From: an uncultured delta proteobacterium | Lineage (GTDB): Bacteria; Desulfobacterota; Binatia; Binatales; Binataceae | Assembly (NCBI GenBank): GCA_963724395.1 | Contig: CAVRUK010000005.1 | Location: 1,001,261-1,065,260, forward strand | Direction of reading: 5' to 3' | Length of the DNA stretch: 64,000 nucleotides | Shown here: piece by piece, positions 1 through 64,000 of the stretch | How positions within the stretch are numbered: position 1 is the first letter of the stretch | Layout of the letters: each line of letters opens with the position of its first letter | Notes under the pieces: generated by a model | What the model was told of the DNA's origin: nothing | Database searches by the model: none | Seen by the model: the letters and a program-made list of their open reading frames with translations, nothing else | Translations under genes and position numbers: made by a program

Positions 1-41
1 CGCTCGAACTCCATTTCGACGATCCGCGCCTGTTCACCGAT

Positions 42-995
<954 letters not shown>

Positions 996-999
996 GCGC

Positions 1000-1485
1000 G
1001 TGGCGGTCGAGTTCCGGTGCGCGACGGCGCGCGGACGCGGCTACGCGCGCGGGATTCGCGACGACGCCGACCGCCTGATGCGCGCCGCGGGCCTCGCGGA
1101 GTGCGAGTTGTCGCTCACGCTGACCTCGGACCTCGCGATCCGCCGGCTGAATCGCGATTTTCGCGGAATCGACGCCGCCACCGACGTCCTTTCCTTCTCG
1201 CAAATCGAACAGGCCGGCGCCGCGCCGCCGAATCCCCGCAGCGTGAAGAATAGTCCCGGACTTCCAGTCGGCGACGTGGTGATTTCTATCGACACTGCGC
1301 TCCGGCAGGCGCGCGAGTTTCGCGTGACCCCGTCGTCGCGGCTTCGCCGGCTCCTGATTCACGGATTTCTGCATCTGATCGGCTACGATCACGAACGCTC
1401 GCCAGCCGACGCGCGCCGGATGTTCGCGCGCGAGCGAGCGCTGGCGGCGAAGATGAATCGAAAGGACCGCGAACTTTCGCGATGA
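1000..1485 (+). CDS. ybeY: Endoribonuclease YbeY (rRNA maturation factor)
   Basis: 161 aa; metal-binding motif 'HGFLHLIGYDHE' typical of YbeY; follows phoH. Confidence 0.85.
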   Translation: MAVEFRCATARGRGYARGIRDDADRLMRAAGLAECELSLTLTSDLAIRRLNRDFRGIDAATDVLSFSQIEQAGAAPPNPRSVKNSPGLPVGDVVISIDTALRQAREFRVTPSSRLRRLLIHGFLHLIGYDHERSPADARRMFARERALAAKMNRKDRELSR

Positions 1486-2036
1486 AGCGCAAGCCCGCCA
1501 AGATTCCCGCGGTCGCGATGCTGACGCATTTCACGCGCGCCTCGACTTCCGCGACCGCGCTCGACAACCTGGTCGCGATTCTCAAGGATGGCGTGATTCG
1601 CGGCGGCAGCCGGATGGTTCGCGGCGCGCATCCTGCGGTCTGCATGTTCGACGTGCCAATCGCCGAATTGCGCACGATCCTCGACCGGCGCAATCGTCGC
1701 CGCTATGAACCATTCGGGATCGCGGTCGACAAGCGGTATGCTTTCACAATGGGTGCGCGTCCAGTCATTTACCTGCCGTGGCGCGAGGCGGAAAAGATCC
1801 TCGCTCCGGAGGAAAGCTGGCGCGTGGTGTCTCTTGAAATCGACAAGGATCCTCCGATCGACTGGAGCTTCGAGCGCGAGTGGCGCGTCACCGGCAATCT
1901 CGCGTTCGAGCCGCCGCTGGCGGCCGCGCTGGTCGAAAGCTGGCGGGACGTGGACGAGATTTTCGAGCGCTTCAACGGCCGGCCGCCGTGCGCCGGCGTG
2001 ATTCCTCTTGCCGAGATGTTTGGCTCCCCCGCCTGA
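1482..2036 (+). CDS. Hypothetical protein inserted between ybeY and lnt (start overlaps ybeY stop as ATGA)
   Basis: 184-aa ORF in frame track; no family recognised by eye; occupies the slot usually held by corC/tlyC in phoH-ybeY-corC-lnt operons. Confidence 0.45.
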   Translation: MKRKPAKIPAVAMLTHFTRASTSATALDNLVAILKDGVIRGGSRMVRGAHPAVCMFDVPIAELRTILDRRNRRRYEPFGIAVDKRYAFTMGARPVIYLPWREAEKILAPEESWRVVSLEIDKDPPIDWSFEREWRVTGNLAFEPPLAAALVESWRDVDEIFERFNGRPPCAGVIPLAEMFGSPA

Positions 2037-2038
2037 CG

Positions 2039-3658
2039 ATGCCGTCGAACAACGCAACCCGCGCGGCGCTCGCCGTGGCCAGCGGTCTCGCGCTGGGGCT
2101 GGCCTTTCCGAAGTTCGACTACGGACTGCTGGCGTGGGTGGCGCTGGTGCCGCTCTTCTACGTCATCGAAGGCGAAACCATGCGGCGCGTCTTCTGGTGG
2201 GCATACCTGCAGGGATTCGCCGCGAACGTCGTATCGCTTTACTGGATTCCGATTCCGCTGCACGACTTCGCCGACGTGCACATGGCCTTTGCGATCTTTC
2301 CGATGCTGGCGCTGGCGGGAATCGTCGCGATCAACACCGCGGTCGCGATTTGGTCGGGTGAATTCGTCGCGCGGCGGACGCGAATCCCGGCGGTGATCAC
2401 GATGCCGGTGGCTTGGACGGCGCTCGAATGGTTCCGCACCTACATCCCGGTCGGTTTCCCGTGGAACCTGCTCGGCTACGCGGCTTACCGCAACCTCGAA
2501 TTGATCCAGTTCGCCGAATTCACCGGCGTCTACGGGGTCTCGGCGCTGATCGTGTTCTTCAACGCCGTGGTCTACGTCGTGATTTTCCGCCGCGGTGTTT
2601 ATCGCCTGCAGACCGTCAGCCTGAGCGCGCTGACCGCGATGATGATCGCGATGGTCGCGTTCGGCGCGTGGCGAATCAACGATCTCAAGAACGCGCCAAG
2701 TGCGGGCAGCTTCAAGGTCGCGATGGTGCAGGGAAATATCCCGCAATCGCTCAAGTGGGATCCGAAGTTCCTGCCCCAGAGTTACGGAGTTTATCAGGAC
2801 GAAACCGCGAACGCGGCCAAGCGCGGCGCCGACCTGATCGTCTGGCCCGAGGCGGCGGCGGCGTTCCTTTTCCAGCCCGACGATCGATATCCCGCCGGAC
2901 TTGCGGGTGACGAGGCATACCGCACCGCGCTGCTGACGCTCGCGCGCAATCTCGACGAGCCGCTGTTGTTCGGAGCACCGGCACTGGCGCGAACAGATGG
3001 GCGCCTGGGATTCTACAACCGCGCGTATTTGGTGTCGGACAAGGGCGACGTGGCCGCGCATTACGACAAGATCGAGCTGGTGCCATTCGGCGAGTACGTT
3101 CCGGCGCGCGCGATTCTCGGCTTCTTCGTCAACCGGATCGTCGAGGGCATGGGCGATATGATTCCCGGCAAAGTGCAGACGTTGTTCGATTTCAAAGGCG
3201 CCAAGCTCGGAATTTTGATCTGTTACGAAAGTATTTTCCCCGATCTCACGCGGCGCGAGGTGAACGACGGCGCCGACGTCCTCGTGAACATCACCAACGA
3301 CGCGTGGTACGGCGAGAGTTCGGCTCCCTACCAGGTGCTCGCGATGGCGGCGATGCGCTCGGTCGAGACCAAGGTCCCGATGGTGCGCGTGGCGAACACG
3401 GGAATCAGCGCATTGATTGAGCCGTCGGGACAAATCACGAATCGCACTCCCCTGTTCAAGCGCGGCACGGAGATCGTCGACGTCTCGTGGCGCCCGGTGC
3501 GGACAGTCTACACGGTGGTCGGCGATTTGTTCGCGGAAACATGCTTCGCGCTCACGGCGATTGGTTTGATCGTCGCGTGGCAATGGCCGCGCCCGGCGCC
3601 GCTTGAAGTTGAAGTCACTCGATCGCACCGCCTTGCGGCCAACGGCAAGCCCCATTAA
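2039..3658 (+). CDS. lnt: Apolipoprotein N-acyltransferase
   Basis: Start 'MPSNNATRAALAVASGLALGLAFPKF' with N-terminal TM helices plus a C-terminal CN-hydrolase domain ('VWPE', 'ICYES'); the ORF track's upstream extension to 1880 is rejected. Confidence 0.85.
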   Translation: MPSNNATRAALAVASGLALGLAFPKFDYGLLAWVALVPLFYVIEGETMRRVFWWAYLQGFAANVVSLYWIPIPLHDFADVHMAFAIFPMLALAGIVAINTAVAIWSGEFVARRTRIPAVITMPVAWTALEWFRTYIPVGFPWNLLGYAAYRNLELIQFAEFTGVYGVSALIVFFNAVVYVVIFRRGVYRLQTVSLSALTAMMIAMVAFGAWRINDLKNAPSAGSFKVAMVQGNIPQSLKWDPKFLPQSYGVYQDETANAAKRGADLIVWPEAAAAFLFQPDDRYPAGLAGDEAYRTALLTLARNLDEPLLFGAPALARTDGRLGFYNRAYLVSDKGDVAAHYDKIELVPFGEYVPARAILGFFVNRIVEGMGDMIPGKVQTLFDFKGAKLGILICYESIFPDLTRREVNDGADVLVNITNDAWYGESSAPYQVLAMAAMRSVETKVPMVRVANTGISALIEPSGQITNRTPLFKRGTEIVDVSWRPVRTVYTVVGDLFAETCFALTAIGLIVAWQWPRPAPLEVEVTRSHRLAANGKPH

Positions 3659-3725
3659 TCCCGGCAACTATTCGTGCCATAATAACGGCCTTGCCGGTCG
3701 ATGCCGGCGTGAGGTGTAATTTCCG

Positions 3726-4854
3726 ATGCTCAGCGATATGAGACAGCAGCTTTCCGAGTTTGACGACCGCGCCGAAAAGCTCGGGAGGCGTCTTTGACGT
3801 CCCCGCACTGACCGCCCGCCAGAACACACTCGTCGAACAATCCGCCAAGCCCGGGTTCTGGGATCGCCAGGAGACCGCGCAAGCCGCCCTCAAGGAGCAG
3901 GAGCAGATTCGCGCTCAGCTCGCGGGCTACAAGATGCTGCGCGACAAGCTCGACGAGGCGCGCGTGTTCCTGCAGATGGCCGAAGAGGAAGGCGGCGAGG
4001 ATTCCGAGGCGGCGCGCGAGACTGCAGCGGCGCTCGACGCGTCGCGCACCGAGCTCGAGCGCCAGGAACTGCGCCTGATGCTCAGTGGCGAGTACGATCG
4101 CCTCGGCGCGATCGTCTCGATACATCCCGGCGCCGGCGGCATGGAGGCGCAGGACTGGGCCGAGATGCTGCTGCGCCTTTATCTGCGATGGGCCGAGCGG
4201 CGCGGCTTCAAAACCGAGATTGCGGACTTGCAGCCGGGCGACGGCGCGGGAATCAAGAGCGCAACCGTCACCGTCGAGGGCGATTTCGCGTACGGATACC
4301 TGAAGGCCGAGGCCGGGATTCATCGGCTGGTGCGGATTTCGCCGTACGACTCGAACGCGCGGCGCCATACCTCGTTCGCGTCGGTCTTTGTTTTTCCAGA
4401 GGTTGACGACACGATCGAGATAGTCATCAATCCCGCCGATTTGCGAATCGATACGTTTCGCGCATCGGGTGCGGGCGGCCAGCACGTCAACAAGACAGAC
4501 TCTGCCGTGCGCTTCACGCATATCCCGACCAATATCGTCGTGACCTGCCAGAACGAACGCTCGCAGCATAAGAACCGCGCGATGGCGATGAAAATATTGC
4601 GCGCGCGGCTGTTCGAACTCGAGCAGCGCAAGAAAAAAGAAGAGCTCGAGAAGTTCAGCAAGGACAAAAAAGAAATCGCCTGGGGCAGTCAGATTCGCTC
4701 GTACGTGCTGCAGCCGTACCAGATGGTCAAGGACCATCGCACCGGCGTCGAAGTCGGCAACACCAGCGCGGTACTCGACGGCGCGATCGACGATTTCATC
4801 CAGGCCTACCTGATGGGCGTCCGCAAAGGCGACGCCGACGCAGTGCCCAACTAG
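3726..4854 (+). CDS. prfB: Peptide chain release factor 2, requiring a programmed +1 ribosomal frameshift at CTT TGA C (3792-3798)
   Basis: Frame-0 ORF MLSDMRQQLSEFDDRAEKLGRRL stops at TGA 3795; the +1 frame continues 'DVPALTARQ...' through 'SPYDS' and the GGQ motif ('SGAGGQHVNKT'). Confidence 0.85.
3780..3798 (+). promoter_or_regulatory. RF2 autoregulatory frameshift site: internal SD 'GGGAGG' followed by CUU UGA C
   Basis: Sequence 'ctcgggaggcgtctttgacg' read directly; classical prfB recoding signal. Confidence 0.85.
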
Positions 4855-4870
4855 GCTTGCGCGATCACGC

Positions 4871-5054
4871 TGGGGGGTGAACTTTTCAGCCTGACGCTCG
4901 CGCGCCTGACGTGCTAACAATCAGGTATGGACATCAGTCAGGTACTACTCCTCATTCACAGTGCGCCCGCAAGGAGAAAACACTACAAATTTGACGGAAC
5001 GAAGCTACGCCTAGTGGGTCACCCGTCCCGAACCACCACAGGTAGTGTACATCG
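4871..5054 (+). repeat. Interspersed ~200-bp repeat family, copy A
   Basis: Shares the 5' module 'gggggtgaacttttcagcctgac' and the 3' module 'tttgacggaacgaagctac...' with copies at 34168, 47247 and 57714 (rc). Confidence 0.6.
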
Positions 5055-5143
5055 CCACTTTTCGGCCAATTGAACATTCGCAATTCGCCGCCACTTCGGT
5101 CGCAAAATGAATCATTCCCGCCAGCCTTGCGCCCATAATCTGC

Positions 5144-7618
5144 GTGATCCAGTCTGAGCGACTACCAATGGCGGTGCATCCAGGCGAAGGTTCCCGGCGA
5201 CGTTTTTATCGTTCGCCGCGCGCGCGCAGACGCGCGGTGGTCGGGCTCGTGGTCGCGTTCGTCTTTGTCGTCGTGATGACGGGGCTGTTCTATCAAGCGA
5301 CACAAAGCGGGCTCGCGCCGGAGTCGGGCGTCGTCAAACTTGCGGGGCTGACGGCTCCCGTCAAGGTGATTCGCGACGCGGTCGGCGTACCGCATATCTA
5401 CGCGCAGAACCGGCTCGACCTCGCGCGGGCGCTGGGCTACACGCAGGCGCAGGATCGATTGTTCCAGCTCGAGATGCGCCGGCGGTTGGCTGAGGGGCGC
5501 CTCGCCGAGGTGTTTGGCGCCGACTTGGTTGAGAGCGACTACGTTTACCGGCTGTTCGATCCTGAAAAATTTGCGCACGACAGCGTCGCGGCCTATCCGC
5601 CCGAGATGCGCGCGCAAGTGGATGCGTTCGTCGGCGGGATCAACGCTTATATCGATGCGCATCAGGATAGCCTCGAGCCGGCGTTTCGGCTGGTCGGTAT
5701 CAAGCCGGCGCATTTCACGGCCGAAGACCTCGAGGCGGGCGCGCTGACGATTGCGGTGCTGCTCGGCTACAACGCAACCGAAGAGTCGTTGTACATGAAC
5801 CTCGCGCCGAAGATGGCGCCGAGCGAAATCGCCGCGCTGATGCCGGTGTATCCGACGCTGCCGCTCGAGCCCCCGCCGCGCACGACGACTGCGGCGTTCG
5901 GCGGAACGACGCTGGCGTTTCACCTTGCGCCAGGCTTCGCGCGCCTCGGGCATCTCGGCATGCCCGCGAGCAACAACTGGGTGATCGACGGCACCAAATC
6001 GATGTCGGGCAAACCGATGCTCGCGAGCGATCCGCATCTGCCGCAATCGATTCCGTCGATTTGGTACGAGGCGGTACTCGTGACCCCGGACGGCTTCACC
6101 TCGGGCGCGCTGGCTGCCGGTTCGCCTGCGGTTGCGATCGGCACCAACGGGCATGTGGCGTGGGGCGTGACGAGCGTATGCGCGGATGTGATGGATCTCA
6201 GCCTCGAGCATCTGTCGGCCGACAGCGAACGCAAAAGTTACGAGTTCCAGGGAAAATGGCTCCCGCTGGAGCGGCGCGACGTGACGATTCATGTCAGGGA
6301 CGCGGCCGACGTGACGCGAACGATCCTGTCGACGCGGCACGGTCCGATCGTCAGCGACGTGCTCGCGCGCGAGGACAATCCGCTGAGCGGCGTGAAGGTA
6401 CGCGGGAATTACGCCCTGTCGATGCGCTTTGCCGGGCTGACGCCCGGGCCGTCCGCCGCCTCGGGATTCGGCTCGGCCACTGCACGCACGGGAAAGGAGT
6501 TGGTCGAAGCCTATCGCACCTTCACGACGACGCCGCTCAATCTGGTTTGGGGCGATGACTCTGGAAATATCGGCTGGAAAATCGTCGGCGCAATTCCGAA
6601 TCGCATCGGCTTCGACGGCAAGTATCCGACCGCGGGATTCACCGGGAATTTCGAATGGAACGGGATGATCCCGTTCGACAGTCTGCCGCATAGCGAGAAT
6701 CCAGCGGCGCATTTTATCGTCACTGCCAACAATCGGCTGGCCGACGTTTCATGGAATGGAAGCTGGGTGGCGCCGTGGCGCTTCGATCGTATCTCGAACC
6801 TGCTGCGCGCGCGCGACAAGATGACGATCGATGATTTCAAATCGATTCAGCGCGATCGCGTATCGATCTTCGCGCTGAAGCTGCGCGACGCGCTCGTGCA
6901 GGCCGGCGACGGCGACGACGACGATCTGCGATGGGCGCTCGGGGAACTCCGCGGATGGGACGGCGCGATGACGGCGAACAGCAGGCCGGCGGCGATTGTC
7001 GCGGCAACCGAAGTGACGCTGGCGCGCCGCGTGTTCAAGCCTCTGCTGGGCGAGGACTACAAATCGTTCATGCTGCTCGAGGACGGGGGCGCGTATCCGG
7101 CGAGCGAAGATATGATCGTGCGGCCCGCTAGTACGCTGTGGCCGGGAGGCGCCGACGCCGAGAGTGCGACGTTGCGCGCGGGCTTGAAGGATTCGCTCGC
7201 GCTGCTCGCGACTCGGCTCGGCAACGATCGCGACAAGTGGCGATGGGGCTCGCTGACGACGATCGAATTTGCGCATCCGCTGGGCGCAGGCGGCGGCCTG
7301 CTCGGATGGTACTTCAACCGCGGGCCGTTCCCAACCGAAGGCGGACGGCATACGGTGAACAATTCCTGGTTTGATTTAGGCGACGAACCGGCGCAGTTCA
7401 AAGTCACACAGATTTCGTCGTACCGTTTCATCACCGACCTCGGCGACCCCGAAGGCGCGCTCGGAATGAATCACAGCGGCGAATCGGACCATCCGGCGTC
7501 ACGCCACTACGACGACATGATCGGCCCCTGGAGCCGCGGCGAGTATCACCCGCTCGATCCGAGTTACACGCGCGTGCAGTCGTCAGCCGAGGCTGAATTG
7601 GATCTGGAGCCGCGCTAG
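5144..7618 (+). CDS. Penicillin acylase / AHL-acylase family Ntn-hydrolase (periplasmic)
   Basis: 824 aa; N-terminal membrane anchor; 'MPASNNWVIDG' matches the beta-subunit N-terminal Ser nucleophile motif (S-N-N-W) of penicillin G acylase family proteins. Confidence 0.8.
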   Translation: MIQSERLPMAVHPGEGSRRRFYRSPRARRRAVVGLVVAFVFVVVMTGLFYQATQSGLAPESGVVKLAGLTAPVKVIRDAVGVPHIYAQNRLDLARALGYTQAQDRLFQLEMRRRLAEGRLAEVFGADLVESDYVYRLFDPEKFAHDSVAAYPPEMRAQVDAFVGGINAYIDAHQDSLEPAFRLVGIKPAHFTAEDLEAGALTIAVLLGYNATEESLYMNLAPKMAPSEIAALMPVYPTLPLEPPPRTTTAAFGGTTLAFHLAPGFARLGHLGMPASNNWVIDGTKSMSGKPMLASDPHLPQSIPSIWYEAVLVTPDGFTSGALAAGSPAVAIGTNGHVAWGVTSVCADVMDLSLEHLSADSERKSYEFQGKWLPLERRDVTIHVRDAADVTRTILSTRHGPIVSDVLAREDNPLSGVKVRGNYALSMRFAGLTPGPSAASGFGSATARTGKELVEAYRTFTTTPLNLVWGDDSGNIGWKIVGAIPNRIGFDGKYPTAGFTGNFEWNGMIPFDSLPHSENPAAHFIVTANNRLADVSWNGSWVAPWRFDRISNLLRARDKMTIDDFKSIQRDRVSIFALKLRDALVQAGDGDDDDLRWALGELRGWDGAMTANSRPAAIVAATEVTLARRVFKPLLGEDYKSFMLLEDGGAYPASEDMIVRPASTLWPGGADAESATLRAGLKDSLALLATRLGNDRDKWRWGSLTTIEFAHPLGAGGGLLGWYFNRGPFPTEGGRHTVNNSWFDLGDEPAQFKVTQISSYRFITDLGDPEGALGMNHSGESDHPASRHYDDMIGPWSRGEYHPLDPSYTRVQSSAEAELDLEPR

Positions 7619-7706
7619 CTATGTCTTTCAGCTTGCCTCGCACGCACGACTGATCAAAGTTGCAATATGAAACGAACGCCTCGTTTCGAATAATTGTCAC
7701 AAGGAG

Positions 7707-8432
7707 TTGCGGATGATCGACTTATATTTCTGGCCAACGCCCAACGGCTACAAGATTACCTGGATGCTCGAGGAGGTCGGCCTCAAGTACAACGTGATCC
7801 CGGTCAATATCGGCGCGGGCGATCAGTTCAAGCCCGAGTTTCTGAAAATCAGCCCGAACAATCGCATGCCCGCGATGACCGATCCCGACGGTCCCGGCGG
7901 AAAACCGATCTCGATTTTCGAGTCGGGCGCGATCCTGATGTACCTGGCCGAGAAGACCGGCAAGCTGATGCCGTCCGACACGCGCGGCAAGTACAACGTG
8001 ATTCAGTGGCTGATGTTCCAGATGTCGAGCGTCGGCCCGATGCTCGGCCAGGCGCATCACTTTCGCCGCTACGCGCCCGAGAAGATCGAGTACGCGATCA
8101 ACCGCTATACCAATGAGGCCAAGCGCATCTACGGCGTGATCGACAAGCGCCTCGGCGAAGCGAAATACCTGGCGGGAGAGTATTCGATCGCCGATATCGC
8201 GACTTACCCGTGGCTGGTGCCGCATTCGATGCAAGGACAGAACCTCGAAGATTTTCCGAATCTGAAAAAATGGTACGACGAACTGCGCGCGCGGCCGGCG
8301 ACCCAGCGCGGCTTCGCAGTGATGAGCGAGATCGTCGAGAAGATGCGCACGGCGGCGCAAGCGAATCAGCCGGCGCACGATCCGAAGACGTGGGAGATAC
8401 TGTTCGGGAAGAAGCAGTTCGAGAAGCGGTAA
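7707..8432 (+). CDS. Nu-class glutathione S-transferase, YfcG-like (disulfide-bond reductase type)
   Basis: 'MIDLYFWPTPNGYKITWMLEE...ISPNNRMPA...FESGAILMYLAEKTG' matches E. coli YfcG closely, from memory. Confidence 0.8.
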   Translation: MRMIDLYFWPTPNGYKITWMLEEVGLKYNVIPVNIGAGDQFKPEFLKISPNNRMPAMTDPDGPGGKPISIFESGAILMYLAEKTGKLMPSDTRGKYNVIQWLMFQMSSVGPMLGQAHHFRRYAPEKIEYAINRYTNEAKRIYGVIDKRLGEAKYLAGEYSIADIATYPWLVPHSMQGQNLEDFPNLKKWYDELRARPATQRGFAVMSEIVEKMRTAAQANQPAHDPKTWEILFGKKQFEKR

Positions 8433-8459
8433 GAGAATTCGTCCCAGTTGGAAACTTTG

Positions 8460-9380
8460 TCAGGCCGAGCGTTGTGAACCATCCAGTAGTCGCAGCAGCG
8501 TGTACACGATTTCGACGGTGGGCACCTTCAGGCCGTGGCGGCTGGCCGCGCGGACTACGGCGCCGCTGAGGGCTTCGTATTCGAGCGATTTGCCGCGTTC
8601 CAGGTCCTGCTGGGTCGAGGTCTTCAGCGCGCGCAGGTTTTTGTGCGAGTGCGCGATGTACGCGTCGATGCGGTCGTCGGAGATGTGCGCGCCCTCGGCG
8701 CGCGCGACGGTGACAATCTCCCGCATCATCGTGCGCAGGAGCTCCAGGCCTTCGGGGTCGTCGATAATCTCGCCGACGCGCCGGCGCGTCAGCGTCGTCA
8801 CGGTGTTGAGAGCGCCATTCCAGATGAGCTTGTCCCATCGCGCGGTCATGATGTCGGTTGAGACCTGGCCGAGAATCCCGGCGCGTCGAAACACTTCGGC
8901 GATTGTCTTGACTCGCTCCGTCTCGCGGCCGTCGAGTTCGCCGAAGTCGATTTGGCCGGTGCTCAGATGAACAATTTTGCCGGGCGCGACCATCTCGACT
9001 CCGACGCGCGCGTTGCCGCCCATCACAGCGTCGCGGCCGAATATCGCAGCGAGCTTAGACTCGTTCTCGACGCCGTTCTGAAGCGTGAGAATCGCGCCGC
9101 CCGGCCGAAGGCATCCCGAGATAGCCTGCGCGGCGGCGTCGGTGTCGTAGGCCTTCACGCAGAACAGGATCAGATCATACGGCGCGAAGTCGTGGGGCGT
9201 ATCGGTAGCCGTGACCTCGATTCGCAGATCGCCCCGGATGCTGGTGATGTCGAGGCCACGCTCGCGGATCGCGCGCAGATTTTCCCCGCGCGCGCACAAG
9301 ACGACGTCCTCGCCGGCGGCCCGCATCCGTGCGCCGAAGTAAGCTCCGACCGCGCCCGCACCCATCACGAGAATTTTCAT
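8460..9380 (-). CDS. panE: 2-dehydropantoate 2-reductase (ketopantoate reductase)
   Basis: N-terminal 'MKILVMGAGAVGAYFGARM' Rossmann fold; ApbA/PanE-like length and C-terminal domain. Confidence 0.7.
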   Translation of the reverse strand: MKILVMGAGAVGAYFGARMRAAGEDVVLCARGENLRAIRERGLDITSIRGDLRIEVTATDTPHDFAPYDLILFCVKAYDTDAAAQAISGCLRPGGAILTLQNGVENESKLAAIFGRDAVMGGNARVGVEMVAPGKIVHLSTGQIDFGELDGRETERVKTIAEVFRRAGILGQVSTDIMTARWDKLIWNGALNTVTTLTRRRVGEIIDDPEGLELLRTMMREIVTVARAEGAHISDDRIDAYIAHSHKNLRALKTSTQQDLERGKSLEYEALSGAVVRAASRHGLKVPTVEIVYTLLRLLDGSQRSA

Positions 9381-9421
9381 TTTCTCACTTTTTTACTTTT
9401 TCACTTTTTTACTTTTCACTG
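9381..9421. repeat. AT-rich degenerate tandem repeat ('cacttttttact' x3) in the divergent panE / cobS-like intergenic region
   Basis: Read directly: 'tttctcacttttttactttttcacttttttacttttcact'; conspicuous in a 65% GC background. Confidence 0.5.
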
Positions 9422-9469
9422 CGCCTATCGTAGCGCCGCCGCGATCTGTTGTAATCAACCTCGGTCACG

Positions 9470-10246
9470 ATGGAATCGGCGAGCGAAACGAGTCTTCCAG
9501 GTGCGCGCGAACTGTTGTTCGACGCCGTGCTGGCGGTGGCGACGCTGACGCTGTGGCCGATCCTCGACGAAAGATCGCAGGGCACCGCCGCGCAGCGCGC
9601 GCGCGCGATGGTCTATTTTCCGATTGTTGGTTTCGTCCTCGGAGTAATTCTCGCGGTTGCCGATCGAAGCGCCGGCCTGGTAGCGGGACCAGTCACAAGC
9701 TCGTTCGTCGTGCTGACAATCGGAGGAGCGCTCTCGCTGGGGCTGGCGAATCGCGGAGTGGCGGACACGGCCGAGGTGCTGCGGCGGGGCACGCGGCCGG
9801 CCTCGACCGGACTGGCGCGAATCGGACCGGTGGGAGCGGGCGCATCGCTGGCCGCGTTCGCGTTCGAGGTCTGGTGCCTGTCGCGAATCACCGACGACGC
9901 GGGACGCGCGGGCGCGCTGGTGATGGCGATGACGCTGTCGCGATGGGCGATCGTTCCAATCGGCTACGGGCTGAAACCGCTGGAGCATTGGGGGCTCGGC
10001 ATCCCGTACGAAGGCGGCATTTCGTTTCGCGAGTTCGCCGTCTCGAGCGTCGTGGCGCTGGGACTCACGATGGGGCTGTATCAGAACGTCGGGCTGGCGG
10101 TGATCGTCGCGTTGGCGCTGACTATTCTCGCGATGCGGCTGGTGCTGAGCCGCCGGATGGGCGGCGCATCGGGCTACATGCTGGCGGGCGGATGCGCGGT
10201 TACCGAGGTCGTCACGTTTGCGGTGCTGGCAGCGCTTCGGGTTTAG
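9470..10246 (+). CDS. Polytopic membrane protein, CobS-like (adenosylcobinamide-GDP ribazoletransferase family)
   Basis: 258 aa, highly hydrophobic; 'FPIVGFVLGV' and 'GVADTAE' resemble the CobS 'FPLIGLLLG' and 'LDGLADT' motifs; no other cob genes nearby, so the function is uncertain. Confidence 0.45.
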   Translation: MESASETSLPGARELLFDAVLAVATLTLWPILDERSQGTAAQRARAMVYFPIVGFVLGVILAVADRSAGLVAGPVTSSFVVLTIGGALSLGLANRGVADTAEVLRRGTRPASTGLARIGPVGAGASLAAFAFEVWCLSRITDDAGRAGALVMAMTLSRWAIVPIGYGLKPLEHWGLGIPYEGGISFREFAVSSVVALGLTMGLYQNVGLAVIVALALTILAMRLVLSRRMGGASGYMLAGGCAVTEVVTFAVLAALRV

Positions 10247-10277
10247 CAGCTACCGATGGCAGCGAGCGGTCCAAAAT

Positions 10278-10516
10278 CCTAACCTCTCCTTGTCCGAGGA
10301 GAGGTCGGCGCGAGCCGAAGGTGAGCGACGGGAGAGGTGCAACGCTCGCCGTCGTAGTAGTGCGTGTTGTGCTGCTGTCGTGCAGCGGAGTCAGTGTCTG
10401 TAAATTGTGGTTCGAGGAGTAAACGTCGGTGCGGTGTCTGGCGTTGCACCTCACCCGGCGACACCGCTTTTTCAAGCGGCTTTCGCCGACCTCTCCTCGG
10501 ACAAGGAGAGGTTAGG
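10278..10516. repeat. Palindromic element: perfect 33-bp inverted repeats (10278-10310 and 10484-10516), each itself a hairpin, flanking a 173-bp core
   Basis: 'cctaacctctccttgtccgaggagaggtcggcg' is the exact reverse complement of 'cgccgacctctcctcggacaaggagaggttagg'; lies between convergent cobS-like and coaE. Confidence 0.6.
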
Positions 10517-10524
10517 ACAGAGTT

Positions 10525-11130
10525 CTACACGTTGCGCTTGAGGGCTTCGGCCCACAGCTCTTTGAGGAGTTCGCGCAGCTCCTCAATCGATCCGTTGTTC
10601 TCGATCATGAGGCTCGCGTGCTTGCCTCGTTCCTCGTCGGACAACTGCGCGCGGATTCGCGCCTCGGTCTCGGCAGGTTTGAGGCCGCGCTGGATCTCGA
10701 TACGGGCTATCACCTGTTCGCGAGGGGCGCGCACCAGCCAGATTTCGTCGAACAGCGGCTGCCAGTTCGCTTCGATCAGAATCGCGGCCTCGACGACGAT
10801 CGGCAGGGTCGCGCCGCGCGCGCGCAAATCAGCCACGTTGCGGCGGATGCTCTCGAAAGTGGCGGGCCACACGATCGACGTCAGCTTGTTCAGCTGCTCG
10901 GGATTGCCAAACACGATGGCGCCGAGCTGCTTGCGATCGATCGCGCGATCGGGAGCAACGATCCGCACGCCGAACGCGGCGATGACTGCGTCGTAGGCGG
11001 GACCGCCGGGCGCATAAGTGGTGTGCGCGACTTTGTCGGCGTCGAGAATCGGCGCGCCGAACTCGCCAAGAATCTGCGCGACGGTGCTTTTGCCCGAACC
11101 AATTCCGCCGGTGAGACCAATTGTAAGCAT
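10525..11130 (-). CDS. coaE: Dephospho-CoA kinase
   Basis: 'MLTIGLTGGIGSGKSTVAQIL' P-loop; 201 aa typical for CoaE. Confidence 0.85.
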   Translation of the reverse strand: MLTIGLTGGIGSGKSTVAQILGEFGAPILDADKVAHTTYAPGGPAYDAVIAAFGVRIVAPDRAIDRKQLGAIVFGNPEQLNKLTSIVWPATFESIRRNVADLRARGATLPIVVEAAILIEANWQPLFDEIWLVRAPREQVIARIEIQRGLKPAETEARIRAQLSDEERGKHASLMIENNGSIEELRELLKELWAEALKRNV

Positions 11131-11140
11131 TCCGATATCC

Positions 11141-12919
11141 CTAGCCCGCGGCTTCGCGGCTCCAGGCCTGGATATTGTAGAGGTAGCTGAAGAAGCCGCC
11201 GCGAGCCAGCAACTCGTCGAACGATCCGTGCTCGACGATCGCGCCGTCGCGCAGCACGAGTATTCGATCGGCGTTCTGCACGGTCGATAGCCGATGCGCG
11301 ATGACGAGCGTGGTCCGCCCGCGCATCGCCTCTCGCACAGCGGCCAGCACCATCGATTCAGTCTCGGCGTCTAGCGCGCTGGTGGGCTCGTCCATGATGA
11401 GAATCGGCGCGTCCTTCAGCAGCGCGCGCGCGATCGTCACGCGCTGCGCCTCGCCCTCGGAAAGACTATGACCGCCCTGGCCCAGCAATTCGTCGAGTCC
11501 GGCGGGCAACTTGGCGAGCACGGGGCCGAGACGCGCCATCTCGATCGCGCGGAGCACGTGCGCGTCGTCGACGGCGGGCTTGCCGAACGCGACGTTGACG
11601 CGCATCGTGTCGCCCAGCACCAGCGGCGGCTGCAGGACCATCGCGATGTTGCCGCGAATCGAATCGAGGGTCAGGTAGCGCGTGTCGTTGCCGTCAATCT
11701 TGATAGCGCCGCCGTCCGGTTCGTAAAAGCGCGCGAGCAGGCTGGCCATCGTGGTTTTTCCCGAACCGCTCGGACCGACGATCGCGATAGTCTCGCCGGG
11801 CGACGCCTTGAAGCTGATCCCGTTGAGGACGGTGCGACCGGGTTCGTAGGCGAACACGACATTGTCGAATTCTATCTCGCCGCGCGCGCGGCCAAGCGCC
11901 TGCGCGCCCGCGCGATCCTTGATTTCGGGATCGATTGCGAGCAGCTCGAGACATCGCCGGAGTCCGGCCTTCGCGCCTTCGATCTGTCCGTAGGTTTGCG
12001 CGATCTGATTCACCGGCGCGTAGAGCGAGGCGAGGTAAGTGGTGAAAACGATCAGGTCGCCGATGGTGAGGCGGCCGTCGAGGACGTGCTGCGCGCCGAG
12101 GTAAATCACGAGCGCCGTGCCGCACGCGATCAACACGCCGACCGCGCCGGCGTACAGCGTTTGCAGCGTGTACAGGCGGAGCGTTGCGTCCAGGCTCGCG
12201 CTGCTCGACTCGACGAACTCGCGGTACGACTCGCCCTCACGCGTGAAAGCCTGCACCACGTGAATTGCTGCGAGCGCGCTCTGCGCGACGGTGTACAGGC
12301 GGCTCTCCTTGATGCGCGCGCCGCCGGCAATCGCGTCGATGCGGCCGCTGATCGACATGATCAACAGAATCAGCAGCGGGATAATGGCGAGCGCGACGAG
12401 CGTCAGCGTCGCGTCCATTTTGATCATCACGACGAACATCCCGCCGAGCAGAATCAGCGACGACAGCAGCGGGAAGAAGCCGTTCATCGCGATCGTTTGA
12501 ATCGAATAGGTGTCGTAGGTGATGCGCACCATGAGGTCGCCGACTTCGCGGCGGCGGTGGAATGACAGCGAAAGGCGCTGCAGGTGGTCGAACAGCCTCG
12601 CGCGCAACTCGTTGACCATGCGCTGGCCGATCGAGATAGTCACGTAGTTCGTCATCACGTTGAGCAGGCCGAGCATCGCGTACAGGATGACGAGGCTGAT
12701 GCACGCGGCGATGAGAAGCTCGGCGCGCGGCATCGGGGGGATCCACTTGCTGACGAGCGGCGCGCCGCGCAGCACGTTGTCGATTACAATTTTGAGCGGC
12801 CACGGCTTCAGCACTTCGGTCGCGGAGGCGAGCAGCACCCCGGCGATCGCGATCGCAAGGCGGCCGAGATGCGGGCGCATCCGGCGAATCGCGTGGCCGT
12901 AGAGTTCCAGCGTGCCCAT
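11141..12919 (-). CDS. ABC exporter, fused permease/ATPase (MsbA/NdvA-like); start overlaps the upstream GT2 gene stop (ATGA)
   Basis: N-terminal six-TM domain then an ABC ATPase with the LSGGQ signature ('LSEGEAQRV'); start chosen at 'MGTLELYGHAIRRM' (cat at 12917-12919). Confidence 0.8.
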   Translation of the reverse strand: MGTLELYGHAIRRMRPHLGRLAIAIAGVLLASATEVLKPWPLKIVIDNVLRGAPLVSKWIPPMPRAELLIAACISLVILYAMLGLLNVMTNYVTISIGQRMVNELRARLFDHLQRLSLSFHRRREVGDLMVRITYDTYSIQTIAMNGFFPLLSSLILLGGMFVVMIKMDATLTLVALAIIPLLILLIMSISGRIDAIAGGARIKESRLYTVAQSALAAIHVVQAFTREGESYREFVESSSASLDATLRLYTLQTLYAGAVGVLIACGTALVIYLGAQHVLDGRLTIGDLIVFTTYLASLYAPVNQIAQTYGQIEGAKAGLRRCLELLAIDPEIKDRAGAQALGRARGEIEFDNVVFAYEPGRTVLNGISFKASPGETIAIVGPSGSGKTTMASLLARFYEPDGGAIKIDGNDTRYLTLDSIRGNIAMVLQPPLVLGDTMRVNVAFGKPAVDDAHVLRAIEMARLGPVLAKLPAGLDELLGQGGHSLSEGEAQRVTIARALLKDAPILIMDEPTSALDAETESMVLAAVREAMRGRTTLVIAHRLSTVQNADRILVLRDGAIVEHGSFDELLARGGFFSYLYNIQAWSREAAG

Positions 12920-15375
12920 CACGTTTGATCTTCCGGGCGCGTCGCCAGTGATATTGCCAACGAGGTTGCCACCTCGGCTGCGCAGGCTTTGATGATCGCG
13001 GGGATGCGTCGTGCGCGAGTGATCGCGAATAATCCGACGGCGACTGCGGCGCATGCTACTGCGATGATGCTTGCGCTTAGTGAGAAGCCGGCGGCCAACA
13101 GCACGAGCAGGGTGACTGCAGCGCCGATCAACGCAGGTCGCGGAGCTGTGCGAGTTCGCCAGAGCAGCGCGAGGCCGGCTTCGGTACGCAGGGCGTTTAT
13201 TGGCACGCGAATCAGCGGAGGAACGATCAGTTCGAGATCGAACGATTGAAAACCGTCGGTCTCCGCGACGGCGACGCCGCGGCGGACCAGCCTGTCGCGG
13301 ATGGCGGCGAGAATCGTCGCGGAGTCGATGCGCGCGGTGCCGTCTGACATAGCGAATTCGACCTGGCCGCTTAGTCTGGCCGCACCTACGTTGTCACCGC
13401 CGGCAGTCGCGGGTACGAATCGCCATTTCATACGCTCGCGCGCGAGGCTGCGGATGCTGGGGCCGAGCAGATTGAGGATCCACAAATAGATTCGCGCCGC
13501 CGGACCGGATCGCGCGCGCGGCAAGGGGACGGATGCTGCGCCCGCTCCGGCCGCAAGTATTGAGAGCGCGATTCCACCGGCGCCGAGTACTCCAAGCAAC
13601 CGATTGACTCCGCCGAGGATCAGAAGAATCAGAGAAACTCCGATCCATTGAATCGTCAAAGGCAGCTCAGCGTACGAGTTGCCCGCGGAGTAGACGGTCT
13701 GGAAGAGGCCGCGGCCGAATGCGCCGTAGTAAACGCGCGCGCCGCCGAAGAGTGAGCCGATCCACGACGGCCCCGCGTAGATGCCGTCCTGATCCGCGGT
13801 GCGGAGCGGATACTTGCGGAACAGCAAGCCTTCACCGATGCCGTAGCCGCGTTGCTGGCGGAGATATGCAGAAAGCGTCGCGCGCCGCTCGTGAATCACC
13901 ACGGCTCCAGGAGCATACGCGAGCGTTTCACTTGACGCCGCCAGGCGCCAGGAAAGATCGACGTCGTCGCCTGCGGCGGTGAACATCGGATCGAAGCCAC
14001 CGGCCTTCACCAGCGCGGCTTTCGTGATTGCCATGTTGCAGCCGCACAGTTGCGCGAGACGATCGTCGCCGGCCCGCACCTCGCGCGGCAATCCGGGCGC
14101 GGCAGCCATCGCGGCAGCGCGAGCGGATTGAGGATCGGGGGCGAAGTTCGGACCGGACGCCGCAGCCGCATCGCGTCGCGCGATCATCTCGACCAGATGA
14201 TACAGCCAGTCGCGATCGGCGCGCGCGTCGGCGTCGATGAACGCAATAATTTCGCTTTCGTTGGATGCGGCGCCGACACCTGCGTTGCGCGCGGCGGCGA
14301 GCCCATTGTGTTCGACGCGAATCGTGCGGACTTCCGACTGCTTGGCGATTTCCGAAGTCGAATCGGTCGAGCCGTCATCGACGACGATTGTTTCGTAATC
14401 AGGATAGTTGAGCTCGCGAATCGAGGAGAGACATTCGCCAAGCGTCGATGACGCATTGTAGGCGGCGACCACCACGGTCGCTTTGGGAGCGGTCGTCAGC
14501 GGAGGCGGCAGATTGTCGCCGAAGACTTTTGCGACCGCGTCGAAGGCAAGTTTCGGCGAGCGATCGCGGCGAGTCAGTCCAAACGCCCAGTCGGTAATCT
14601 CGGCGCCGCCGGTGTGCCATTCGTCGGTGAATGCGAACACGATGAAGCCGGACAATCCGAGTTCGAATGCCGCGCGGCATTGCCATGAAAGCAGTTCGGC
14701 CTGGTGCTGCTCGCCTTCGCGAATCGTATCCATGCCGGTTTCGCTGAGCACCAGCGGCAACTCGCCAGCTTGTCCCATCAGATGCGTCAGGTAGCGGCGG
14801 AAGTCTTCCTCGCGATGCAGATACACGTTGAAGGAAATGAAATCGAGAAAACTCAGATCGAGATATTCCGCGGACGGATAGTTCGAATAGGTGAAGAGCG
14901 CGTCGGGATCGATCTGTTTTCCGAGGTCGCGGAGTTCGGCGAGAAAGCGGCTGACCGCGCGCGGCCCGTGCCAGCGCACGATATCCGAGCGAATCTCGTT
15001 GCCGATGCTGTAGGCAGCGACGGTCTCGCCGAATTGACGCGTCTCGAGCACCGTCTTGCGGATGGCGTCGCGGATCTCGCGCATCATGTCGGGCGAATCA
15101 AGGAACGCCATGTGGAACGGCCACGGGATGCCGAGCATCATGCGGAGCCCGGCCTTCTGTGCCTCCTCGACCATCCACGGCGGAGGAGGAACGTAGAGCC
15201 GAATCACGTTGGCGCCGAGCCTGCTCATCAGCGCGAAGTCGGCGGCGGCGCGCTCGGGCTCGGGATATCTTTCACCGCGGGAGTTCGGTGCAAACGGGCC
15301 GTACGAAACGCCGCGAATGTAGAATTTTTGCGCTCCATCGAGGAGATATTTTCCGTGCGATACCAGCCGAGCCAT
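12919..15375 (-). CDS. Fusion protein: N-terminal clan GH-A-like TIM-barrel glycosidase domain, GT2 glycosyltransferase domain, and C-terminal multi-TM region (putative processive polysaccharide synthase)
   Basis: 818 aa; GH-A-like motifs 'IGNEIR' and 'LSETG'; GT2 'TVVVAAYNASSTL...IVVDDGSTD'; C-terminal ~250 aa hydrophobic. Confidence 0.7.
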   Translation of the reverse strand: MARLVSHGKYLLDGAQKFYIRGVSYGPFAPNSRGERYPEPERAAADFALMSRLGANVIRLYVPPPPWMVEEAQKAGLRMMLGIPWPFHMAFLDSPDMMREIRDAIRKTVLETRQFGETVAAYSIGNEIRSDIVRWHGPRAVSRFLAELRDLGKQIDPDALFTYSNYPSAEYLDLSFLDFISFNVYLHREEDFRRYLTHLMGQAGELPLVLSETGMDTIREGEQHQAELLSWQCRAAFELGLSGFIVFAFTDEWHTGGAEITDWAFGLTRRDRSPKLAFDAVAKVFGDNLPPPLTTAPKATVVVAAYNASSTLGECLSSIRELNYPDYETIVVDDGSTDSTSEIAKQSEVRTIRVEHNGLAAARNAGVGAASNESEIIAFIDADARADRDWLYHLVEMIARRDAAAASGPNFAPDPQSARAAAMAAAPGLPREVRAGDDRLAQLCGCNMAITKAALVKAGGFDPMFTAAGDDVDLSWRLAASSETLAYAPGAVVIHERRATLSAYLRQQRGYGIGEGLLFRKYPLRTADQDGIYAGPSWIGSLFGGARVYYGAFGRGLFQTVYSAGNSYAELPLTIQWIGVSLILLILGGVNRLLGVLGAGGIALSILAAGAGAASVPLPRARSGPAARIYLWILNLLGPSIRSLARERMKWRFVPATAGGDNVGAARLSGQVEFAMSDGTARIDSATILAAIRDRLVRRGVAVAETDGFQSFDLELIVPPLIRVPINALRTEAGLALLWRTRTAPRPALIGAAVTLLVLLAAGFSLSASIIAVACAAVAVGLFAITRARRIPAIIKACAAEVATSLAISLATRPEDQT

Positions 15376-15509
15376 GAACGATGAGCTAATCGCAAAGCCG
15401 ATGGGCGCGCAACGCGCGGCGCGGCCTCACGCTTGACATCGCGCAAGTCATGCCCTGAGAATCGATTCGTGAAGGGCAAAACGGCGGCGGCGCAATCCTG
15501 TAGTCTGAC

Positions 15510-16805
15510 GTGACGCGACGCGCTCCCAGCTGGCTCGAAAGCAAGACGCTGGATCTCGAAACCAGGGCATCGAAGCACGCAACCGCGCTTCGCGTCTGGC
15601 ACGTCCTCAATCACGCCGTTGAAGGCTTCATCTACAACAACGATCTGCTGCGCGCGTCCGCGCTGACTTTCACGGTCGCGCTGTCGATCGTGCCAATTCT
15701 CGCGCTCGCATTCTCCGCGGTTAAAGGATTCGGCGGCTCGGAACGATTGCGTCCGCTGGTCGAGCAATACATGGGACTCGGATCGTCATCGTCGCAAATA
15801 ATGAGCTACGTCGAGAACGTCAACGCGGCGGCGCTGGGTTCGGCCGGCGGCGCGTTTTTGCTGATCACCGTTATTTCCACGATGGGCACAGTCGAGCAGG
15901 CGCTCAACACGATCTTCAACGTGCCGCAGAGCCGCAGTTATCTTCGCAAGTTCTCCGATTACCTGAGCGTGCTGTTCACGGTGCCGCTTCTGATCGTGGC
16001 GGCGCTGAGCGTGACGGCGATTTTCTCGGTGCGGATTTCCCAATTTCCATTTGTCACGGAGCTATTGCCGTACTTGTTCGTGTGGGCGGGATTCTTTTTT
16101 CTGTTCGTCTTTTTTCCTTACACCAAAGTCAAATATGTGCCCGCGCTGATCGGCTCGTTCGTGACCGCGGTGCTTTTCCAGCTCGCGCAGTGGGGATACG
16201 TGCGCTTCCAGGTGGGTGTCGCCAACTATCGTGCGATCTACGGCGCGATGGCGACGCTGCCGATTTTCCTGGTCTGGATCTACATCGCGTGGGCGGTGAT
16301 TCTGTTCGGCGCCGAACTCACCGCGGCGGTGCAGCGCGGCGATCTGCCGCCGACGCTGGGGCCAATGTCGCCGGATTTTCTGTATTCGGCGACGATGCAC
16401 ATCCTGGTTCGCCTGGCCGATCGCGCTTACCACGCCGGTGACGACGTCACGCCGTGGACACTTGCCCGCGAACTCTACGTCGCCGAAGCTGCAATTCAGC
16501 CGATTCTCGACGGGCTCAAGGCCGGTGGCTTTGTGATCGAGGCTGACTCGAGCACCGGTTCGCTGAACCAGGGGCTGTTCCTGGCGCGCCAGGCGTCGAC
16601 GATCGTGCTGGCAGACGCGATCAAATCCGTCGACTTCGATCAAGGCGCCAGCGACGGCGATCCGCGCATCGACCGCGTGCTGGCGAAACTGAGTGCCGTG
16701 CGCACCGATCTGCTCAAGACGATCACACTCGAAGATATCCGCTCGCCGGAAGCAAAGGCTGTCGATCAGGAAACGGCAGCGATCGAGAACAAAGCCGACC
16801 ACTAG
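15510..16805 (+). CDS. YihY/BrkB-family inner membrane protein
   Basis: 431 aa polytopic membrane protein with YihY-like helix pattern and a soluble C-terminal extension. Confidence 0.65.
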   Translation: MTRRAPSWLESKTLDLETRASKHATALRVWHVLNHAVEGFIYNNDLLRASALTFTVALSIVPILALAFSAVKGFGGSERLRPLVEQYMGLGSSSSQIMSYVENVNAAALGSAGGAFLLITVISTMGTVEQALNTIFNVPQSRSYLRKFSDYLSVLFTVPLLIVAALSVTAIFSVRISQFPFVTELLPYLFVWAGFFFLFVFFPYTKVKYVPALIGSFVTAVLFQLAQWGYVRFQVGVANYRAIYGAMATLPIFLVWIYIAWAVILFGAELTAAVQRGDLPPTLGPMSPDFLYSATMHILVRLADRAYHAGDDVTPWTLARELYVAEAAIQPILDGLKAGGFVIEADSSTGSLNQGLFLARQASTIVLADAIKSVDFDQGASDGDPRIDRVLAKLSAVRTDLLKTITLEDIRSPEAKAVDQETAAIENKADH

Positions 16806-16840
16806 TCCGTCGCGAGCGCGAATGCTCGCAACCTCGAGAC

Positions 16841-17724
16841 ATGGAAAAAAACCAACACCGCGACATCAACCCGAACTTCAAAGGACCGGCGTCGAGCTTC
16901 GTGGACGTCAATCGCATTCGGCTGCATGCGCTGGACTGGGGCGGCAGCGGCGCGCCGATCGTTATCCTGCACGCGACCGGATTTCTCGGGCGCCTCTACC
17001 GGCCGCTGGCAGAGCGGCTGCGCGCGATCGGTCACGTATACAGCTACGATCAGCGCGGCCACGGCGACAGTTCGGCGGCGCCTGACGGCGAATATACCTG
17101 GGACTCGACGATGCGCGACCTCAGGGGTTTATTACCGCGATGGGCTGGTCGGGCGTCATCGCGGTCGGCCACTCCGCCGGCGCGACTGCTATCGGCTCGC
17201 TTGCCTGCGAGCGCCCGGACCTGATCTCACGCGCAGTCCTGGCCGAGCCGGTGATCTTCGAGTCGCCGACCGCACCGGAACTCGGTTGGCGCAATCCGTT
17301 CATCGAGCGAACTCTGAAACGCAGGCGGACTTTCGACAGCGTCGAGGCGATGTACTCGAACTTCGAGAGCAAGCCGCCGTACAACGCCTGGCGAAAGGAC
17401 ATTCTGCGCGACTATTGCGAATTCGGCACGCGTCCGACGAGCGATGGCAGGCGCGAACTCAAGTGCGCTCCTGTGGTCGAGGCAAAATTCTACGAGACGG
17501 CGCGCGATTTCGATGGGCTCGGGCGAATTCTTCGCTGCACGGCGCCGCTGTTGATAATCTTCGGCGCGCGCGGCGATTCGCTCGGCGCGTCGCTATCAGG
17601 AAAGGTCGCGCAGCGGCTCAAGAACGGACGCGTGATCGACGTGGCCGACGCGGGGCACTTTCTGCCGATGGAAAAGCCCGACTACGTAGCGGACAAGGCG
17701 ATCGACTTCCTCAAGTCTGGGTAG
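16841..17724 (+). pseudogene. Alpha/beta-hydrolase with a frameshift near 17124-17131 (probable 1-nt deletion in a T run, or an assembly error)
   Basis: ORF 16841..17224 ('HATGFLGRLY...QRGHGDS') continues in another frame as ORF 17140..17724 ('GWSGVIAVGHSAG', nucleophile elbow); 'aggggtttattacc' would restore 'RDLRGFITAMGW' with one added t. Confidence 0.6.
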
Positions 17725-17731
17725 CAGTCAG

Positions 17732-18475
17732 TCAGGGCGAACTGAGTAATGCACGCGCTTCGGCGGTGTATATTCCCGGGCGTTCGTAGAGGATCAACGG
17801 CGGCTCAATAGCTACTTCGATTCCGCCGCCGGCGCGGGCTTCGATCAACATCACCGACGCGGGCATCGCAATCCGCGGATGAACGAAGCGGATGCGCTTG
17901 GGCTCGAGCTGATTCGAGCGCATCGCGGAAATCAGCTCGGCGCTGCGACGTGCAGCGAAGACAAACGCAACGCGCGCGCTACGGCGCGCGTAGCGGCGGG
18001 CGGCGGCGACGAAATCCCCGAGCTTCGCGGTGCTCTCGCCGCGCGCCACGCGTCGGCCGTGGTCGGGATTCTCGCGGCCGGCGGCCGCCGCGCGATATGG
18101 AGGATTCGCGACGACCAGGTCGAAACTGGCGGGCTCGACGCCTGCGATTTTTTTCCGCCGAAGGTCGGCGCAAACCCCGTGCACCGACTCGAGCCCGTTG
18201 ATGCCGGCGTTACCGGCGAGCATCGCGGCGAGTTGCGGCTGGATCTCGATCGCAACGACTGCGCGCGGCCGGTAAAGGGCCGCGATCATGATCGATACGA
18301 CACCGCATCCGGCGCCCAGCTCGAGCACCCGATCGCGCGAACTCGCGCGCACGAAGCGTCCGAGCAATATCGCCTCGACCGAGAAACGATAGCCGTGCCT
18401 TGGCTGGACGAGCGTGATAGATCCATCGAGGATCGTATCGCGAGTTTCGTTTTCGTTGCTCGAGGCCGCCGTCAT
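17732..18475 (-). CDS. SAM-dependent N6-adenine methyltransferase, tRNA m6A37 (TrmN6/YfiC)-like
   Basis: 'LELGAGCGVVSIMIA' SAM motif and 'VVANPPYRAAAAG' (NPPY amino-MTase motif); 247 aa. Confidence 0.55.
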   Translation of the reverse strand: MTAASSNENETRDTILDGSITLVQPRHGYRFSVEAILLGRFVRASSRDRVLELGAGCGVVSIMIAALYRPRAVVAIEIQPQLAAMLAGNAGINGLESVHGVCADLRRKKIAGVEPASFDLVVANPPYRAAAAGRENPDHGRRVARGESTAKLGDFVAAARRYARRSARVAFVFAARRSAELISAMRSNQLEPKRIRFVHPRIAMPASVMLIEARAGGGIEVAIEPPLILYERPGIYTAEARALLSSP

Positions 18476-18677
18476 GAATGCCGCCGAGAAAGGAGAGCTC
18501 TACGCCCGCATCTTTCGAAAGGTTGGTGTGTTTCTCGGCAAGGGGGAGATTCCGCGGGCGCTCAAAGAGCTGAATGAGGGTATGAAAATCGCCGAACGCA
18601 ACGGCGATAGCAAGATGGCCGCGCGATTTGCGCAAGAAATTGCGAACGTCACCAAGACCGCAGAACCCGCGAAATAG
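18474..18677 (+). CDS. Small helical hypothetical protein (68 aa)
   Basis: ORF 18414..18677 trimmed to the internal Met 'MNAAEKGELYARIF'; no family recognised. Confidence 0.25.
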   Translation: MNAAEKGELYARIFRKVGVFLGKGEIPRALKELNEGMKIAERNGDSKMAARFAQEIANVTKTAEPAK

Positions 18678-18863
18678 CCGCCCTTTCCCTCGAATTTCGA
18701 CGTTTCGCGCGTAGCGTCGCTTGACGCCTTCAAGTTCGTACTTACCTTGAAATCGTGGGACGCAAGGTGATTTGAGCGAAGGACAGATAGAAACTTCCTC
18801 GCGCCGGGCGCCCCGAAATCTGAAATCACGCCGGAGAAAACTACCGGCAGGAGGCTTTCGAAA

Positions 18864-19286
18864 ATGGAAGTGTTGATGAGAAACGGTCTGACTCCCGACA
18901 ATTCGCTGCTGCGGAATTGGAACGTGCTGTGGAACGAGCTGGAGCCCGCGCGCAGGGCGGCACCGGCGGCGGATGTCGTCGAAGATGCGGACGCCTATCA
19001 TTTCTACTTCGAGATGGCCGGCATCAGGAGCGAGTCGGTCGATGTTCGCGTCGAGGACGGAAACCTGATCGTCGAGGCCGAGCGCAAACGGCCCGAGTGG
19101 TCGAAGGACGCCGAGGTCCATCTGTCCGAGCGGGCGTACGGCACGATGCGCCGCGCGTTCACGATGCCTGAAGACGCGAGCCACGACGGAATCAAGGCGG
19201 GATACAAGGACGGCGTGCTCGAAGTGACGGTGCCAAAACGGCCCGAGAGCAAACCGTTCAAGATCAAAGTCGAGTTCGAAAACTAG
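18864..19286 (+). CDS. Hsp20 / alpha-crystallin family small heat-shock protein
   Basis: 'AYHFYFEMAGIRSESVDVRVEDGNLIVEAERK...GTMRRAFTMPEDASHDGIKAGYKDGVLEVTVPK' is an alpha-crystallin domain. Confidence 0.85.
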   Translation: MEVLMRNGLTPDNSLLRNWNVLWNELEPARRAAPAADVVEDADAYHFYFEMAGIRSESVDVRVEDGNLIVEAERKRPEWSKDAEVHLSERAYGTMRRAFTMPEDASHDGIKAGYKDGVLEVTVPKRPESKPFKIKVEFEN

Positions 19287-19361
19287 CCAGCGCATTGGGC
19301 GCTTCGAGCCGCGGCTAGGAGAATTTTGGCTCAGGCGCCGGTAGAATGAACTGCCGGCGCC

Positions 19362-19985
19362 GTGAGCGCAGCCGACGAAGCCACCGGGGCTGACCTCTCA
19401 ACGGAGGAATCGCGGATGGTATTTCTGATCATCATAGTGGCTATCGTCGCGTGGGTAGTTCTTGCCTACAATCGATTAGTCAGTTTGCGCAACCAGGTAG
19501 ACAATTCCTGGAAGCAGATCGACGTACAACTGAAGCGCCGTCATGACCTGATCCCCAATCTCATCGAAGCCGTCAAAGGCTACATGCAGTTCGAGCGCGA
19601 CACGCTGACGCAGGTCGTCGAGGCGCGCGCCAAGGCGGTCAGCGCGCCAGACCAGGCCTCGCGCATGGCGGCGGAGAATCAGATCACGACCGGGCTCGGC
19701 AAACTGCTGGCGGTGATGGAGAACTATCCGCAGCTAAAGGCCGACGAGAATGTGCTCAAACTGCAGGAAGAGCTGACGACCACGGAAAATCAAATCGCCT
19801 TCTCTCGACAGGCGTATAATGACGTCGTGCTCGACCTGAACACGCGCATCCAGACCTTTCCGACCAATCTCATCGCCAGCAACTTCGGTTTCAAGCCGGC
19901 GGAATATTTCAAAATCGCGCCGGAGGACCAGGCCGTCCCCAAAGTCGATCTTTCGATGACCACGCCGACCGCGCCGCGCGCCTGA
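19362..19985 (+). CDS. LemA family membrane protein
   Basis: N-terminal TM helix then LemA-like 'NQVDNSWKQIDVQLKRRHDLIPNLIEAVKGY'. Confidence 0.75.
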   Translation: MSAADEATGADLSTEESRMVFLIIIVAIVAWVVLAYNRLVSLRNQVDNSWKQIDVQLKRRHDLIPNLIEAVKGYMQFERDTLTQVVEARAKAVSAPDQASRMAAENQITTGLGKLLAVMENYPQLKADENVLKLQEELTTTENQIAFSRQAYNDVVLDLNTRIQTFPTNLIASNFGFKPAEYFKIAPEDQAVPKVDLSMTTPTAPRA

Positions 19986-20012
19986 AGATACGCGCCGCAG
20001 GGGGCAGGCTCG

Positions 20013-21023
20013 ATGGCAAGCAATTTCAGGAGTCTCGAAGCGACCAATCGCCGCGAGACCGTGCTGCTGGTGCTCGCGTTCATACTGCTGTTCGGAGCGC
20101 TGGGACTCGGACTTGATATTGCCGCGCACGACGTTGCGATCGTCAACGGACAGCTCGTCGGCTTCCCGGTACTGACTATTGCCGCGCTGGTTTTCGCCGG
20201 CGTGCAATCGATGGTGTCGTATTACAGCGGCGCCTCGCTGGTGCTGCTCTCCGTCCACGCGCGCGAGCTCACCCCCGACACGCCCAAGCATCAGATGGTG
20301 CTCGACGTGATCAACGAAATGGCGACCGCGGCGCGGATGCCGGTGCCCAAGCCGTACATCATGGACGATCCGTCGCCGAATGCGTTCGCGACCGGACGCG
20401 ACCCGAAGCATTCCGTGATTTGTGTCACGCAGGGACTGGTCGATCAGATGGACCGCGAAGAGTTGCAGGGAGTGATCGGCCACGAGATGTCGCACGTCGT
20501 CGACTACGACATCCGCACGATGATGATGATCGCGGTGATGGTCGGCGGAATCGCGATGCTCTCGGATTTCGTATACCGCTGGATGTTTTTCGGCGGATTC
20601 GGCGCGCGCGGCCGGAGCAGTAACGATCGCGACAACCAGGCGGCGCTGCTGATCACGATCGCAGTGTTCGTCCTGGCCGCGCTGGCGCCGATCTTTTCAC
20701 AATTGCTCGCGATGGCGGTGTCGAGGCAGCGCGAATACCTTGCGGATGCGTCGTCGGTCGAGTTCACGCGCAACCCGCGTGCGCTGCTGCGCGCGCTCGA
20801 GCACATCGCGCAAATCGAGTCGCCGCTGAAGGCCGGCACCGCCGGCACGGGCCATCTGTTCATCGTCAATCCGCGCGAGGGCCTCCGCTCCGACAGCGAA
20901 GGATTCTTTGCCAACCTCTTTTCAACGCACCCTCCGCTGCTCAAGCGGATAGCCAGATTACAGGCGCTGCTCGGCGCGCCCACCGCGATCGCTCTGGACG
21001 CATCAACCCAACCTAACACCTAA
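20013..21023 (+). CDS. M48-family zinc metallopeptidase (HtpX-like), paired with LemA
   Basis: 'HEMSHVVDYD' HExxH motif; TM segments; LemA-M48 adjacency is common. Confidence 0.8.
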   Translation: MASNFRSLEATNRRETVLLVLAFILLFGALGLGLDIAAHDVAIVNGQLVGFPVLTIAALVFAGVQSMVSYYSGASLVLLSVHARELTPDTPKHQMVLDVINEMATAARMPVPKPYIMDDPSPNAFATGRDPKHSVICVTQGLVDQMDREELQGVIGHEMSHVVDYDIRTMMMIAVMVGGIAMLSDFVYRWMFFGGFGARGRSSNDRDNQAALLITIAVFVLAALAPIFSQLLAMAVSRQREYLADASSVEFTRNPRALLRALEHIAQIESPLKAGTAGTGHLFIVNPREGLRSDSEGFFANLFSTHPPLLKRIARLQALLGAPTAIALDASTQPNT

Positions 21024-21094
21024 CGTTTCTGGTTCCCCTTCCTGCACTTCCGGTTCCCCTTCCCGCGGCGGGAAGGGGTTAGGGGTTAGGTTCC
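21010..21094. repeat. REP-like palindromic element (copy 1) carrying the core 'cggttccccttccc...gggaaggggttaggggttaggttcc'
   Basis: The 44-bp core is nearly identical to 30861..30904; the flanking 'aacctaacacctaac' makes an extended hairpin; downstream of the M48 gene. Confidence 0.6.
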
Positions 21095-21135
21095 ACGACG
21101 TTGCTCAAAAGGGTCGTGCGACTTAAGCTCGGCGG

Positions 21136-21996
21136 ATGTCTGATCAGCACGGAATCGAAGAAATACTCCGTCAGGTCGTCAGCCGCGTCTCGAAGATCGA
21201 CGGCGTTCAAGCGATCGTGCTCGGCGGATCGCGGGCGCGCGGTACCGCCGACGAACGATCGGATATCGATCTCGGAATCTACTACGACGGCGCGCACCCG
21301 TTCTCGACGGTGGCTCTGGGAGCGGCTGCGCAAGAATTGGACGATCGTCATAGCGACGGCTTGGTGACCTCATTCGGCGACTGGGGGCCCGGTGTAAACG
21401 GCGGCGGATGGCTCGAGATTCGGGGCCATCACGTGGATTTCCTCTACCGCGAAATTGGCGCCGTGCGCGAGGCGATCGAGGACTGCATCGCCGGTCGCCC
21501 GCGCAGCATCTATCAACTCGGTCATCCGCTCGGATTTCATATGCAGATCTACGCGGGCGAGATTCACGTATGCCGTCCGCTCTTCGATCCAACCGGCGCG
21601 GTTGCCAAGATCAAGGCCCTGGTACGCGAGTATCCTGAAAAATTTCGAGCAGCCGCCGTCACCAAGCATCTGTTTGACGCGGAGTTCGAACTTTCGATCG
21701 CTGCGAAGCCGGTCGAGCGCGCCGACGTGATGTACGTGTCGGGATGCCTGTTTCGCGCGGCGGGTTTCATGACGCTCGTGCTGTACGCACTGAATCGCAG
21801 ATTTTATCTCAACGAGAAAGGCGCGTTCGCAGAGTCGCAGCGATTCGCGATCAAGCCGGCGCGCTTTCACGATACGGTCGCAAGCGCGTTGGGACGCATC
21901 GGTACGACGCCGGCGGAGCTGTCGGCGAGCGTCGTCAGCTTCCAGAGCCTGGCTGCGGAATTGCGGCAGCTCGCAACGAGCGAAGGCGCGCTCTAG
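21136..21996 (+). CDS. Pol-beta-superfamily nucleotidyltransferase with a C-terminal helical domain
   Basis: 'LGGSRARGTADERSDIDLGIYYDG' minimal NTase motif; 286 aa. Confidence 0.55.
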   Translation: MSDQHGIEEILRQVVSRVSKIDGVQAIVLGGSRARGTADERSDIDLGIYYDGAHPFSTVALGAAAQELDDRHSDGLVTSFGDWGPGVNGGGWLEIRGHHVDFLYREIGAVREAIEDCIAGRPRSIYQLGHPLGFHMQIYAGEIHVCRPLFDPTGAVAKIKALVREYPEKFRAAAVTKHLFDAEFELSIAAKPVERADVMYVSGCLFRAAGFMTLVLYALNRRFYLNEKGAFAESQRFAIKPARFHDTVASALGRIGTTPAELSASVVSFQSLAAELRQLATSEGAL

Positions 21997-22484
21997 CGGT
22001 TGCGTCCTTTCAGCGCGCGCTCGATTTCGCGATCTGACGCCCTGCGCGCGAGCACGTCGCGCTTATCGTAGGTGTGCTTGCCCTTGGCGAGCCCCAGTTC
22101 AACCTTGGCGCGTCCGTTTTTGAAATAGATCTTCAGCGGCACGATCGAATAACCCTTCTCGCGCACGCGGCCCCACAGGCGATCGATCTCGCGGCGATGC
22201 ATCAAAAGTTTTCGCGCGCGAGTTTCCTTGTGGCTGAACTGCCCCGCGGGAGCGTAGGCGCCGATATGAACGCTCTCGAGGAACGCTTCGCCGTTTTTGA
22301 TGCGCGCGTAACTGTCGCGCAAATTCGCGCGATGCGCCCGCAGCGACTTGACTTCCGTGCCAGTGAGCGCGAGGCCGGCCTCGAGCGTCTCCTCGATGAA
22401 GAAATCGTGCCGCGCCTTGCGGTTGTCGACGACCAGATCGAATCCGTCGCCGGAAGCTTTGCCGTTGCGGGAGTCGCGTGCCAT
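21993..22484 (-). CDS. smpB: SsrA-binding protein
   Basis: 'DLVVDNRKARHDFFIEETLEAGLALTGTEVKSLR...KLLMHRREIDRL...IVPLKIYFKNGRAKVELGLAKGK' is canonical SmpB; start at 'MARDS'. Confidence 0.85.
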   Translation of the reverse strand: MARDSRNGKASGDGFDLVVDNRKARHDFFIEETLEAGLALTGTEVKSLRAHRANLRDSYARIKNGEAFLESVHIGAYAPAGQFSHKETRARKLLMHRREIDRLWGRVREKGYSIVPLKIYFKNGRAKVELGLAKGKHTYDKRDVLARRASDREIERALKGRNR

Positions 22485-22594
22485 CGCATGCGAGTCTATC
22501 CGCCTCATCGGCATGGTTGCGAACGCGCCCCCTGAACCTTAGATTAGATGATGTAACCGTTTCGAACTGGCCTCGATTGAAGACCCACTATCGT

Positions 22595-22951
22595 GGGGGC
22601 GAACTGGATTCGACGAAGACAACATGGCCATGGTCGCACGCCGGGTGCTGTCGACCCGTAAAACTGGCAGACTGCGAAATTTACCCGCAGACAATAACGG
22701 TTACGCTCTGGCGGCCTAAGGGCCGCTAGCGTCCCGCCGCTGCTCGCCCATGGCAGCGGGTCGGGGCGTCATTTAGTGGGCTAGGGAACCGCAGTTCACC
22801 GGCTGGGCGGCGTCCCGAAATTTCAGCCGGCTGGCGTCAGCAAAGCCCGTCTGTGGGCGTTTCGGGCGCGAGCTAAAATTCGCAGACTAAGCGTGTAGTG
22901 GCCGTCGCCGGAAGGCCTTCGGACGGGGGTTCAATTCCCCCCGCCTCCACC
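22595..22951 (+). ncRNA. ssrA: tmRNA (SsrA), 357 nt, tag reading frame GCA GAC AAT AAC GGT TAC GCT CTG GCG GCC TAA (ADNNGYALAA)
   Basis: 5' 'GGGGGCGAACTGGATTCGACG' and 3' 'GGACGGGGGTTCAATTCCCCCCGCCTCCACCA' form an acceptor stem with a G3:U pair; the T-arm, the tag ORF ending ...YALAA-stop and the divergent smpB all fit. Confidence 0.85.
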
Positions 22952-23003
22952 AATTTCGAGTGCCTGACTGACGAAGCTGTTGTCGATCCGGCCATCAATC
23001 AAG

Positions 23004-23402
23004 CTAGTTGGCTCGAAGCTCGTGCAAGCGCGCGAGCCCGTTGGTCGAGAGAAAATACCGATCGCCACGGAGCTCGATCCAACGCTTATCGCGTCGATAG
23101 AACACCGCCGCCTTGGAATTGTGTGCGCCAAAAGCTGCTCGGTTCGCTTCCTGCGCTTGCTTCCAGTCTTTGCCCGCTGTACCGATTGCCTCGTAGTCCT
23201 CAAGGAGACGACGCTCCGCTTGGATAGGGTCGAACTGCAGGGCTGTGTTGGCTGCCGCTACAACTGCTGGACCCGATGAGGCGACTGCGGCAATGTCCGT
23301 GATCGCGCTGGTGGCGCGACGAATCTTTGCATCGAGCTGCGGATCCCCCGCAGGTACGGGGATTTGTATTGTGATCGTGATTCGGACTGGCTCTGCTAAC
23401 AT
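23004..23402 (-). CDS. Hypothetical protein (132 aa) immediately 3' of tmRNA
   Basis: ORF only; no family recognised; an alternative +-strand ORF 22980..23279 overlaps it. Confidence 0.25.
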   Translation of the reverse strand: MLAEPVRITITIQIPVPAGDPQLDAKIRRATSAITDIAAVASSGPAVVAAANTALQFDPIQAERRLLEDYEAIGTAGKDWKQAQEANRAAFGAHNSKAAVFYRRDKRWIELRGDRYFLSTNGLARLHELRAN

Positions 23403-23741
23403 ACGATTCTCCTTTAGGAACTAGATATCTAGCAGGATAGCTGGCTTCGAGCTAGCTTGTCAAGGCCATAGGCGTGCCGATGAAAAGGCGGTTCAAGAGA
23501 GCGTTCGGTGTTGACGTTCGGGGAATGTTCGGCCGGTCATTTGTCGTCTTGGATAAGAGTTTTCTGCAAGGAGTGACGGCGCAAGAGCTTCGCTTCTAAC
23601 GTAAAACATGGGTGGATATTCGGCGTAACAGAGACTCTTCAGTATGAGCATTTTCGGAAGTGGGATAGATGGAGATTTGCGAATCTCGTCAAGCTCAAAG
23701 CTATTGAAAAACATATCGTCCTGCTCCCGGGAATTGGGGAG

Positions 23742-25530
<1,789 letters not shown>

Positions 25531-25619
25531 CCACCGTCGCCTTACGATACAGTTGCTCCTCCGTCCTGATGGATTGGTTCTCAAATAGATTCTATTTCTC
25601 GCAATTCCCCCCTCCATCT

Positions 25620-26159
25620 CTACCCGGCGCTCTTTTTGCGCCGCTGCTGCGAGGCTCTCAGTGCGTCCGACATTCCGTCGTGCTTGCCGCGCGGGCGCTT
25701 GGGGGCGTCGTCCCACCAATTGCTCCATGGCATGTCATCACGACGCTGCGGATGAAGTGGATAGTAGATCCGATTGTCGCTCTTCTCGGCCTCGCCGCCG
25801 ACCAGCAGCTTCACTTCGCGCTCGCTGTTGTTGATGAAGGTGTGGCAAATCCCGGTGCCCGACGGGAACGCGGCAAGGTCGCCCGGCTTCATCGAATAAA
25901 TGGCGCCATCAATCCACGCGTCGACCTCGCCCTCGAGCACGTACACGAACTCCTCTTCCCTGGACTCGGCATGAGGCCACGAGCTGCGGCGCCCAGGCAA
26001 CAAGCGCACCACATTGATTCCGATGCGAAGCAAGCCTGCCGCTCTCCCGATTCTGCGGCTGAGCGCGGTGCCTTCGTCGCTGTTCGGATAGCGCGACTCT
26101 CGTTCTTGAACCGACTCGGTCGAAACAATGAAGGGTGGACGTTCGCGGCGGCTGCTCAT
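25620..26159 (-). CDS. Cupin-domain protein
   Basis: 'FVYVLEGEVDAWIDGAIYSMKPGDLAAFPSGTGICHTFIN' resembles a cupin-2 conserved barrel. Confidence 0.55.
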   Translation of the reverse strand: MSSRRERPPFIVSTESVQERESRYPNSDEGTALSRRIGRAAGLLRIGINVVRLLPGRRSSWPHAESREEEFVYVLEGEVDAWIDGAIYSMKPGDLAAFPSGTGICHTFINNSEREVKLLVGGEAEKSDNRIYYPLHPQRRDDMPWSNWWDDAPKRPRGKHDGMSDALRASQQRRKKSAG

Positions 26160-26286
26160 GCAGAGCTTGCTATCACAGAGCAGCCAGGATTGAGAGATAC
26201 ACCCTGGGCGGCGGTTGTCGCGCTTCGCTCAAAATCGCAAACTGTGTACTGTCGGGTTGAGTTGATCGGCGGAAGGAGCCTGCCGG

Positions 26287-27120
26287 ATGATTCCTGCCAA
26301 TGCCGCGCCGCTTGCAATCGCACTCCTGGGACTGGTCCTTGGAATGCGCCATGCCACCGATCCCGATCACGTAATCGCCGTCACCACGATTCTCAGCCGC
26401 GAGCGGCGTCTGGCGGTCGCCGCGCGCATCGGCGTCGTATGGGGACTCGGCCACACGCTGACCGTGCTGATAGTGGGCGCCGCGATTATAGTTTTCAAAA
26501 TTGCTATTCCGACCAGGCTCGGACTCTCGATGGAATTCGCGGTCGCGATCGTGCTGATTCTGCTCGGCGCGGGCGCGGCCGCGGGACTGGTCCGCAACGC
26601 GGCAACTCGAATGCGCCGCGGCTCGTCGAAGCACGAAGAATTGATCGTCCACACGCACGCGCACGCTCACGACGGCGGCGTGCATCTGCACCCGCACGTT
26701 CACGTTGCTGCTCATGAAGATGCCGGTGACGCGATGCATCACGACCATCGCATCCCGGCTGACGCACTGCCGACGTTTGCCGCGCGGCGGCCGCTGCTGC
26801 GATCATTCGCAGTGGGACTCGTGCACGGACTGGCGGGTAGCGCCGCGATTGCGCTGCTGGTGCTGAGCGCGATTACGGATCCGTTGTGGGCGACGCTCTA
26901 TCTCGCGATTTTCTGCGTCGGCACGATCATCGGTATGGCGCTCATCACGACCGCCATCGCCACCCCGTTCATAGCCGTGTCGAAGCGCGCGTCGTGGATT
27001 CATCAGGGACTCGTCACCGGCTCGGGCCTGCTGAGTTTCGGCTTCGGCCTGTTCCTCGCTTATCAGATCGGTTTCGTTGACCATCTGTTCGGTGGCGTTG
27101 CTACCTGGATTCCGCAATAA
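26287..27120 (+). CDS. Nickel/cobalt efflux permease, NicO/RcnA family
   Basis: 'RHATDPDHVIAVTTI' (H-x4-DH signature), six TM segments, central His-rich loop 'HTHAHAHDGGVHLHPHVHVAAHEDAGDAMHHDH'. Confidence 0.7.
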   Translation: MIPANAAPLAIALLGLVLGMRHATDPDHVIAVTTILSRERRLAVAARIGVVWGLGHTLTVLIVGAAIIVFKIAIPTRLGLSMEFAVAIVLILLGAGAAAGLVRNAATRMRRGSSKHEELIVHTHAHAHDGGVHLHPHVHVAAHEDAGDAMHHDHRIPADALPTFAARRPLLRSFAVGLVHGLAGSAAIALLVLSAITDPLWATLYLAIFCVGTIIGMALITTAIATPFIAVSKRASWIHQGLVTGSGLLSFGFGLFLAYQIGFVDHLFGGVATWIPQ

Positions 27121-27141
27121 AGACCTCCCAAGGAGACGTGG

Positions 27142-27831
27142 ATGATCGACTTGTACTATTGGCCGACACCTAACGGGCACAAGATAACGATTTTTCTTCA
27201 GGAGACCGGCCTCGACTACAAGATCGTGCCCGTGAATATCCGCAAGGGTGAGCAGTTCCAGCCCGAGTTCCTCAAGATCAGCCCGAACAACCGCATGCCC
27301 GCGATCATCGACCACGACGGTCCGGGCGGGAAGCCGTTGGCGCTGTTCGAGTCGGGCGCGATCCTGCTCTACCTGGCCGAGAAGACCGGTAAGTTCATGC
27401 CGTCGGAGACTCGTGCGCGCTACAACGTCGTGCAGTGGCTGATGTTCCAGATGGGGGGCGTCGGACCGATGTTCGGGCAGCGAGGACATTTTATGCGCGC
27501 CGCGCCGGAGAAGATCCCGTACGCGATCGAACGCTACACCAACGAATCGCGACGCCTGCTCAACGTGATCGAAAATCGTCTCGCCGAGAGCGCGTACCTG
27601 GCGGGAGAATACTCGATCGCCGACATGGCGACCTATCCGTGGGTGGTCGGAACCCGGCGCGAGCCCGAGCAGTTGGAGAGCCGCCCGAATTTCAAGCGAT
27701 GGCTCGACGCGATCGGCGAGCGTCCCGCCGTCAAGCGGGGAGTCGCGGTGATGGCCGATCTGCCGCCCGAGCCGCTCGACGACGAAGCGCGCTCGATACT
27801 CTACGGCGCCAAGCAGTTCGAGCGCCGCTAG
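27142..27831 (+). CDS. Nu-class glutathione S-transferase, YfcG-like (paralog of 7707..8432)
   Basis: 'MIDLYYWPTPNGHKITIFLQE...ISPNNRMPAIIDHDGPGGKPLALFESGAILLYLAEKTG'. Confidence 0.8.
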   Translation: MIDLYYWPTPNGHKITIFLQETGLDYKIVPVNIRKGEQFQPEFLKISPNNRMPAIIDHDGPGGKPLALFESGAILLYLAEKTGKFMPSETRARYNVVQWLMFQMGGVGPMFGQRGHFMRAAPEKIPYAIERYTNESRRLLNVIENRLAESAYLAGEYSIADMATYPWVVGTRREPEQLESRPNFKRWLDAIGERPAVKRGVAVMADLPPEPLDDEARSILYGAKQFERR

Positions 27832-27871
27832 CAGCCGAAAGACGGTCAAAAGAGCCCCAAAAGCTTGCGAA

Positions 27872-28651
27872 TTGGGGCGAATTTGGGCTAAGTGTCATTC
27901 TATGCGCTCAAGTCGTCGCCGCCATGATGGGTTAATTCTCGCGAGTCTGTTTCTAATAGCCGTCTGTGCGATGGCTGGCGCGCGCACTGCCGGAGCGGAG
28001 AGCGCCGCAGGGACGATTTTCGGCGCTACCGGACCAGTTCAGATCCAGCGCGGTGGCTCCACCATGCCCGCCACACCGGGCACGCCGGTTATCCAGGGCG
28101 ATCAGATCGTTGCAGGCGCTGATGGGCAAGCCGTCATCATGCTGTCCGACGGGAGCAAGCTCGAACTCAGGCCTGCGACCACAATCACGCTCGACCAGTA
28201 TGTAAATGGTGGCGCCACGCCGACGCGGATCGGCCTGACCTCCGGCATACTGAAATCTGATGTGAATGGGACTGACGCAGCTCCGGCCAACTTCCAGGTG
28301 CATACGCCCAACGCAATCGTGACTGCACGCGGCACGACCTTCTACACCTCCTACACTCCAAGCTCACCTCAAACCGGCAACCTTCCTGGCGTCTCCCATT
28401 ACACCGAGGTGGCCGTGATCGAGGGCGCGGTCAATTTGGCGCAGGCTGCCGCTCCAGCCGGCGGCGTTGAGGTCGCGCAGGGAACGACAGGCACGGTACC
28501 GGGCGGAGCAGCGCCGCAGAGCAACAAACGACATTTCCCAACGTGCTCCAACCCGCCTACTTCAAAGGATCAGTGCAAAAATGGCGGCTGGCGGCAATTC
28601 GGTTGCTTCAAGAACCAGGGCCAGTGCGTCAGTTACGTCGAGCACGAATAG
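27872..28651 (+). CDS. Secreted FecR-domain protein with a Cys-rich C-terminus
   Basis: Signal peptide; 'GDQIVAGADGQAVIMLSDGSKLELRPATTITL' FecR-like beta-sandwich pattern; C-terminal 'CSNPPTSKDQCKNGGWRQFGCFKNQGQCVSYVEHE'. Confidence 0.45.
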   Translation: MGRIWAKCHSMRSSRRRHDGLILASLFLIAVCAMAGARTAGAESAAGTIFGATGPVQIQRGGSTMPATPGTPVIQGDQIVAGADGQAVIMLSDGSKLELRPATTITLDQYVNGGATPTRIGLTSGILKSDVNGTDAAPANFQVHTPNAIVTARGTTFYTSYTPSSPQTGNLPGVSHYTEVAVIEGAVNLAQAAAPAGGVEVAQGTTGTVPGGAAPQSNKRHFPTCSNPPTSKDQCKNGGWRQFGCFKNQGQCVSYVEHE

Positions 28652-28762
28652 TGATTTCCTAAGGGAACCCCCGGTAGTAGAACCTTCTGCCGTCGACCTT
28701 CGGTGAGAAAGTAACGGTGAAACAACCGAGACCAACATTTGGTCGCGGAGGAATAGTCGCCG

Positions 28763-30844
28763 ATGCACTGGCGCAAGCGCGGCATCTTTCGGGTTGCCGG
28801 AATCGGCATCCTTTTATCATTGCTGTTGACGGCATGTCCGTCGGGCACAAACGCGCAGGAAGCATCGCCTGATCCCGGGAACCTAAGCCAGCACAAGAAC
28901 GCAGACATTCCGGCGGGTGGCCTTGAAGCTCCTGAAACCGGCGGAACGTTAGGCGGAAACCTGCTGGTCAATGGAGACTTCACCGAAGGGTTGGAGGGTT
29001 GGCATGCGTCGGCGCGATGCTTCCTGCCCGACCCGTCGACGCGCGCTCCAAACGGTCACCCAAGCCTCAAGGTAGAGAATCCCGACTCGTGCAGGCCGTC
29101 AGCGAGGACCGCGGTCAACGAGTTCGTGGCTCCGCCCGGCGTTTATTCGATCGGCGGGGAAATCAAAACTCCCGATCTGACGAAAAAGCTGATCGCCGGA
29201 GCGCAAATGGATTTGTTCACCGGCTGTGAGACGGAATTGGTGAACGGCGCCGGCGATTGGCAACAGCTCGTCGGCAAGCACTGCGTCGTCGCGCCCGGCA
29301 CGAAATCCCGCTTTCGGCTCGCAATCAATGGCAAGACATCGAGCCCCGCCTGGTTCGCGAACATGTACGTGCGAAGGGAACTCGGCCCGCTGTTCCGCAT
29401 CTACATGCTGTATCCGAATTATCGCGGATACCTGTTCGCCGGCCAGTCTCATGAAGTGCGCGCGGCGGTGACACTCAATCACGACGCCGGCCTGCGCCGC
29501 GAAGACCTGGTCTTTCAGCTCGAGGCGGTGCGCGTCGATTCGGGAGCAAAGACCGCTCACGCGTACAGCTCACCTGCCTATGATTTCACGGCGACGCTCG
29601 ATTTCGGCCCTCTCGCTGCGGGCGTTTACCAGGTGCGCGGAATCCTCTTGGACAGGAGCGGGAAGGTTCTTTTCGAGCAGCCGCCCTACCGGGTCGTGAA
29701 GGTCGATGCAGACCCCGGCACGCTCTTGAAGGCGTGGATCGACGATCGCAACCTCGCGCATTTCATCGACGGCAACCCTCACTTCGTGCTCGGAATCTAC
29801 GACACCACCGGATGGTCGTACAGCCCGGCTTCCTTCGAGAAGGAGCTGGCCGCGATCGCGCAGGCGCCAATCAACATGATCATCAACTATTTCCTCACCA
29901 ATGCGCCGACCCCGGCGATTACCGCATACACCACTGCGATGAAGCAGTTCGGAATAACGTTTTTGCCGGACGTGAGCGGCTTCCATACGGGCAACCGTGC
30001 TTTCCCTAAAGGTGTCGCCGACGAGTTTGGAACCGACGACCCCGACGAGCTGATCACCGACTACGTCTCCACCTTCAAGTCCGACCGCGGCGTGGTGGGA
30101 TACTACGTTCAGGACGAGCCGGAGATCGCCGCGCAGCCGGAAACTTTTCGCCAGAATTTGCTGATCAAGGCCGCCGATCCCGCGGGCTTCAACCTGGCGG
30201 TGCTCGACCGGCCGCACGACCTGCCGATGTGGAAGGACTCGGTGGACGTCCTGGGCGTCGACCCGTATCCGGTGTGGCTGCCTGTCGATAACGACATCGG
30301 TGAAGTGGGCGATTGGACCAGGATGGCGGTGAATGCGGTCCATGATTCCAGACCAGTGTGGACGATCATCCAGTTTTTCCAGGCGGACGCGATGTCGGAG
30401 TGGCCGACCGAACAGCAACTGCACGACATGAGCTGGATGGCGATCGCGGAGGGCGCCAACGGAGTCTTCTACTGGTCGCACGGCATCCGTGCCCTCGGGT
30501 GGGTGAGGGATCCGGTGCAGCACGCGGCGCTTTGGGGGTCGCTAATCCGGGTGACCAAAGAGATCAAGGATCTAGAGCCGGTACTGCTGCGGCCCGACGA
30601 GCAAGTCCTGAACGCCAAGCCTTCCAGGGACATCGTCACACGCGAGAAAACCGGAGCGGACGGCGCGCGTTATGTGATTGCGTACAATCATGGAAGCGCG
30701 TTCGCGCCAGCGAGGTTCGTCCTCCAATCGCCCGCGCGATCGGTGACAGTCCGCCGCGGGATGGTAAAGGTTGAGCTCAAGGATGGCCTGACTTTCGACG
30801 ACACCTTCGCCGGCTACGAAGCGAAAGTCTACGAAATCCGGTAG
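28763..30844 (+). CDS. Lipoprotein with an N-terminal CBM-like domain and a large C-terminal domain (possible glycoside hydrolase)
   Basis: Lipobox 'LLLTACPSG'; 'GNLLVNGDFTEGLEGWH' is typical of CenC-type carbohydrate-binding modules; the rest is unassigned. Confidence 0.4.
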   Translation: MHWRKRGIFRVAGIGILLSLLLTACPSGTNAQEASPDPGNLSQHKNADIPAGGLEAPETGGTLGGNLLVNGDFTEGLEGWHASARCFLPDPSTRAPNGHPSLKVENPDSCRPSARTAVNEFVAPPGVYSIGGEIKTPDLTKKLIAGAQMDLFTGCETELVNGAGDWQQLVGKHCVVAPGTKSRFRLAINGKTSSPAWFANMYVRRELGPLFRIYMLYPNYRGYLFAGQSHEVRAAVTLNHDAGLRREDLVFQLEAVRVDSGAKTAHAYSSPAYDFTATLDFGPLAAGVYQVRGILLDRSGKVLFEQPPYRVVKVDADPGTLLKAWIDDRNLAHFIDGNPHFVLGIYDTTGWSYSPASFEKELAAIAQAPINMIINYFLTNAPTPAITAYTTAMKQFGITFLPDVSGFHTGNRAFPKGVADEFGTDDPDELITDYVSTFKSDRGVVGYYVQDEPEIAAQPETFRQNLLIKAADPAGFNLAVLDRPHDLPMWKDSVDVLGVDPYPVWLPVDNDIGEVGDWTRMAVNAVHDSRPVWTIIQFFQADAMSEWPTEQQLHDMSWMAIAEGANGVFYWSHGIRALGWVRDPVQHAALWGSLIRVTKEIKDLEPVLLRPDEQVLNAKPSRDIVTREKTGADGARYVIAYNHGSAFAPARFVLQSPARSVTVRRGMVKVELKDGLTFDDTFAGYEAKVYEIR

Positions 30845-30860
30845 TGCACCCTAAACAATC

Positions 30861-30904
30861 CGGTCCCCCTTCCCACTATGGGAAGGGGTTAGGGGTTAGG
30901 TTCC
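30861..30904. repeat. REP-like palindromic element (copy 2)
   Basis: 'cggtcccccttcccactatgggaaggggttaggggttaggttcc' matches 21051..21094; sits between convergent gene ends. Confidence 0.6.
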
Positions 30905-31034
30905 GTGCGCGACGCGCGCACTCTCTCCTCCCGACCGAAGCGAGCACCGCGAGCGGAGCTGGCTTCTGGCCTCCGGACAGCTTCGCGCCAGCGCGAAGCC
31001 GGTACCGGTTCCGAGTCGCCGCATCCGTTTACCT

Positions 31035-32764
31035 CTAGTGATGCGGGCCGCCTCCTCCATGCGGTGCTTCCGGATGTCCCCCGCCGCCCCCACCGCCATG
31101 CGGTGCTGCAGCAGGATGTCCGCCTCCACCGCCCGCGCCACCACCGCCGCCGCCGCGATGCTCGAATGCCTGCTCCTGCTGAGCATGCTGGCGCTCAAAG
31201 GATTGCATTTGCTGCGCATGCTGACGCTGCATGTTCTGCTGCTGCGCGAAATGCTGGCGTTGAGCCTCCTGTTGCTCGGCCGCATGCTGACGCGCGAGCG
31301 CCTGCGTTTCATTCTGCTGGCGGCGCAGGAGTTCCGCTGACTGCTGCTCGTGACGATCCTCGACTTGCCGCCAATTTGCCCCATTGTCCTCTGGAGCGGC
31401 CTTCCTGGGCTGCTCCGCTTCCCGCACATGCTCCTGCAGATGCTGCCGCTCGAAATTCTCGGTCTCCGCTTCATGCTTTTGCTGAAGCTGCCGTAATTGC
31501 TCCGCGCGATTGCGCTCGGACTCCTGCTGCTGCTGCGCGCGATTGCGCTCGAGCTCCTGCATCTCGACGTTATGCTGGCGCTGGAGCGCCTCTTCTTGCA
31601 CGCCATGTTCGCGCGCTACCGACTCGCGCATCGCGCCAGTCCAATCGGGATGATGCTCCATCGCCCAGGTGGGATTCTTTTGCGCCCACCAGTGGACGTC
31701 GTGCCAGACATGCTTGTCGTCGTAGTCGCCCTTCCATTCGGGATGATGCTGATCGGCCCACGCCGCATCATGATTGTGCCACCAGGTGTCGTTGTGCCAG
31801 ACGTGTTTGTCGTCGAAGTCACCCCACCAGTTGGGATGATTCTCGCGCACCCAGTCAGGCTTGGTCGCCCACCAATAACTTGCCGGACGCCATATTCTGC
31901 GATCGTCGAACGCGCCCCACCAATCGGGATGATTCTCGCGCACCCAGTCAGGCCGGTTCTGCCACCACCATCCCGCGGGCCGCCAAACGTGCCCGTCGTC
32001 GAAGTCGCCCCACCAGTCGGGATGATTCTGGCGGCACCAGTCGGGGTGAAACTGCCACCACCATCCCGCCGGGCGCCAGTAGTGGTGATCGTCGAAGTCT
32101 CCCCACCAATCCGGGTGATGCTCGCGAACCCAATCGGGATGATACTGGTACCACCACGGCGCCGCGTACCAGACGCCTTCGTAGTAGTCGCCCCACCAAT
32201 CCGGATGATGCGCGATTACCCACTCGGGCTGGAGCTGCCACCACCACGGCGCGGGATACCACAAATCGTCCCAATCGTCGCCCCACCATTCCGGGTGATT
32301 CTGCAATACCCAGTCGCGGTGGCGATGCCACCACCATCCCGCCGGATACCAGACGCCATTGTCAGGCGCGCCCCACCATTCCGGATGGTACTGCTGAACC
32401 CATTGCGGCTGATATTGATACCACCAACTCGCGGGATACCACGCTCCCTGGTAGTAATCGCCCCACCATTCGGGATGATGTAGTCGCACCCACGCGGGCT
32501 GCGAATCCCACCACCACCACGCGGGATGCCAGATGTGATCCTCGTCGAAATCGCCCCACCATTCAGGGTGATGCACCTTGACCCAGTCGGGCTGATGCTC
32601 CCACCACCAGGCGGCTTCGCGAAAGGTATGCCCGTTGTCGTAATCCCCCCAAGCAGGAACAGGCGGCAAGGGCGAAGGCCAAGGCCGGTACTGCGCGAAC
32701 GCGGGCGTAGCCAGCAGAAGGAGAACCGTACTCGCCGCCAGCAAACCCTTGATTCTGGTCATCG
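31035..32764 (-). CDS. Secreted tryptophan-rich tandem-repeat protein: signal peptide, ~11.5 x 30-aa 'HHP(D/E)WWGDFDDxHxWRPAGWWWQxxPDWVRE' repeats, Q/E-rich coiled-coil region, Gly/His-rich C-terminal tail
   Basis: Translation of the minus-strand ORF; start chosen at 'MTRIKGLLAASTVLLLLATPAFAQ'; repeat periodicity of 90 bp is visible at the DNA level from ~31560 to 32650. Confidence 0.7.
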
Positions 32765-33182
32765 ACGCACCCCAGTTAATCGCAAGTAAATCGCATCGCA
32801 AGCCAATAAACTTCGCCAAATCACACTTAATATATGATACGTATCGCCGCAAATAGTCGTTTACAGACAAAACCGCTGCCGCTCATTTAGTCATCACGAC
32901 GAAGCAAGCACCGCGAGCGCGGCAATCTCTCAGTTTCAATTGCGGGCTCTTCCCCTCTCCCTGCAAGGGAGAGGATGAAGGTGAGGGTCCGATTACAGCG
33001 CGCTATTCTGCGCGCGATTCAAGATTCTGCCTCTTCTCCGAACCCGTATCCGGAGGTTATGCAAAGTTCCCCCTCCGCTCGACAAGGGGATCTTTCACTT
33101 GACACCAGAGAGCGATTTGCCAATCTCGCTCCATTCGTCCGATGGCCCGGGCTACTGAGCGCATCTTTCGGACGTTGACGAG

Positions 33183-34124
33183 TTGGGGAGGGACTGGGTG
33201 ACAATCTGCATAGTAGCTCGTTCAACCGAGAAGGGCGGTTCGTTTGTCGTGGCTGGCGACCGGCTCTTTTCTTATGGCGGAGTATATCTCTACGACAGTA
33301 TTTCACTTAAGAGACTTCCCATCTCGTATGACCGTCGCTGGCACTGCATGTTTGCTGGCGATGTTGCGCGCGTCATGCCACTAGTGAGATTGGTCAGAAA
33401 AGATCTAGGCGTGCGCCGACCGCCCTATCGTTACGAACAGATCGAGCGCGCTTGGATAAGGGCGTTCCAAGATTATCGCGAACAACTAGTGAACGACCGA
33501 ATTCTCAGTGTCTATAAGACCGACTTAGCTAGTTACCAGCAAAAGGCCTTGAAGTTTGGGCCGAAGGAATGCGCGAGGATTAACCGACGTATTGAGAGAT
33601 CGCGAATTGGAGTGCAATTTATCGTCTATGGTTATGACGACCTGAATGATTCGCATTTGATGACCCTATGTGAAACGTCCACACAGCCGGTGGTTGTCGA
33701 ATCGATTGATCTTGACCAGGAAGGTTGGGCCGTTATCGGCTGCGGTTCCAAATTTGCACGCGCATCTCTGTTATCAAGTGGACTATTGCCCGTTCATTCT
33801 CAGGTCGAAATGTTGTGCCGTGTATGTGAAGCGAAAATCGAAGCCGAAAAAGACCATCAAGTAGGGAAAGACTCTGCTGCTGGCGTTAGCAATAGGCCAA
33901 CAAGCAAAGTCGCGCCGACAACTGAAGCATTCATTCCAATACCCGCCGTGCAAGCTATCCGTTATGCTCACGCTCAGCGCAAGGACAGACCTTATCCGAA
34001 TGAGTTGTTGACGGCTCTGTCAGACTGCATTGATAGCAACATTACCACTGAGAGAATGCACGAAGCGATCTGGCGAGCAGAGCAGATGATTATCGCTGAA
34101 AATCAAAAGCGCCGTGGACGCTAA
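33183..34124 (+). CDS. Hypothetical protein in a low-GC islet; the N-terminus resembles HslV / proteasome beta-type Ntn-hydrolases
   Basis: 'TICIVARSTEKGGSFVVAGDRL...LKRL...CMFAGDVARV' compared with HslV 'TTIVSVRRNGHVVIAGDGQ...IAGFAGGTADAF'; local GC is much lower than the background. Confidence 0.4.
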   Translation: MGRDWVTICIVARSTEKGGSFVVAGDRLFSYGGVYLYDSISLKRLPISYDRRWHCMFAGDVARVMPLVRLVRKDLGVRRPPYRYEQIERAWIRAFQDYREQLVNDRILSVYKTDLASYQQKALKFGPKECARINRRIERSRIGVQFIVYGYDDLNDSHLMTLCETSTQPVVVESIDLDQEGWAVIGCGSKFARASLLSSGLLPVHSQVEMLCRVCEAKIEAEKDHQVGKDSAAGVSNRPTSKVAPTTEAFIPIPAVQAIRYAHAQRKDRPYPNELLTALSDCIDSNITTERMHEAIWRAEQMIIAENQKRRGR

Positions 34125-34167
34125 GCAGCTTTCGTCCTGATCGACCACGAACTCCTCGCCCGCCAAG

Positions 34168-34373
34168 AGGGATGAACTTTTCGGCCTTACCCTCGCGCGC
34201 TTCCCGTGTTACCCATACAACATGGACAAACCTCATCACGGTCCGCCCCCCTCGACCCTCCCGCCGACCTGCTCGACCATCGGGCGACCGGGTTGCGCGC
34301 AGAATCATTTTTTGACGGAACGAAGCTACCGATAGTGGTAGACCCCTCCCAAACCCACAACTAATGGTATGAA
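34168..34373 (+). repeat. Interspersed ~200-bp repeat family, copy B (most diverged)
   Basis: 'gagggatgaacttttcggcc...tttgacggaacgaagctaccgatagtggt...aatggtatg'. Confidence 0.55.
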
Positions 34374-34430
34374 TTTGCTTTTTCGGCTCATTTCAATCGT
34401 CCAGAATTGCGCCATTCCTTCCTCATTTGA

Positions 34431-36828
<2,398 letters not shown>

Positions 36829-36902
36829 GGTGCGACACGGCTGTCTCCGCTTCAGTCGCCCCTGAATGCACTTTGAGGCTTAGCTTGTCAGCACGACAAG
36901 GC

Positions 36903-37760
36903 ATGGACGTTGCGTATCACCGGCAGTCGAGGAGGACCGCACTTCCCATGGACCCGATCATCCAACAGTCTTTAGCCGGCAGGAGGTTCGCCTTGCTCGG
37001 ATTCGAAACGGCGGAGGCCGATTCGATCATCGCGGCGCTGGGGACCGTCCGTGGAATTGGCCATGTGGTCGGAGCGACACTGAATATTCCCCGGCTCAAC
37101 GGCATTTCTCACTTCGACGCTTGCTTCGTCAACACTTCGGCGGCGAGCGTTGGCGAGCAGCCGGCGCCTATCGAAATGATCGCGCGCAGCCGCAAGCCGG
37201 CGGTGATCGTCGGCACGTTCGATGAGTTGGTGATGCGAGTCGGCGCATTCGCCGGCCTCAGCCGCGATTTCATCATGCGCCCGTGCCAGCCCGATGAACT
37301 CTTGCTCAGGGCGCACCGCATCCTCAGGTTCGTCGAGAGCGCGTCGGCGGCGATTGAGATTCAGCGCCCGCTCCGAAACGGCGCCCGGCATGTTGTGCTG
37401 GCCGATGACGACGCCACGACCGTCGTTATGATCTCGACGATCCTGAAGCACTTCAATTTTCAGTGCGATGTCGCGCACGACGGTGCGCAGGCGATTGAGA
37501 TTGCCCGCGAGAAGAAGCCCGACCTGGTGCTGCTGGACGTGTCGATGCCGCATATGAATGGGTTCGAAGCGCTGACTGCTCTGCGCGGCGACTCTGCCAC
37601 CAGGGACACGCGGGTGATCCTGGTCAGCGCGCATCATGATGAAGCCGAGGTGGTCAAGGGTTTCTCGCTCGGCGCCGACGACTACATCACCAAGCCGTTC
37701 AACTCGGGCGAGTTGATGGCTCGGATCAACCGGGTTTTGCGCGAACGTGAAGACAACTAA
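36903..37760 (+). CDS. Response regulator with a C-terminal CheY-like receiver domain and an uncharacterised N-terminal domain
   Basis: 'VVLADDDATTVVMI...PDLVLLDVSMPHMNGFEALTALR...RVILVSAH...GADDYITKPF'. Confidence 0.7.
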   Translation: MDVAYHRQSRRTALPMDPIIQQSLAGRRFALLGFETAEADSIIAALGTVRGIGHVVGATLNIPRLNGISHFDACFVNTSAASVGEQPAPIEMIARSRKPAVIVGTFDELVMRVGAFAGLSRDFIMRPCQPDELLLRAHRILRFVESASAAIEIQRPLRNGARHVVLADDDATTVVMISTILKHFNFQCDVAHDGAQAIEIAREKKPDLVLLDVSMPHMNGFEALTALRGDSATRDTRVILVSAHHDEAEVVKGFSLGADDYITKPFNSGELMARINRVLREREDN

Positions 37761-37769
37761 CCGGACTGG

Positions 37770-38582
37770 TTGTCATGTAACGCTCGCCTGTTTTACTGTT
37801 CCCGGGTGTTTCGACTCGACGGCAAGACCGCGATCGCCACCGGCGCCGGTTCGGGGATAGGCCTGGCGATCGCCTCGACGTTCGCACAAAACGGCGCGCG
37901 CGTCTTTGTGCTCGATCGCGATCTCACAGCGGCCGGCGCCGCCGTCGAGAGTATTCGCGCGGCCGGCGGCGCGGCATCTGCCGTCGAATGCGACGTCGCG
38001 ATCGCTGATTCGGTCGAAGCCGCCTTCGCACGCATCGATTCGGACCGCAATGCGCCGCGCATCGACATCCTGGTGAACAACGCCGGAATCGCGCACATCG
38101 GCACGGTCGAGAGCACCTCAGAAGCCGACCTCGACCGGATCTATTCGGTCAACGTGAAGGGTATCTTTCTCTGTTCGCGGGCCGCTGTGCGCCGGATGCT
38201 CGCGAGCGGCGGCGGCGTGATTCTCAATCTCGCGTCGATTGCGTCGCTGATCGGGCTCACCGACCGCTTCGCCTACTCGATGAGCAAGGGCGCGGTGCTG
38301 ACGATGACGCGATCGATCGCGGTCGACTACGTGAAGCGCGGCATCCGATGCAACTGCATCTGTCCCGCCCGCGTTCACACGCCATTCGTCGACGGCTATC
38401 TGCGCACCACTTACCCCGGCCGTGAAGCCGAGATGTTCAAACAACTGTCCGAGTATCAGCCGCTGGGCAGAATGGGCACGCCCGCGGAAGTCGCCGCGCT
38501 CGCGCTCTACCTATGTTCGGACGAGGCCTCGTTCATCACGGGACAGGCATATCCGATCGACGGCGGCGTGCTCGTATTCTGA
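37770..38582 (+). CDS. SDR-family oxidoreductase
   Basis: 'GKTAIATGAGSGIGLAIA' plus the YxxxK region; stop overlaps the next gene's start as TGATG. Confidence 0.8.
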   Translation: MSCNARLFYCSRVFRLDGKTAIATGAGSGIGLAIASTFAQNGARVFVLDRDLTAAGAAVESIRAAGGAASAVECDVAIADSVEAAFARIDSDRNAPRIDILVNNAGIAHIGTVESTSEADLDRIYSVNVKGIFLCSRAAVRRMLASGGGVILNLASIASLIGLTDRFAYSMSKGAVLTMTRSIAVDYVKRGIRCNCICPARVHTPFVDGYLRTTYPGREAEMFKQLSEYQPLGRMGTPAEVAALALYLCSDEASFITGQAYPIDGGVLVF

Positions 38583-38914
38583 TGAAACAGTACGGCCGCA
38601 CCATCAACCTCAAGAACGACCCGAAGATCATCGAGCGCTACCTCGAGCATCATCGCGCGATTTGGCCCGAGGTCGAGCGCGGGCTCAAGTCCATCGGCAT
38701 CGAGCGGATGCTCATCTTCATGCTTGGCCGGCAACTGTTCATGTTCATGGAGACGACGGACGCATTCGATCCCGAGCGCGACTTCGCGCGCTACGAGGCA
38801 AGCAATCCGCGCAATCGCGAATGGCAGGAACTGATGACCTCGATGCAGGAGCCGGTCCCGGGCGCGCAACCTGGCGAATGGTGGGCCGAAATGAAGCTGG
38901 TCTTCACGCTCTAA
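38582..38914 (+). CDS. L-rhamnose mutarotase (RhaM/YiiL) family protein
   Basis: 'MKQYGRTINLKNDPKIIERYLEHHRAIWPEVERGL' is typical of the RhaM family; ~110 aa. Confidence 0.65.
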   Translation: MKQYGRTINLKNDPKIIERYLEHHRAIWPEVERGLKSIGIERMLIFMLGRQLFMFMETTDAFDPERDFARYEASNPRNREWQELMTSMQEPVPGAQPGEWWAEMKLVFTL

Positions 38915-38933
38915 GTGGCGCGACCTGCTTGGT

Positions 38934-39767
38934 CTAATTCGAGGTCGTCGGCTTGACGAACTTGAGCGTCATTCGGTCGCTCTCTCCGATTGCCAGATAC
39001 TTGGCGCGATCCTTATCACCTTGGCGCAAGGTTGGCGGCAGATTCCACACCGGATGATCGCGCTGGTCCTTGGGATTCGCATTGATCTCCGACGTGCCCG
39101 CCAGCTTGAAGCCGGCCCGCTCCGCCAGTTGGACCATATAGTCCTGGCGCACGTATCCATTCTTGGCTTTCGGATCCTGCGGCTGCGACGGATCGGCGCG
39201 ATGGTCGGTTACGCCCAGGATTCCGCCGGGTTTGAGCGCGCGGTAAAAAGCCTTGAAGTAGTCTTCCGAGGTGCCGCGCGGAATCCAGTCGTGCACGTTG
39301 CGAAACGTCAAGACCATATCCGCCGAGCCCGCGGGCGCGATTTCGGTTTCGGCCGGCGGCTGGAGCGTAGTTACGATCACCTGGCCATAAACAGCGGGAT
39401 CGGCCTTGAGCTTCTCCTCGAAGGTCTTGGCGCCCGTCCCTCCCCCCACCGCTTCGTAGAGCTTGCCGTGGTCTTTGAGAAACGGCGCCAGGATCTCGGT
39501 GTACCAACCCGTCCCCGGCGAGATTTCGACCACGGTCATCTCGGGCTTAATCCCGAAGAAGGTGAGCGTCTTGAGCGGATGGCGATATTTGTCGCGAGCC
39601 TTGTTTGCCTCGGAACGCTGCGGTCCCGCGATCGCGGCCCGGAGCGAGGCGGTCGTGCTGGTGTCATCCGCGGCAGCCTCGAATCGCGTCGATGAGATCG
39701 CAACGATCGACACAGTAAGCAGGACTGACAAGGGTAATCTGATTCTGTGCTTCATTTCCTTCTCCAT
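38934..39767 (-). CDS. Secreted class I SAM-dependent methyltransferase
   Basis: Signal peptide; 'VVEISPGTGWYTEILAPF' SAM-binding motif. Confidence 0.55.
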   Translation of the reverse strand: MEKEMKHRIRLPLSVLLTVSIVAISSTRFEAAADDTSTTASLRAAIAGPQRSEANKARDKYRHPLKTLTFFGIKPEMTVVEISPGTGWYTEILAPFLKDHGKLYEAVGGGTGAKTFEEKLKADPAVYGQVIVTTLQPPAETEIAPAGSADMVLTFRNVHDWIPRGTSEDYFKAFYRALKPGGILGVTDHRADPSQPQDPKAKNGYVRQDYMVQLAERAGFKLAGTSEINANPKDQRDHPVWNLPPTLRQGDKDRAKYLAIGESDRMTLKFVKPTTSN

Positions 39768-41056
39768 TCCGAGCCGCCGGGGAATTCAAACGCCGCGAGC
39801 GACGCCGGGAGCATCTCGATGCTGAAGCCTGGCGCGGTCGGCGCCATGTACCTGTCGCCGCGCACCACCACCGGATTCTTGAAGTGCTCGTGCAGGTGGT
39901 CGGCGAATTCGATCATCCGGTTGTCGAGGCTGCCGCTCACGCAGATGTAATCGATCAACGAAACATGCTGGCCGTATTCGCACAGTCCCAGTCCACCCGC
40001 ATGCGGACAGACCGGCACGCCGAACTTCGCGGCGAGCAGGAGGACGGCGAGCGCTTCGCTGAGTCCGCCAAGGCGGCAATTGTCGAACTGGCAGAAGTCG
40101 ATCGCGCCCGCCTGCATCAACTGCTTGAACATCACGCGATTGGCGGCGTGCTCTCCGGTCGCGACGCCGACCGGTTTGATCGCGCGGCGAATCGTCGCGT
40201 GGCCCAGGATGTCGTCGGGGCTGGTGGGCTCTTCGATCCACAGCGGATTGAAGCGCGCGAGCGGGCGCATGAACTCGATCGCCTCGCCGACGTCCCACGC
40301 CTGGTTCGCGTCCATCATCATGACGGCGCGCGGTCCGATTTCTTCACGCACGAGCGCGGCGCGATGAACGTTGGCGGCCGAGTCGCGGCCCACCTTTATC
40401 TTGAACCGGCTCCATCCCGCGGCCAGCGCCTCGCGGCATAGCCGGCGCACTTTGTCGTCGGGATAGCCCATCCATCCGGCCGAAGTGATGTAGGCGGGGT
40501 AGCCCTCCTTTCGCATCTGCGCTTCGCGCTCGCCGCGCGTTGCAAATTTGCCGCGCAGGATTTCGAGCGCATCGTCGCGACTGAGCGCGTCGGTGAGGTA
40601 GCGGAAGTCGATGCACGAGACGAACTGCTCGGGCGTCATGTCGGCGACGAGTTTCCACACCGGCTTGCGCTCGATTTTGGCGTAAAGATCCCAGACCGCA
40701 TTTACGATTGCCGCGGTCGCGAGATGAATCGCGCCTTTCTCGGGACCGATCCACCTGAGCTGGCTTTCAAAAGTGAGGCGATCCCAGAAGCCGCCGAGGT
40801 CAGCGACTAAGTCTTCGTATTTCGAGCCGACCACCAGATGCTGCAGCGCGCGGACGGCGGCCACTACGACTTCGTTGCCGCGCCCGATCGTGAACGTCAT
40901 GCCGTGGCCTTCGATGCCGTCGCGCGCGTCGGTGGTCAGCACTACATAGGTGGCGGAATAGTCGGGATCCGTGTGCACGGCGTCGGAGCCGGCGAGCGTT
41001 CTGGAGGTCGGGGTTCGGATGTCGCGGACCGACAGTCCGGAAATTGTGCGCGCCAT
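39752..41056 (-). CDS. Enolase-superfamily sugar-acid dehydratase (L-fuconate / L-rhamnonate dehydratase-like)
   Basis: ~435 aa, mandelate racemase/muconate-lactonizing enzyme fold; 'MMMDANQAWDVGEAIEFMRPLARFNPLWIEEP' metal-binding region. Confidence 0.7.
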   Translation of the reverse strand: MARTISGLSVRDIRTPTSRTLAGSDAVHTDPDYSATYVVLTTDARDGIEGHGMTFTIGRGNEVVVAAVRALQHLVVGSKYEDLVADLGGFWDRLTFESQLRWIGPEKGAIHLATAAIVNAVWDLYAKIERKPVWKLVADMTPEQFVSCIDFRYLTDALSRDDALEILRGKFATRGEREAQMRKEGYPAYITSAGWMGYPDDKVRRLCREALAAGWSRFKIKVGRDSAANVHRAALVREEIGPRAVMMMDANQAWDVGEAIEFMRPLARFNPLWIEEPTSPDDILGHATIRRAIKPVGVATGEHAANRVMFKQLMQAGAIDFCQFDNCRLGGLSEALAVLLLAAKFGVPVCPHAGGLGLCEYGQHVSLIDYICVSGSLDNRMIEFADHLHEHFKNPVVVRGDRYMAPTAPGFSIEMLPASLAAFEFPGGSEWRRK

Positions 41057-41099
41057 GATCGCTTCCTCTGCGCGGCATGGTAGCATCGCGCGACCGGCG

Positions 41100-42185
41100 A
41101 TGACGACTCAAACGCCACTCGCGATCCGCGATCTGCGGCAGTCATGGCCGCGTCCGTCGGCACCGAAGCCGATCGTCGTGATCGGTGCGGGAAGTATCGT
41201 TCGCGACGCCCATCTGCCGGTTTACAAACGTCTCGGCTTTCCGGTCGCGGGGATTTTCGACGTGAACCCAAAGGCGAGCCGGGAACGGGCGGCGGCGTTT
41301 GCGATTCCGCGCGTGTTTGACTCGCAGGATGAAGCCGCGTCGATGCGCGACGTAGTCTTCGACGTAGCGATCCCGCCTGAAAATATCGCGGGCGTGCTCG
41401 AACGGCTGCCGGTCGGCGCCGCGGTGCTGATTCAGAAGCCGATGGGCCGCGACCTTGCCGACGCGCGCCGCATCGTTGCGATTTGCCGCGAGCGCCGCCT
41501 GTCGGCCGCGGTGAATTTTCAGCTTCGCTTCGCGCCCGACATGCTGGCAATCAAGGACGCGCTCGAGCGCGGCGTCTTCGGCGACGTGCTCGACGTCGAG
41601 GTGCGGATCAATTTGCACACGCCGTGGAACTACTGGGCGTTCCTCAAGGGCGTGCCGCGCCTCGAGGTGCTGATGCATTCGATTCACTATCTCGATTTGA
41701 TTCGGTCGCTGCTTGGCGAACCGCGCGGCGTGTATTGCAAGGGCGTGCGGCATCCGGCGATGCCGGACTATTCCGACACGCGCACCAGTATCGTGCTCGA
41801 TTACGGCGACACGATTCGATGCAGCCTGACGATGAATCACGCGCATACGTTTGGCGAACGGCACGAGATGTCCCAGCTCAAGCTCGAAGGGACGCGCGGC
41901 GCCGCGATCGCGAAGATGGGCGTGAATCTCGACTATCCCGCGGGCGAGCCCGACACGCTCGAAATCGCGAGTGAAGATTCGAAGGGCTGGAGCGCGATCG
42001 CTTTGCGCGGTTCGTGGTTCCTCGAGGCGTTCGAGGGTCCGATGTCGAACCTGCAGCGATTCGCCGCCGGCGAAGATTCAAAACTGGTGTCGGGCGTCGA
42101 AGACGCGATCGGCACGATGGCGGTGGTCGAGGCGTGTTACGAATCGAGCGCGCACGGCGCCACCCCGATTCCCACAACGAGATAG
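41100..42185 (+). CDS. Gfo/Idh/MocA family oxidoreductase
   Basis: 'KPIVVIGAGSIVRDAHLPVYKRLGFPVAGIFD' Rossmann N-terminus; start taken at the internal Met 'MTTQTPLAIRDL'. Confidence 0.7.
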   Translation: MTTQTPLAIRDLRQSWPRPSAPKPIVVIGAGSIVRDAHLPVYKRLGFPVAGIFDVNPKASRERAAAFAIPRVFDSQDEAASMRDVVFDVAIPPENIAGVLERLPVGAAVLIQKPMGRDLADARRIVAICRERRLSAAVNFQLRFAPDMLAIKDALERGVFGDVLDVEVRINLHTPWNYWAFLKGVPRLEVLMHSIHYLDLIRSLLGEPRGVYCKGVRHPAMPDYSDTRTSIVLDYGDTIRCSLTMNHAHTFGERHEMSQLKLEGTRGAAIAKMGVNLDYPAGEPDTLEIASEDSKGWSAIALRGSWFLEAFEGPMSNLQRFAAGEDSKLVSGVEDAIGTMAVVEACYESSAHGATPIPTTR

Positions 42186-42219
42186 AATCGCGATCATTGT
42201 CGGCGGAGGGTCTTCACCG

Positions 42220-42900
42220 ATGAGCAAAGAACATGTTGTTTTTTTGTTTGACGTCGATAACACGCTGATCGACAACGATCGCATCGTCGCCGACATGAGG
42301 AGCAATCTCGAGCGCGACATCGGCAGCGATTCGCAGCAGCGCTACTGGGAATATTTCGAGGAGCTGCGCACCGAGCTCGGCTACGCGGACTATCTCGGCG
42401 CGCTGCAGCGCTACCGGGTCAATCATCCGCGCGACTTCGGAATAATCGCGGTCTCGTACTTCCTGATGAACTACCATTTCGCAAACCGGCTGTTCCCCTG
42501 CGCGCTCGACGTGATCGAGCAATACAAGCAATACGGCGAGACGGCGATCCTGTCCGATGGCGACATGATTTTTCAGCCGCTCAAGATCGAGCGGTCGGGA
42601 CTGCGCGAAGCCGTCGATGAAAAGGTAATGATTTACATCCACAAGGAACAGGAACTCGACGACGTGAAGACGCGCTATCCGGCGGACCATTACGTGCTGA
42701 TCGATGACAAGGTGCGGATTCTCGACGCGGTGAAGAAGATCTGGGGCGCGCGCGTGACGACGGTGTTCCCGCGCCAGGGGCATTACGCGGCCGACGCAAG
42801 GGAGGTCGCCAAGTACATGACGCCCGACGTCACAGTGGACAGAATCGATCAGCTGCGCGACTACGATCTTGCGCGCCTGCGTGCGGCGACGAAGAGATAG
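42220..42900 (+). CDS. HAD-superfamily hydrolase
   Basis: 'VVFLFDVDNTLIDND' DxDxT motif I; start at 'MSKEHVVF'. Confidence 0.6.
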   Translation: MSKEHVVFLFDVDNTLIDNDRIVADMRSNLERDIGSDSQQRYWEYFEELRTELGYADYLGALQRYRVNHPRDFGIIAVSYFLMNYHFANRLFPCALDVIEQYKQYGETAILSDGDMIFQPLKIERSGLREAVDEKVMIYIHKEQELDDVKTRYPADHYVLIDDKVRILDAVKKIWGARVTTVFPRQGHYAADAREVAKYMTPDVTVDRIDQLRDYDLARLRAATKR

Positions 42901-42974
42901 GTGGTCGAGCGCCGCTACGCTATCACGCGAGATCGAAGAACAGGACCTCGGCGGGAGATGTTCGCGACGATCGC

Positions 42975-43625
42975 TCACTTTCTCTTCGTCGCTGATTGCG
43001 GCGCCGTCGCCTTCCGCGAGCGCGACGCCGTTGACTGTGACTGTCGCCGCGCGCGACTTGCACCCATCCGTGGCGGCCCTTTTTCAGATTGGTCGCGACC
43101 GTCTGTCCGCGCTCGAGCTTTGCGACTGACAGCATCGCGTCCTGGTGAATCTTTCACTGACTGATCGCCGCCGTCGGGAGAGCCTACCGGCGCGAAGCCG
43201 CCGTGCGCTTTGGCATCGTCGATGGTTTTTTGCTCGTAGCCCGGCGCGATGCCGCGCGTGGCGGGCGTGATCCAGATTTGCAGAAAATGAACCGGGTCGG
43301 TTTTCGAATGATTGAATTCGCTGTGCGTGATTCCCGTGCCCGCGCTCATCCGCTGCGCTTCGCCGGGACGGATGACCGAGCCGGTGCCGAGGCTGTCCTT
43401 GTGCTCGAGCGCGCCTTCGAGAATGTAGGTGATGATCTCCATGTCGCGATGCGGATGGGTTGGGAAACCCGCGCCGGGGCGGACGCGATCCTCGTTGATA
43501 ACGCGCAGCGTGCGAAATCCCATCTGGTCCGGATCGTAGTAGTCGCCGAACGAAAAAGTGTGGCGGCTGTCGAGCCAGTCGATTTTGGTGCGTCCGCGGT
43601 CGGCGGACTTGCGCGGAGTGATCAT
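42975..43625 (-). CDS. Pirin-family protein (3' end uncertain)
   Basis: '[55 protein letters not shown]' is a canonical pirin N-terminal cupin; the start Met sits directly downstream of the P450 gene. Confidence 0.7.
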
Positions 43626-43639
43626 CGAAGTCCCTCGAT

Positions 43640-44899
43640 TCAGGCCGCCTTGGCGGCCGGCTTCATCTTGAGGCGAATCGGCATGTGCTTGATGCCGCCG
43701 ACGAAGCTCGAGCGCAGCCGCTCGATGGGACCGGCGTGCTCGACGTGATCGAGGCGCTGGGCCAGCTGGCTGAAAATAATTTTCAGTTCGAGCCGCGCCA
43801 GGTTCGCGCCGAGGCAGAAATGCTCGCCGATGCCGAATGCGATATGCGGATTCGGATTGCGGCTGATGTCGAACTTGAAAGGATCCTTGAAAACTTCTTC
43901 GTCGCGATTCGCCGACGGATAGAACAGGCAGACCGATTCGCCGGCTTTGATCTTCTGGCCGCGAATGACGGTATCTTCGGTCGCGGTGCGCGCGAACTGG
44001 ATGACCGGCGTCGTCCAGCGCACGATCTCCTCGACCGCCGAGTCGATCAGCGCGGGATTGCGCTTGAGCTTCTGCCACTCGCCCGGATTGTCGATGAAAG
44101 CCTGCAGGCCGCCGGTGGTCGCGTTGCGCGTGGTCTCGTTGCCGGCCACGACCAGCAGGAAATAATAGGAGAGCATCTCGAACTGCGGTATCGGCTGGCC
44201 ATTGACCTTGCCGTTGGCGACGATGCTGGTGATGTCGTTGGTCGGATGCTTCATCCGCTCCGCCACCATGTCGGTGAAATACTGGAACAGGCCGAGCCGC
44301 GAACGATCCATCGTCTCCTGCGCGGTCGTCCCAGCCTGGAACTCGGGGTCGCCGCCGCCGATCGTCTCGTTGGTCCATCGAAAGAGCTGTTCCCAGTCCT
44401 TGTGCGGAACGCCGAGCAGCTCGGCGATGACGGCGAGCGGAATCTTCGACGATACGTCGGTGACGAAGTCGCAGGTGTCGCGGCCGGTCACGTCGTCGAG
44501 CACTCCGCGCGTGATGTTCTCGATTTCGGGCGCTAGCGGACTCACGCCACGCGGCGTGAAATGGCGGCTGACGACGACGCGATATTCGCCGTGGTCGGGC
44601 GGATCCATGTCGAGCAGATGGCGGAACGGCGGCGTCGGACTCTCCTCGAAGCCCTCCTCGTTGACGAACACCAGCAAGCGGGGGCCGTTGAGGAACAGGC
44701 GCGGCTGCTTCGAGATCTGAATGATGTCGGCGTGCTTGGTGATCGCCCAGAAGGGATCGGTCTTTGGATGCTCGCACCAGAAAACCGGTTTGTGCTTGCG
44801 CAGGTACGTCCATTCGCGATGCGGATAGCCGTTTTTCATGTAATGGTCGGGACCAATGATGTTCAACGATTCGAGTGACAGAGCCTGTTTAGTTTCCAT
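43640..44899 (-). CDS. Cytochrome P450
   Basis: Heme-binding loop '[17 protein letters not shown]'; 'AGNETT' I-helix; 419 aa. Confidence 0.85.
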
Positions 44900-44972
44900 T
44901 GGCGAATATCTCCGCGATGCCGGGATTTCCGTCTCGATTCCGCATTCTGACCGGTCGCGCGTGACGAGTCAT

Positions 44973-45167
44973 CTACTCGTCGCTGACCGTAATTGCCTGG
45001 CGGGGGCATAGCCGCACCGCGAGCTTGAGCTTGTCGCGCATGCGCTCGGGTGGATTTTCGATCAGCAGATGGCTCTTGTCGTCGTCGCGCACTTCAAACA
45101 CTTCCGGCGCCGCCTCCTGGCATTTCATGTTTCCCTCGCACAGCTTCAGATCGACAACGACCTTCAT
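44973..45167 (-). CDS. Small ferredoxin (P450 redox partner type)
   Basis: 64 aa, 'CEGNMKCQEAAPEVF...CPRQAI' cysteine pattern. Confidence 0.65.
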   Translation of the reverse strand: MKVVVDLKLCEGNMKCQEAAPEVFEVRDDDKSHLLIENPPERMRDKLKLAVRLCPRQAITVSDE

Positions 45168-45426
45168 ATGACTAGTCTCCTTGCAAACGCACTGCGGCCG
45201 ACGCAGCGATCATATAAGAGGATGGAACTTGCGACCAGCCGCGCGAAGCAGGAGATTTTGTGCGCGCCTTGGCTACTCGCTCGAGGCACTTGGGCGGAAA
45301 GAATTTGCGCGAGGCTTTCGTCGGCTCGAAGCATCAATTTGTGGGCCAGACATGACTTGTAGATAGCAAAGACCCGAATTAGCGCAATCGTGGTGCTTTG
45401 AAGAACACGCGTCTTAACCGCACGCC

Positions 45427-47178
45427 TTGCGCCGTGACAGTCTTTCCTGCGATACCGAGGGTTATGTCGATTCGCTCGAATCGCTTCGCGGAGGATCTGT
45501 AGTGTCCTACGATCTGCTTATCAAGAACGGCACTGTTATCGACGGCACCGGCGCGTTTCGGCGGCGTGCTGATGTCGCGGTCAAGGACGGCAAGGTCGCG
45601 GAGATCGGAAAAATCACCGAGGGCGGCGCGGAGACAATCGACGCGTCGGACCTGATCGTCGCGCCGGGCTTCGTCGATCCACATACTCACTACGATGCGC
45701 AGATCTGTTGGGACCCACTAGTCAGTTGCACCTCGTGGCACGGCGTAACCACCGTCGTGATGGGAAATTGCGGAGTGGGGATTGCGCCGTGCAAGCCCGC
45801 GGCCCGCGAGGTGGCGGCGTGGGACCTGGTCAACGTCGAGGCGATTCCGTTCGACGCGCTGTCGAAGGGGATTACCTGGGAGTGGGAGAGCTTTCCTGAG
45901 TTTCTCGCTGCGGCGGAGCGTCGTGGCGCGGGAATCAATCTCGCGTTTCTGGCTCCGCTGACTCCATTTCGGCACTACGTGCTGGGGGACGAGTCGATGG
46001 AGCGGGAGGCGTCGCCGGAGGAGACGACGCAGGTCGCGGCGCTGCTGCGCGAAGCAGTCGACGCGGGTGCGTTCGGATTTTCGACGACGACCCTCCCGCA
46101 GCATATCGGCTACCAGGGACGCCCGCTCGCATGCCGGCTGGCGTCAAACGACGAGCTGAAGGCCTACGCGAACGTGCTGCGAGACGCGGGCCGCGGCGCG
46201 ATCGAAATCGCCCTCACGCGCCGCGCCGGTCGGGTATCGGAGGACGAGGAGGGATTGCTGGAATTTCTCCTCGACGAGAGCACCCGGCCGGTCACCTGGC
46301 TCGCGATGGCGAGCCGTCCCGACAAACCCGAGGCGAGCGCCGACACGCTCCGGCGTCTCGAGCCGCTGATCAAGCGCGGCGGCGTGCCGCAAGTGCTGTG
46401 CAAGCCGTTCGTCGTGCAGATGGATTTGCGCAATCCGTTTTCATTCGCCGACATGGAGCTGTGGGGCCCGGTCTTCAATCAGCCGCTCGAGAAGCAGAAG
46501 GAGTTCTACCGCGACGCGGCTTTTCGCGCGGCGTTTCGCGAAGAGCTGAAGCGGCCGCATCTGTTCCAGGGCAGATGGAATCGGGTCGAGGTGCTCGACG
46601 TGTCGAGCCCGGCGCTGAAACAATATGAGCGCAAGACTGTCGCCGAAGTCGCCGACCAACGCCATCAGGATCCGCTCGATACGTTCTTCGACCTCGCGCT
46701 CGAGGACGATCTGAATATCCAGTACACGATGCAGCAGTACCACGAGGAAGGAATTCAGCGGCTGATTGGCGATCCGCGCACGATGATCGGGCTGTCCGAC
46801 GGCGGCGCGCATGTGAACATGCTGTGCGATGCCGGCTACTGCACGTACCTGCTCGGCACGTGGGTGCGCGAGCGGCAAGCGCTGACGCTCGAGCATGCAA
46901 TCAAGCGAATCACGTCGGAGCCGGCGGACTTCTTCGGAATCAAGGATCGCGGCAGGCTCAAGGTCGGGCTGCCCGCCGACCTCGCGATATTCGACGAGCG
47001 CAAAATAGGCTCGGCCAAGCGCGCGCGGATGCAGAACGATTTGCCCGGCGGCGGACGCCGGCTCGTGATGCCAGCCGAAGGCGTCGAGTACACCATCGTT
47101 AACGGCGACGTGCTCTACGAGCACGGCCATCATTCAGGCTACCTGCCAGGCCAAGTGCTGAAGTCAGGCGCGAACTAG
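45427..47178 (+). CDS. Amidohydrolase-family enzyme (N-acyl-D-amino-acid deacylase / D-aminoacylase-like)
   Basis: 'LLIKNGTVIDGTG...DLIVAPGFVDPHTHYD' metal-binding HxH motif; 583 aa. Confidence 0.7.
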   Translation: MRRDSLSCDTEGYVDSLESLRGGSVVSYDLLIKNGTVIDGTGAFRRRADVAVKDGKVAEIGKITEGGAETIDASDLIVAPGFVDPHTHYDAQICWDPLVSCTSWHGVTTVVMGNCGVGIAPCKPAAREVAAWDLVNVEAIPFDALSKGITWEWESFPEFLAAAERRGAGINLAFLAPLTPFRHYVLGDESMEREASPEETTQVAALLREAVDAGAFGFSTTTLPQHIGYQGRPLACRLASNDELKAYANVLRDAGRGAIEIALTRRAGRVSEDEEGLLEFLLDESTRPVTWLAMASRPDKPEASADTLRRLEPLIKRGGVPQVLCKPFVVQMDLRNPFSFADMELWGPVFNQPLEKQKEFYRDAAFRAAFREELKRPHLFQGRWNRVEVLDVSSPALKQYERKTVAEVADQRHQDPLDTFFDLALEDDLNIQYTMQQYHEEGIQRLIGDPRTMIGLSDGGAHVNMLCDAGYCTYLLGTWVRERQALTLEHAIKRITSEPADFFGIKDRGRLKVGLPADLAIFDERKIGSAKRARMQNDLPGGGRRLVMPAEGVEYTIVNGDVLYEHGHHSGYLPGQVLKSGAN

Positions 47179-47246
47179 GTGTGCGCCATCGCCGCGATGT
47201 CATCCTGACCGAGGCTACCGGTTCCGAGTCGCCGGGTCGTCACCCT

Positions 47247-47450
47247 GAGGGGGATGAACTATTCAGCCTGACCCCGGCGGATTTTCTGTGCTACCACTAC
47301 AGTATGGTCAAACGTCAGGATGCCCTCCTCTATACTCGCCCCACGCGCCCGCGATTGGGCGAGGCCACCTCCCGGTGAAAACTAATTTTGACGGAACGAA
47401 GCTACCGATGGTGGTGTGGCCGTCCCAGAACCACAACATATGGTATAAGT
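47247..47450 (+). repeat. Interspersed ~200-bp repeat family, copy C
   Basis: 'gggggatgaactattcagcctgaccccggcgg...tttgacggaacgaagctaccgatggtggt...ccacaacatatggtat'. Confidence 0.6.
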
Positions 47451-47463
47451 CACTCCTTTGGGC

Positions 47464-49488
47464 ATGATCCAGCACAACCATTTGCGCAACTCTCGGGCAC
47501 TGGTTTACAAGTTTTCGCTGATAATTGCGTTCCTCACTTTGACTTCGGCAATTTCACCGCCACCCGCCTCCGCCCAATTGCCACCGCTGATTCCGCGCGA
47601 CGTTCTGCTTGGCAATCCCGAGCGCGACAATCCGCATATCGCGCCCGACGGCAAACGCCTGGCATGGCTGGCGCCCGATGGGCACGGAATTCTGCAGGTG
47701 TGGGTGCAGACCATCGGGAGTCACGACGCGCGCGCCGTCACCGCCGACAAGAGCCGTGGAATTCACTCCTACCTGTGGGCGTTCGATTCGAAAACGATCC
47801 TCTACATGCAGGACGCCGCCGGCGACGAAAACTTCCACGTCTTCGGGGTCGATCTCGACTCGCTCAACGTGTGCGATCTGAACCCGTGGAATGGCGTGCG
47901 CGCTGAATTCGTCGCGGCGAGTCCGAAATTTCCCGAACGGGCGCTGGTTGCGCTCAATCTGCGCGATCGCAAACTGATGGACGTCTATCGAATCGATCTG
48001 CGCAACGGCGCCGTCGAACTCGATACTAAAAACCCCGGCGACATCGGAGGATGGCTGGCCGATGACGACCTGATCGTGCGCGCGGCCACGGTCACGACGC
48101 CCGACGGCGGCACCGAACTTCGGATTCGCGACCGCGCTGCCGGTCCGTGGCGCACTCTGATGAAGGCTGCAAAGGAGGACCAACTGGCGGCGCTGGACTT
48201 CAGCAAGGACGGACAATCGATCTTTCTCGGCACCTCGATCGGCACGGACACCACGCGCCTGGTGCGCCGTGAGATCGCGTCAGGGAAGGAAACCGATATC
48301 GCGCACAGCAACGATGCGGATCTGAGCGACGCGATGATTCAGCCGACGCGTCACGTCGTGCAGGCAGCGGCGTTCGATCCCGGCCGCCAGCATTGGGTCG
48401 TGATCGATCCGTCGGTTCAGGCCGACTTCGACGCTATCGCGAAAATCGCCGATGGAGATTTCACCGTCGTTGACCGCGACCTCGCCGACCGGACGTGGAT
48501 CGTCGCGTTCTCGAGCGACCGCGCGCCGACGCGCTACTATTCGTGGGATCGCGGATCGAAGAAAGCGACCTTGCTGTTCAGTGTTCAGCCCAAACTCGAC
48601 GATGCCCCGCTCGCCGCGATGAAGCCGGTTGAATTCACCGCCGGCGACGGAATGAAGCTCAACGGCTACCTCACGCTGCCGACCGGCGTGCCCGCAAAAA
48701 ATCTCCCGTTGGTGCTCGTGGTGCACGGCGGACCGTGGGCGCGCGATAGCTGGGGCTTCGATCCCGATACCCAACTACTGGCGAACCGTGGCTACGCTGT
48801 GCTGCAGATAAATTTTCGCGGCTCGACCGGGTTCGGCAAGAAGTATCTGCACGCCGGCGACCGCCAATGGGGCCTCAAGATGCAGGACGACCTCACCGAC
48901 GCCATCAAGTGGGCCGTCGATCAAGGCATCGCCGATCCAAAGCGAGTCGCTATCTTCGGCGGCTCATACGGCGGCTACGCGGCGCTCGCCGGGGCGGCAT
49001 TCACGCCCGACCTCTATCGATGCGCGGTGGACGAATGCGGGCCGTCGAATCTGTTCACGCTGTTGGCGTCGATCCCGCCGTATTGGGAAGTTGCGCGCTC
49101 GATCTTCTCGACCAGGGTCGGGAATTCCGCCGAACCCAGGGACAAGGAGCTGTTGACGGCGGCGTCGCCGTTGTTTTCCGCCGACAAAATAAAAATACCT
49201 ATGTTGATAGGCCAGGGCGCCAACGACCCGCGCGTCGAGCAGGCCGAGGCCGAGCAGATCGTCAATGCGATCGCGAAACATCGCGGGAGCGCGGTTTACG
49301 TTTTGTATACCGACGAGGGCCACGGCTTCGTGCGGCCGGAGAACCGGCTCGACTTTATCGCCCGAGCGGAAAAGTTCCTGGCCGATAACCTGGGCGGGCG
49401 CTACGAGCCGATGAAAGGCGATCGAATTCCCGGCTCGACCGCGAAGGCCCGCGTCGTCGGGAGCGTCGCCGAACCGACATCGCCGTAG
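47464..49488 (+). CDS. S9-family serine peptidase (prolyl oligopeptidase/dipeptidyl-peptidase type), secreted
   Basis: 'GGSYGGY' nucleophile motif, C-terminal 'DEGHGF', N-terminal beta-propeller region, signal peptide. Confidence 0.8.
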
Positions 49489-49591
49489 ACTCGCGCAAAC
49501 ACTTCGTCGATCAGTTGTGATATGAAAAATTATGCGGCGCACCGACATCGAGGCGTTGCCGCCGACCGCCTAATCGCCAGGAGGAATCGCC

Positions 49592-50434
49592 ATGGCCGAA
49601 TTCGGAATCTCGATGTTCCCGACTGACTACGCAATCCAGCCGATCGAACTCGCACGCGCGGCTGAGGAACGCGGCTTCGAGTCGATGTTCTTCCCCGAGC
49701 ACACGCATATCCCCGCGTCACGCAAGACGCCGTGGCCCGGCGGCGGCGAATTGCCGAAGGAGTACTGGCACACCCACGATCCGTTCGTCGCGCTCGGCGC
49801 GGCGGCGGCGGTAACCAAGAAAATTAAACTCGCGACGGGCGTATGCCTGGTGATCGAGCGCGACCCGATCACGCTCGCCAAGGAAGTCGCGTCGCTCGAC
49901 ATGATTTCGGGCGGGCGCGTGATTTTCGGCATCGGCGCGGGCTGGAACGTCGAGGAGATGGAGAATCATGGCGCGGTCTTCAAGCGGCGCTGGAAAATCG
50001 TCAAGGAAAAAATTCTCGCGATACGGCAAATATGGACCAAGGAGGCGGCGGAGTTTCACGGCGAGTTCGTGAACTTCGATCCGATCTGGTCGTTTCCCAA
50101 ACCGGTGCAGGCGGGCGGACCGCCGATCCTGCTCGGCTCGCAATCGCCAAAGACGTTCGAGCGCGTCGCGGAGTATTGCGACGGATGGATGCCGATCAAT
50201 TTTCCGCGTTACGATCTCGCCGCCGGCCTGAAGGCGCTTGCCGATGCGGGCCAGAAGGCCGGCCGCAAGAAACTTCCGGTCTCGATGTTTGGCGTCGGTC
50301 CGAATGAGGAACATATCAAAAAGTTCCTCGACCTCGGACTCGACCGGCTGATTTTCGCGCTGCCGCCGGCGACACGCGAGACCGTGCTGCCGTTGCTCGA
50401 CAAGTACGCCGACCTGAAGGCCAAGGCGCGCTGA
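49592..50434 (+). CDS. Luciferase-like monooxygenase (LLM) family oxidoreductase, probably F420-dependent
   Basis: 'MAEFGISMFPTDYAIQPIELARAAEERGFESMFFPEHTHIP' resembles the F420-dependent LLM class. Confidence 0.65.
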   Translation: MAEFGISMFPTDYAIQPIELARAAEERGFESMFFPEHTHIPASRKTPWPGGGELPKEYWHTHDPFVALGAAAAVTKKIKLATGVCLVIERDPITLAKEVASLDMISGGRVIFGIGAGWNVEEMENHGAVFKRRWKIVKEKILAIRQIWTKEAAEFHGEFVNFDPIWSFPKPVQAGGPPILLGSQSPKTFERVAEYCDGWMPINFPRYDLAAGLKALADAGQKAGRKKLPVSMFGVGPNEEHIKKFLDLGLDRLIFALPPATRETVLPLLDKYADLKAKAR

Positions 50435-50457
50435 GGAGACTCATGATTTTTCCTGAA

Positions 50458-50512
50458 GTGGCTCTTGACTGGACTAGCCGCGATCTTTAGTCTAGCCACC
50501 CTATCGACTAAA
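50458..50512 (+). promoter_or_regulatory. Putative Rrf2 operator region containing the 'ctagtc/gactag' dyad motifs
   Basis: 'ttgactggactagccgcgatctttagtctagcc' upstream of the Rrf2 gene; related 'gattagtctagtcatctaatagg' at 51003-51025 downstream. Confidence 0.35.
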
Positions 50513-50523
50513 AACACGGTAAC

Positions 50524-50982
50524 ATGCTCTCGAAGAAGTCGAAATATGCCCTCAAGGCGATGATGGTTTTGGCCAAGGAATACGGCCAGGGACCCGTGCT
50601 CATCTCTGACCTGGCGCAGCGCGAAGGTATCCCGCGCAAGTTTTTGGAGCTTATCCTGCTTGAGCTCAAGAACCAAGGGCTCCTGCAGAGCAAGAAGGGC
50701 AAGGGCGGCGGCTACTTCCTCGGCCGCGATCCTCACCTGATCAGCGTAGGGCACGTTGTACGCGTCCTGGACGGGCCAATCGCACCTCTGCCATGCGTCA
50801 GCAAGACGGCATACATGCGATGCCGCGAGTGCCGCGACGAGCGCAGTTGTGGAATCAGGATCGTGATGAAGGAAGTCCGCGATGCGACCGCGAAAATAAT
50901 GGACTCGACTTCGCTGACCGACATGCTCAAGCAAGTCGAGGCAGTAGTAACCGGCAAAGAATCGCTGAGTTTCGCGATCTGA
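50524..50982 (+). CDS. Rrf2-family transcriptional regulator with a three-Cys cluster
   Basis: 'MLSKKSKYALKAMMVLA' wHTH N-terminus; 'CVSKTAYMRCRECRDERSCG' putative Fe-S ligands. Confidence 0.8.
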   Translation: MLSKKSKYALKAMMVLAKEYGQGPVLISDLAQREGIPRKFLELILLELKNQGLLQSKKGKGGGYFLGRDPHLISVGHVVRVLDGPIAPLPCVSKTAYMRCRECRDERSCGIRIVMKEVRDATAKIMDSTSLTDMLKQVEAVVTGKESLSFAI

Positions 50983-51036
50983 AAAGTTTCGGCAATTTTT
51001 TTGGGAGATTAGTCTAGTCATCTAATAGGATAGCTT

Positions 51037-51234
51037 ATGAAAATGGACTCAACTCTGACTAGCCGGCGCGATGCTCAACCTGAGCCCGATTCGGGCGACG
51101 AGATCCTGCGGCGCATTGCCAATGCCATCAGCGGCGTGCGCTTCGGCTCGATCGAGGTCGTAATCCAGGACTCGCGAGTCGTGCAAATCGAGCGCAAAGA
51201 GAAATTTCGCTTCGACAAGACCGGTCGCGGGTAG
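51037..51234 (+). CDS. DUF2292 (YezD-like) small protein
   Basis: 'FGSIEVVIQDSRVVQIERKEKFRF' matches the YezD/DUF2292 core as remembered. Confidence 0.55.
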   Translation: MKMDSTLTSRRDAQPEPDSGDEILRRIANAISGVRFGSIEVVIQDSRVVQIERKEKFRFDKTGRG

Positions 51235-51261
51235 CCGATCGAAACAAATTGTCCGCGACCA

Positions 51262-51400
51262 TCAAAAATTTTGAGAGGAGCCCGGACCGGGCAAGGATCC
51301 GGTGCATCGTGAATAGAGCCGACACAAATCAACCGCGAGCTGACCGGTCATCCGGAAGTTCCCAAGACGACGAGGGACTTTTGAGATGAGAAACCGAGCT
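51262..51400 (+). promoter_or_regulatory. Conserved ~135-nt leader (copy 1) upstream of the beta-helix gene
   Basis: Near-identical to 52258..52395: 'ggaaggatccgg.gca.c.tga...cgcgagctgaccgg.catccggaagttcccaagac...gagatgagaaa'. Confidence 0.55.
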
Positions 51401-52246
51401 ACGCTCCGTTTTCAGTGGATCCTGCCGACACTGATGATTGTCGCAGGCTTGATGATGCCGGCTCCGGCCTCGGCGCAGACGGCGTGCGCCCCAACCATCA
51501 ACGCGTGCGGATGCACAATCGATGCGCCCGGCTCCTACAAGCTCGGGCTGAATATCGATTCGGCTCAGGGACTCACTCCCGGCGGCGCGTGCATCGAGAT
51601 CGCCTCGAGCTTCGTGATCCTGGACGGCGCGAAGAAAACCATCACCGGGCCTGGTGGCACGAAGCCAACCGGGATTGGAGTCTGGGTTCATCGCAATTTG
51701 CGTTCAGACTTCCTCGGATTCCGTGGCACGGTGATCAGCGGGTTTGACGTCGGCTTGCTCATCCAGGGCAGTCAAATCGTCGCCGACGACGTCACCACGA
51801 ATACCAATGGGACGGCGGGTGTCGAGCTGTACAAGGCCGATTCTGTCGAGCTCACCAATACCACTGCTGAGAACAATCTCAATTACGGAATCTGGCTGAA
51901 GGCAACGTCCTCCAGCGATGTCACAAATTCCAAGACCGAGTCCAACGGCAACATTGGATTGTACGTGGGATGCTCCGATCTCGGGCCGATCAGCGCCGGA
52001 TGCACAGGAGTCGGCGGGTCACCGGGCAACTACATTTTCACGGGAAACATCCAGGCGAACGCCAACTACGGCGTCGCACTCGATATCGGCGCCAGGAACT
52101 CGATCGTGACCAACCAGACGCTGGGAGGAGGCACTCACAATTCGAAGGACGATTTGTTCGACGCGAATTCGAGTTGCGGCAGCAACAAATGGTTCGGCGA
52201 TGACTCGACGGCGACCAACAACCAGGCCGGCGGCTGCATCAAATGA
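51386..52246 (+). CDS. Secreted right-handed parallel beta-helix repeat protein
   Basis: Signal peptide; repeated 'N.NGxxG(I/V)' beta-helix rungs ('NNLNYGIWL', 'SNGNIGLYV', 'ANANYGVALD'). Confidence 0.5.
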   Translation: MRNRATLRFQWILPTLMIVAGLMMPAPASAQTACAPTINACGCTIDAPGSYKLGLNIDSAQGLTPGGACIEIASSFVILDGAKKTITGPGGTKPTGIGVWVHRNLRSDFLGFRGTVISGFDVGLLIQGSQIVADDVTTNTNGTAGVELYKADSVELTNTTAENNLNYGIWLKATSSSDVTNSKTESNGNIGLYVGCSDLGPISAGCTGVGGSPGNYIFTGNIQANANYGVALDIGARNSIVTNQTLGGGTHNSKDDLFDANSSCGSNKWFGDDSTATNNQAGGCIK

Positions 52247-52257
52247 CGAGTCGCGCA

Positions 52258-52395
52258 CGACCATAAAAAAACAGGGAGGAGCACGGACCAGGGAAGGATC
52301 CGGCGCACCATGACACAGCCATTAAATAATCGCGAGCTGACCGGACATCCGGAAGTTCCCAAGACCATGAGGGGCTTTCGAGATGAGAAAATGCA
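52258..52395 (+). promoter_or_regulatory. Conserved ~135-nt leader (copy 2) upstream of the porin gene
   Basis: See 51262..51400. Confidence 0.55.
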
Positions 52396-53852
52396 CTTTG
52401 CCGATCCTGCCGGTTATGCTGGCGGCGATAATTGCCGGGGTGTTTGTTCACGCCCGGCCGGCGCATGCGCAGTCGAGGCTGTCGACCGATCCGAAGGATC
52501 AGGAAATCGAATTGCTGAAGACCGAGGTCAAGCAACTCAAGCAGAGGGTCGATACCTTGGAAGGACTTGACCAGAAAGTGAAAGTGATCGACCGCAAACT
52601 CGAAGTTCAGGAAGAGACCCAGCATCAGAGGTCGCTCGAGATGCCGATCGTTAAGGTAGGCGAGGAAGGATTCTCGCTGTCGTCGCCCAACCACGACTAC
52701 AATATCGATTTCGGCGGAATCATCCAGGGTGACGGCCGCTTCTTCACCAGCGGCGCAGACAAGAACGTCGGCAGCACGTTCTTCCTGAATCGAGTGCGCC
52801 CGATTATCACCGGTTCGGTTGCGCAGTATTACAACTTCAACATCACGCCCGACTTCGGCCAGGGCAAGGTCACGCTGCAAGACGCCTACATCAATATGAC
52901 CTATTGGGATTATGCAAGCCTGAGGGCCGGGAAGTTCAAAGCGCCACTGGATCTCGAGCGCCTACAGTCGGACCGCGATCTGGAATTCAGCGAACGCTCG
53001 GAGATCCAGAATCTGGTCCCGAACCGCGACACTGGCGCCGACCTCCACGGCAGACTTATGGACGGCCGCGTCTTCTATGACGCCGCGTTAATGAATGGAG
53101 TACCTAACAACACTGCCGCGGACACTACCGACCTCGACACCAATGACGGCAAGGATTTCGTCGGCCGCATCTTCACCACACCGTTCGAACTCGGCGAGAA
53201 CAGATGGCTCAAGGGCCTGGGTTTCGGTTTCGCCGGTTCTTATGGCGATGAACGCGGCGCCACGACCTCGACCTACAAGACCTACGGCATGAGTACCTGG
53301 TTCCAGTACAACAAGGGCGTGACCGCGTCGGGGTTGCGCGCGCGAATCGAACCGCAGCTCTACTACTACTGGCGCAGCTTTGGATTGATGGCCGAGTACG
53401 CGCAGGACCAGCACTCGCTGAACCTGTTCACCACTACCGGGAAGGCGCCGTTTACAAAGCTCATCAATCGTACCGACACCTTCACCGACACCGGCTATTT
53501 CGTGCAGGGTTCCTACCTGCTGACCGGCGAAGATGCGTCCTACGGCTGGGTTAAGCCGCATCATCCGTTCGACCCGCGCAATGGATTCTTTGGCGCATGG
53601 GAGTTGGCGGCCAGAATCAGCAACGTCGCCGCGCAGACGCGCCAATTCCAGCTCGGTTTCGCCAATCCGAGCGTGTCCGCGGAAACTGCGACCGAGTGGG
53701 CGGTGGGCGTCAACTGGTACCTGAACTCGAACATCAAGTGGCAGTTCGACTATGCGAACACGTTCTTCGACGGCGGCGCCGGCACGACCTCCGACGTTAA
53801 GGACCGGCCGAACGAAAGCGTCATCGAGTCGCAACTGCAGATCTCGTTCTGA
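52383..53852 (+). CDS. Outer-membrane anion-selective porin, OprO/OprP (phosphate-selective porin O/P) family
   Basis: Signal peptide, N-terminal coiled coil, beta-barrel body ending in C-terminal '...LQISF'; O/P porin-like '[10 protein letters not shown]' region. Confidence 0.65.
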
Positions 53853-53859
53853 GGTGAGA

Positions 53860-54891
53860 ATGTTTGGCCGCAAATTGAAATTGACACACACGCTCGCCGC
53901 CATCACTTTGGCTGCGAGCGTTGCTTTCGGCATTGGCGCCGCGCGCGCGGCCCAGGTCACACTGCTCAACGTGTCGTACGATCCGACCCGCGAACTTTAC
54001 GAAGCTGTCAACGCCCAGTTCGCGAAGGATTGGAAGGCGAAGACGGGCGACGACGTAGCGATCGAGCAGTCGCACGGCGGCTCGGGCAAGCAGGCGCGCG
54101 CTGTTATCGATGGTCTCGAGGCTGACGTGGTGACACTCGGACTCGCGGGCGACATCGATGCGATCGTCGACAAGGCGGGCTTGTTGCCGCCGGACTGGCA
54201 ATCGCGCCTGCCCGACAACAGCTGCCCCTACACTTCGACCATCGTGCTGTTGGTGCGCAAGGGAAATCCGAAGCAGATCCACGACTGGGATGACCTGGTG
54301 AAGCCGGGCATCTCGGTAATCACGTCGAATCCGAAGACCTCGGGCGGTGCGCGATGGAACTTCCTCGCAGCGTGGGGTTACGCGCTGAAGAAGAACGGCG
54401 GCGATGAGGCCAAGGCGGCGGCGTTCGTCGGCGCGCTCTACAAAAACGTGCCGGTGCTCGACTCCGGTGCGCGCGGCTCGACGACTACGTTTGTCGAGCG
54501 CGAAATCGGCGACGTGCTGATCGCATGGGAAAACGACGCGCACATCGCGATCAAGCAATTCGGCGCCGACAAGTTCGAGGTCGTGTATCCGTCGATAAGC
54601 ATCCTCGCAGAACCTCCGGTCGCGTGGGTGGACAAGGTGGATCAGCGTCACGGCACCGCCGCGATCTCGAAGGCATACCTGGAATTTTTGTACACGCCCG
54701 CGGGGCAGGAAATAATCGCGCAAAATTTCTTCCGTCCGCAAGACAAGGCGGTCGCCGCAAAGTATGCGAGCCAATTTCCAAGCTTGCCCCTGCTCACGAT
54801 CGATTCGGATTTTGGCGGATGGAAAAAGGCGCAGCCGAAGTTTTTCGGCGACGGCGGCGTGTTCGACAAGATCTATCAGCCGGGAAGTTAG
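53860..54891 (+). CDS. sbp: Sulfate/thiosulfate ABC transporter periplasmic binding protein
   Basis: '[61 protein letters not shown]' is canonical Sbp/CysP. Confidence 0.8.
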
Positions 54892-54900
54892 CGTCACGCG

Positions 54901-55740
54901 ATGGGAGTTGGAGCGAAAACGAAACGGACCAATGTGCTGCCGGGATTCGGCCTGACGCTGGGCTTCACGCTCGCGTATCTCGGAATCGTTGTGTTGATTC
55001 CGATCTCGACGATCTTCTTCAAGACCTTCACGCTGACGTGGCCTCAGTTCTGGGCCGCCGTCGCAAGTCCGCGAACGGTAGCGGCCTACCGGCTGAGCTT
55101 CGGCGCTTCGATTGCGGGAGCGTCGATCAACTCGGTGTTCGGATTCATCGTGGCGTGGAGCCTGGTCCGCTACGAATTTCCCGGCAAAACGCTGATTGAC
55201 GTGATGGTCGATCTGCCGTTCGCGCTGCCGACTTCGGTGGCGGGAATAACTCTCACCGCGATTTACGCGGGCAACGGATGGATTGGGCGGTACCTCGCGC
55301 CGCTTGGAATAAAGGTCGCGTACGCGCCGCTCGGCGTGGTCGTGGCGCTTACGTTCGTCGGGCTGCCGTTCGTAGTTCGCACGATTCAGCCTGTGCTCGA
55401 GGATCTCGACCAGGAATATGAGGAGGCGGCGGCGACGCTCGGCGCGAGCCGCTTGCAGACGTTCATGCTGGTGATCGCGCCCGCGCTGATTCCCGCGCTG
55501 CTCACAGGATTCGCGCTCGCGTTCGCGCGCGCGCTCGGTGAATATGGCTCGGTCGTATTCATCTCGGGCAACATGCCGATGCATACCGAGGTGGTGCCGC
55601 TGCTGATCATGAGCAAGCTCGAGCAGTTCGATTACGCCGGCGCGACCGCGATCGCGGTGGTGATGCTGACGGCGTCGTTCGCGATTCTGCTCGGCATCAA
55701 CGTGCTGCAGAGGTGGAGCAGTCGCCGCCTGGCGGCCTGA
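54901..55740 (+). CDS. cysT: Sulfate ABC transporter permease CysT
   Basis: Six TM segments with the EAA loop; position after sbp. Confidence 0.8.
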   Translation: MGVGAKTKRTNVLPGFGLTLGFTLAYLGIVVLIPISTIFFKTFTLTWPQFWAAVASPRTVAAYRLSFGASIAGASINSVFGFIVAWSLVRYEFPGKTLIDVMVDLPFALPTSVAGITLTAIYAGNGWIGRYLAPLGIKVAYAPLGVVVALTFVGLPFVVRTIQPVLEDLDQEYEEAAATLGASRLQTFMLVIAPALIPALLTGFALAFARALGEYGSVVFISGNMPMHTEVVPLLIMSKLEQFDYAGATAIAVVMLTASFAILLGINVLQRWSSRRLAA

Positions 55741-55749
55741 CGTTTCGCG

Positions 55750-56634
55750 ATGGCCACTCAGTCGCAAGGCGAACAGAGAAAACCCGGGACCGCCGATCCG
55801 CCGGCGGTCAGAATCGCGCTGATCGCGACGGCTCTGGCGTTCGTCGCGCTGTTCATTTTCATCCCGGTGATCGCGGTCTTCGTCGAGGCGCTGCAGAACG
55901 GTATCGGCGCTTACTTTGCCGCGATTGTCGATCCCGAGGCGCGCGCCGCGATTCGCTTGACGCTGATGACCGCCGCGATCGCGGTGCCGCTGAACGTTAC
56001 TTTCGGAATCGCCGCGTCGTGGGCGATCGCGCGCTTCGATCTTCCCGGCAAGCAATTGCTGCTGACGCTGATCGACATACCGTTCTCGGTCTCGCCGGTC
56101 ATCGCGGGGATGCTGTTCGTGCTGCTGCTCGGCGTACGCGCCCCGATCGGCGGATGGCTCGCGGATCACGGCATCAGGATCATTTTTGCGGAGCCGGGAA
56201 TCGTGCTGGCGACTATCTTCGTCACGTTTCCGCTCGCCGCCCGCGAGCTCATCCCGATCATGCAGGCGGTCGGCAGCGAGGAGGAGGAGGCCGCGATCGT
56301 GCTGGGCGCCGGCGGATGGCAAATGTTCTTCCGGGTGACGATTCCCAACGTCAAGTGGGGCTTGCTGTACGGGATGGTGCTGTGCAACGCGCGCGCGATG
56401 GGCGAGTTCGGCGCGGTGTCGGTGGTCTCGGGGCATATCCGCGGGCATACCAACACGATGCCGCTGTACGTCGAGATTCTGTACAATGACTACCAGTTCG
56501 CGGCCGCGTTTGCGGTCTCGTCGCTGCTCACCCTGCTCGCGATCGCGACGCTCATCGCCAAGTATTACCTGGAGCGGCGCGTGGTGCCGGTCAAGCAGGA
56601 GCAGGACGACATGGCAGTCAAAGTTGCGGCATGA
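55750..56634 (+). CDS. cysW: Sulfate ABC transporter permease CysW
   Basis: Paralogous permease following cysT. Confidence 0.8.
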   Translation: MATQSQGEQRKPGTADPPAVRIALIATALAFVALFIFIPVIAVFVEALQNGIGAYFAAIVDPEARAAIRLTLMTAAIAVPLNVTFGIAASWAIARFDLPGKQLLLTLIDIPFSVSPVIAGMLFVLLLGVRAPIGGWLADHGIRIIFAEPGIVLATIFVTFPLAARELIPIMQAVGSEEEEAAIVLGAGGWQMFFRVTIPNVKWGLLYGMVLCNARAMGEFGAVSVVSGHIRGHTNTMPLYVEILYNDYQFAAAFAVSSLLTLLAIATLIAKYYLERRVVPVKQEQDDMAVKVAA

Positions 56635-56637
56635 GTC

Positions 56638-57708
56638 ATGAGTATCGAACTCAGAAATATCAGCAAGAAGTTCGGCGACTTCGTTGCGGTCGACAATATC
56701 AATCTGCATATCGAAACCGGCGAGCTGGTCGCGCTGCTGGGGCTGTCGGGCTCGGGCAAGACCACGCTGCTCAGGATAATCGCGGGGCTGGAAACGCCCG
56801 ACACCGGCGAGGTGCTGTTTCACGGCGAGGACGCGAGCGACGTCAGCGTTCGCGAGCGCAAGGTTGGTTTCGTATTCCAGCATTACGCGCTGTTTCGCCA
56901 CATGACGGTGTTCGAGAACGTCGCGTTCGGACTGCGCGTGCTGCCGCGGCGGGCGCGACCGGCAGAGGCCGAAGTCGCGCAGCGCGTGCATGAGCTGCTG
57001 AAACTCGTGCAGCTCGACTTTCTTGCCGACCGTTACCCCTCGCAACTCTCCGGTGGGCAGCGCCAGCGCGTGGCGCTTGCACGTACGCTCGCCGTCGAGC
57101 CGAAAGTCCTGCTGCTCGACGAGCCGTTCGGCGCGCTCGACGCGAAGGTGCGGCAGGAACTGCGCCGATGGCTGCGGCGGCTGCATGACGAGATCAAGAT
57201 CACCAGCGTCTTCGTCACGCACGACCAGGAAGAGGCGCTGGAACTCGCCAACCGTATCGTGGTGATGAACCAGGGACGTATCGAGCAGATCGGCTCGGCC
57301 GAGGAAGTCTATCACCATCCCGCCAACGCGTTCGTGTACAACTTCCTGGGCAACGTGAACCTGTTCCACGGCCGAATCGAAAACGGCCGCGTGTTTCTCG
57401 GCGACACCGCCGTCGAGCTCGACAGTACGCACGCCCACGCACATCCCGAGACCGGCAAAGCGGTCCTCTACGTGCGGCCGCATCTGCTGGAAATCGTGCT
57501 GAGGCCCAACGGCAAGCAGACGTTCCCCGCAACTGTGAAGTCGATCAACCCGGCGGGGCCGCAGGTCAAAGTCGAGCTGGTCGCCGAATGGGGCGACATG
57601 GTGCAAGTCGAGATCAGCCACGATCGCTACCAGACTCTGCACTTGGAGACGGGCGCGCACGTGTTCCTGAGACCCAAAGAGCAGAAGCTGTTCGTGTACC
57701 AGATCTAG
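56638..57708 (+). CDS. cysA: Sulfate/thiosulfate ABC transporter ATP-binding protein CysA with a C-terminal TOBE domain
   Basis: Walker A 'GLSGSGKTT', signature '[13 protein letters not shown]', Walker B 'LLLDEP', C-terminal TOBE-like extension. Confidence 0.85.
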
Positions 57709-57713
57709 AGTTC

Positions 57714-57907
57714 ATACCATATGTGGTGGTCCTGGGAGGCGTCGACTACCATCGGTAGCTTCGTTCCGTCAAAAAACTAATTTTCGCCGGAAGCGGTTTC
57801 GTTGTCGCACAATTTCGGGCGAGCTTGGCGAGGTAGGGGTTTGGTTGACCATACCTTATGGATAGCACAGAAAGTCCGCCGTGGTCAGGCTGAAAAGTTC
57901 ATCCCCC
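57714..57907 (-). repeat. Interspersed ~200-bp repeat family, copy D (inverted orientation)
   Basis: Reverse complement reads 'gggggatgaacttttcagcctgaccacggcgg...tttgacggaacgaagctaccgatggtagt...ccaccacatatggtat'. Confidence 0.6.
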
Positions 57908-57939
57908 ATGTTCGACCGCAGATTCACGAGCTCCCGCAC

Positions 57940-58476
57940 ATGATCAACGATCACAACCTTCGCGCGGCGCACAACAATGCCCGATGGTGCAACGCGGTCT
58001 GCGCCGCGCACGGGAATCCCGGCGAGTTCCATGAGGGCCTGTGGCTAAGTCGCCATTCGGTGCCACGCTTCTATCCAAATGCCGGGACGCTTGCGGAGGC
58101 CAGTCAGCGGCAGCTCGATCTGATCGATGAGCTGATTGCATCGCGCCTGCCGCCCGGATGGGCGGTCAAGGATAGTTTCTGCATGCTTGACCTTGAGTCG
58201 CGTGGGTTCCAGGTGTTGTTCACCGCGGAGTGGATCCATTTGCCGGTTTCCTCGCTTAGGGACATCGCCACTGCAGTAAAGGTGGACCGATGGGAGGTTG
58301 TCAGGAGCGATCGTGCACTTGCAGAATGGGAGTCCGCGTGGAACGGGACAGGAGGCGATGGGAGCGGGGAGAGAATTTTCGTGCTTTCGCTACTTGCCGA
58401 TCTTCGCAACGCGCACGCCTTGGGCTTCGAGTCGCTCGGCCCGCTGCGAGTTTGGACGTTCCAGCCACCTAAGTAG
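57940..58476 (+). CDS. Hypothetical protein
   Basis: ORF 57802..58476 trimmed to 'MINDHNL' because its 5' part overlaps repeat copy D. Confidence 0.3.
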   Translation: MINDHNLRAAHNNARWCNAVCAAHGNPGEFHEGLWLSRHSVPRFYPNAGTLAEASQRQLDLIDELIASRLPPGWAVKDSFCMLDLESRGFQVLFTAEWIHLPVSSLRDIATAVKVDRWEVVRSDRALAEWESAWNGTGGDGSGERIFVLSLLADLRNAHALGFESLGPLRVWTFQPPK

Positions 58477-58491
58477 ACGAAAGGCGCGCAG

Positions 58492-59100
58492 TCACTTGAC
58501 CCTTTCGAACTTGGCGTAGCCTGTTAGGTCTTGATCCGACGTTGTGTGCATTGGCATTGAGACTTCGCGTAGTACTGGGACTTTTTCTGTGATTGTGCCT
58601 GTGGCTGGGGCGTCCTTGGGTACCGTTATTACTCTTGTGCCTACGAAGCGGATTACTGTGGGTAGCATGCCGCCGGTGTCTTTGTAGTGAGTGTGGGTTG
58701 CTTCGAAGACTGTGTCGCTCTTGAAGAGTTTCGAGCCGGCGCGAATCAGGTATTCGTTGTTGCCCAGCGGGCGGACCAGGGTTGATTGGCTTATCACATA
58801 TAGATGTCCGACGGTTGGGCGTAGGAATCCCGGGTAGAGCGGATTTATGCCTAGCCAGTACGGCACGATGATGCGGCGGCCGGGCGGCCAGTCGGTCAGG
58901 CTGATATGCGCCTCGTGATCGTTGTTGGCGAGGATGAAGTCGCGGCCGGCGAAATCGCGCATGATGTCGCGGCTCAACTGATCCTCGGGCGGTGTGGTGA
59001 TTTCGCCGGTCGGGCCGAAGTCGAGCGCCTTGTCGGGAGTGCATCCGGCGACGACCGACATGAGCGTTAGCGCGATTGCGATGACGACGACGCGATTCAC
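58492..59100 (-). CDS. Lipoprotein of unknown function (tandem paralog 1)
   Basis: Lipobox 'LTLMSVVAGC'; paralogous to the next gene ('YVISQSTLVRPLG' vs 'YVISEATLEKPLD'). Confidence 0.5.
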   Translation of the reverse strand: MNRVVVIAIALTLMSVVAGCTPDKALDFGPTGEITTPPEDQLSRDIMRDFAGRDFILANNDHEAHISLTDWPPGRRIIVPYWLGINPLYPGFLRPTVGHLYVISQSTLVRPLGNNEYLIRAGSKLFKSDTVFEATHTHYKDTGGMLPTVIRFVGTRVITVPKDAPATGTITEKVPVLREVSMPMHTTSDQDLTGYAKFERVK

Positions 59101-59710
59101 GTTCGATATCTCGCGTAGCTGGCCGGGATTCTGCCGCCGAGCGTCCATTTCATTGGCAGCGAGACCTCGCGCAGCACCGGGATTTGCACGGGCTTGCCGT
59201 CGGGGCGCTTGAATTCGCGCTTGCCCATGTACTGAACGACGGTCGGCAGGATTTTTCCGGGGCCTAAGTATTGCGTGCGCGTGGTGACGAACACCGTCTC
59301 CTGCTTTACCAGCGAGCTGCCCGCTTCGATCATCCATTCGCCGGGCGTGTCGAGCGGCTTTTCGAGAGTCGCCTCGCTGATGACGTAGAACTCGCCCTCT
59401 TTCGGCGCCATCACGCCGGGCACGAGGATATTGACGCCGAACCAGAACGGCAGCTTGAGGAACTTGTCCTTGCGCCAATCGAGCGGGCGCACTTCGGCGA
59501 TTTGATTGTTGTCGCCGAGCACGAACGTGCGGTCGCGAAAATTGAGCTCGACATCTTCGGCGCTCGCATAGATGCTCGGCAGCGGAACGACCGGCGGCGA
59601 TTTGGCGCATCCGGCCAGAGTCGCGGCGACGACCGCGGCAGAAAATGCGAATGCGAGAGCAGCCGCGGTGCGCGCGAAATGTTCAGGCGGCCGCTTCGTT
59701 GTAGTGCGAG
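59097..59710 (-). CDS. Lipoprotein of unknown function (tandem paralog 2); start uncertain (possible TTG)
   Basis: Lipobox 'AATLAGC'; ~35% identity to paralog 1 over the mature region; the 5' end overlaps the upstream LLM gene. Confidence 0.45.
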
Positions 59711-60636
59711 GCAATTTCGCGGCCGACCAGTTCGATTTGCTTCGGCCATGCATCCGGTTCCGCGATTGGCCACAGTACAAACTTGTCGAGACCCTTCGCA
59801 ACGTATTGGCCCAGGCGCGCGATGATGTCGGCGGCGGAGCCGTAAACGGTTCGTTCGAGATAGGCTTCCGCGCCGCGGCCCATCGCGGACAGCATCGGGC
59901 GCATTTCCTCGAGCGCGCGCTCGCGCGACGACGAGATGCGGCACAGCAGGATGAGGCCCGACTCGATGTGCGCGTTGGCGCGACCGTAGCCGGCGGCATA
60001 GTCGCGAATCTTCGCCATGCTCGCGCCGAATTCGTCGGGGGTCTGGAACGAGGCGAAGAAGCCGTCGGCCAGGCGCGCCGCGCGTTTGAGGGCAGCGTCG
60101 GAGCGGCCGCCGACCCAGATATCCATCGTGCCGAAATCGTTGTTGGTGCGCGCGGCGGGTCGTGGCTCGATGCTCACGTTGTCGAAGTTGAAGAAGCGTC
60201 CGTGATAGCTCGCGACGCGCTCGCGCCAGACGGTGCGCAGCACCTCGATGCCCTCGCCGAGGCGCTTGCCACGTCCTTCGAGCGGGATTCCGCATGCGGC
60301 GTAGTCGGCGAGATTCGCGCCGGTGCCGACCGCCATCACCATGCGGCCGTTCGACAGGTAGTCAAGCGAGGCGAACGATTTCGCGACCATCAGGGGATGG
60401 CGCAGGTTGAGCAGCAGCACGCTCGGCCCGAGTTTCATGCGCGAGGTGCGCGAGGCGAGGAGCGAGAGCGTCGCGACGACGTCGAGTTCCGGCGAGGGCG
60501 CGAGCAGATGATCGGACAGCCAGAAGGAATCGAGGCCCCAATCCTCGGCGCGTTCCGCGACGCGCGCGATGGTTTCCGCCGTGGGCATCCCGAGCCGCCA
60601 AAGTCCGAAGCCAACTCCGATCTTCACCTGTTTCAT
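59683..60636 (-). CDS. LLM-class flavin/F420-dependent oxidoreductase
   Basis: 'MKQVKIGVGFGLW...DSFWLSDHLL' luciferase-like TIM barrel. Confidence 0.7.
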   Translation of the reverse strand: MKQVKIGVGFGLWRLGMPTAETIARVAERAEDWGLDSFWLSDHLLAPSPELDVVATLSLLASRTSRMKLGPSVLLLNLRHPLMVAKSFASLDYLSNGRMVMAVGTGANLADYAACGIPLEGRGKRLGEGIEVLRTVWRERVASYHGRFFNFDNVSIEPRPAARTNNDFGTMDIWVGGRSDAALKRAARLADGFFASFQTPDEFGASMAKIRDYAAGYGRANAHIESGLILLCRISSSRERALEEMRPMLSAMGRGAEAYLERTVYGSAADIIARLGQYVAKGLDKFVLWPIAEPDAWPKQIELVGREIASHYNEAAA

Positions 60637-60736
60637 TTTTTAGACTCCCGTGTGACTGGGATACTCCCGTGACTTTAGAGACTGCGGGCGCCTCGTTTGC
60701 GCGCATCAAGCGATGATATTAGCATAGGCCGCCGCA

Positions 60737-61510
60737 ATGAATCCGAATCCCGCGGCTTCGAACGGTGCGCCGGTAGCAGTGACCCTGTTGGGCACCGGCG
60801 ACGCGTTCGCGAGCTTCGGGCGTTTGCAGGCCGGTTATCTGATCGACGCACCCGGGGGCAGGATCCTGATGGAAGCGGGACCCTGTCTGCTGCAGGCGCT
60901 GAAGAGCAGCGGCGTCGCGACCGATAGTTTCGATTTGTTGCTTATTAGTCATCTGCACGGCGATCATTTCGCGGGCCTGCCGTTTCTGATCCTCGACTAC
61001 ATGTACGAAACGCGCCGCACCAAGCGGTTGACTATCGCGGGCCCGGCCAAGCTCGAGGAGCGGACGTGGCGGCTGATGCACACGATGTTCCCGCATTTCG
61101 AGGTGGAGAGAGTCAAGGACAAGCTGAAGTTCGTAGTGCTGGAGCCGGGGCACTCGCGGCAACTGGGCAAGTTCAAGGTGAAGGCGATTCGCAGTCCGCA
61201 CACCATGCCCGACATCTCGTTGTCGCTGAGAATCGAGAGCGGCGGAAAGTCGATAGTTTTCTCGGGCGACAGCGGATGGAATGATAAGCTGGTGAAGTTA
61301 AGCGCCGGCGCGGACCTGTTCCTGTGCGAATGTACTTACTTCGAGAGCGCTCATTTGAAGTTTCATCTCAACTACCCGCTGCTGGCGGCCGAACGCGACA
61401 AGTTCAAGGTGGGCCGCATGATACTGGTCCATCTCGGGCACGAAGTGCTGAGCCGCGAGGATGAAGTCGCGCTGGAATTGGGCTATGACGGGATGAAGAT
61501 CCAGGTCTGA
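60737..61510 (+). CDS. MBL-fold metallo-hydrolase
   Basis: 'LLISHLHGDHFAGL' HxHxDH motif. Confidence 0.7.
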   Translation: MNPNPAASNGAPVAVTLLGTGDAFASFGRLQAGYLIDAPGGRILMEAGPCLLQALKSSGVATDSFDLLLISHLHGDHFAGLPFLILDYMYETRRTKRLTIAGPAKLEERTWRLMHTMFPHFEVERVKDKLKFVVLEPGHSRQLGKFKVKAIRSPHTMPDISLSLRIESGGKSIVFSGDSGWNDKLVKLSAGADLFLCECTYFESAHLKFHLNYPLLAAERDKFKVGRMILVHLGHEVLSREDEVALELGYDGMKIQV

Positions 61511-61547
61511 GGCCGCGCGCGCACCGTCGCAAACAAGGATACTCGCC

Positions 61548-62321
61548 ATGGGCATAGTACAGGGCAAGCGGGCGTTGATCGTCGGCGTCGCGAACGACAA
61601 GAGCCTGGCGTGGTCGATCGCGCAGACGCTGGCGGCGGAAGGCGCCGAGATCGCGCTTACCTACCAGGGCGAGATCCTGGAGAAGCGCGTGCGTCCGCTG
61701 GCCGCGCAAATCGAGGCGGACGTAATCGGCGAACTCGACGTGAACGACGACGCGCAAATCGCGTCGGTGTTCGCGGCGCTCAAGAAAAAATGGAACGGGC
61801 TCGACTTGCTGGTGCATGCGGTCGCATTTGCGGAGCGCGAAGATCTGCGCGATCGATTTCTGACGGTCACTCGCGCCAATTTTGCCAAGTCGATGGAAAT
61901 CAGCGCCTACTCGCTGGTCGCGCTGGCGCGCGCGGCGGAACCGTTGATGGAAGCGCGCGGCGGCGGATCGATCCTGACGCTCAGTTACCTCGGCGCGGTC
62001 CGTGCGATCCCCAACTACAATATGATGGGTGTCGCCAAGGCGGCTCTGGAAGCCTGCGTGCGTTATCTGTCGGTCGATTTGGGAGCAAAGAATATTCGGG
62101 TCAACGCGCTCAGCGCCGGGCCGGCGCGCACGCTCTCGTCGTCGGCGATTCGCGACTTCCATTCGATGCAGCATGAGGTCGAGGCGCGCTCGCCGCTGCG
62201 GCGCGGGATGAAAATAGAGGAAGTCGGCAAGATGGCGGCGGCCGTGCTGAGCGATTTTTCGAGCGGCGTCACCGGCCAGACGCTTTACGTGGACGTGGGC
62301 TACAATATCGTCGGCGTCTAG
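61548..62321 (+). CDS. fabI: Enoyl-[acyl-carrier-protein] reductase (NADH)
   Basis: 'GKRALIVGVANDKSLAWSIA' plus the catalytic 'Y...K' region 'SYLGAVRAIPNYNMMGVAKAALEA'. Confidence 0.85.
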   Translation: MGIVQGKRALIVGVANDKSLAWSIAQTLAAEGAEIALTYQGEILEKRVRPLAAQIEADVIGELDVNDDAQIASVFAALKKKWNGLDLLVHAVAFAEREDLRDRFLTVTRANFAKSMEISAYSLVALARAAEPLMEARGGGSILTLSYLGAVRAIPNYNMMGVAKAALEACVRYLSVDLGAKNIRVNALSAGPARTLSSSAIRDFHSMQHEVEARSPLRRGMKIEEVGKMAAAVLSDFSSGVTGQTLYVDVGYNIVGV

Positions 62322-62338
62322 CTGCAAGGAGTATCGCG

Positions 62339-63115
62339 ATGGCTATAGTCACCGTTCCGCAGCTCGCGGACAATTACGCGTACCTGGTGATCGACGAGGG
62401 CAGCAAGGAATGCGCGGTGGTCGATTGCGCCGAGGCCGACAAGGTGATCGCGGCGGCGAAGGCGCACGGCGCGAAAATCGTCGCGGTGCTGACCACGCAC
62501 TGGCACGGCGATCATTCGGGCGGCAACAGCGACATCGCGTCGAAGGTACCGGGAATAAAAGTGTACGGCGCGAGCGCGGAAGGCGGGAAAATTCCGGCGC
62601 TGAACAATCCGGTCGCGGACGGCGACCAGGTCCGAATCGGCGCGCTGGAGGGCCGCGTGATCGGAATCCCGGCGCATACCAACGGGCACGTCGCGTATTA
62701 TTTTCCGAAGCTCGGCGCGGTGTTTACCGGCGACACGATGTTCGTCGGCGGATGCGGCCGCGTGTTCGAGGGGAAGGCGGCGACGATGGTCGCGTCGCTG
62801 AAGAAGCTCGCGGCGCTGCCCGACTCGACGCAGGTTTACTGCGGCCACGAGTACACCGAAAAGAATCTCCGCTTCGCGCTGACGCTCGAGCCGGGGAACC
62901 GGGCGCTGAAAAAGAAGCACGAGTGGAGCCTGAAGACCCGCGCGGAGAACAAGTTCACGGTGCCGTCGACGATCGGCGACGAGAAGCAGACCAATCCGTT
63001 TCTGCGCACTGACAGCGCCGAGCTGCGCGCGAATCTGAAACAGCGCGATCCGTCGATCGGCGACGATCCGATCGCAATCTTCGCGAAAACCCGCGAACTC
63101 AAGGACCGGTTCTAG
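62339..63115 (+). CDS. gloB: Hydroxyacylglutathione hydrolase (glyoxalase II)
   Basis: 'DNYAYLVIDE...VLTTHWHGDHSGGN' metallo-beta-lactamase motif plus the C-terminal GloB domain. Confidence 0.8.
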   Translation: MAIVTVPQLADNYAYLVIDEGSKECAVVDCAEADKVIAAAKAHGAKIVAVLTTHWHGDHSGGNSDIASKVPGIKVYGASAEGGKIPALNNPVADGDQVRIGALEGRVIGIPAHTNGHVAYYFPKLGAVFTGDTMFVGGCGRVFEGKAATMVASLKKLAALPDSTQVYCGHEYTEKNLRFALTLEPGNRALKKKHEWSLKTRAENKFTVPSTIGDEKQTNPFLRTDSAELRANLKQRDPSIGDDPIAIFAKTRELKDRF

Positions 63116-63148
63116 CGAGCGTCCTTCCTCATAGAGGAGATCGGGCTC

Positions 63149-63577
63149 CTAGAACGGTTTCAACACCGTCAGCACCAGGATTGCGATCAACAGCGCGCTC
63201 ACCATTCCGTGGATGACGCGGAACTCGTGGCGCGATGACTCGCTTGGATTGTCCTCGAGGAACTTGATCCGGCGATAAAACCGCACGTGATAAAAGAGCA
63301 GGATCGCGACCAGCAGCAGCTTCGCTTCGATCCAGCCCTGCCGCAGCACCGCCGGATCGAACATGATCAGCACGATTCCGAGGATGATGCTTATCGCCGC
63401 GCCAAGGTTGATGGTGGACTCAAACAAACCGCGCGCTGCGCCGAGAAAGCGTTCCTTGGGCAGCCCGACTTCGTCGGGCACGCGCGCGAGCAGGCTGGTG
63501 ATCATCAGCAATCCGCCCATCCAGAAGATCACGCCGAAAATGTGAAGCGAGAGTATGAAGCCGCGAAAAAAGTACAT
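63149..63577 (-). CDS. HemJ-like (UPF0093/CopD-like) small membrane protein, possible protoporphyrinogen oxidase
   Basis: 142 aa, four TM helices; the N-terminus 'MYFFRGFILSLHIFGVIFWMGGLL' resembles HemJ proteins. Confidence 0.45.
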   Translation of the reverse strand: MYFFRGFILSLHIFGVIFWMGGLLMITSLLARVPDEVGLPKERFLGAARGLFESTINLGAAISIILGIVLIMFDPAVLRQGWIEAKLLLVAILLFYHVRFYRRIKFLEDNPSESSRHEFRVIHGMVSALLIAILVLTVLKPF

Positions 63578-63757
63578 CGTAATCCCCCGGTTGCGTCAGA
63601 TTGCGCGCATCTCGATTGCGCCGGCGCTGGCGGGCGCTTGCCTGACTGGTTCGATACTTGGCATTGATTGGAGTACGCCGGTTGAAGAGAATCCTACGCT
63701 ACCGGCGCAGTCAAGCGAATCGATCGGAATCAACACGAGGGCGTGAAGATGGCGGCT

Positions 63758-64000
63758 TCCTACGAAGGAGAACTCAAACGCAAAAGAATCGGCGCGGATG
63801 AAGCGGCGGCGAAAGTTAAATCCGGCGACTGGGTCGAGTATGGATTCGGGCTCGGCCAGCCGGACTTGTTCGATCGCGCGCTGGCCGCCAGAGCGCACGC
63901 GCTCGAGCGCGTAAAGATCCGCGGATGCCTCGCGATGCGCCCGCGCGCGGCGGTCGAGGCGGATCCCGACGAACGTCATCTCACGTATTTGTCGTGGTAC
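63758..64000 (+). CDS. Acetyl-CoA hydrolase/transferase family protein (5' fragment, runs off the window)
   Basis: 'KRKRIGADEAAAKVKSGDWVEYGFGLGQP' resembles the N-terminus of Cat1/4-hydroxybutyrate CoA-transferase-type enzymes. Confidence 0.4.

Follow-up and report, generated by a model that had tools for sequence, protein, structure and literature searches.

A probable MITE family of Candidatus Binatia with an interior related to the ends of a host gene

Introduction

Mobile insertion cassettes (MICs) carry IS-type inverted repeats around passenger genes and encode no transposase. REP elements and PATEs, which depend on Y1/RAYT enzymes, are not known to have inverted termini or to produce duplications. 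Candidatus Binatia is a widespread, uncultured soil lineage, and our search of the literature on Binatota repeats found nothing relevant. Among insertion sequences, the IS1 family has GGnnnTG ends and duplications of 8-9 bp (PMC10425158, Table 8), and IS6/IS26 shares with IS1 the GGnnnTG ends and an 8-bp duplication (PMC6807381).

Here we analyse four repeats found at gene boundaries in a 64,000-nucleotide stretch of Binatia DNA, which we call the window. We propose that they are probably old copies of a Binatia miniature element, a MITE, whose interior came from the ends of a resident gene and whose inner modules have been retained by the host. The mobile family is a further example of this well-known kind of element, and our analysis provides an initial account of a repeat family from Candidatus Binatia, with its ends, target duplication and origin.

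Results

Four copies of the repeat in the window

An invariant 18-mer, TTGACGGAACGAAGCTAC, occurs exactly four times in the window without a single mismatch (0.03 occurrences expected from shuffles), and a 5' motif, GGATGAACTTTTCAGCCTGAC, also occurs four times at up to two mismatches (expectation 0.00). When a profile HMM built from 66 copies was run on the window, it recovered exactly these four, three on the + strand and one on the - strand, and no fifth copy at E<10. This confirms the positions given in the earlier note. The homology extends beyond the 3' ends given there when the full-length element model is used: with nhmmer, this model spans 4869-5114, 34169-34416, 47250-47465 and 57908-57710, corresponding to its positions 27-290, 32-268, 31-239 and 29-224, respectively. 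The copies and their parts are as follows.

4869-5115, + strand: copy 1, between a prfB-like gene (stop at 4854) and a penicillin-amidase gene
Parts of copy 1, + strand: 5' module from 4871; mini-ORF ATG at 4927-4929; 18-mer at 4991-5008
5104-5115, + strand: decayed remnant of the 3' terminal repeat of copy 1, AAAATGAATCAT, an inverted-repeat-like match
34169-34416, + strand: copy 2, upstream of a pobA-like gene (ATG at 34455)
Parts of copy 2, + strand: mini-ORF ATG at 34222-34224; 18-mer at 34312-34329
47250-47465, + strand: copy 3, between an N-acyl-D-amino-acid deacylase gene (stop at 47178) and an S9 peptidase gene (ATG at 47464)
Parts of copy 3, + strand: mini-ORF ATG at 47304-47306; 18-mer at 47388-47405
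~47211-47227, + strand: possible decayed 5' terminus of copy 3, GGCTACCGGTTCCGAGT, aligned by eye against L009
57710-57908, - strand: copy 4, with 2-6 nt between its 3' end and the stop codon of cysA (57708)
Parts of copy 4, - strand: mini-ORF ATG at 57852-57850; 18-mer at 57772-57755
Reaching ~57932, - strand: subterminal 5' variant of copy 4, CGTGAATCTGCGG, aligned to L030 and L118

No pair of inverted repeats can be recognised in any of the four. The window copies have lost their recognisable termini and kept their inner modules.

Comparison with related genomes showed that copy 1 has an orthologous copy in L018, with flanks 87-93% identical, and that copy 2 has orthologous copies in L035, L002 and L007. 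These two copies occupy orthologous sites in other species. Copy 3 is missing at the same gene junction in L124, and copy 4 is missing in four relatives (L093-L096), where synteny ends at the cysA stop codon.

Host range and copy number

Scanning species-representative genomes for the exact 18-mer returned at least 91 stretches, and nearly all of the matches listed belong to Candidatus Binatia, Binataceae or Binatus MAGs. Several of them share one genome, and one MAG holds at least 12 copies. Both modules are present in 76 of 96 copies, spaced 108-147 nt apart. The earlier estimate of hundreds of copies per genome finds no support: about 700 kb of Binatia DNA around other copies contains only about two further ones, while about 45 kb of DNA chosen for unrelated reasons contains none. 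Tens of copies per genome is a better guess, with the window being unusually dense.

The intact element, its ends and an empty site

The intact element measures 284-302 bp, and the bipartite repeat described earlier is its inner part. It is bounded by terminal inverted repeats, GG(C/T)ACTGGTTCAGTTT…AAACTGAACCAGTACC, which form a perfect pair of 12-13 bp in L052, L105, L109 and L118. With a size below ~500 bp the element has no transposase ORF, the sole ORF being a remnant of 13-55 codons.

At one orthologous site, with flanks 89-97% identical, L052 carries the element and L093 does not. The filled site reads …AACT GCTGGCGG, followed by the element from GGCACTGGTTCAG to CTGAACCAGTACC, and then GCTGGCGG CGAGG…, so that GCTGGCGG is an 8-bp duplication; the empty site reads …AACT GCTGATGG GGGGCATT…. 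In L109, CGGCATTC is present on both sides of the element. Clean 8-bp duplications were therefore seen in two of the four intact copies (L052 and L109); L105 has none, and the target duplication of L118 is not clearly readable. The inverted repeats, the 8-bp duplications and the orthologous empty site bear out the earlier suggestion of a mobile or REP/MITE-like element, while the "distinct, non-inverted ends" that it had described are the inner modules and not the true termini. A second candidate empty site (L016 compared with L006) was discarded, as it reflects replacement by another small repeat and gives no clean empty site.

Scanning the metagenome for the two inverted repeats spaced 250-280 nt apart yielded 23 loci. 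Three of these (L105, L109 and L118) carry the interior of this element, and about 19 combine the same ends with unrelated interiors and duplications of 8-10 bp. Read directly, the ends of our element (GGCACTG and GGTACTG) and its 8-bp duplications fit GGnnnTG: the termini are an IS1/IS6 signature, not an IS200/605 one.

These termini bear on the earlier comparison of the repeat with IS200/IS605-derived PATEs, and with it on the reading as a PATE or REP-like element whose mobility would depend on a Y1 (HUH) transposase or a RAYT. The inner modules do differ between the two sides without being inverted, and the copies are intergenic and multi-copy, which would suit such an origin. However, the true termini are inverted repeats flanked by 8-bp target duplications, and IS200/605 elements and their derivatives are not known to have either. 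Moreover, neither a Y1 transposase nor a RAYT was detected; the one ORF linked to the element (226 aa) has no match in Pfam, NCBIfam, PHROG or PADLOC, and the hairpins have no covariation support. We find this origin scarcely credible.

As an element without a transposase, the MITE must have relied on one acting in trans, most likely a DDE transposase of the IS1/IS6 type, given the GGnnnTG ends and 8-9 bp duplications of these families. An insertion sequence of 3.3 kb in L028 has related, although not identical, ends (GGTAGTGGGCTGTTTTGAA). Its transposase finds its best NCBIfam match in the IS1 family (3e-13), followed by IS6, the IS1 match scoring 50 bits, below the curated cutoff of 100. No autonomous insertion sequence with exactly the ends of our element was found in the DNA examined. 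The 3' module is itself a target of insertion: in L005, L010, L027, L028, L029 and L060 an IS1-like element or its derivatives break it at the same ATGG sites.

The 5' terminus of the full model is reached by only 6 of 82 genome copies, and the 3' terminus by 6 of 82 as well; the transposon origin of the bulk of the family is therefore extrapolated from this minority.

An interior homologous to the two ends of a gene

In L040, L058, L091, L092 and L120, an ORF of 216-230 aa lies between the same modules. Against the 294-position element model, these loci align over positions 24-148 and 121-279, which leaves out only the inverted repeats. The 5' part of the interior is homologous to the region upstream of this conserved gene plus approximately its first 13 codons, and the 3' part to approximately its final 20 codons together with some 100 nt beyond them. 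The "variable ~60-nt core" of the earlier note is no unrelated filler: it is a diverged, indel-rich remnant of the ORF ends. We hypothesize that the interior arose from this resident gene, when its upstream region and ~13 codons would have been joined to the last codons and ~100 nt of downstream sequence. The presumed intermediate, a gene copy flanked by inverted repeats, was not found, the five gene loci examined being without them.

In three genomes the full-length gene lies in conserved synteny, at a locus that appears to be stable. The AlphaFold2 model of the 226-aa protein is all-helical (pLDDT 63) and has no fold match in the PDB. Ten distant relatives have no Pfam domain, and neither does the superfamily of the parent gene, which comprises 26,887 clusters at 50% identity. 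We also considered whether the full-length gene ends with an RF2-like +1 frameshift at TTT TGA C, and rejected this, as the L120 paralogue stops ~35 nt before the module.

Small-protein and RNA readings of the modules

The copies might instead be multi-copy small-protein genes, in which the mini-ORF beginning at the conserved ATG would encode a peptide of 25-55 aa that resembles the 226-aa protein at its N-terminus. The start codon of the mini-ORF is ATG in 57 of 66 copies and GTG in 7 of 66, and approximately the first 13 codons resemble MDNRQDAPHSPDS of the full protein. The 18-mer is read through in one frame as FDGTKLP in 38 of 66 copies, where 22 would be expected, and CTA CCN is followed by a hydrophobic codon in 85 of 88 copies. 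The consensus itself reads as one open frame (DELFSL…MDNRQDA…FDGTKLPMVV), with some variable sites resembling third codon positions. In contrast, neither the length of the ORF nor its C-terminal sequence is conserved, and all three frames are used (38, 18 and 10 copies). Many copies have no upstream start codon in the FDGTKLP frame, and in copy 4 a stop codon lies 3 nt before it. The block ACCACAACATATGGTAT is conserved as nucleotides and read in different frames, and in L120, where the parent gene stops ~35 nt before the 3' module, this module is untranslated. With frames that vary, starts that are often missing and nucleotides conserved across frames, we rejected coding modules as a general explanation, and we consider small-protein genes very unlikely.

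A structured non-coding RNA, whether an sRNA gene family, as the earlier note had envisaged, or a riboswitch-like leader, is another alternative. The 3' module consensus contains an imperfect inverted repeat (CTACCGATGGTGGT … ACCACAACATATGGTA), many cores contain the hairpin TCGCCCGAAATCGGGCGA, and a few copies (L071, L092 and L032) show compensatory changes. Nevertheless, no Rfam family matched the repeats at the gathering score, at which the tmRNA is the sole match in the window, and relaxing E to 5 added chance hits only. RNAalifold applied to the whole element in 66 copies gave no consensus structure. Mutual information over the alignment columns revealed no strong pairs. A hand-drawn three-helix model of the 3' module is 76.8% paired, where shuffles give 75.7%; for covariation it scores 0.099, where shuffles score 0.089, and 45 of 500 shuffles reach its value. 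Furthermore, no intrinsic terminator was found in the four window copies. An RNA of this kind is thus highly improbable.

Conservation, orientation and a possible function

Identity over 15 orthologous pairs is 77% and 84% in the two modules, compared with 58% in the core and 58-62% in the flanks, although the conservation of the modules is partly a matter of ascertainment, as an exact 18-mer was required in both orthologs. Gene conversion could be another source of the higher module conservation. In tandem gene contexts, 25 copies are co-oriented with the genes and 3 are anti-oriented (p=2.7e-5), and a further 11 copies have divergent and 4 convergent gene contexts, counts that rest on a crude GC-frame gene caller that missed pobA, for example. 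One window copy is indeed inverted, as had been pointed out, but given the family bias of 25 to 3 toward the flanking genes it makes a weak argument about the nature of the repeat. Together, the conserved inner modules and the orientation bias suggest that the modules have a retained, directional function. No sigma-70 consensus promoter is present in any of the four window copies; a TGnTA motif lies 12-16 nt before the conserved ATG, which is suggestive only.

Such a bias could also be expected of a non-mobile cis-regulatory cassette, a shared promoter and leader of one regulon that was duplicated along with many genes or in front of them, in which case the copies with inverted repeats would represent secondary capture by an unrelated MITE. 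A co-oriented gene lies just downstream in 36 of the 43 copies for which both neighbours were called, and the excess of co-oriented copies in tandem contexts points the same way. The orthologous sites of copies 1 and 2, modules better conserved than the core, the conserved ATG and the lack of an internal terminator would all agree with a cassette, as would the fact that most copies begin and end where the gene homology does (model positions ~24-33). On the other hand, the genes downstream are mutually unrelated (penicillin amidase, pobA, S9 peptidase), copy 4 points into the 3' end of cysA, and no consensus promoter was found. Copies are present or absent among close relatives, in one case with inverted repeats and an 8-bp duplication, and a cassette provides no mechanism for placing ~250 bp at dozens of unrelated sites. 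Consequently, we regard it as unlikely.

Our model of a dispersed MITE suggests that, after insertion, the termini would decay while the inner modules stay, aligned with the neighbouring genes. The most plausible role would be that of a portable start region, in which the promoter and start codon of the parent gene allow read-through into the next gene. A further elaboration, to which we give a rather small chance, is a domesticated control module dispersed by the MITE: the host would keep the gene start region and the 3' UTR along the direction of transcription, creating one regulon over dozens of unrelated genes. In that case, the parent protein or the cell machinery may act on the 18-mer and the 5' motif.

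Discussion

The family described here has several implications. Annotation of MAGs should improve, as the family is a source of spurious small ORFs and its copies flag points of rearrangement, for example after cysA. The element provides a clear case of a MITE interior that comes from the start and end regions of a host gene and not from a transposase gene, and it could serve to test whether expression signals are dispersed in ready-made form by MITEs. The parent gene deserves notice as well, as a member of a very large superfamily of proteins without annotation.

Among known systems, the element resembles bacterial MITEs such as the Correia elements of Neisseria, RUP, Nezha and ERIC. Like them, the Binatia element is short (~290 bp), has inverted repeats and target duplications but no transposase, and occurs in many intergenic copies, often near gene starts, where it may influence its neighbours. 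Unlike them, it contains, in place of a deleted transposase gene, both end regions of a host gene that encodes no transposase, along with their flanks; its inner modules survive longer than its termini in most copies, and it is strongly oriented (25 to 3). It is confined to Candidatus Binatia in nearly all of the matches listed.

With IS1 and IS6/IS26 the element shares the GGnnnTG ends and the 8-bp duplications (8-10 bp in its sister MITE families), and an IS1-like element with related ends is present in the same genomes; in contrast to these insertion sequences, it encodes no transposase. REP/BIME elements and PATEs are likewise multi-copy, intergenic, biased in orientation relative to transcription and targeted by other insertion sequences, but the Binatia element differs from them in having inverted repeats and 8-bp duplications. 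Finally, as in MICs, the interior shares homology with a passenger-like gene and with the stretches on either side of that gene. Such a gene between two inverted repeats would constitute a MIC, from which internal deletion would yield the MITE; the difference from MICs is that the five gene loci examined include no copy flanked by inverted repeats.

A conserved repeat occurs four times in the window

The earlier note had described four copies of a bipartite repeat of about 200 bp, and their positions were correct. In our alignment, two conserved blocks (the 5' and 3' modules) flank a variable middle (the core). The 18-mer TTGACGGAACGAAGCTAC of the 3' module shows no differences among the four copies (shuffle expectation 0.03), and GGATGAACTTTTCAGCCTGAC, the 5' motif, was likewise found four times when up to two mismatches were allowed (0.00 expected). 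Searched with a profile HMM of 66 copies, the window gave copies 1-4 and no further match at E<10. The repeat is genuine and well beyond what chance would give.

The four copies, their neighboring genes and their coverage of a 294-position element model built from four intact copies
4869-5115, plus strand: copy 1, model positions 27-290; 5' gene prfB-like; 3' gene penicillin amidase, co-oriented with the copy
34169-34416, plus strand: copy 2, model positions 32-268; 3' gene pobA-like monooxygenase, co-oriented
47250-47465, plus strand: copy 3, model positions 31-239; 5' gene N-acyl-D-amino-acid deacylase; 3' gene S9 peptidase, co-oriented
57710-57908, minus strand: copy 4, model positions 29-224

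Copies 1-3 run in the same direction as the next gene downstream. Copy 4 ends, on its 3' side, 2-6 nt from the cysA stop codon; cysA closes an operon for a sulfate ABC transporter on the plus strand. A long ORF at 53821-57660 (minus strand) is a shadow ORF (GC1 0.81, GC3 0.64) without a Pfam match.

Just past copy 4, the segment 57781-59682 holds ORFs 57802-58476 (plus) and 58492-59610 (minus), both without a Pfam match and atypical in codon-position GC (GC3 0.58-0.67 vs ~0.8 elsewhere). Relatives carry a SelR gene at this position; thus, the segment was probably acquired or rearranged. The pobA-like ORF (34455-36749) is 764 aa long and matches 4-hydroxybenzoate 3-monooxygenase at residues 4-372 only; the remainder may have arisen by fusion with a second gene or by loss of a stop codon. 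Alignment with L035 (L-numbers denote loci from other genomes or metagenome contigs) leaves a gap of ~275 nt at this point.

At copy 3, the start of the S9 peptidase and its positively charged signal-peptide N-region (47464-47540) overlap weak similarity to the element, where CACTGGTTTACAAG aligns weakly with the 3' subterminal CAGGTTGACAAAC. The peptidase ortholog in L124, which is element-free, has a shorter, different N-terminus. Insertion of copy 3 may have supplied the peptidase with a new start.

Distribution of the family

Scanning one genome per species for the exact 18-mer gave at least 91 stretches. Among the matches listed, nearly all are from Candidatus Binatia, Binataceae or Binatus MAGs, with several in single genomes; two come from other phyla (L041 and L057), and their similarity is confined to the 18-mer region. 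Both modules are present in 76 of 96 copies, spaced 108-147 nt apart. In the consensus, conservation extends ~20 nt beyond the 3' end drawn in the earlier note, and then more weakly for ~50 nt. That note had also foreseen hundreds of copies per genome, a figure that is unsupported, as the sequence examined points to tens.

The ends of intact copies point to a probable MITE

Comparison of flanks across all loci yielded one clean pair, L052 (filled) and L093 (empty), with flank identity of 89-97%. The empty site reads …AACT GCTGATGG GGGGCATT… and the filled site …AACT GCTGGCGG|GGCACTGGTTCAGTTT…AAACTGAACCAGTACC|GCTGGCGG CGAGGGCATT…, revealing an element with a perfect 13-bp inverted repeat and an 8-bp target duplication. 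Intact forms, of 284-302 bp, terminate in GG(C/T)ACTGGTTCAGTTTG and conform to GGnnnTG. In a table compiled from ISfinder (PMC10425158, Table 8), such ends with 8-9-bp duplications are the signature of the IS1 family; IS6/IS26 has this signature too (PMC6807381).

When metagenomes were scanned for CTGGTTCAGTTT-N(250-280)-AAACTGAACCAG, 23 loci came up, three of which (L105, L109 and L118) contain the interior of the element; in L109, CGGCATTC is duplicated at both flanks. About 19 of the 23 have the same ends, unrelated interiors and 8-10-bp duplications. Among the metagenome contigs L097-L119 there is at least one further abundant MITE family, ~281 bp long with the interior GGAATCGGCACGAGG…TTACCAAACTGAACCAG, as well as several singletons; all have the inverted repeat GGTACTGGTTCAGTTTG in common with the element and 8-10-bp duplications. 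This sharing of one inverted repeat by unrelated interiors suggests that in soil and wetland metagenomes one type of transposase moves many short cargoes that are unrelated to each other.

We read the repeat as a probable new family of MITEs whose ends are of the IS1/IS6 type and whose interior comes from a gene; its four copies in the window are old and lack recognisable termini. The PATE or REP-like nature proposed in the earlier note is not borne out, since the ends are inverted repeats with an 8-bp duplication. A known RNA was likewise rejected as the identity of the repeat: the Rfam comparison which that note had suggested gave, at the gathering threshold, one match in the window and none at the copies. 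The match is a full-length tmRNA gene (22595-22952, plus strand; RF00023, 188 bits).

The interior probably derives from a parent gene

In L040, L058 and L091, the modules are ~0.7 kb apart and an ORF lies between them, with the conserved ATG in the 5' module as its start codon; in L040 and L058 it stops at a TGA within TTTTGACGG. The gene loci cover positions 24-148 and 121-279 of the element model, which is all but the inverted repeats, and short copies retain about 13 codons from the start of the ORF together with its last codons. The parent locus is syntenic among L040, L058 and L092, and its context in L120 and L121 is different but fixed. In L120 the stop codon lies ~35 nt upstream of the 3' module, which is consequently untranslated there. 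As a general rule, a coding role for the modules is unsupported. In L092, a cobalamin riboswitch (6836-6911; RF00174, 50.8 bits) separates the 3' module of the parent gene from a TonB_C-domain gene.

Homologues of the ORF are Binatia "hypothetical proteins" of 216-230 aa (mean mutual identity 72%). The 226-aa parent protein (P0001-P0389; for example L092 6001-6681) has the N-terminal motif ALSPRQLAARRANAxKSTGPRTxEGK and had no match in Pfam, NCBIfam, PHROG or PADLOC. Its AlphaFold2 model is all-helical (pLDDT 63) and found no match in a PDB fold search. Profile searching placed the protein in an uncharacterised superfamily that has no Pfam model and is very large, numbering 26,887 clusters at E≤1e-3 and 9,289 at E≤1e-10 (clustered at 50% identity); ten distant members contained no Pfam domains. 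Binding of this protein to the 18-mer and to TGAACTNTTCAGCC is conceivable, though improbable.

Probable decay of the termini and retention of the interior

Each terminus of the model is reached by only 6 of 82 genome copies. In the window, neither inverted repeat was found anywhere at up to one mismatch; at 5104-5115, copy 1 still agrees with the 3' inverted repeat at 9 of 12 positions. Orthologous copies exist in L018 for copy 1 and in L035, L002 and L007 for copy 2. Copy 3 is missing at the deacylase–peptidase junction of L124. Copy 4 is missing in four relatives that are syntenic with the window only as far as the cysA stop codon. Across 15 orthologous pairs, identity was 77% and 84% in the modules (the second figure is inflated, as the exact 18-mer was demanded in both partners), 58% in the core and 58-62% in the flanks. 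Young copies keep inverted repeats and duplications, while old copies have lost both and kept the interior, as would be expected if, after insertion, the termini were neutral but the interior was not.

In tandem gene contexts, as called by a crude GC-frame gene caller, 25 copies are co-oriented vs 3 anti-oriented (p=2.7e-5); the same caller assigned eleven copies to divergent and four to convergent contexts. Of 66 copies, 57 have ATG and 7 have GTG as the conserved start codon, and a TGnTA motif places an invariant T and A 11-12 nt upstream of it. Judged from sequence, such spacing would agree with an extended -10 element and a leaderless start. None of the four window copies contains a sigma-70 consensus promoter or an intrinsic terminator, and tests for RNA structure in the element gave no support. 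The role that we favor, with low confidence, is that the element would carry the start region of the parent gene, reading through into the next gene.

Other repeats

A second small repeat family consists of the hairpin CCCCTTCCC-NNNN-GGGAAGGGG followed by TTAGGGGTTAGGTTCC, and looks REP-like. It is nested in the variable core of the element in L022, L024, L038, L059, L075 and L087, adjoins L006, L092 and L122, and in L122 flanks a small 111-aa gene without a Pfam match.

Other repeats in the window
21049-21094 and 30859-30904: second small repeat
31035-32870, minus strand: gene of 611 aa, a repeat protein with Trp- and Pro-rich motifs
31634-32644: about ten tandem repeats of 90-93 nt, 60-74% identical, within the 611-aa ORF
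51331-51393 and 52328-52390: 63-nt direct repeat, 90% identical

The internal repeats of the 611-aa ORF are also present in its orthologs in L002, L007 and L035. Two adjacent genes (51386-52246 and 52383-53852) have their start codons where the 63-nt repeats end, and the repeats look like a duplicated 5' leader.

An IS1-like element targets the MITE

In L028, a 3.3-kb IS1-like element (2279-5561) lies inside the 3' module of one copy, with its own target duplication and ends, GGTAGTGGGCTGTTTTGAA, related to those of the MITE. The top match of its transposase is the NCBIfam IS1 family (3e-13, under the curated cutoff), with Pfam matches to DDE_Tnp_IS1 and DDE_Tnp_IS240, and its two passenger genes encode a Fic-domain protein and a trypsin-like peptidase. 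The same kind of end breaks the 3' module at ATGG sites in L005, L010, L027, L029 and L060, and such ends were found also in L014, L067 and L078. Since insertions of this element or its derivatives recur at identical ATGG sites in the 3' module, or beside the 5' end, the MITE acts as a preferred target of the IS1-like element, in a manner that recalls the targeting of REP sequences by certain insertion sequences.

Follow-up and report, generated by a model that had tools for sequence, protein, structure and literature searches.

The window, by which we mean the whole stretch of 64,000 nucleotides analyzed here from a Candidatus Binatus genome (family Binataceae, phylum Binatota), contains a minus-strand gene that, judged by comparison with its homologues, encodes a conserved, Sec-exported and lineage-restricted repeat protein. 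This protein matches no known family or solved fold. As an earlier preliminary description of this DNA had correctly laid out, the precursor runs from a signal peptide over Trp-rich tandem repeats and a Q/E-rich helical region to a Gly/His/Pro tail ending in HH. Our best guess at its role, held tentatively, is that of a periplasmic or extracellular scaffold that may bind divalent metals.

The gene lies within a minus-strand open reading frame listed for the window at 31035-32870, the span given in the preliminary description. The longer frame starting from TTG 32870 is probably unused, because homologues all begin at an ATG internal to it (position 32762; MTRIKGLL...AFA followed by QY): The equivalent Met of an MxRIK motif is the start in 44 loci and in metagenome proteins. 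Based on the ORF list and these homologue starts, the coding sequence is therefore likely 31038-32762 (minus strand; 575 aa with 12.9% Trp; stop codon at 31035-31037). A scan for promoters and terminators found neither a promoter-like site nor a minus-strand terminator-like site around the gene. Residues 1-23 (MTRIKGLLAASTVLLLLATPAFA before QY; 32694-32762, minus strand) read as a Sec-type signal peptide, and the homologues have a basic n-region, a hydrophobic core and an AxA-Q site of the same kind, in agreement with the earlier view of a secreted protein. The signal peptide has no lipobox Cys and the protein sequence contains no membrane or cell-wall sorting signal, so the product should be soluble in the periplasm or outside the cell. 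PEP-CTERM, LPXTG and GlyGly-CTERM were considered as C-terminal sorting signals and dropped since the C-terminus has no hydrophobic segment. Behind the signal peptide stands a Pro-rich N-terminal cap (aa 24-38, QYRPWPSPLPPVPAW; 32649-32693, minus strand) that is kept as (Y/F)xPWPxPxPPxPxW in alignments A1-A3 and is modeled by AlphaFold as coil (pLDDT about 75-88).

Eleven tandem Trp/His/Asp modules follow the cap (31641-32648, minus strand), each of 29-30 aa plus a one-residue linker, with periods of 30-31 aa and module starts (G) from 32648 down to 31730. The linker is W except for K after module 10, and the consensus is GD(Y/F)Dxx(H)xW(H/R)(P/D)AxWWxxxxPxWVxxHHP(E/D)W. TRF reports DNA periods of 90 and 93 bp, in line with the 90 bp noted earlier. 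About 11.5 near-perfect repeats with an invariant His pair had been described; instead, the module coordinates give exactly 11, the modules of the window share a mean protein identity of 51% in pairwise comparison (range 33-80%) with DNA matches of 70-71% according to TRF, and the second His of the pair is 96% conserved while the first is H in only 62% and N in 26%. Three subtypes can be told apart, and the array reads A A B B B B A A A A' A'. Type A (motif GDFDDxHxW(R/H)PAGWWW) repeats every 31 aa; type B, with GDYYxGxWYPAxWW as its motif, repeats every 30 aa and is missing the hairpin His; type A' carries WHD or WHN where WRP otherwise stands.

The composition of these modules is extreme. 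The module domain of the window holds 73 Trp in 351 aa (about 21%). Its pI is 5.2, its net charge is about -32, and its absorption at 280 nm corresponds to a calculated extinction coefficient of about 434,000 per M per cm. Per-column composition was taken over 433 unique modules (profile A5), which consist of W to 18%, H to 14% and D to 12.6% and contain hardly any hydrophobics besides the Trp core set (L, I and M together about 1.5%). Among them, five Trp positions are 93-100% conserved, His at positions 7, 10, 26 and 27 is 56-96% conserved, and acidic residues occupy positions 2, 4, 5, 11, 21 and 29 at 49-88%; the variable positions 6, 16, 18 and 19 are also enriched in His (25-29%).

The array had been taken for recently homogenised, but it is old, because its modules are nearer to their positional counterparts in other species (67-89% identity) than to their neighbors (about 52%). 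Module i of the window is closest to module i of the orthologues and not to the modules next to it, with diagonal versus off-diagonal identities of 89% versus 52% for L005, 77% versus 52% for L017 and 67% versus 53% for L018. Repeat number, which the preliminary description had proposed to follow across homologues, is preserved at 11 modules in 15 intact orthologues down to 50-58% identity. Compared with five orthologues, dN/dS is 0.15-0.22 for the whole coding sequence, 0.12-0.15 for the modules and 0.18-0.43 for the helices, so that the module domain combines the lowest dN/dS with the highest conservation.

These data also bear on the reading that the gene is non-functional, being either a decaying pseudogene or an ORF that arose by chance over GC-rich repetitive DNA. 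Several ORFs of more than 300 aa do overlap it on the other strand or in other frames, and some related loci are frameshifted. The frameshifts, however, point to assembly or sequencing errors, because they lie mostly on MFD-labelled MAG contigs (L014 comes from a SPRUCE MAG) and because the ENA metagenome contigs with P0002 and P0003 have neighboring genes split as well. At least 34 of 44 species-level genomes carry an uninterrupted ORF, its signal peptide and module order are conserved, and purifying selection acts in this very frame; together with the positional orthology of the modules, this refutes the chance ORF or pseudogene, which we regard as having a negligible chance of being right. 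A lack of homologues combined with frameshifts had been named as the sign of an untranslated ORF, and the opposite was found, with 44 loci and an intact ORF in most of them. By all these comparisons, we consider the gene to be real and conserved.

Binataceae are abundant, uncultured bacteria of soil and peat. Genome-based descriptions present their phylum as methylotrophic and alkane-degrading (PMC8262859). All 44 loci that we recovered come from metagenome-assembled Binataceae genomes, and the protein is, in the sequences searched, found only in this family. Searching proteins with a profile of the module domain yielded 76 matches (at least 4 with the full-length query), and the module profile matched 192 of 1.84 billion protein clusters. 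Some matches are small relatives annotated as "hypothetical protein" (e.g., P0064, P0059, P0070 and P0073) that have the 30-aa module in common with the long proteins (E 1e-4 to 1e-25 for the module profile); like them, they combine it with a signal peptide, a helical region of polar composition and a tail rich in His. They differ from the long proteins in having only 1-4 modules, linkers of about 10 aa in place of the single Trp, an extra N-terminal region of helical "HPxL/NPxL" repeats and a length of 170-420 aa. Some of them occur in the same Binataceae genomes as the long family members, as with P0064 and L033 in one MAG. Their tails, e.g., (EHAEHEAYKDQ)n, GHGHGHD or HDHGGHGHH, are all His-rich yet differ in sequence; it is therefore the His-richness that was kept and not the sequence.

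The claim that no known family accounts for this architecture withstood our searches. Whole-protein searches with Pfam-A (24,736 models) and NCBIfam gave 0 families at E<=10, PDB sequence searches gave no significant family match, and the predicted module fold has no match among solved structures. The specific statement that the protein follows none of the WXG100, YXWGXG or LTXXQ patterns likewise agrees with Pfam-A, where WXG100, YXWGXW/WXXGXW and DUF2510-type GWYPD repeats are without a match at E<=10, as are the LTXXQ and CpxP-Spy-ZraP models (PF07813 and PF13801). A literature search for Trp-rich repeats and periplasmic Trp-rich metal proteins turned up nothing relevant. We also considered an EF-hand or lanthanide-binding loop and dropped it because the 12-residue DxDxDG...E spacing is missing from the GDxDD hairpin (assessed by eye only).

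Structure prediction, which had been suggested as a check, gave a consistent picture of the single module. AlphaFold models each module as a beta-hairpin followed by two 7-residue helices, and this beta-beta-alpha-alpha unit is present both in a four-module fragment (pLDDT 89, pTM 0.77) and in the full-length protein, whose model has a pTM of 0.33 and an unreliable inter-module geometry. The alignment rows behind the models were metagenome fragments and shifted copies of the window's own modules. The earlier idea of an amyloid or all-beta solenoid does not fit this hairpin-plus-helices unit. In the prediction, the module core is made almost wholly of Trp, Tyr/Phe, Val and Pro, and the modules would stack into an elongated and strongly acidic rod (net charge about -32) with 4-6 His and about 5 Asp/Glu per module on its surface. 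The rod would be followed by a helical hairpin of 11-residue repeats and then by the flexible Gly/His tail.

Given 73 Trp in 351 aa, an extinction of about 434,000 per M per cm and five Trp positions conserved at 93-100% per module, one may ask if the Trp array is itself the functional part, with closely packed indoles conducting electrons or hopping holes, soaking up oxidants sacrificially or screening the envelope against UV-B. We consider this purely speculative reading very improbable, as the flanking ORFs and the neighbors of distant loci include no linked redox-partner, haem or Cu-enzyme gene, and a hydrophobic core explains the conserved Trp more simply.

The helical region behind the modules (aa 375-537; 31152-31640, minus strand) comprises about 163 aa with a clear 11-residue periodicity rather than the roughly 120 Q/E-rich residues first described. 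Two long helices are predicted (372-450 and 464-536; pLDDT about 90), joined by a loop that holds a conserved Trp. The autocorrelation of the window protein is highest at lag 11, where it reaches 0.286 over a background of about 0.11; averaged over the family, the peaks at lags 11, 22 and 33 stand at 0.234, 0.19 and 0.197. The repeat consensus is H-A-Q-Q-(Q/L/M)-Q-A-L-E-R-Q (i.e., HAQQLQALERQ) with H at position 1 in 71%, Q/L/M at position 5 and L at position 8 in 47%, His and Leu recurring in phase. An 11-residue periodicity with hydrophobic or core residues at a, e and h marks a hendecad coiled coil, and the region shows this pattern. H12, H97 and H152, which are invariant in alignment A6, all fall on hendecad position 1, and the prediction places such a His at the same core-facing position every three helical turns as a putative "His ladder". 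Across the family, the composition of the region shifts between paralogue groups. With a length that varies from about 150 to 450 aa and a sequence that can be Ala/Arg-rich, it resembles a spacer more than a precisely built metal site.

A helical hairpin before a Gly/His tail calls to mind periplasmic stress proteins. ZraP, which is linked to Zn and envelope stress, forms a long alpha-helical hairpin with a C-terminal Gly/His-rich metal-binding tail. Like ZraP, Spy and CpxP, our protein is Sec-exported, apparently soluble and predicted to form such a hairpin, and it could be a stress chaperone or sensor accessory of this kind in which hairpin and tail are the active parts, His protonation or metal switches the oligomeric state, and the modules are accessory. 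The resemblance to ZraP is one of overall architecture, and the His residues in the core would let the hairpin respond to pH or metal. Yet the protein has no LTXXQ motifs, no LTXXQ/Metal_resist match in Pfam at E<=10 and no sequence match in PDB, where the best hits of the helical-region profile (E 0.1) were unrelated coiled-coil proteins without any Spy, CpxP or ZraP chain. The same profile run against 5.8 billion proteins found fragments of the Trp-module family only. The helices of the window protein are hendecad repeats with a His ladder and come after a 350-aa Trp-module domain that those proteins lack, and this domain, being the most conserved part with the lowest dN/dS, argues against an accessory role. 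We therefore hold this alternative to be improbable.

The last 38 residues form the Gly/His/Pro tail (aa 538-575, GGGGGGAGGGGGHPAAAPHGGGGGGGHPEAPHGGGGPHH; 31038-31151, minus strand), which contains two APHGGG motifs, ends in HH and is predicted to be disordered (pLDDT <40). Most Candidatus Binatus orthologues carry 1-3 HGG motifs in their tails; most tails of the family are 9-18% His and usually end in HH, HR or similar, and those of L022, L026 and L041 are poor in His and Gly. In the prion octarepeat, (PHGGGWGQ)n, it is established that Cu(II) is bound by HGGGW through the imidazole of His and the amides of the two Gly that follow, and the smallest unit of PrP that binds Cu(II) is a His with two or more Gly after it (PMC6721516). 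With its repeated "APHGGG(G)n", our tail resembles the octarepeat in being Gly-rich and disordered, and its two HGG(G) motifs in a predicted-flexible segment are what a Cu(II) site of this type calls for in sequence. There is no homology, however, and the tail has no Trp after the glycines and just two motifs, while many distant family members have none.

In the metal-binding scaffold that we tentatively prefer, the protein would bind numerous divalent ions of transition metals (Cu2+, Ni2+, Zn2+ or Co2+), for which it would offer sites of three types: groups of Asp and His on the hairpins as well as at the HHP(E/D) linkers, assuming that these residues cluster in space; His pairs between the two helical arms; and, in the manner of the prion octarepeat, His plus backbone amides in the HGGG tail. 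It would act as an envelope buffer, store or scavenger of metal and not as an enzyme, and Trp would be structural, forming the core of very small modules and no ligand-binding surface. Metal binding had been suggested in the preliminary description. We keep it for the enrichment of His and Asp in the modules, variable positions included, and for the His-rich tails that recur in divergent relatives, while two of its original supports, the invariant His pair and a Ni/Co efflux neighbor, fell away. Against it stand the type-B modules without a hairpin Asp/His cluster (4 of the 11 window modules and all modules of P0004), and the near-invariant His-Pro-Glu could simply be a helix N-cap. The His- and Gly-poor tails of L022, L026 and L041, the spacer-like helical region and the lack of a conserved metal-homeostasis neighbor also count against it. 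Hpn, Hpn-like, histidine-rich glycoprotein and Csp similarly present dense, repeated metal-ligand side chains without catalytic motifs. In the Csp copper stores of methanotrophs, Cys ligands line the inside of a four-helix bundle. All these proteins are unrelated to ours in sequence, and its putative ligands are His, Asp and Glu on a Trp-core scaffold and a two-helix hairpin. The full version of the proposal, in which a new 30-residue beta-beta-alpha-alpha Trp-core fold makes an 11-module rod that, with a His-laddered hendecad hairpin and an octarepeat-like tail, serves as a high-capacity periplasmic store or scavenger of copper, nickel or zinc, or in which the stacked indoles might instead conduct charge like a wire, appears unlikely to us.

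The supposed Ni/Co efflux gene nearby is a remote NicO-like membrane protein with sub-threshold scores (Pfam NicO: 24.2 bits, cutoff 27.7; TIGR00802: 19.5 bits, cutoff 333). It lies convergently on the opposite strand, a GST lies between it and the Trp-module gene, and the adjacency occurs in 14 loci, mostly of the genus Candidatus Binatus, and is absent around distant family members. Neither co-orientation nor co-occurrence of an RcnA/NicO operon partner is thus conserved across the family, and the link to a nickel transporter is weak. Clustering of flanking ORFs revealed nothing recurrent beyond the genus, and no conserved metal-homeostasis neighbor was found: The genes next to 26 distant loci represent 89 Pfam families without relation to one another, the most frequent being a luciferase-like monooxygenase (6 of the 92 immediate neighbors). 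PADLOC returned nothing for the neighboring orphan ORFs. Among single cases, one small relative stands beside an ArsR-type regulator and ars genes on two contigs, which is a weak hint from context; a small relative adjoins three OmpA_C-like peptidoglycan-associated lipoproteins, and the dcw cell-wall cluster flanks one homologue.

Proteins that bind cell walls or glycans are typically built from tandem repeats rich in aromatic residues. The protein could accordingly be a structural or ligand-binding scaffold of the envelope whose rigid Trp rod binds peptidoglycan, exopolysaccharide or aromatic and hydrophobic soil compounds via exposed aromatics, with the helical region as a spacer or oligomerizing stalk and the tail as a basic anchor, a possibility that we take seriously although it is doubtful. 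At 18-21% Trp, some Trp are likely solvent-exposed, the helical region varies in length and composition like a stalk, and the neighborhoods with the OmpA_C-like lipoproteins and the dcw cluster would suit such a role. CW_binding_1 choline- or clostridial wall-binding repeats and other aromatic-rich beta-hairpin solenoids are likewise secreted and form elongated superhelices from short (20-30 aa) tandem repeats. However, neither Pfam nor NCBIfam matches CW_binding_1, SLH, LysM, SPOR, SH3b or CBMs at E<=10, and no fold match was obtained. L, I and M make up only about 1.5%, so most Trp are needed for the core, and the neighborhood associations are single cases that do not recur.

The value of these results lies in a clearly defined and easily expressed target more than in a settled answer. 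If the predicted fold is true, it would represent a hitherto unseen repeat fold, unusual for its core of Trp, that would interest researchers in protein folding and design, and the protein might provide a very strong intrinsic UV or fluorescence probe. For the Binataceae themselves, the gene stands as a conserved signature protein present in all 44 loci recovered and, if its product is a high-capacity metal binder of the envelope, it would bear on how these bacteria handle Cu, Ni or Zn.

The open reading frame at 31035-32870 on the minus strand of the window encodes a tryptophan-rich secreted protein, here termed the Trp-protein, and its translation opens with a non-conserved 36-aa extension. 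All relatives begin at the position that corresponds to ATG 32762 (MTRIKGLLAASTVLLLLATPAFA↓QY), and we therefore took 31038-32762 as the coding sequence of a 575-aa precursor containing 12.9% Trp, 9.7% Gln and 9.0% His. Its N-terminus combines a basic n-region, a hydrophobic core and an AxA↓Q cleavage site into a predicted Sec signal peptide, a lipoprotein signal being excluded because Cys is absent. The translated sequence bears out the four-part layout of the preliminary description, with a signal peptide, repeats, a Q/E-rich region and a Gly/His tail.

Scanning one genome for each prokaryotic species revealed 44 loci with a gene for a relative; nearly all are labelled Candidatus Binatus, Binataceae or, under older names, "delta proteobacterium" or "Proteobacteria" (metagenome-assembled genomes, MAGs). 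Binatus belongs to the Binataceae (Binatales, Binatia, Candidatus Binatota), and the closest matches to the window are 81-89% identical, which places it in Ca. Binatus. At least 34 of the 44 loci hold an intact reading frame of 459-789 aa with the same architecture, and three genomes carry two paralogues apiece. The remaining loci lie at contig ends or are frameshifted, chiefly on contigs of MFD-labelled MAGs (L014 comes from a SPRUCE MAG), and on the ENA metagenome contigs with the relatives P0002 and P0003, neighbouring genes such as yidC are split too. Nei-Gojobori dN/dS against five orthologues is 0.12-0.15 for the modules and 0.18-0.43 for the helical region. The gene is real, old and conserved, and the probability that it is a non-functional reading frame is negligible.

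Tandem arrays with periods of 90 and 93 bp and 70-71% matches were detected in the gene (TRF). Anchoring on the HPxW motif resolves the array at 31641-32648 (minus strand) into exactly 11 modules of 29-30 aa, and not the about 11.5 estimated earlier. Modules are joined by a single linker residue, which is Trp except for a Lys after module 10. Type A (GDFDDxHxW(R/H)PAGWWWQxxPDWVRxxHPxW) has a period of 31 aa, type B (GDYYxGxWYPAxWWxQxQPxWVxxxHPEW) has a period of 30 aa and lacks the hairpin His, and type A' has WHD or WHN where WRP stands otherwise; along the array they follow the order A A B B B B A A A A' A'. The repeats had been described as near-perfect and recently homogenised, and neither term survives closer comparison. 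Pairs of window modules are only 33-80% identical (mean 51%), and each is closest to the module at the same position in orthologues, with mean diagonal versus off-diagonal identities of 89% versus 52% for locus L005, 77% versus 52% for L017, and 67-68% versus 52-54% for the distant L018, L019 and L021. The array is therefore older than these species and not homogenised. Repeat number does vary among intact homologues, from 7 to 11 modules (11 in 15 proteins, 10 in 3, 9 in 7, 8 in 7 and 7 in 2).

Across 433 unique modules, Trp accounts for 18% of residues, His for 14% and Asp for 12.6%, and since aliphatic residues are so scarce (Leu, Ile and Met together about 1.5%), we infer that the core must consist of Trp, Tyr/Phe, Val and Pro. 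In the same set, Trp 9, 14, 15, 22 and 30 are 93-100% conserved, G1 100% and P28 91%, while His occupies position 7 in 68%, 10 in 56%, 26 in 62% and 27 in 96% of modules and is also enriched at the variable positions 6, 16, 18 and 19 (25-29%). Positions 2, 4, 5, 11, 21 and 29 are mostly acidic, and the window module domain has a calculated pI of 5.2 and a net charge of about -32.

The modules are followed by a helical region of 163 aa rich in Q/E/R/H and a tail of 38 aa (GGGGGGAGGGGGHPAAAPHGGGGGGGHPEAPHGGGGPHH). Autocorrelation of the helical region reaches 0.286 at lag 11 in the window, against about 0.11 elsewhere, and averages 0.234 (lag 11), 0.19 (lag 22) and 0.197 (lag 33) across the family. 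The hendecad consensus is H-A-Q-Q-(Q/L/M)-Q-A-L-E-R-Q, with His in 71% at position 1 and Leu in 47% at position 8. In coiled-coil terms, positions 1, 5 and 8 match the core positions a, e and h of a hendecad, which would therefore place His along a helix-helix interface, one per three turns; H12, H97 and H152 of the region are invariant among 14 diverse members. In the AlphaFold prediction, residues 372-450 and 464-536 form two long helices (pLDDT about 90) and the tail is disordered. The structure prediction proposed in the preliminary description gave, with AlphaFold2, a pLDDT of 89 and pTM of 0.77 for the Pro-rich cap with four modules, and 72 and 0.33 for the full length. Tails of most Ca. 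Binatus orthologues repeat HxEAPHGGG(G)n; family-wide they vary in sequence, usually contain 9-18% His and end in HH, HR or GHR, and a few are His-poor. In the paralogue groups L039, L041, L044, L045 and L046 the hendecad Q/E/H region is replaced by far longer Ala/Gln/Arg-rich arrays, of up to 447 aa in L041, or, in L044 and L046, by repeated "ERRASETHRAEASRAE" units. The stalk is plastic in evolution and the modules are conserved.

As the preliminary description had supposed, no known family was recognised: Pfam-A and NCBIfam gave zero matches at E<=10, and PDB chains gave nothing beyond low-complexity coiled-coil noise. A 30-column single-module profile (A5), run exhaustively against 1.84 billion cluster representatives, matched 192 proteins at E<=1e-3 and 67 at E<=1e-10. 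These are either fragments of the family or short secreted proteins (70-420 aa) that carry 1-6 modules, in most cases 1-4; enzymatic or other annotated domains are absent from all of them, and every one is named "hypothetical protein". Three small relatives carry an NCBI label of Binatus or Binataceae. P0064 shares a MAG with L033, and His-rich ends of unrelated sequence recur among the small relatives ((EHAEHEAYKDQ)n, GHGHGHD, HDHGGHGHH). The helical-region profile matched nothing in the PDB and only family fragments among 5.8 billion proteins. Judged by these searches, the module and the hendecad domain, singly and together, are restricted to a limited number of uncharacterised proteins, and only Binataceae have the long form; we class the Trp-protein as a new family whose fold is predicted to be new. 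The metagenome proteins P0045, P0080 and P0164 represent a further uncharacterised architecture, in which 1-2 modules stand at the C-terminus of a repetitive region rich in "AAQPQLQAQ...PQLTPQG" and Gly. Behind the gene of another small relative, P0201 (201 aa, two modules; L054 5001-8342, also L055-L058), three paralogous lipoprotein-like genes lie in tandem, and the product of each has a poly-proline linker and ends in an OmpA_C-like part that would bind peptidoglycan; on two other contigs the P0201 gene adjoins an ArsR-type HTH_20 regulator and ars-like genes (ACR3/SBF, LMW phosphatase).

In Ca. Binatus, the Trp-protein gene is flanked by two conserved blocks, upstream an FAD-dependent monooxygenase, a response-regulator protein and an SDR, and downstream, convergent with it, a GST-like disulfide oxidoreductase (27142-27831) and a NicO-like membrane protein (26287-27120). 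Between the GST and the Trp-protein gene, only the window, L005 and L007 carry a further pair, consisting of a FecR-like gene (27872-28651) and, at 28763-30844, a 693-aa protein that matches no family and whose N-terminus resembles a signal peptide; other Binatus genomes lack the two here. The link to Ni/Co efflux drawn in the preliminary description is not supported, as the NicO-like match is sub-threshold in both libraries and clustering of flanking ORFs found no neighbour shared beyond the genus. At 26 distant loci, the 92 genes immediately adjacent spread over 89 Pfam families, and the four metagenome homologues have as neighbours the dcw cluster, the jag/yidC region, tldD/pmbA or no informative gene. 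The Trp-protein gene stands alone as a unit, and its context offers no functional lead. The main rival to metal binding, an envelope scaffold or ligand-binding rod, is favoured by the spacer-like variability of the helical region and by isolated cases in which a homologue or small relative adjoins OmpA-like lipoproteins or the dcw cluster; we consider it possible but doubtful.

Several other features of the surroundings were recorded. An orphan 313-aa ORF (33183-34124, plus strand) without Pfam, NCBIfam or PADLOC match is absent from all 44 related loci and lies in a low-GC patch (0.49-0.54 versus 0.60-0.65 around) at 33000-34500, directly upstream of the Trp-protein gene, that was possibly acquired recently. 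The 764-aa ORF at 34455-36749 has an FAD_binding_3 domain at aa 4-345 and is probably over-extended, with alignments to most orthologues covering only some 370 aa; 12 loci conserve a minus-strand ORF at 35670-36410. A tmRNA gene (22595-22952, plus strand; tag ADNNGYALAA) adjoins smpB (21993-22514, minus strand), and the IS110-family transposase just downstream (24359-25438, plus strand) has no counterpart in any syntenic Binatus locus, which suggests a strain-specific insertion near ssrA.

On what is observed or well predicted, the Trp-protein is exported, soluble and elongated; its surface is acidic and studded with His, its helical hairpin carries a His ladder, and its His/Gly tail is flexible. 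Such a protein may bind divalent transition metals at multiple sites, a reading already put forward in the preliminary description that scores best among the explanations considered and that we hold tentatively. It is suggested by the enrichment over typical proteins of His (about six-fold) and Asp/Glu (two- to three-fold), which extends to freely variable positions and so points to selection for composition; by the persistence of His-rich tails despite unrelated tail sequences; and by His followed by Gly-Gly, which in the prion octarepeat forms the defined Cu(II) unit (PMC6721516), the octarepeat and the tail having only a motif in common. Against metal binding it counts that no metal-related gene was found nearby, that type-B modules lack the hairpin ligands, that the invariant His-Pro-Glu may do no more than cap a helix, and that the helical region varies as a spacer would. 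ZraP/Spy proteins share an exported helical hairpin and a Gly/His tail and choline-binding repeats a short aromatic hairpin repeat, but the Trp-protein proved a member of neither group; a Spy/ZraP-like chaperone is improbable and a Trp-based redox or UV role very much so, both, like a non-functional ORF, being less likely than metal binding or a scaffold rod. Functions outside this list take the remaining probability. The Trp-protein is unusual and well defined, and its significance hangs on experiments. Within the phylum Binatota, copper membrane monooxygenases or lanthanide-dependent XoxF methanol dehydrogenases are encoded by some genomes of Binatales and Bin18, and [NiFe] hydrogenases are included in the electron-transport scheme predicted in the same paper (PMC8262859); metal handling in the envelope is therefore plausible, but we found no direct link.

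Follow-up and report, generated by a model that had tools for sequence, protein, structure and literature searches.

Two copies of a conserved leader in a sulfate-uptake locus of Candidatus Binatus: a candidate translational attenuator or RNA switch

Introduction

In translational riboswitches and RNA thermometers, an anti-SD strand lying upstream, which can also pair elsewhere, holds the Shine-Dalgarno sequence (SD) and the AUG in a helix, and arrest peptides such as TnaC and SpeFL sense ligands. To our knowledge, no riboswitch or leader peptide has been established as sensing sulfate, thiosulfate, O-acetylserine or cysteine availability for sulfate-uptake genes. The gene order oscA-sbp-cysTWA is one that we take to occur in Pseudomonas.

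Attenuation of the erm/cat type, as in ermCL-ermC, relies on a short upstream ORF (uORF) that overlaps the 5′ arm of a hairpin sequestering the SD and start codon of the downstream gene (PMC5499644, PMC5118997). Sulfur-linked cases include the mycobacterial polycysteine leaderless uORFs, which attenuate operons by means of runs of Cys codons (bioRxiv 10.1101/834739), and the sul1 RNA motif, an orphan cis-regulatory RNA located in the 5′ UTRs of non-homologous genes, mostly sulfate transporters (Weinberg et al. 2017, PMC5737381); sul1 is so far without a ligand, no binding to ions such as sulfate having been observed by its authors (PMC5737381), and it is the only other RNA candidate found for a sulfate-uptake context. 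The locus described here lies in a 64,000-nucleotide stretch of DNA, referred to as the window, in which the original prediction, made from the letters alone, had recognized a duplicated leader in front of two unrelated genes. The leaders form a family new to Rfam, and the best reading of their sequences is that of a translational attenuator or RNA switch. Literature searches on DUF2292, on OscA and on Binatota and sulfate yielded no description of such a leader.

Gene context

All features reported here are on the + strand of the window. The locus begins with a gene for an Rrf2-family regulator (50524..50982, +; identified by Pfam, closest to CymR, below cut-off), followed by a gene for a small DUF2292/OscA-like protein (51037..51234, +; Pfam DUF2292) directly upstream of the first leader; the product of the latter reaches 55 bits against NCBIfam sulfur_OscA (NF033785), below the cut-off of 85, and a PDB sequence search with it returned no match. 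Leader copy A precedes a gene for a secreted, NosD-like beta-helix protein (51386..52246, +; Pfam NosD/Beta_helix), and copy B precedes that of an OprO/P-family porin (52383..53852, +; Pfam Porin_O_P, E 5e-23). The sulfate ABC transporter genes sbp-cysT-cysW-cysA come next (53752..57708, +; Pfam SBP_bac_11, BPD_transp_1 twice, and ABC_tran with CysA_C_terminal and TOBE), the start of sbp at 53752 being a mechanical ORF start that overlaps the end of the porin gene (53852). Pfam thus bears out the neighbors (Rrf2, DUF2292, sbp and cysTWA) that had been named on inspection.

The linkage between porin and sbp is kept in the Binataceae loci fetched, and some genomes lack the beta-helix gene between the repeats. 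The beta-helix family comprises only 165 proteins, all of them Binatus-type, and the porin homologues carry the name Candidatus Binatus; the exact porin of the window was absent from the public assemblies looked up. In some relatives, the beta-helix homologues as called are about 25 residues longer than the protein of the window; these longer calls probably begin at the ATG of the uORF described below, which would call for a correction of the annotated start.

Extent and identity of the two copies

Leader copy A (51268..51393, +) and leader copy B (52269..52390, +) were delimited with a covariance model (CM R1) built from relatives, copy A being aligned with copy B and with these relatives; the two are about 83–85% identical. 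An identity of about 85% had been proposed for the ranges 51262-51400 and 52258-52395, which are out of register by about 6 nt at the 5′ end; their global alignment gives 109 identical positions, that is, 83% of the ungapped columns or 75% when gaps are counted, and the strings quoted at the time are all found, so that the duplication holds as described. A 35-mer, CGCGAGCTGACCGGNCATCCGGAAGTTCCCAAGAC, and a 32-mer, GAGGAGCNCGGACCNGGNAAGGATCCGGNGCA, occur exactly twice each in the window, with 0 occurrences expected in shuffles. Similarity extends from near CGACCAT (~51254 / ~52256) to just after ATGAGAAA (51393 / 52390) and ceases 8 nt inside the CDS, and the 80-nt flanks on each side align at 55–57%, which is the background under the scoring used. 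The beta-helix and porin proteins are unrelated (best BLASTP E 0.83), and both the claimed lack of homology between the two CDSs and the confinement of the similarity to the leader and the first codons are therefore correct.

When CM R1 was run over the 64-kb window, copy B scored 139.8 bits (E 5e-39) and copy A 134.9 bits (E 1e-37); no third copy was detected, the next best score being 11.9 bits. At E ≤ 10, nothing in Rfam 15, including sul1 and the SAM/SAH riboswitches, matched the leaders, whether positions 49000-59000 or each leader alone were searched. The only match nearby was a 12-bit chance hit to PreQ1 at 52242-52280, for which the gathering score is 39.

Distribution and conservation

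The comparison covered 36 Binatus/Binataceae GTDB species genomes and at least about 100 copies on metagenome contigs (at least 120 loci). In the 36 species genomes the leader resides solely at this locus, with two copies seen in 21, and 17 pattern matches in other phyla included no CM match; judged from these sequences, the leader appears to be confined to Candidatus Binatus, an uncultured soil lineage. The restriction to one operon extends to the flanking genes: among the matches listed, the upstream gene in all 122 leaders with enough 5′ sequence is DUF2292 (70), the beta-helix gene (51) or a diverged beta-helix gene (1), and the gene behind the leader is beta-helix, porin or, once, sbp.

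Between species, leader identity is 0.86, compared with 0.60–0.64 at the four-fold synonymous sites of the adjacent genes, whose amino-acid identity is 0.75. In the 3′ part of the leader, identity is 0.87 among beta-helix leaders, 0.87 among porin leaders and 0.73 between the two types, and this last value is the same for pairs from one genome and from different genomes, the leaders clustering by type and not by genome. On this pattern the two copies are taken to be old paralogues, each kept by selection. The selection on a cis-acting element that had been postulated is therefore supported by the presence of the leader in at least 36 species genomes, by conservation far above the neutral rate, by the operon restriction and by the hairpin over SD and AUG described below.

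Conservation is uneven along the leader, the mid region between the P1 hairpin and the switch being the most variable part and changing in length. A mutual-information search of a 125-sequence alignment for further helices or pseudoknots returned, as its top pairs, the split between beta-helix-type and porin-type leaders. The covariation signal is thin, owing to the youth of the family and to search patterns that kept part of the sequence constant; most changes are transitions on one side of a pair, of a kind that a G or U partner accommodates by itself.

Architecture of the leader

The first element is the P1 hairpin. Its core spans 51282..51302 (+) in copy A (CCGGACC, loop GGGCAA, GG-a-UCCGG; centroid fold) and 52284..52302 (+) in copy B (CGGACC, loop AGGGAA, GG-a-UCCG; MFE and centroid folds), and an outer stem possibly extends to ~51277-51308 in the former and reaches ~52276-52309 in the latter; the loop of copy A, GGGCAA versus RGGGAA, is atypical. 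Family-wide, 99% of the core pairs are paired, and in the outer stem the sequence changes while the pairing stays, the stem being rebuilt in loci L073, L004, L027, L128, L152 and L079; compensatory changes are seen in P1 only. A flank-swap energy test on this outer stem gave a weak effect (0.5 kcal/mol, p = 0.05), owing to the similarity of most flanks. Two further pairings were considered and dropped: a pseudoknot joining the GGGAA of the P1 loop to the anti-SD UUCCC, for which the loop variants AGAGAA, AGGGAG and GGGCAA are uncompensated, and a pairing of the mid-region AGAGCC with the 3′-arm GGCUUU, which is lost in L008 and in L069-type leaders.

The 3′ part of each leader has the potential to form two competing hairpins. 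The first, the sequestor, occupies 51349..51388 (+) in copy A (CAUCCGGAAGUUCCC ... GAGGGACUUUUGAGAUG; MFE and centroid folds, -15.1 kcal/mol), where both the SD (51372-51377) and the start codon (51386-51388) are base-paired, and 52346..52385 (+) in copy B (MFE and centroid folds, -17.6 kcal/mol), where the SD at 52369-52374 and the start codon at 52383-52385 are paired likewise. The helix is rich in G-U, and pairing across its 15 pairs reaches 99% in 124 sequences, versus 36–53% when the partner strand is slid; the loop measures 7 to 10 nt. The frequent changes are all G-C/G-U or U-A/U-G, so that the helix is valid on the mRNA strand only. Pairing is also kept where the sequences differ: in the leader of L073, which precedes sbp and has a different ribosome-binding site (RBS), GGUUCC pairs the SD GGAGCC and GGCCAU pairs AUGGUC, and in L184 both strands are changed (CUCCUC/GAGGAG).

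The second, alternative ('anti-sequestor') hairpin spans 51337..51361 (+) in copy A (GAGCU-GA-CCGG-UCAU-CCGG-A-AGUUC, -11.5 kcal/mol) and 52334..52358 (+) in copy B (-11.4 kcal/mol), and joins the invariant segment GAGCUGACCGG to the sequestor 5′ arm through 9 bp. In 124 sequences 98% of its cells are paired in an almost invariant sequence, one pair being a C-A mismatch in 27 of them; the diverged L180 leader adopts this hairpin in its MFE fold, and it persists in L183 though P1 is gone.

Overlooked in the original prediction was a conserved uORF that runs through this region. In copy B it opens at the base of P1 (MTQPLNNRELTGHPEVPKTM..., 52310..52570, +; from the ORF list), spans the two alternative hairpins and then proceeds past the porin ATG in another frame; in copy A it is degenerate (51309..51389, +), with a GTG start and a frame that differs from the family consensus, and it ends in a TGA that shares nucleotides with the main ATG (ATGA). 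The conserved part encodes ...N(R/H)ELTGHPEVP and contains both the invariant segment and the sequestor 5′ arm. An ATG-initiated ORF passes through the switch in 106 of 122 leaders, versus 21% after shuffling of the mid region, and with GTG and TTG starts allowed the values are 116 of 122 versus 41%. One frame of the uORF is shared by 60 of 65 porin leaders, despite mid-region length differences of 3, 6 or 9 nt and relocated ATGs, and L184 retains MKGIVELTGHPEAP with two synonymous changes. The view of the mid-leader AUG as merely structural, based on its lack of a constant frame to the main AUG, was accordingly revised, since the frame holds relative to the invariant block. The consensus-frame uORF is lost in 16 of 57 beta-helix leaders, copy A included, and these leaders are still conserved; the position of the uORF stop is not conserved, and no SD at canonical distance was found for the uORF, a GGAG lying 5′ of P1 and an AAGGA in the P1 loop, 11–15 nt upstream. 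Most third-codon positions of the ELTGHPEVP block show no variation, and a constraint acting on the RNA alone could explain the apparent conservation of the peptide.

Proposed mechanism

The preferred reading, held with slightly better than even confidence, is that both copies act in cis, as mRNA leaders, each serving as a translational attenuator or RNA switch for the gene behind it. By default, the 15-bp hairpin (CAUCCGGAAGUUCCC / GAGGGRCUUYCGAGAUG) would lock the SD and AUG; re-pairing of the sequestor 5′ arm with the upstream GAGCUGACCGG would give the 9-bp alternative hairpin and leave the RBS free. A ribosome translating, or pausing on, the codons of the uORF could unmask the downstream start in this way, as in erm/cat-type attenuation, or a factor acting on P1, and hence on initiation at the uORF, could have the same effect. 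The synthesis of two envelope proteins would then be tied to the sulfate ABC transporter of the same operon, with sulfur supply as the likeliest candidate signal. Of this scheme, the sequences themselves show the conservation, the potential for pairing with its strand specificity, the preserved frame of the uORF and the confinement to one operon; translation of the uORF, the switching and the signal are predicted.

A more specific proposal, rather improbable as it stands, is that ELTGHPEVP is an arrest peptide sensing a sulfur-related small molecule, or that P1 and the adjacent junction constitute a riboswitch, which would be the first to respond to an inorganic or early-pathway sulfur compound. 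If either were true, the leader would itself be the sensor of sulfur supply in this uncultured phylum, and would turn on the translation of both a sulfate porin of the outer membrane and a beta-helix protein specific to the lineage. The leader is compact (~125 nt), strongly conserved and easy to synthesize, with a proposed architecture of P1, uORF, two competing hairpins and RBS, and it could reveal how Binatus, an abundant uncultured soil lineage, couples anion entry at the outer membrane to the sulfate ABC transporter of the inner membrane.

Alternative explanations

The rival that survives best, itself unlikely, is a metabolite or ion riboswitch, in which P1 and the conserved junction (AGAGCC..., CGCGAGCUGACCGG) would form the aptamer for a sulfur-related ligand and the hairpins its platform, the uORF being incidental. 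Such an arrangement would fit the conservation of ~125 nt at the nucleotide level, including the synonymous positions of the putative uORF, the near-invariance of the P1 loop RGGGAAGG and of GAGCUGACCGG, the potentially bistable SD-sequestering platform, the association, exclusive among the matches listed, with sulfate-uptake genes, and the many beta-helix leaders that are conserved despite loss of the uORF. It fits less well with the presence of a single helix, P1, upstream of the platform, which leaves a multi-helix aptamer unsupported, with the variability and length changes of the mid region, and with the copies from which P1 is missing (L130:336-468, L183); moreover, the retention of an in-frame ATG goes unexplained, and Rfam offers no match.

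More doubtful still is an RNA switch operated by a protein, either the OscA-like DUF2292 product or a CsrA-like GGA binder, which would set the state of the RBS from the P1 loop or GGA segments. The invariant AAGGAU shown by the P1 loop resembles the loop consensus of CsrA, ARGGAU, and, among the matches listed, all 70 first leaders have DUF2292 before them. In L181 and L182, DUF2292 and the leader are jointly missing and the porin gene directly follows rrf2; however, this joint absence could result from a single deletion, and few loci outside the core clade entered the comparison. DUF2292 is without a solved structure, and we know of no nucleic-acid-binding activity of this domain.

An mRNA processing or stability element, in which cleavage in the A-rich stretch 5′ of P1 would leave P1 as a protective 5′ hairpin and give the downstream cistrons a separate half-life, is very unlikely as a full account. 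A conserved A/U-rich tract (GAAAAU) does lie just 5′ of a stable hairpin, between cistrons of a probable polycistron, and a sigma-70 scan of 50300-54200 found no promoter there; nevertheless, such a role would not explain why the 3′ 90 nt are conserved, why SD and AUG are paired, or why there is a uORF, and processing could be no more than a further function of P1. An intrinsic-terminator scan of the same interval gave chance-level sites only, none of them in the leaders.

The operator that had been listed beside the attenuator and the riboswitch-like RNA in the original prediction is the part of that proposal that fares worst. A promoter plus operator acting at the DNA level, for Rrf2 or another transcription factor, and duplicated before two genes, would draw on the adjacent Rrf2 gene and on the inverted repeats of the leader, such as CCGGA...TCCGG and GACCGGTC. 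The helices, however, need G-U pairs and are valid only on the mRNA strand; the fold z-scores show the same strand specificity (-1.7 on the + strand versus -0.9 and +0.1 on the - strand), conservation is continuous over ~125 nt and through the AUG, and a sigma-70-like site is lacking. Promoter-like boxes with palindromes were found upstream of rrf2 and of DUF2292, sharing the motif TTAGTCTAG, which occurs within the palindromes only at 50487 and 51009; both the motif and its palindromes are absent from the two leaders. Because these Rrf2-type palindromes and promoter-like boxes lie outside the leader, an attenuator or RNA switch is favored and the DNA operator is regarded as highly improbable.

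A functionless recent segmental duplication, or a dispersed repeat of the REP/MITE type, is scarcely credible: two direct repeats ~1 kb apart enclose a beta-helix gene of variable presence among genomes, as such an origin would suggest, but the copies are conserved by type across species far above synonymous sites, their similarity does not include coding sequence, and they number just two per genome, always at this locus, with two in the 64 kb and none elsewhere in the genomes scanned. Under the preferred reading of an attenuator or RNA switch, the pair of direct repeats may still explain why some genomes have the beta-helix gene and others do not; an origin of the single-leader loci by recombination between the repeats would agree with the identity pattern, which is not decisive.

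Comparison with known systems

With OscA ('Sulfur starvation response protein OscA', NF033785), the locus shares a small DUF2292-type gene directly upstream of sulfate-binding/ABC transporter genes; it differs in the score of the Binatus protein, below the family cut-off, and in a cluster that adds Rrf2, the porin, the beta-helix protein and the leader. Like the polycysteine uORFs, the leader suggests uORF-based cis control of a sulfur-linked operon, cysteine being the link in the mycobacterial case; unlike these and the trp/his-type leaders, the conserved part of the Binatus peptide contains no run of Cys or Met codons, so that sulfur sensing through charged tRNA is not evident. Compared with riboswitch platforms, the leader has no evident aptamer of several covarying helices, and its sequestor, at -15 to -18 kcal/mol, exceeds the stability expected of a typical thermometer. 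As with sul1, non-homologous genes in a sulfate-transport context are preceded by the element, whereas sequence, structure and the class of genes (here an sbp-cysTWA ABC system) are different.

The closest likeness is to erm/cat-type attenuators. A short uORF is present in 106 of the 122 leaders, degenerate in copy A, and it covers the 5′ arm of the hairpin that sequesters the RBS, a pairing kept with different sequences in L073 and L184; an alternative pairing may be available to that arm, and the leader has no terminator, which points to control at translation. The two systems have no sequence similarity, and the Binatus genes, members of a sulfate-uptake operon, specify a porin and a secreted beta-helix protein instead of resistance; the Binatus leader is further set apart by an additional conserved hairpin, P1, at the start of a uORF that is without a canonical SD.

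The sulfate-uptake cluster and its two leaders

The genes in the window run in the order F420-type LLM oxidoreductase, Rrf2, DUF2292, leader A (51268-51393), a NosD/beta-helix-like secreted protein (51386-52246), leader B (52269-52390), Porin_O_P (52383-53852), sbp, cysT, cysW and cysA, an arrangement that bears out the setting given to the duplicated leader in the original prediction, a sulfate-uptake cluster with Rrf2/DUF2292 and sbp-cysTWA. The likeness claimed for 51262-51400 and 52258-52395 was recovered as 109 identical positions (83% of ungapped columns) in a global alignment, and the common blocks quoted for it reappear when both regions are aligned with MAFFT; the two longest common motifs have two copies each in the 64-kb window, none being expected by chance. 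The likeness stops after ATGAGAAA, 8 nt inside each CDS, the 80-nt flanks of both leaders align at background level, and the beta-helix and porin proteins are unrelated by comparison; conservation is thus confined to the leader and the CDS start, upstream of non-homologous genes, as had been proposed. Further copies were sought with R1, a covariance model built from the leaders of relatives, which in the window matched the two leaders only (139.8 and 134.9 bits; the next match had 11.9 bits), and the genomes of relatives carry the element at this same locus; no Rfam family matches the leaders.

The product of the DUF2292 gene (51037-51234) is a relative of the 'sulfur starvation response protein OscA' (NCBIfam NF033785; 55 bits against a cut-off of 85), and it matches no solved structure by sequence; the Rrf2 protein is nearest to CymR in NCBIfam, with a score below cut-off, and the homologues of the porin at 75-93% identity carry the name Candidatus Binatus. 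Directly 5' of rrf2 lies the TIGR03619-family F420-dependent LLM oxidoreductase gene (49592-50434), in a synteny kept in the relatives' loci L001, L002 and L004; its weaker matches, to alkanesulfonate and dimethylsulfone monooxygenases, hint at a link to organosulfur use. The region 3' of cysA varies between genomes: at 57802-58476 the window has a 224-aa ORF with no Pfam or NCBIfam match at the thresholds used, where relatives have an MsrB (SelR) gene, in L001 with a small gene and a PIN-domain gene ahead of it. A 1279-aa open frame on the minus strand (53821-57660), antisense to sbp-cysTWA, is almost certainly no gene but a shadow ORF that mirrors the GC-rich coding strand.

Distribution and conservation

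When 185,579 species genomes were scanned with a 19-base core pattern, 54 stretches matched, and R1 supports the element in 37 of these: one contig labelled Acidiferrales, and 36 genomes whose labels are all Binatus, Binataceae or 'delta proteobacterium' MAG. The 17 pattern matches that fall in other phyla are embedded in unrelated sequence and have no R1 match. Two copies stand about 1 kb apart in 21 of the 36 genomes, and a scan of metagenomes that used different stretches of the element as anchors (at least 120 loci) added at least about 100 further copies. In these scans the leader is restricted to Binataceae. Wherever enough upstream sequence is available, the gene ending 5' of the leader encodes DUF2292 (70 cases), the beta-helix protein (51) or a diverged form of the latter (1), and the gene 3' is an orthologue of the beta-helix protein or the porin, or directly sbp in contig L073 (Rrf2, DUF2292, leader, sbp). 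This fixed gene context upstream and downstream marks the element as belonging specifically to this locus, as part of the sulfate-uptake operon, and not as a dispersed repeat. Neither homologous coding sequence nor REP-like scattering accounts for the likeness. In the related contigs L181 (3476-5273) and L182 (236-2210) the porin lies about 70 nt 3' of rrf2, DUF2292 and leader both being missing; the Rrf2 of this lineage is 84% identical to that of L073.

Among the relatives fetched via the porin, L001 combines two leaders with the beta-helix gene, and L002, L003 and L004 have DUF2292, one leader and the porin. The beta-helix protein (related entries P0241-P0360) belongs to a family of 165 proteins (E <= 1e-5, among 5.8 billion), of which the few named members and all loci examined are Binatus-type, and whose members share an N-terminal Cys motif, C(P/A)PTINxCGC; many entries have 311-328 aa rather than about 286, the over-long ones probably reflecting gene callers that start at the ATG of an upstream ORF (uORF) where it is in frame. 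The gene, present in the window and L001 and absent from L002, L004, L028, L036, L038 and others, is bracketed where present by two direct-repeat leaders of ~125 nt. In single-leader loci the mid region is slightly nearer to beta-helix-type leaders and the 3' part to porin-type leaders, which is compatible with, and no proof of, loss of the gene by recombination between the repeats.

Mean leader identity between species is 0.86, against 0.64 (porin) and 0.60 (beta-helix) at four-fold synonymous sites and 0.75 for both proteins. The leaders group by type and not by genome (3'-part identity of 0.87 for both beta-helix-type and porin-type pairs, 0.73 for mixed-type pairs within or between genomes); the duplication is hence old, with both copies maintained.

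Transcription signals

A promoter scan found no promoter-like site in the leaders, and they hold no terminator. A conserved TTGACT-N17-TAGTCT promoter-like box, overlapped by the palindrome TTTAGTC-N13-GACTAAA, lies 5' of rrf2 (50466-50512), and a related ATTAG-N9-CTAAT site 5' of DUF2292 (51004-51030) has the same TTAGTCTAG, a 9-mer found exactly in these two places only in the window. Both sites, which are conserved in L001, L002 and L004 and recur in L180 and L182 in a diverged state, are candidates for Rrf2 operators and the operon promoter. It is thus probable that the leaders lie between the cistrons of a single transcript from DUF2292 to cysA, and that Rrf2 acts at the level of transcription.

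Predicted competing hairpins

The 5' hairpin, P1, has a core (CCGGACC, loop RGGGAA, GG-a-UCCGG) that is 99% paired, and its outer stem is rebuilt with other sequences in L073 (GGCGGAUUGGA.../...UCCUUUCCGCC), L004, L027, L128, L152 and L079. It is followed by a variable mid region of 19-28 nt, an invariant block (GAGCYGACCGG-N-CAUCCGGARGUUCCC), a loop of 7-10 nt and a 3' arm, GAGGGRCUUYYGAGAUG, that includes the Shine-Dalgarno sequence (SD) and start codon. ViennaRNA folds both window copies into P1 and a long sequestor hairpin in which CAUCCGGAAGUUCCC pairs with the SD-AUG segment (-15.1 kcal/mol in copy A, -17.6 in copy B). Its 15 pairs are 99% paired in 124 distinct sequences, and 36-53% with the partner strand slid. 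The best independent support for the sequestor comes from two leaders with differing 3' arms: in L073, where sbp follows with another ribosome-binding site (RBS), the SD GGAGCC is paired by GGUUCC and AUGGUC by GGCCAU, and in L184 (adjacent beta-helix protein 54% identical) the helix is CUCCUC/GAGGAG.

RNAalifold without the 3' arm gives a competing hairpin, GAGCU-GA-CCGG-NCAU-CCGG-A-AGUUC (-11.4 kcal/mol; 98% paired, one pair being a C-A mismatch in 27 of the 124 sequences). The MFE fold of L180, a diverged leader, contains this hairpin, and in L183 it is the sole part left. Since both helices use the invariant block, the leader is predicted to be a two-state switch. In decayed leaders (L130, 336-468; L183, 833-911; L184, 50-196) P1 is gone and the GCUGACCGG-NNNN-CCGGARG hairpin region remains 5' of beta-helix genes, which suggests that this central hairpin is the most persistent core.

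The upstream ORF

The uORF AUG, at the foot of P1, is not in a constant frame with the main AUG; relative to the invariant block the picture is the reverse. An ATG ORF reads this block as GAG-CUG-ACC-GGN-CAU-CCG-GAA-GUU-CCC in 106 of 122 leaders (116 with GTG/TTG starts); among mid-region shuffles the figures are 21% and 41%. The frame is the same in 14 of 21 mid-region sequence clusters, and 2 clusters use the other open frame. Porin leaders have a consensus-frame ATG in 60 of 65 cases (GTG/TTG in 3, ACG in 2). Length variants bearing ATG are in frame at 27, 24 and 21 nt, among them porin leaders whose mid regions differ greatly or whose ATG has moved (L145, L123, L069, L008, L064), and out of frame at 26, 28 and 19 nt, the examples traced being beta-helix leaders; L184 retains MKGIVELTGHPEAP with two synonymous changes. 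Sixteen of 57 beta-helix leaders have no uORF, including copy A, where a GTG ORF in a different frame ends in a stop that overlaps the main ATG. In beta-helix leaders that have it, the uORF terminates on the main AUG or shortly ahead of it (23 cases) or shares its frame (22); in porin leaders it extends 104-185 nt beyond the AUG in another frame, to a stop that is not conserved. Constraint therefore seems to cover no more than the first 16-20 codons. In the invariant block, third positions of most codons are fixed (exceptions GGN, GAA/GAG, CCC/CCU and ACC/ACU); this pattern makes constraint on the RNA certain, and constraint on the peptide possible but unproven. No SD stands at canonical distance from the uORF; 89 of 115 leaders have GGAG on the 5' side of P1, and the P1 loop includes AAGGA.

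Proposed mechanism and comparison with known systems

On the favoured reading, the position of a ribosome on the uORF would set whether the envelope-protein genes have an exposed SD and AUG, and events at P1 governing uORF initiation could have the same effect; gene context points to sulfur status as the signal, and the uORF has no Cys or Met codon run. Foremost among the alternatives, a pure riboswitch is unlikely, and a protein-operated switch, for example by the co-occurring OscA-like protein, is less probable again; a processing or stability element is improbable. The frequent sequestor changes are G-C/G-U and U-A/U-G, hence the helix exists only on the mRNA strand, and a DNA operator is very improbable; a functionless repeat is hardly credible. 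Strongly conserved and testable, the leader could bring to light an RNA or peptide that senses sulfur.

The nearest sulfur-linked mechanism, that of the mycobacterial polycysteine uORFs (bioRxiv 10.1101/834739), follows a codon-run logic absent from the Binatus uORF, and in gene context the leader comes closest to sul1, an orphan motif 5' of sulfate transporters (PMC5737381). Nearest to uORF-controlled exposure by mechanism is translational attenuation of the erm/cat type, in which a uORF runs through the 5' arm of an RBS-sequestering hairpin, with alternative pairing and without a terminator (PMC5499644); the Binatus leader has the same layout, its alternative pairing being a prediction. In summary, the Binatus leader is read as an RBS-sequestering, uORF-containing leader whose general principle is already familiar.
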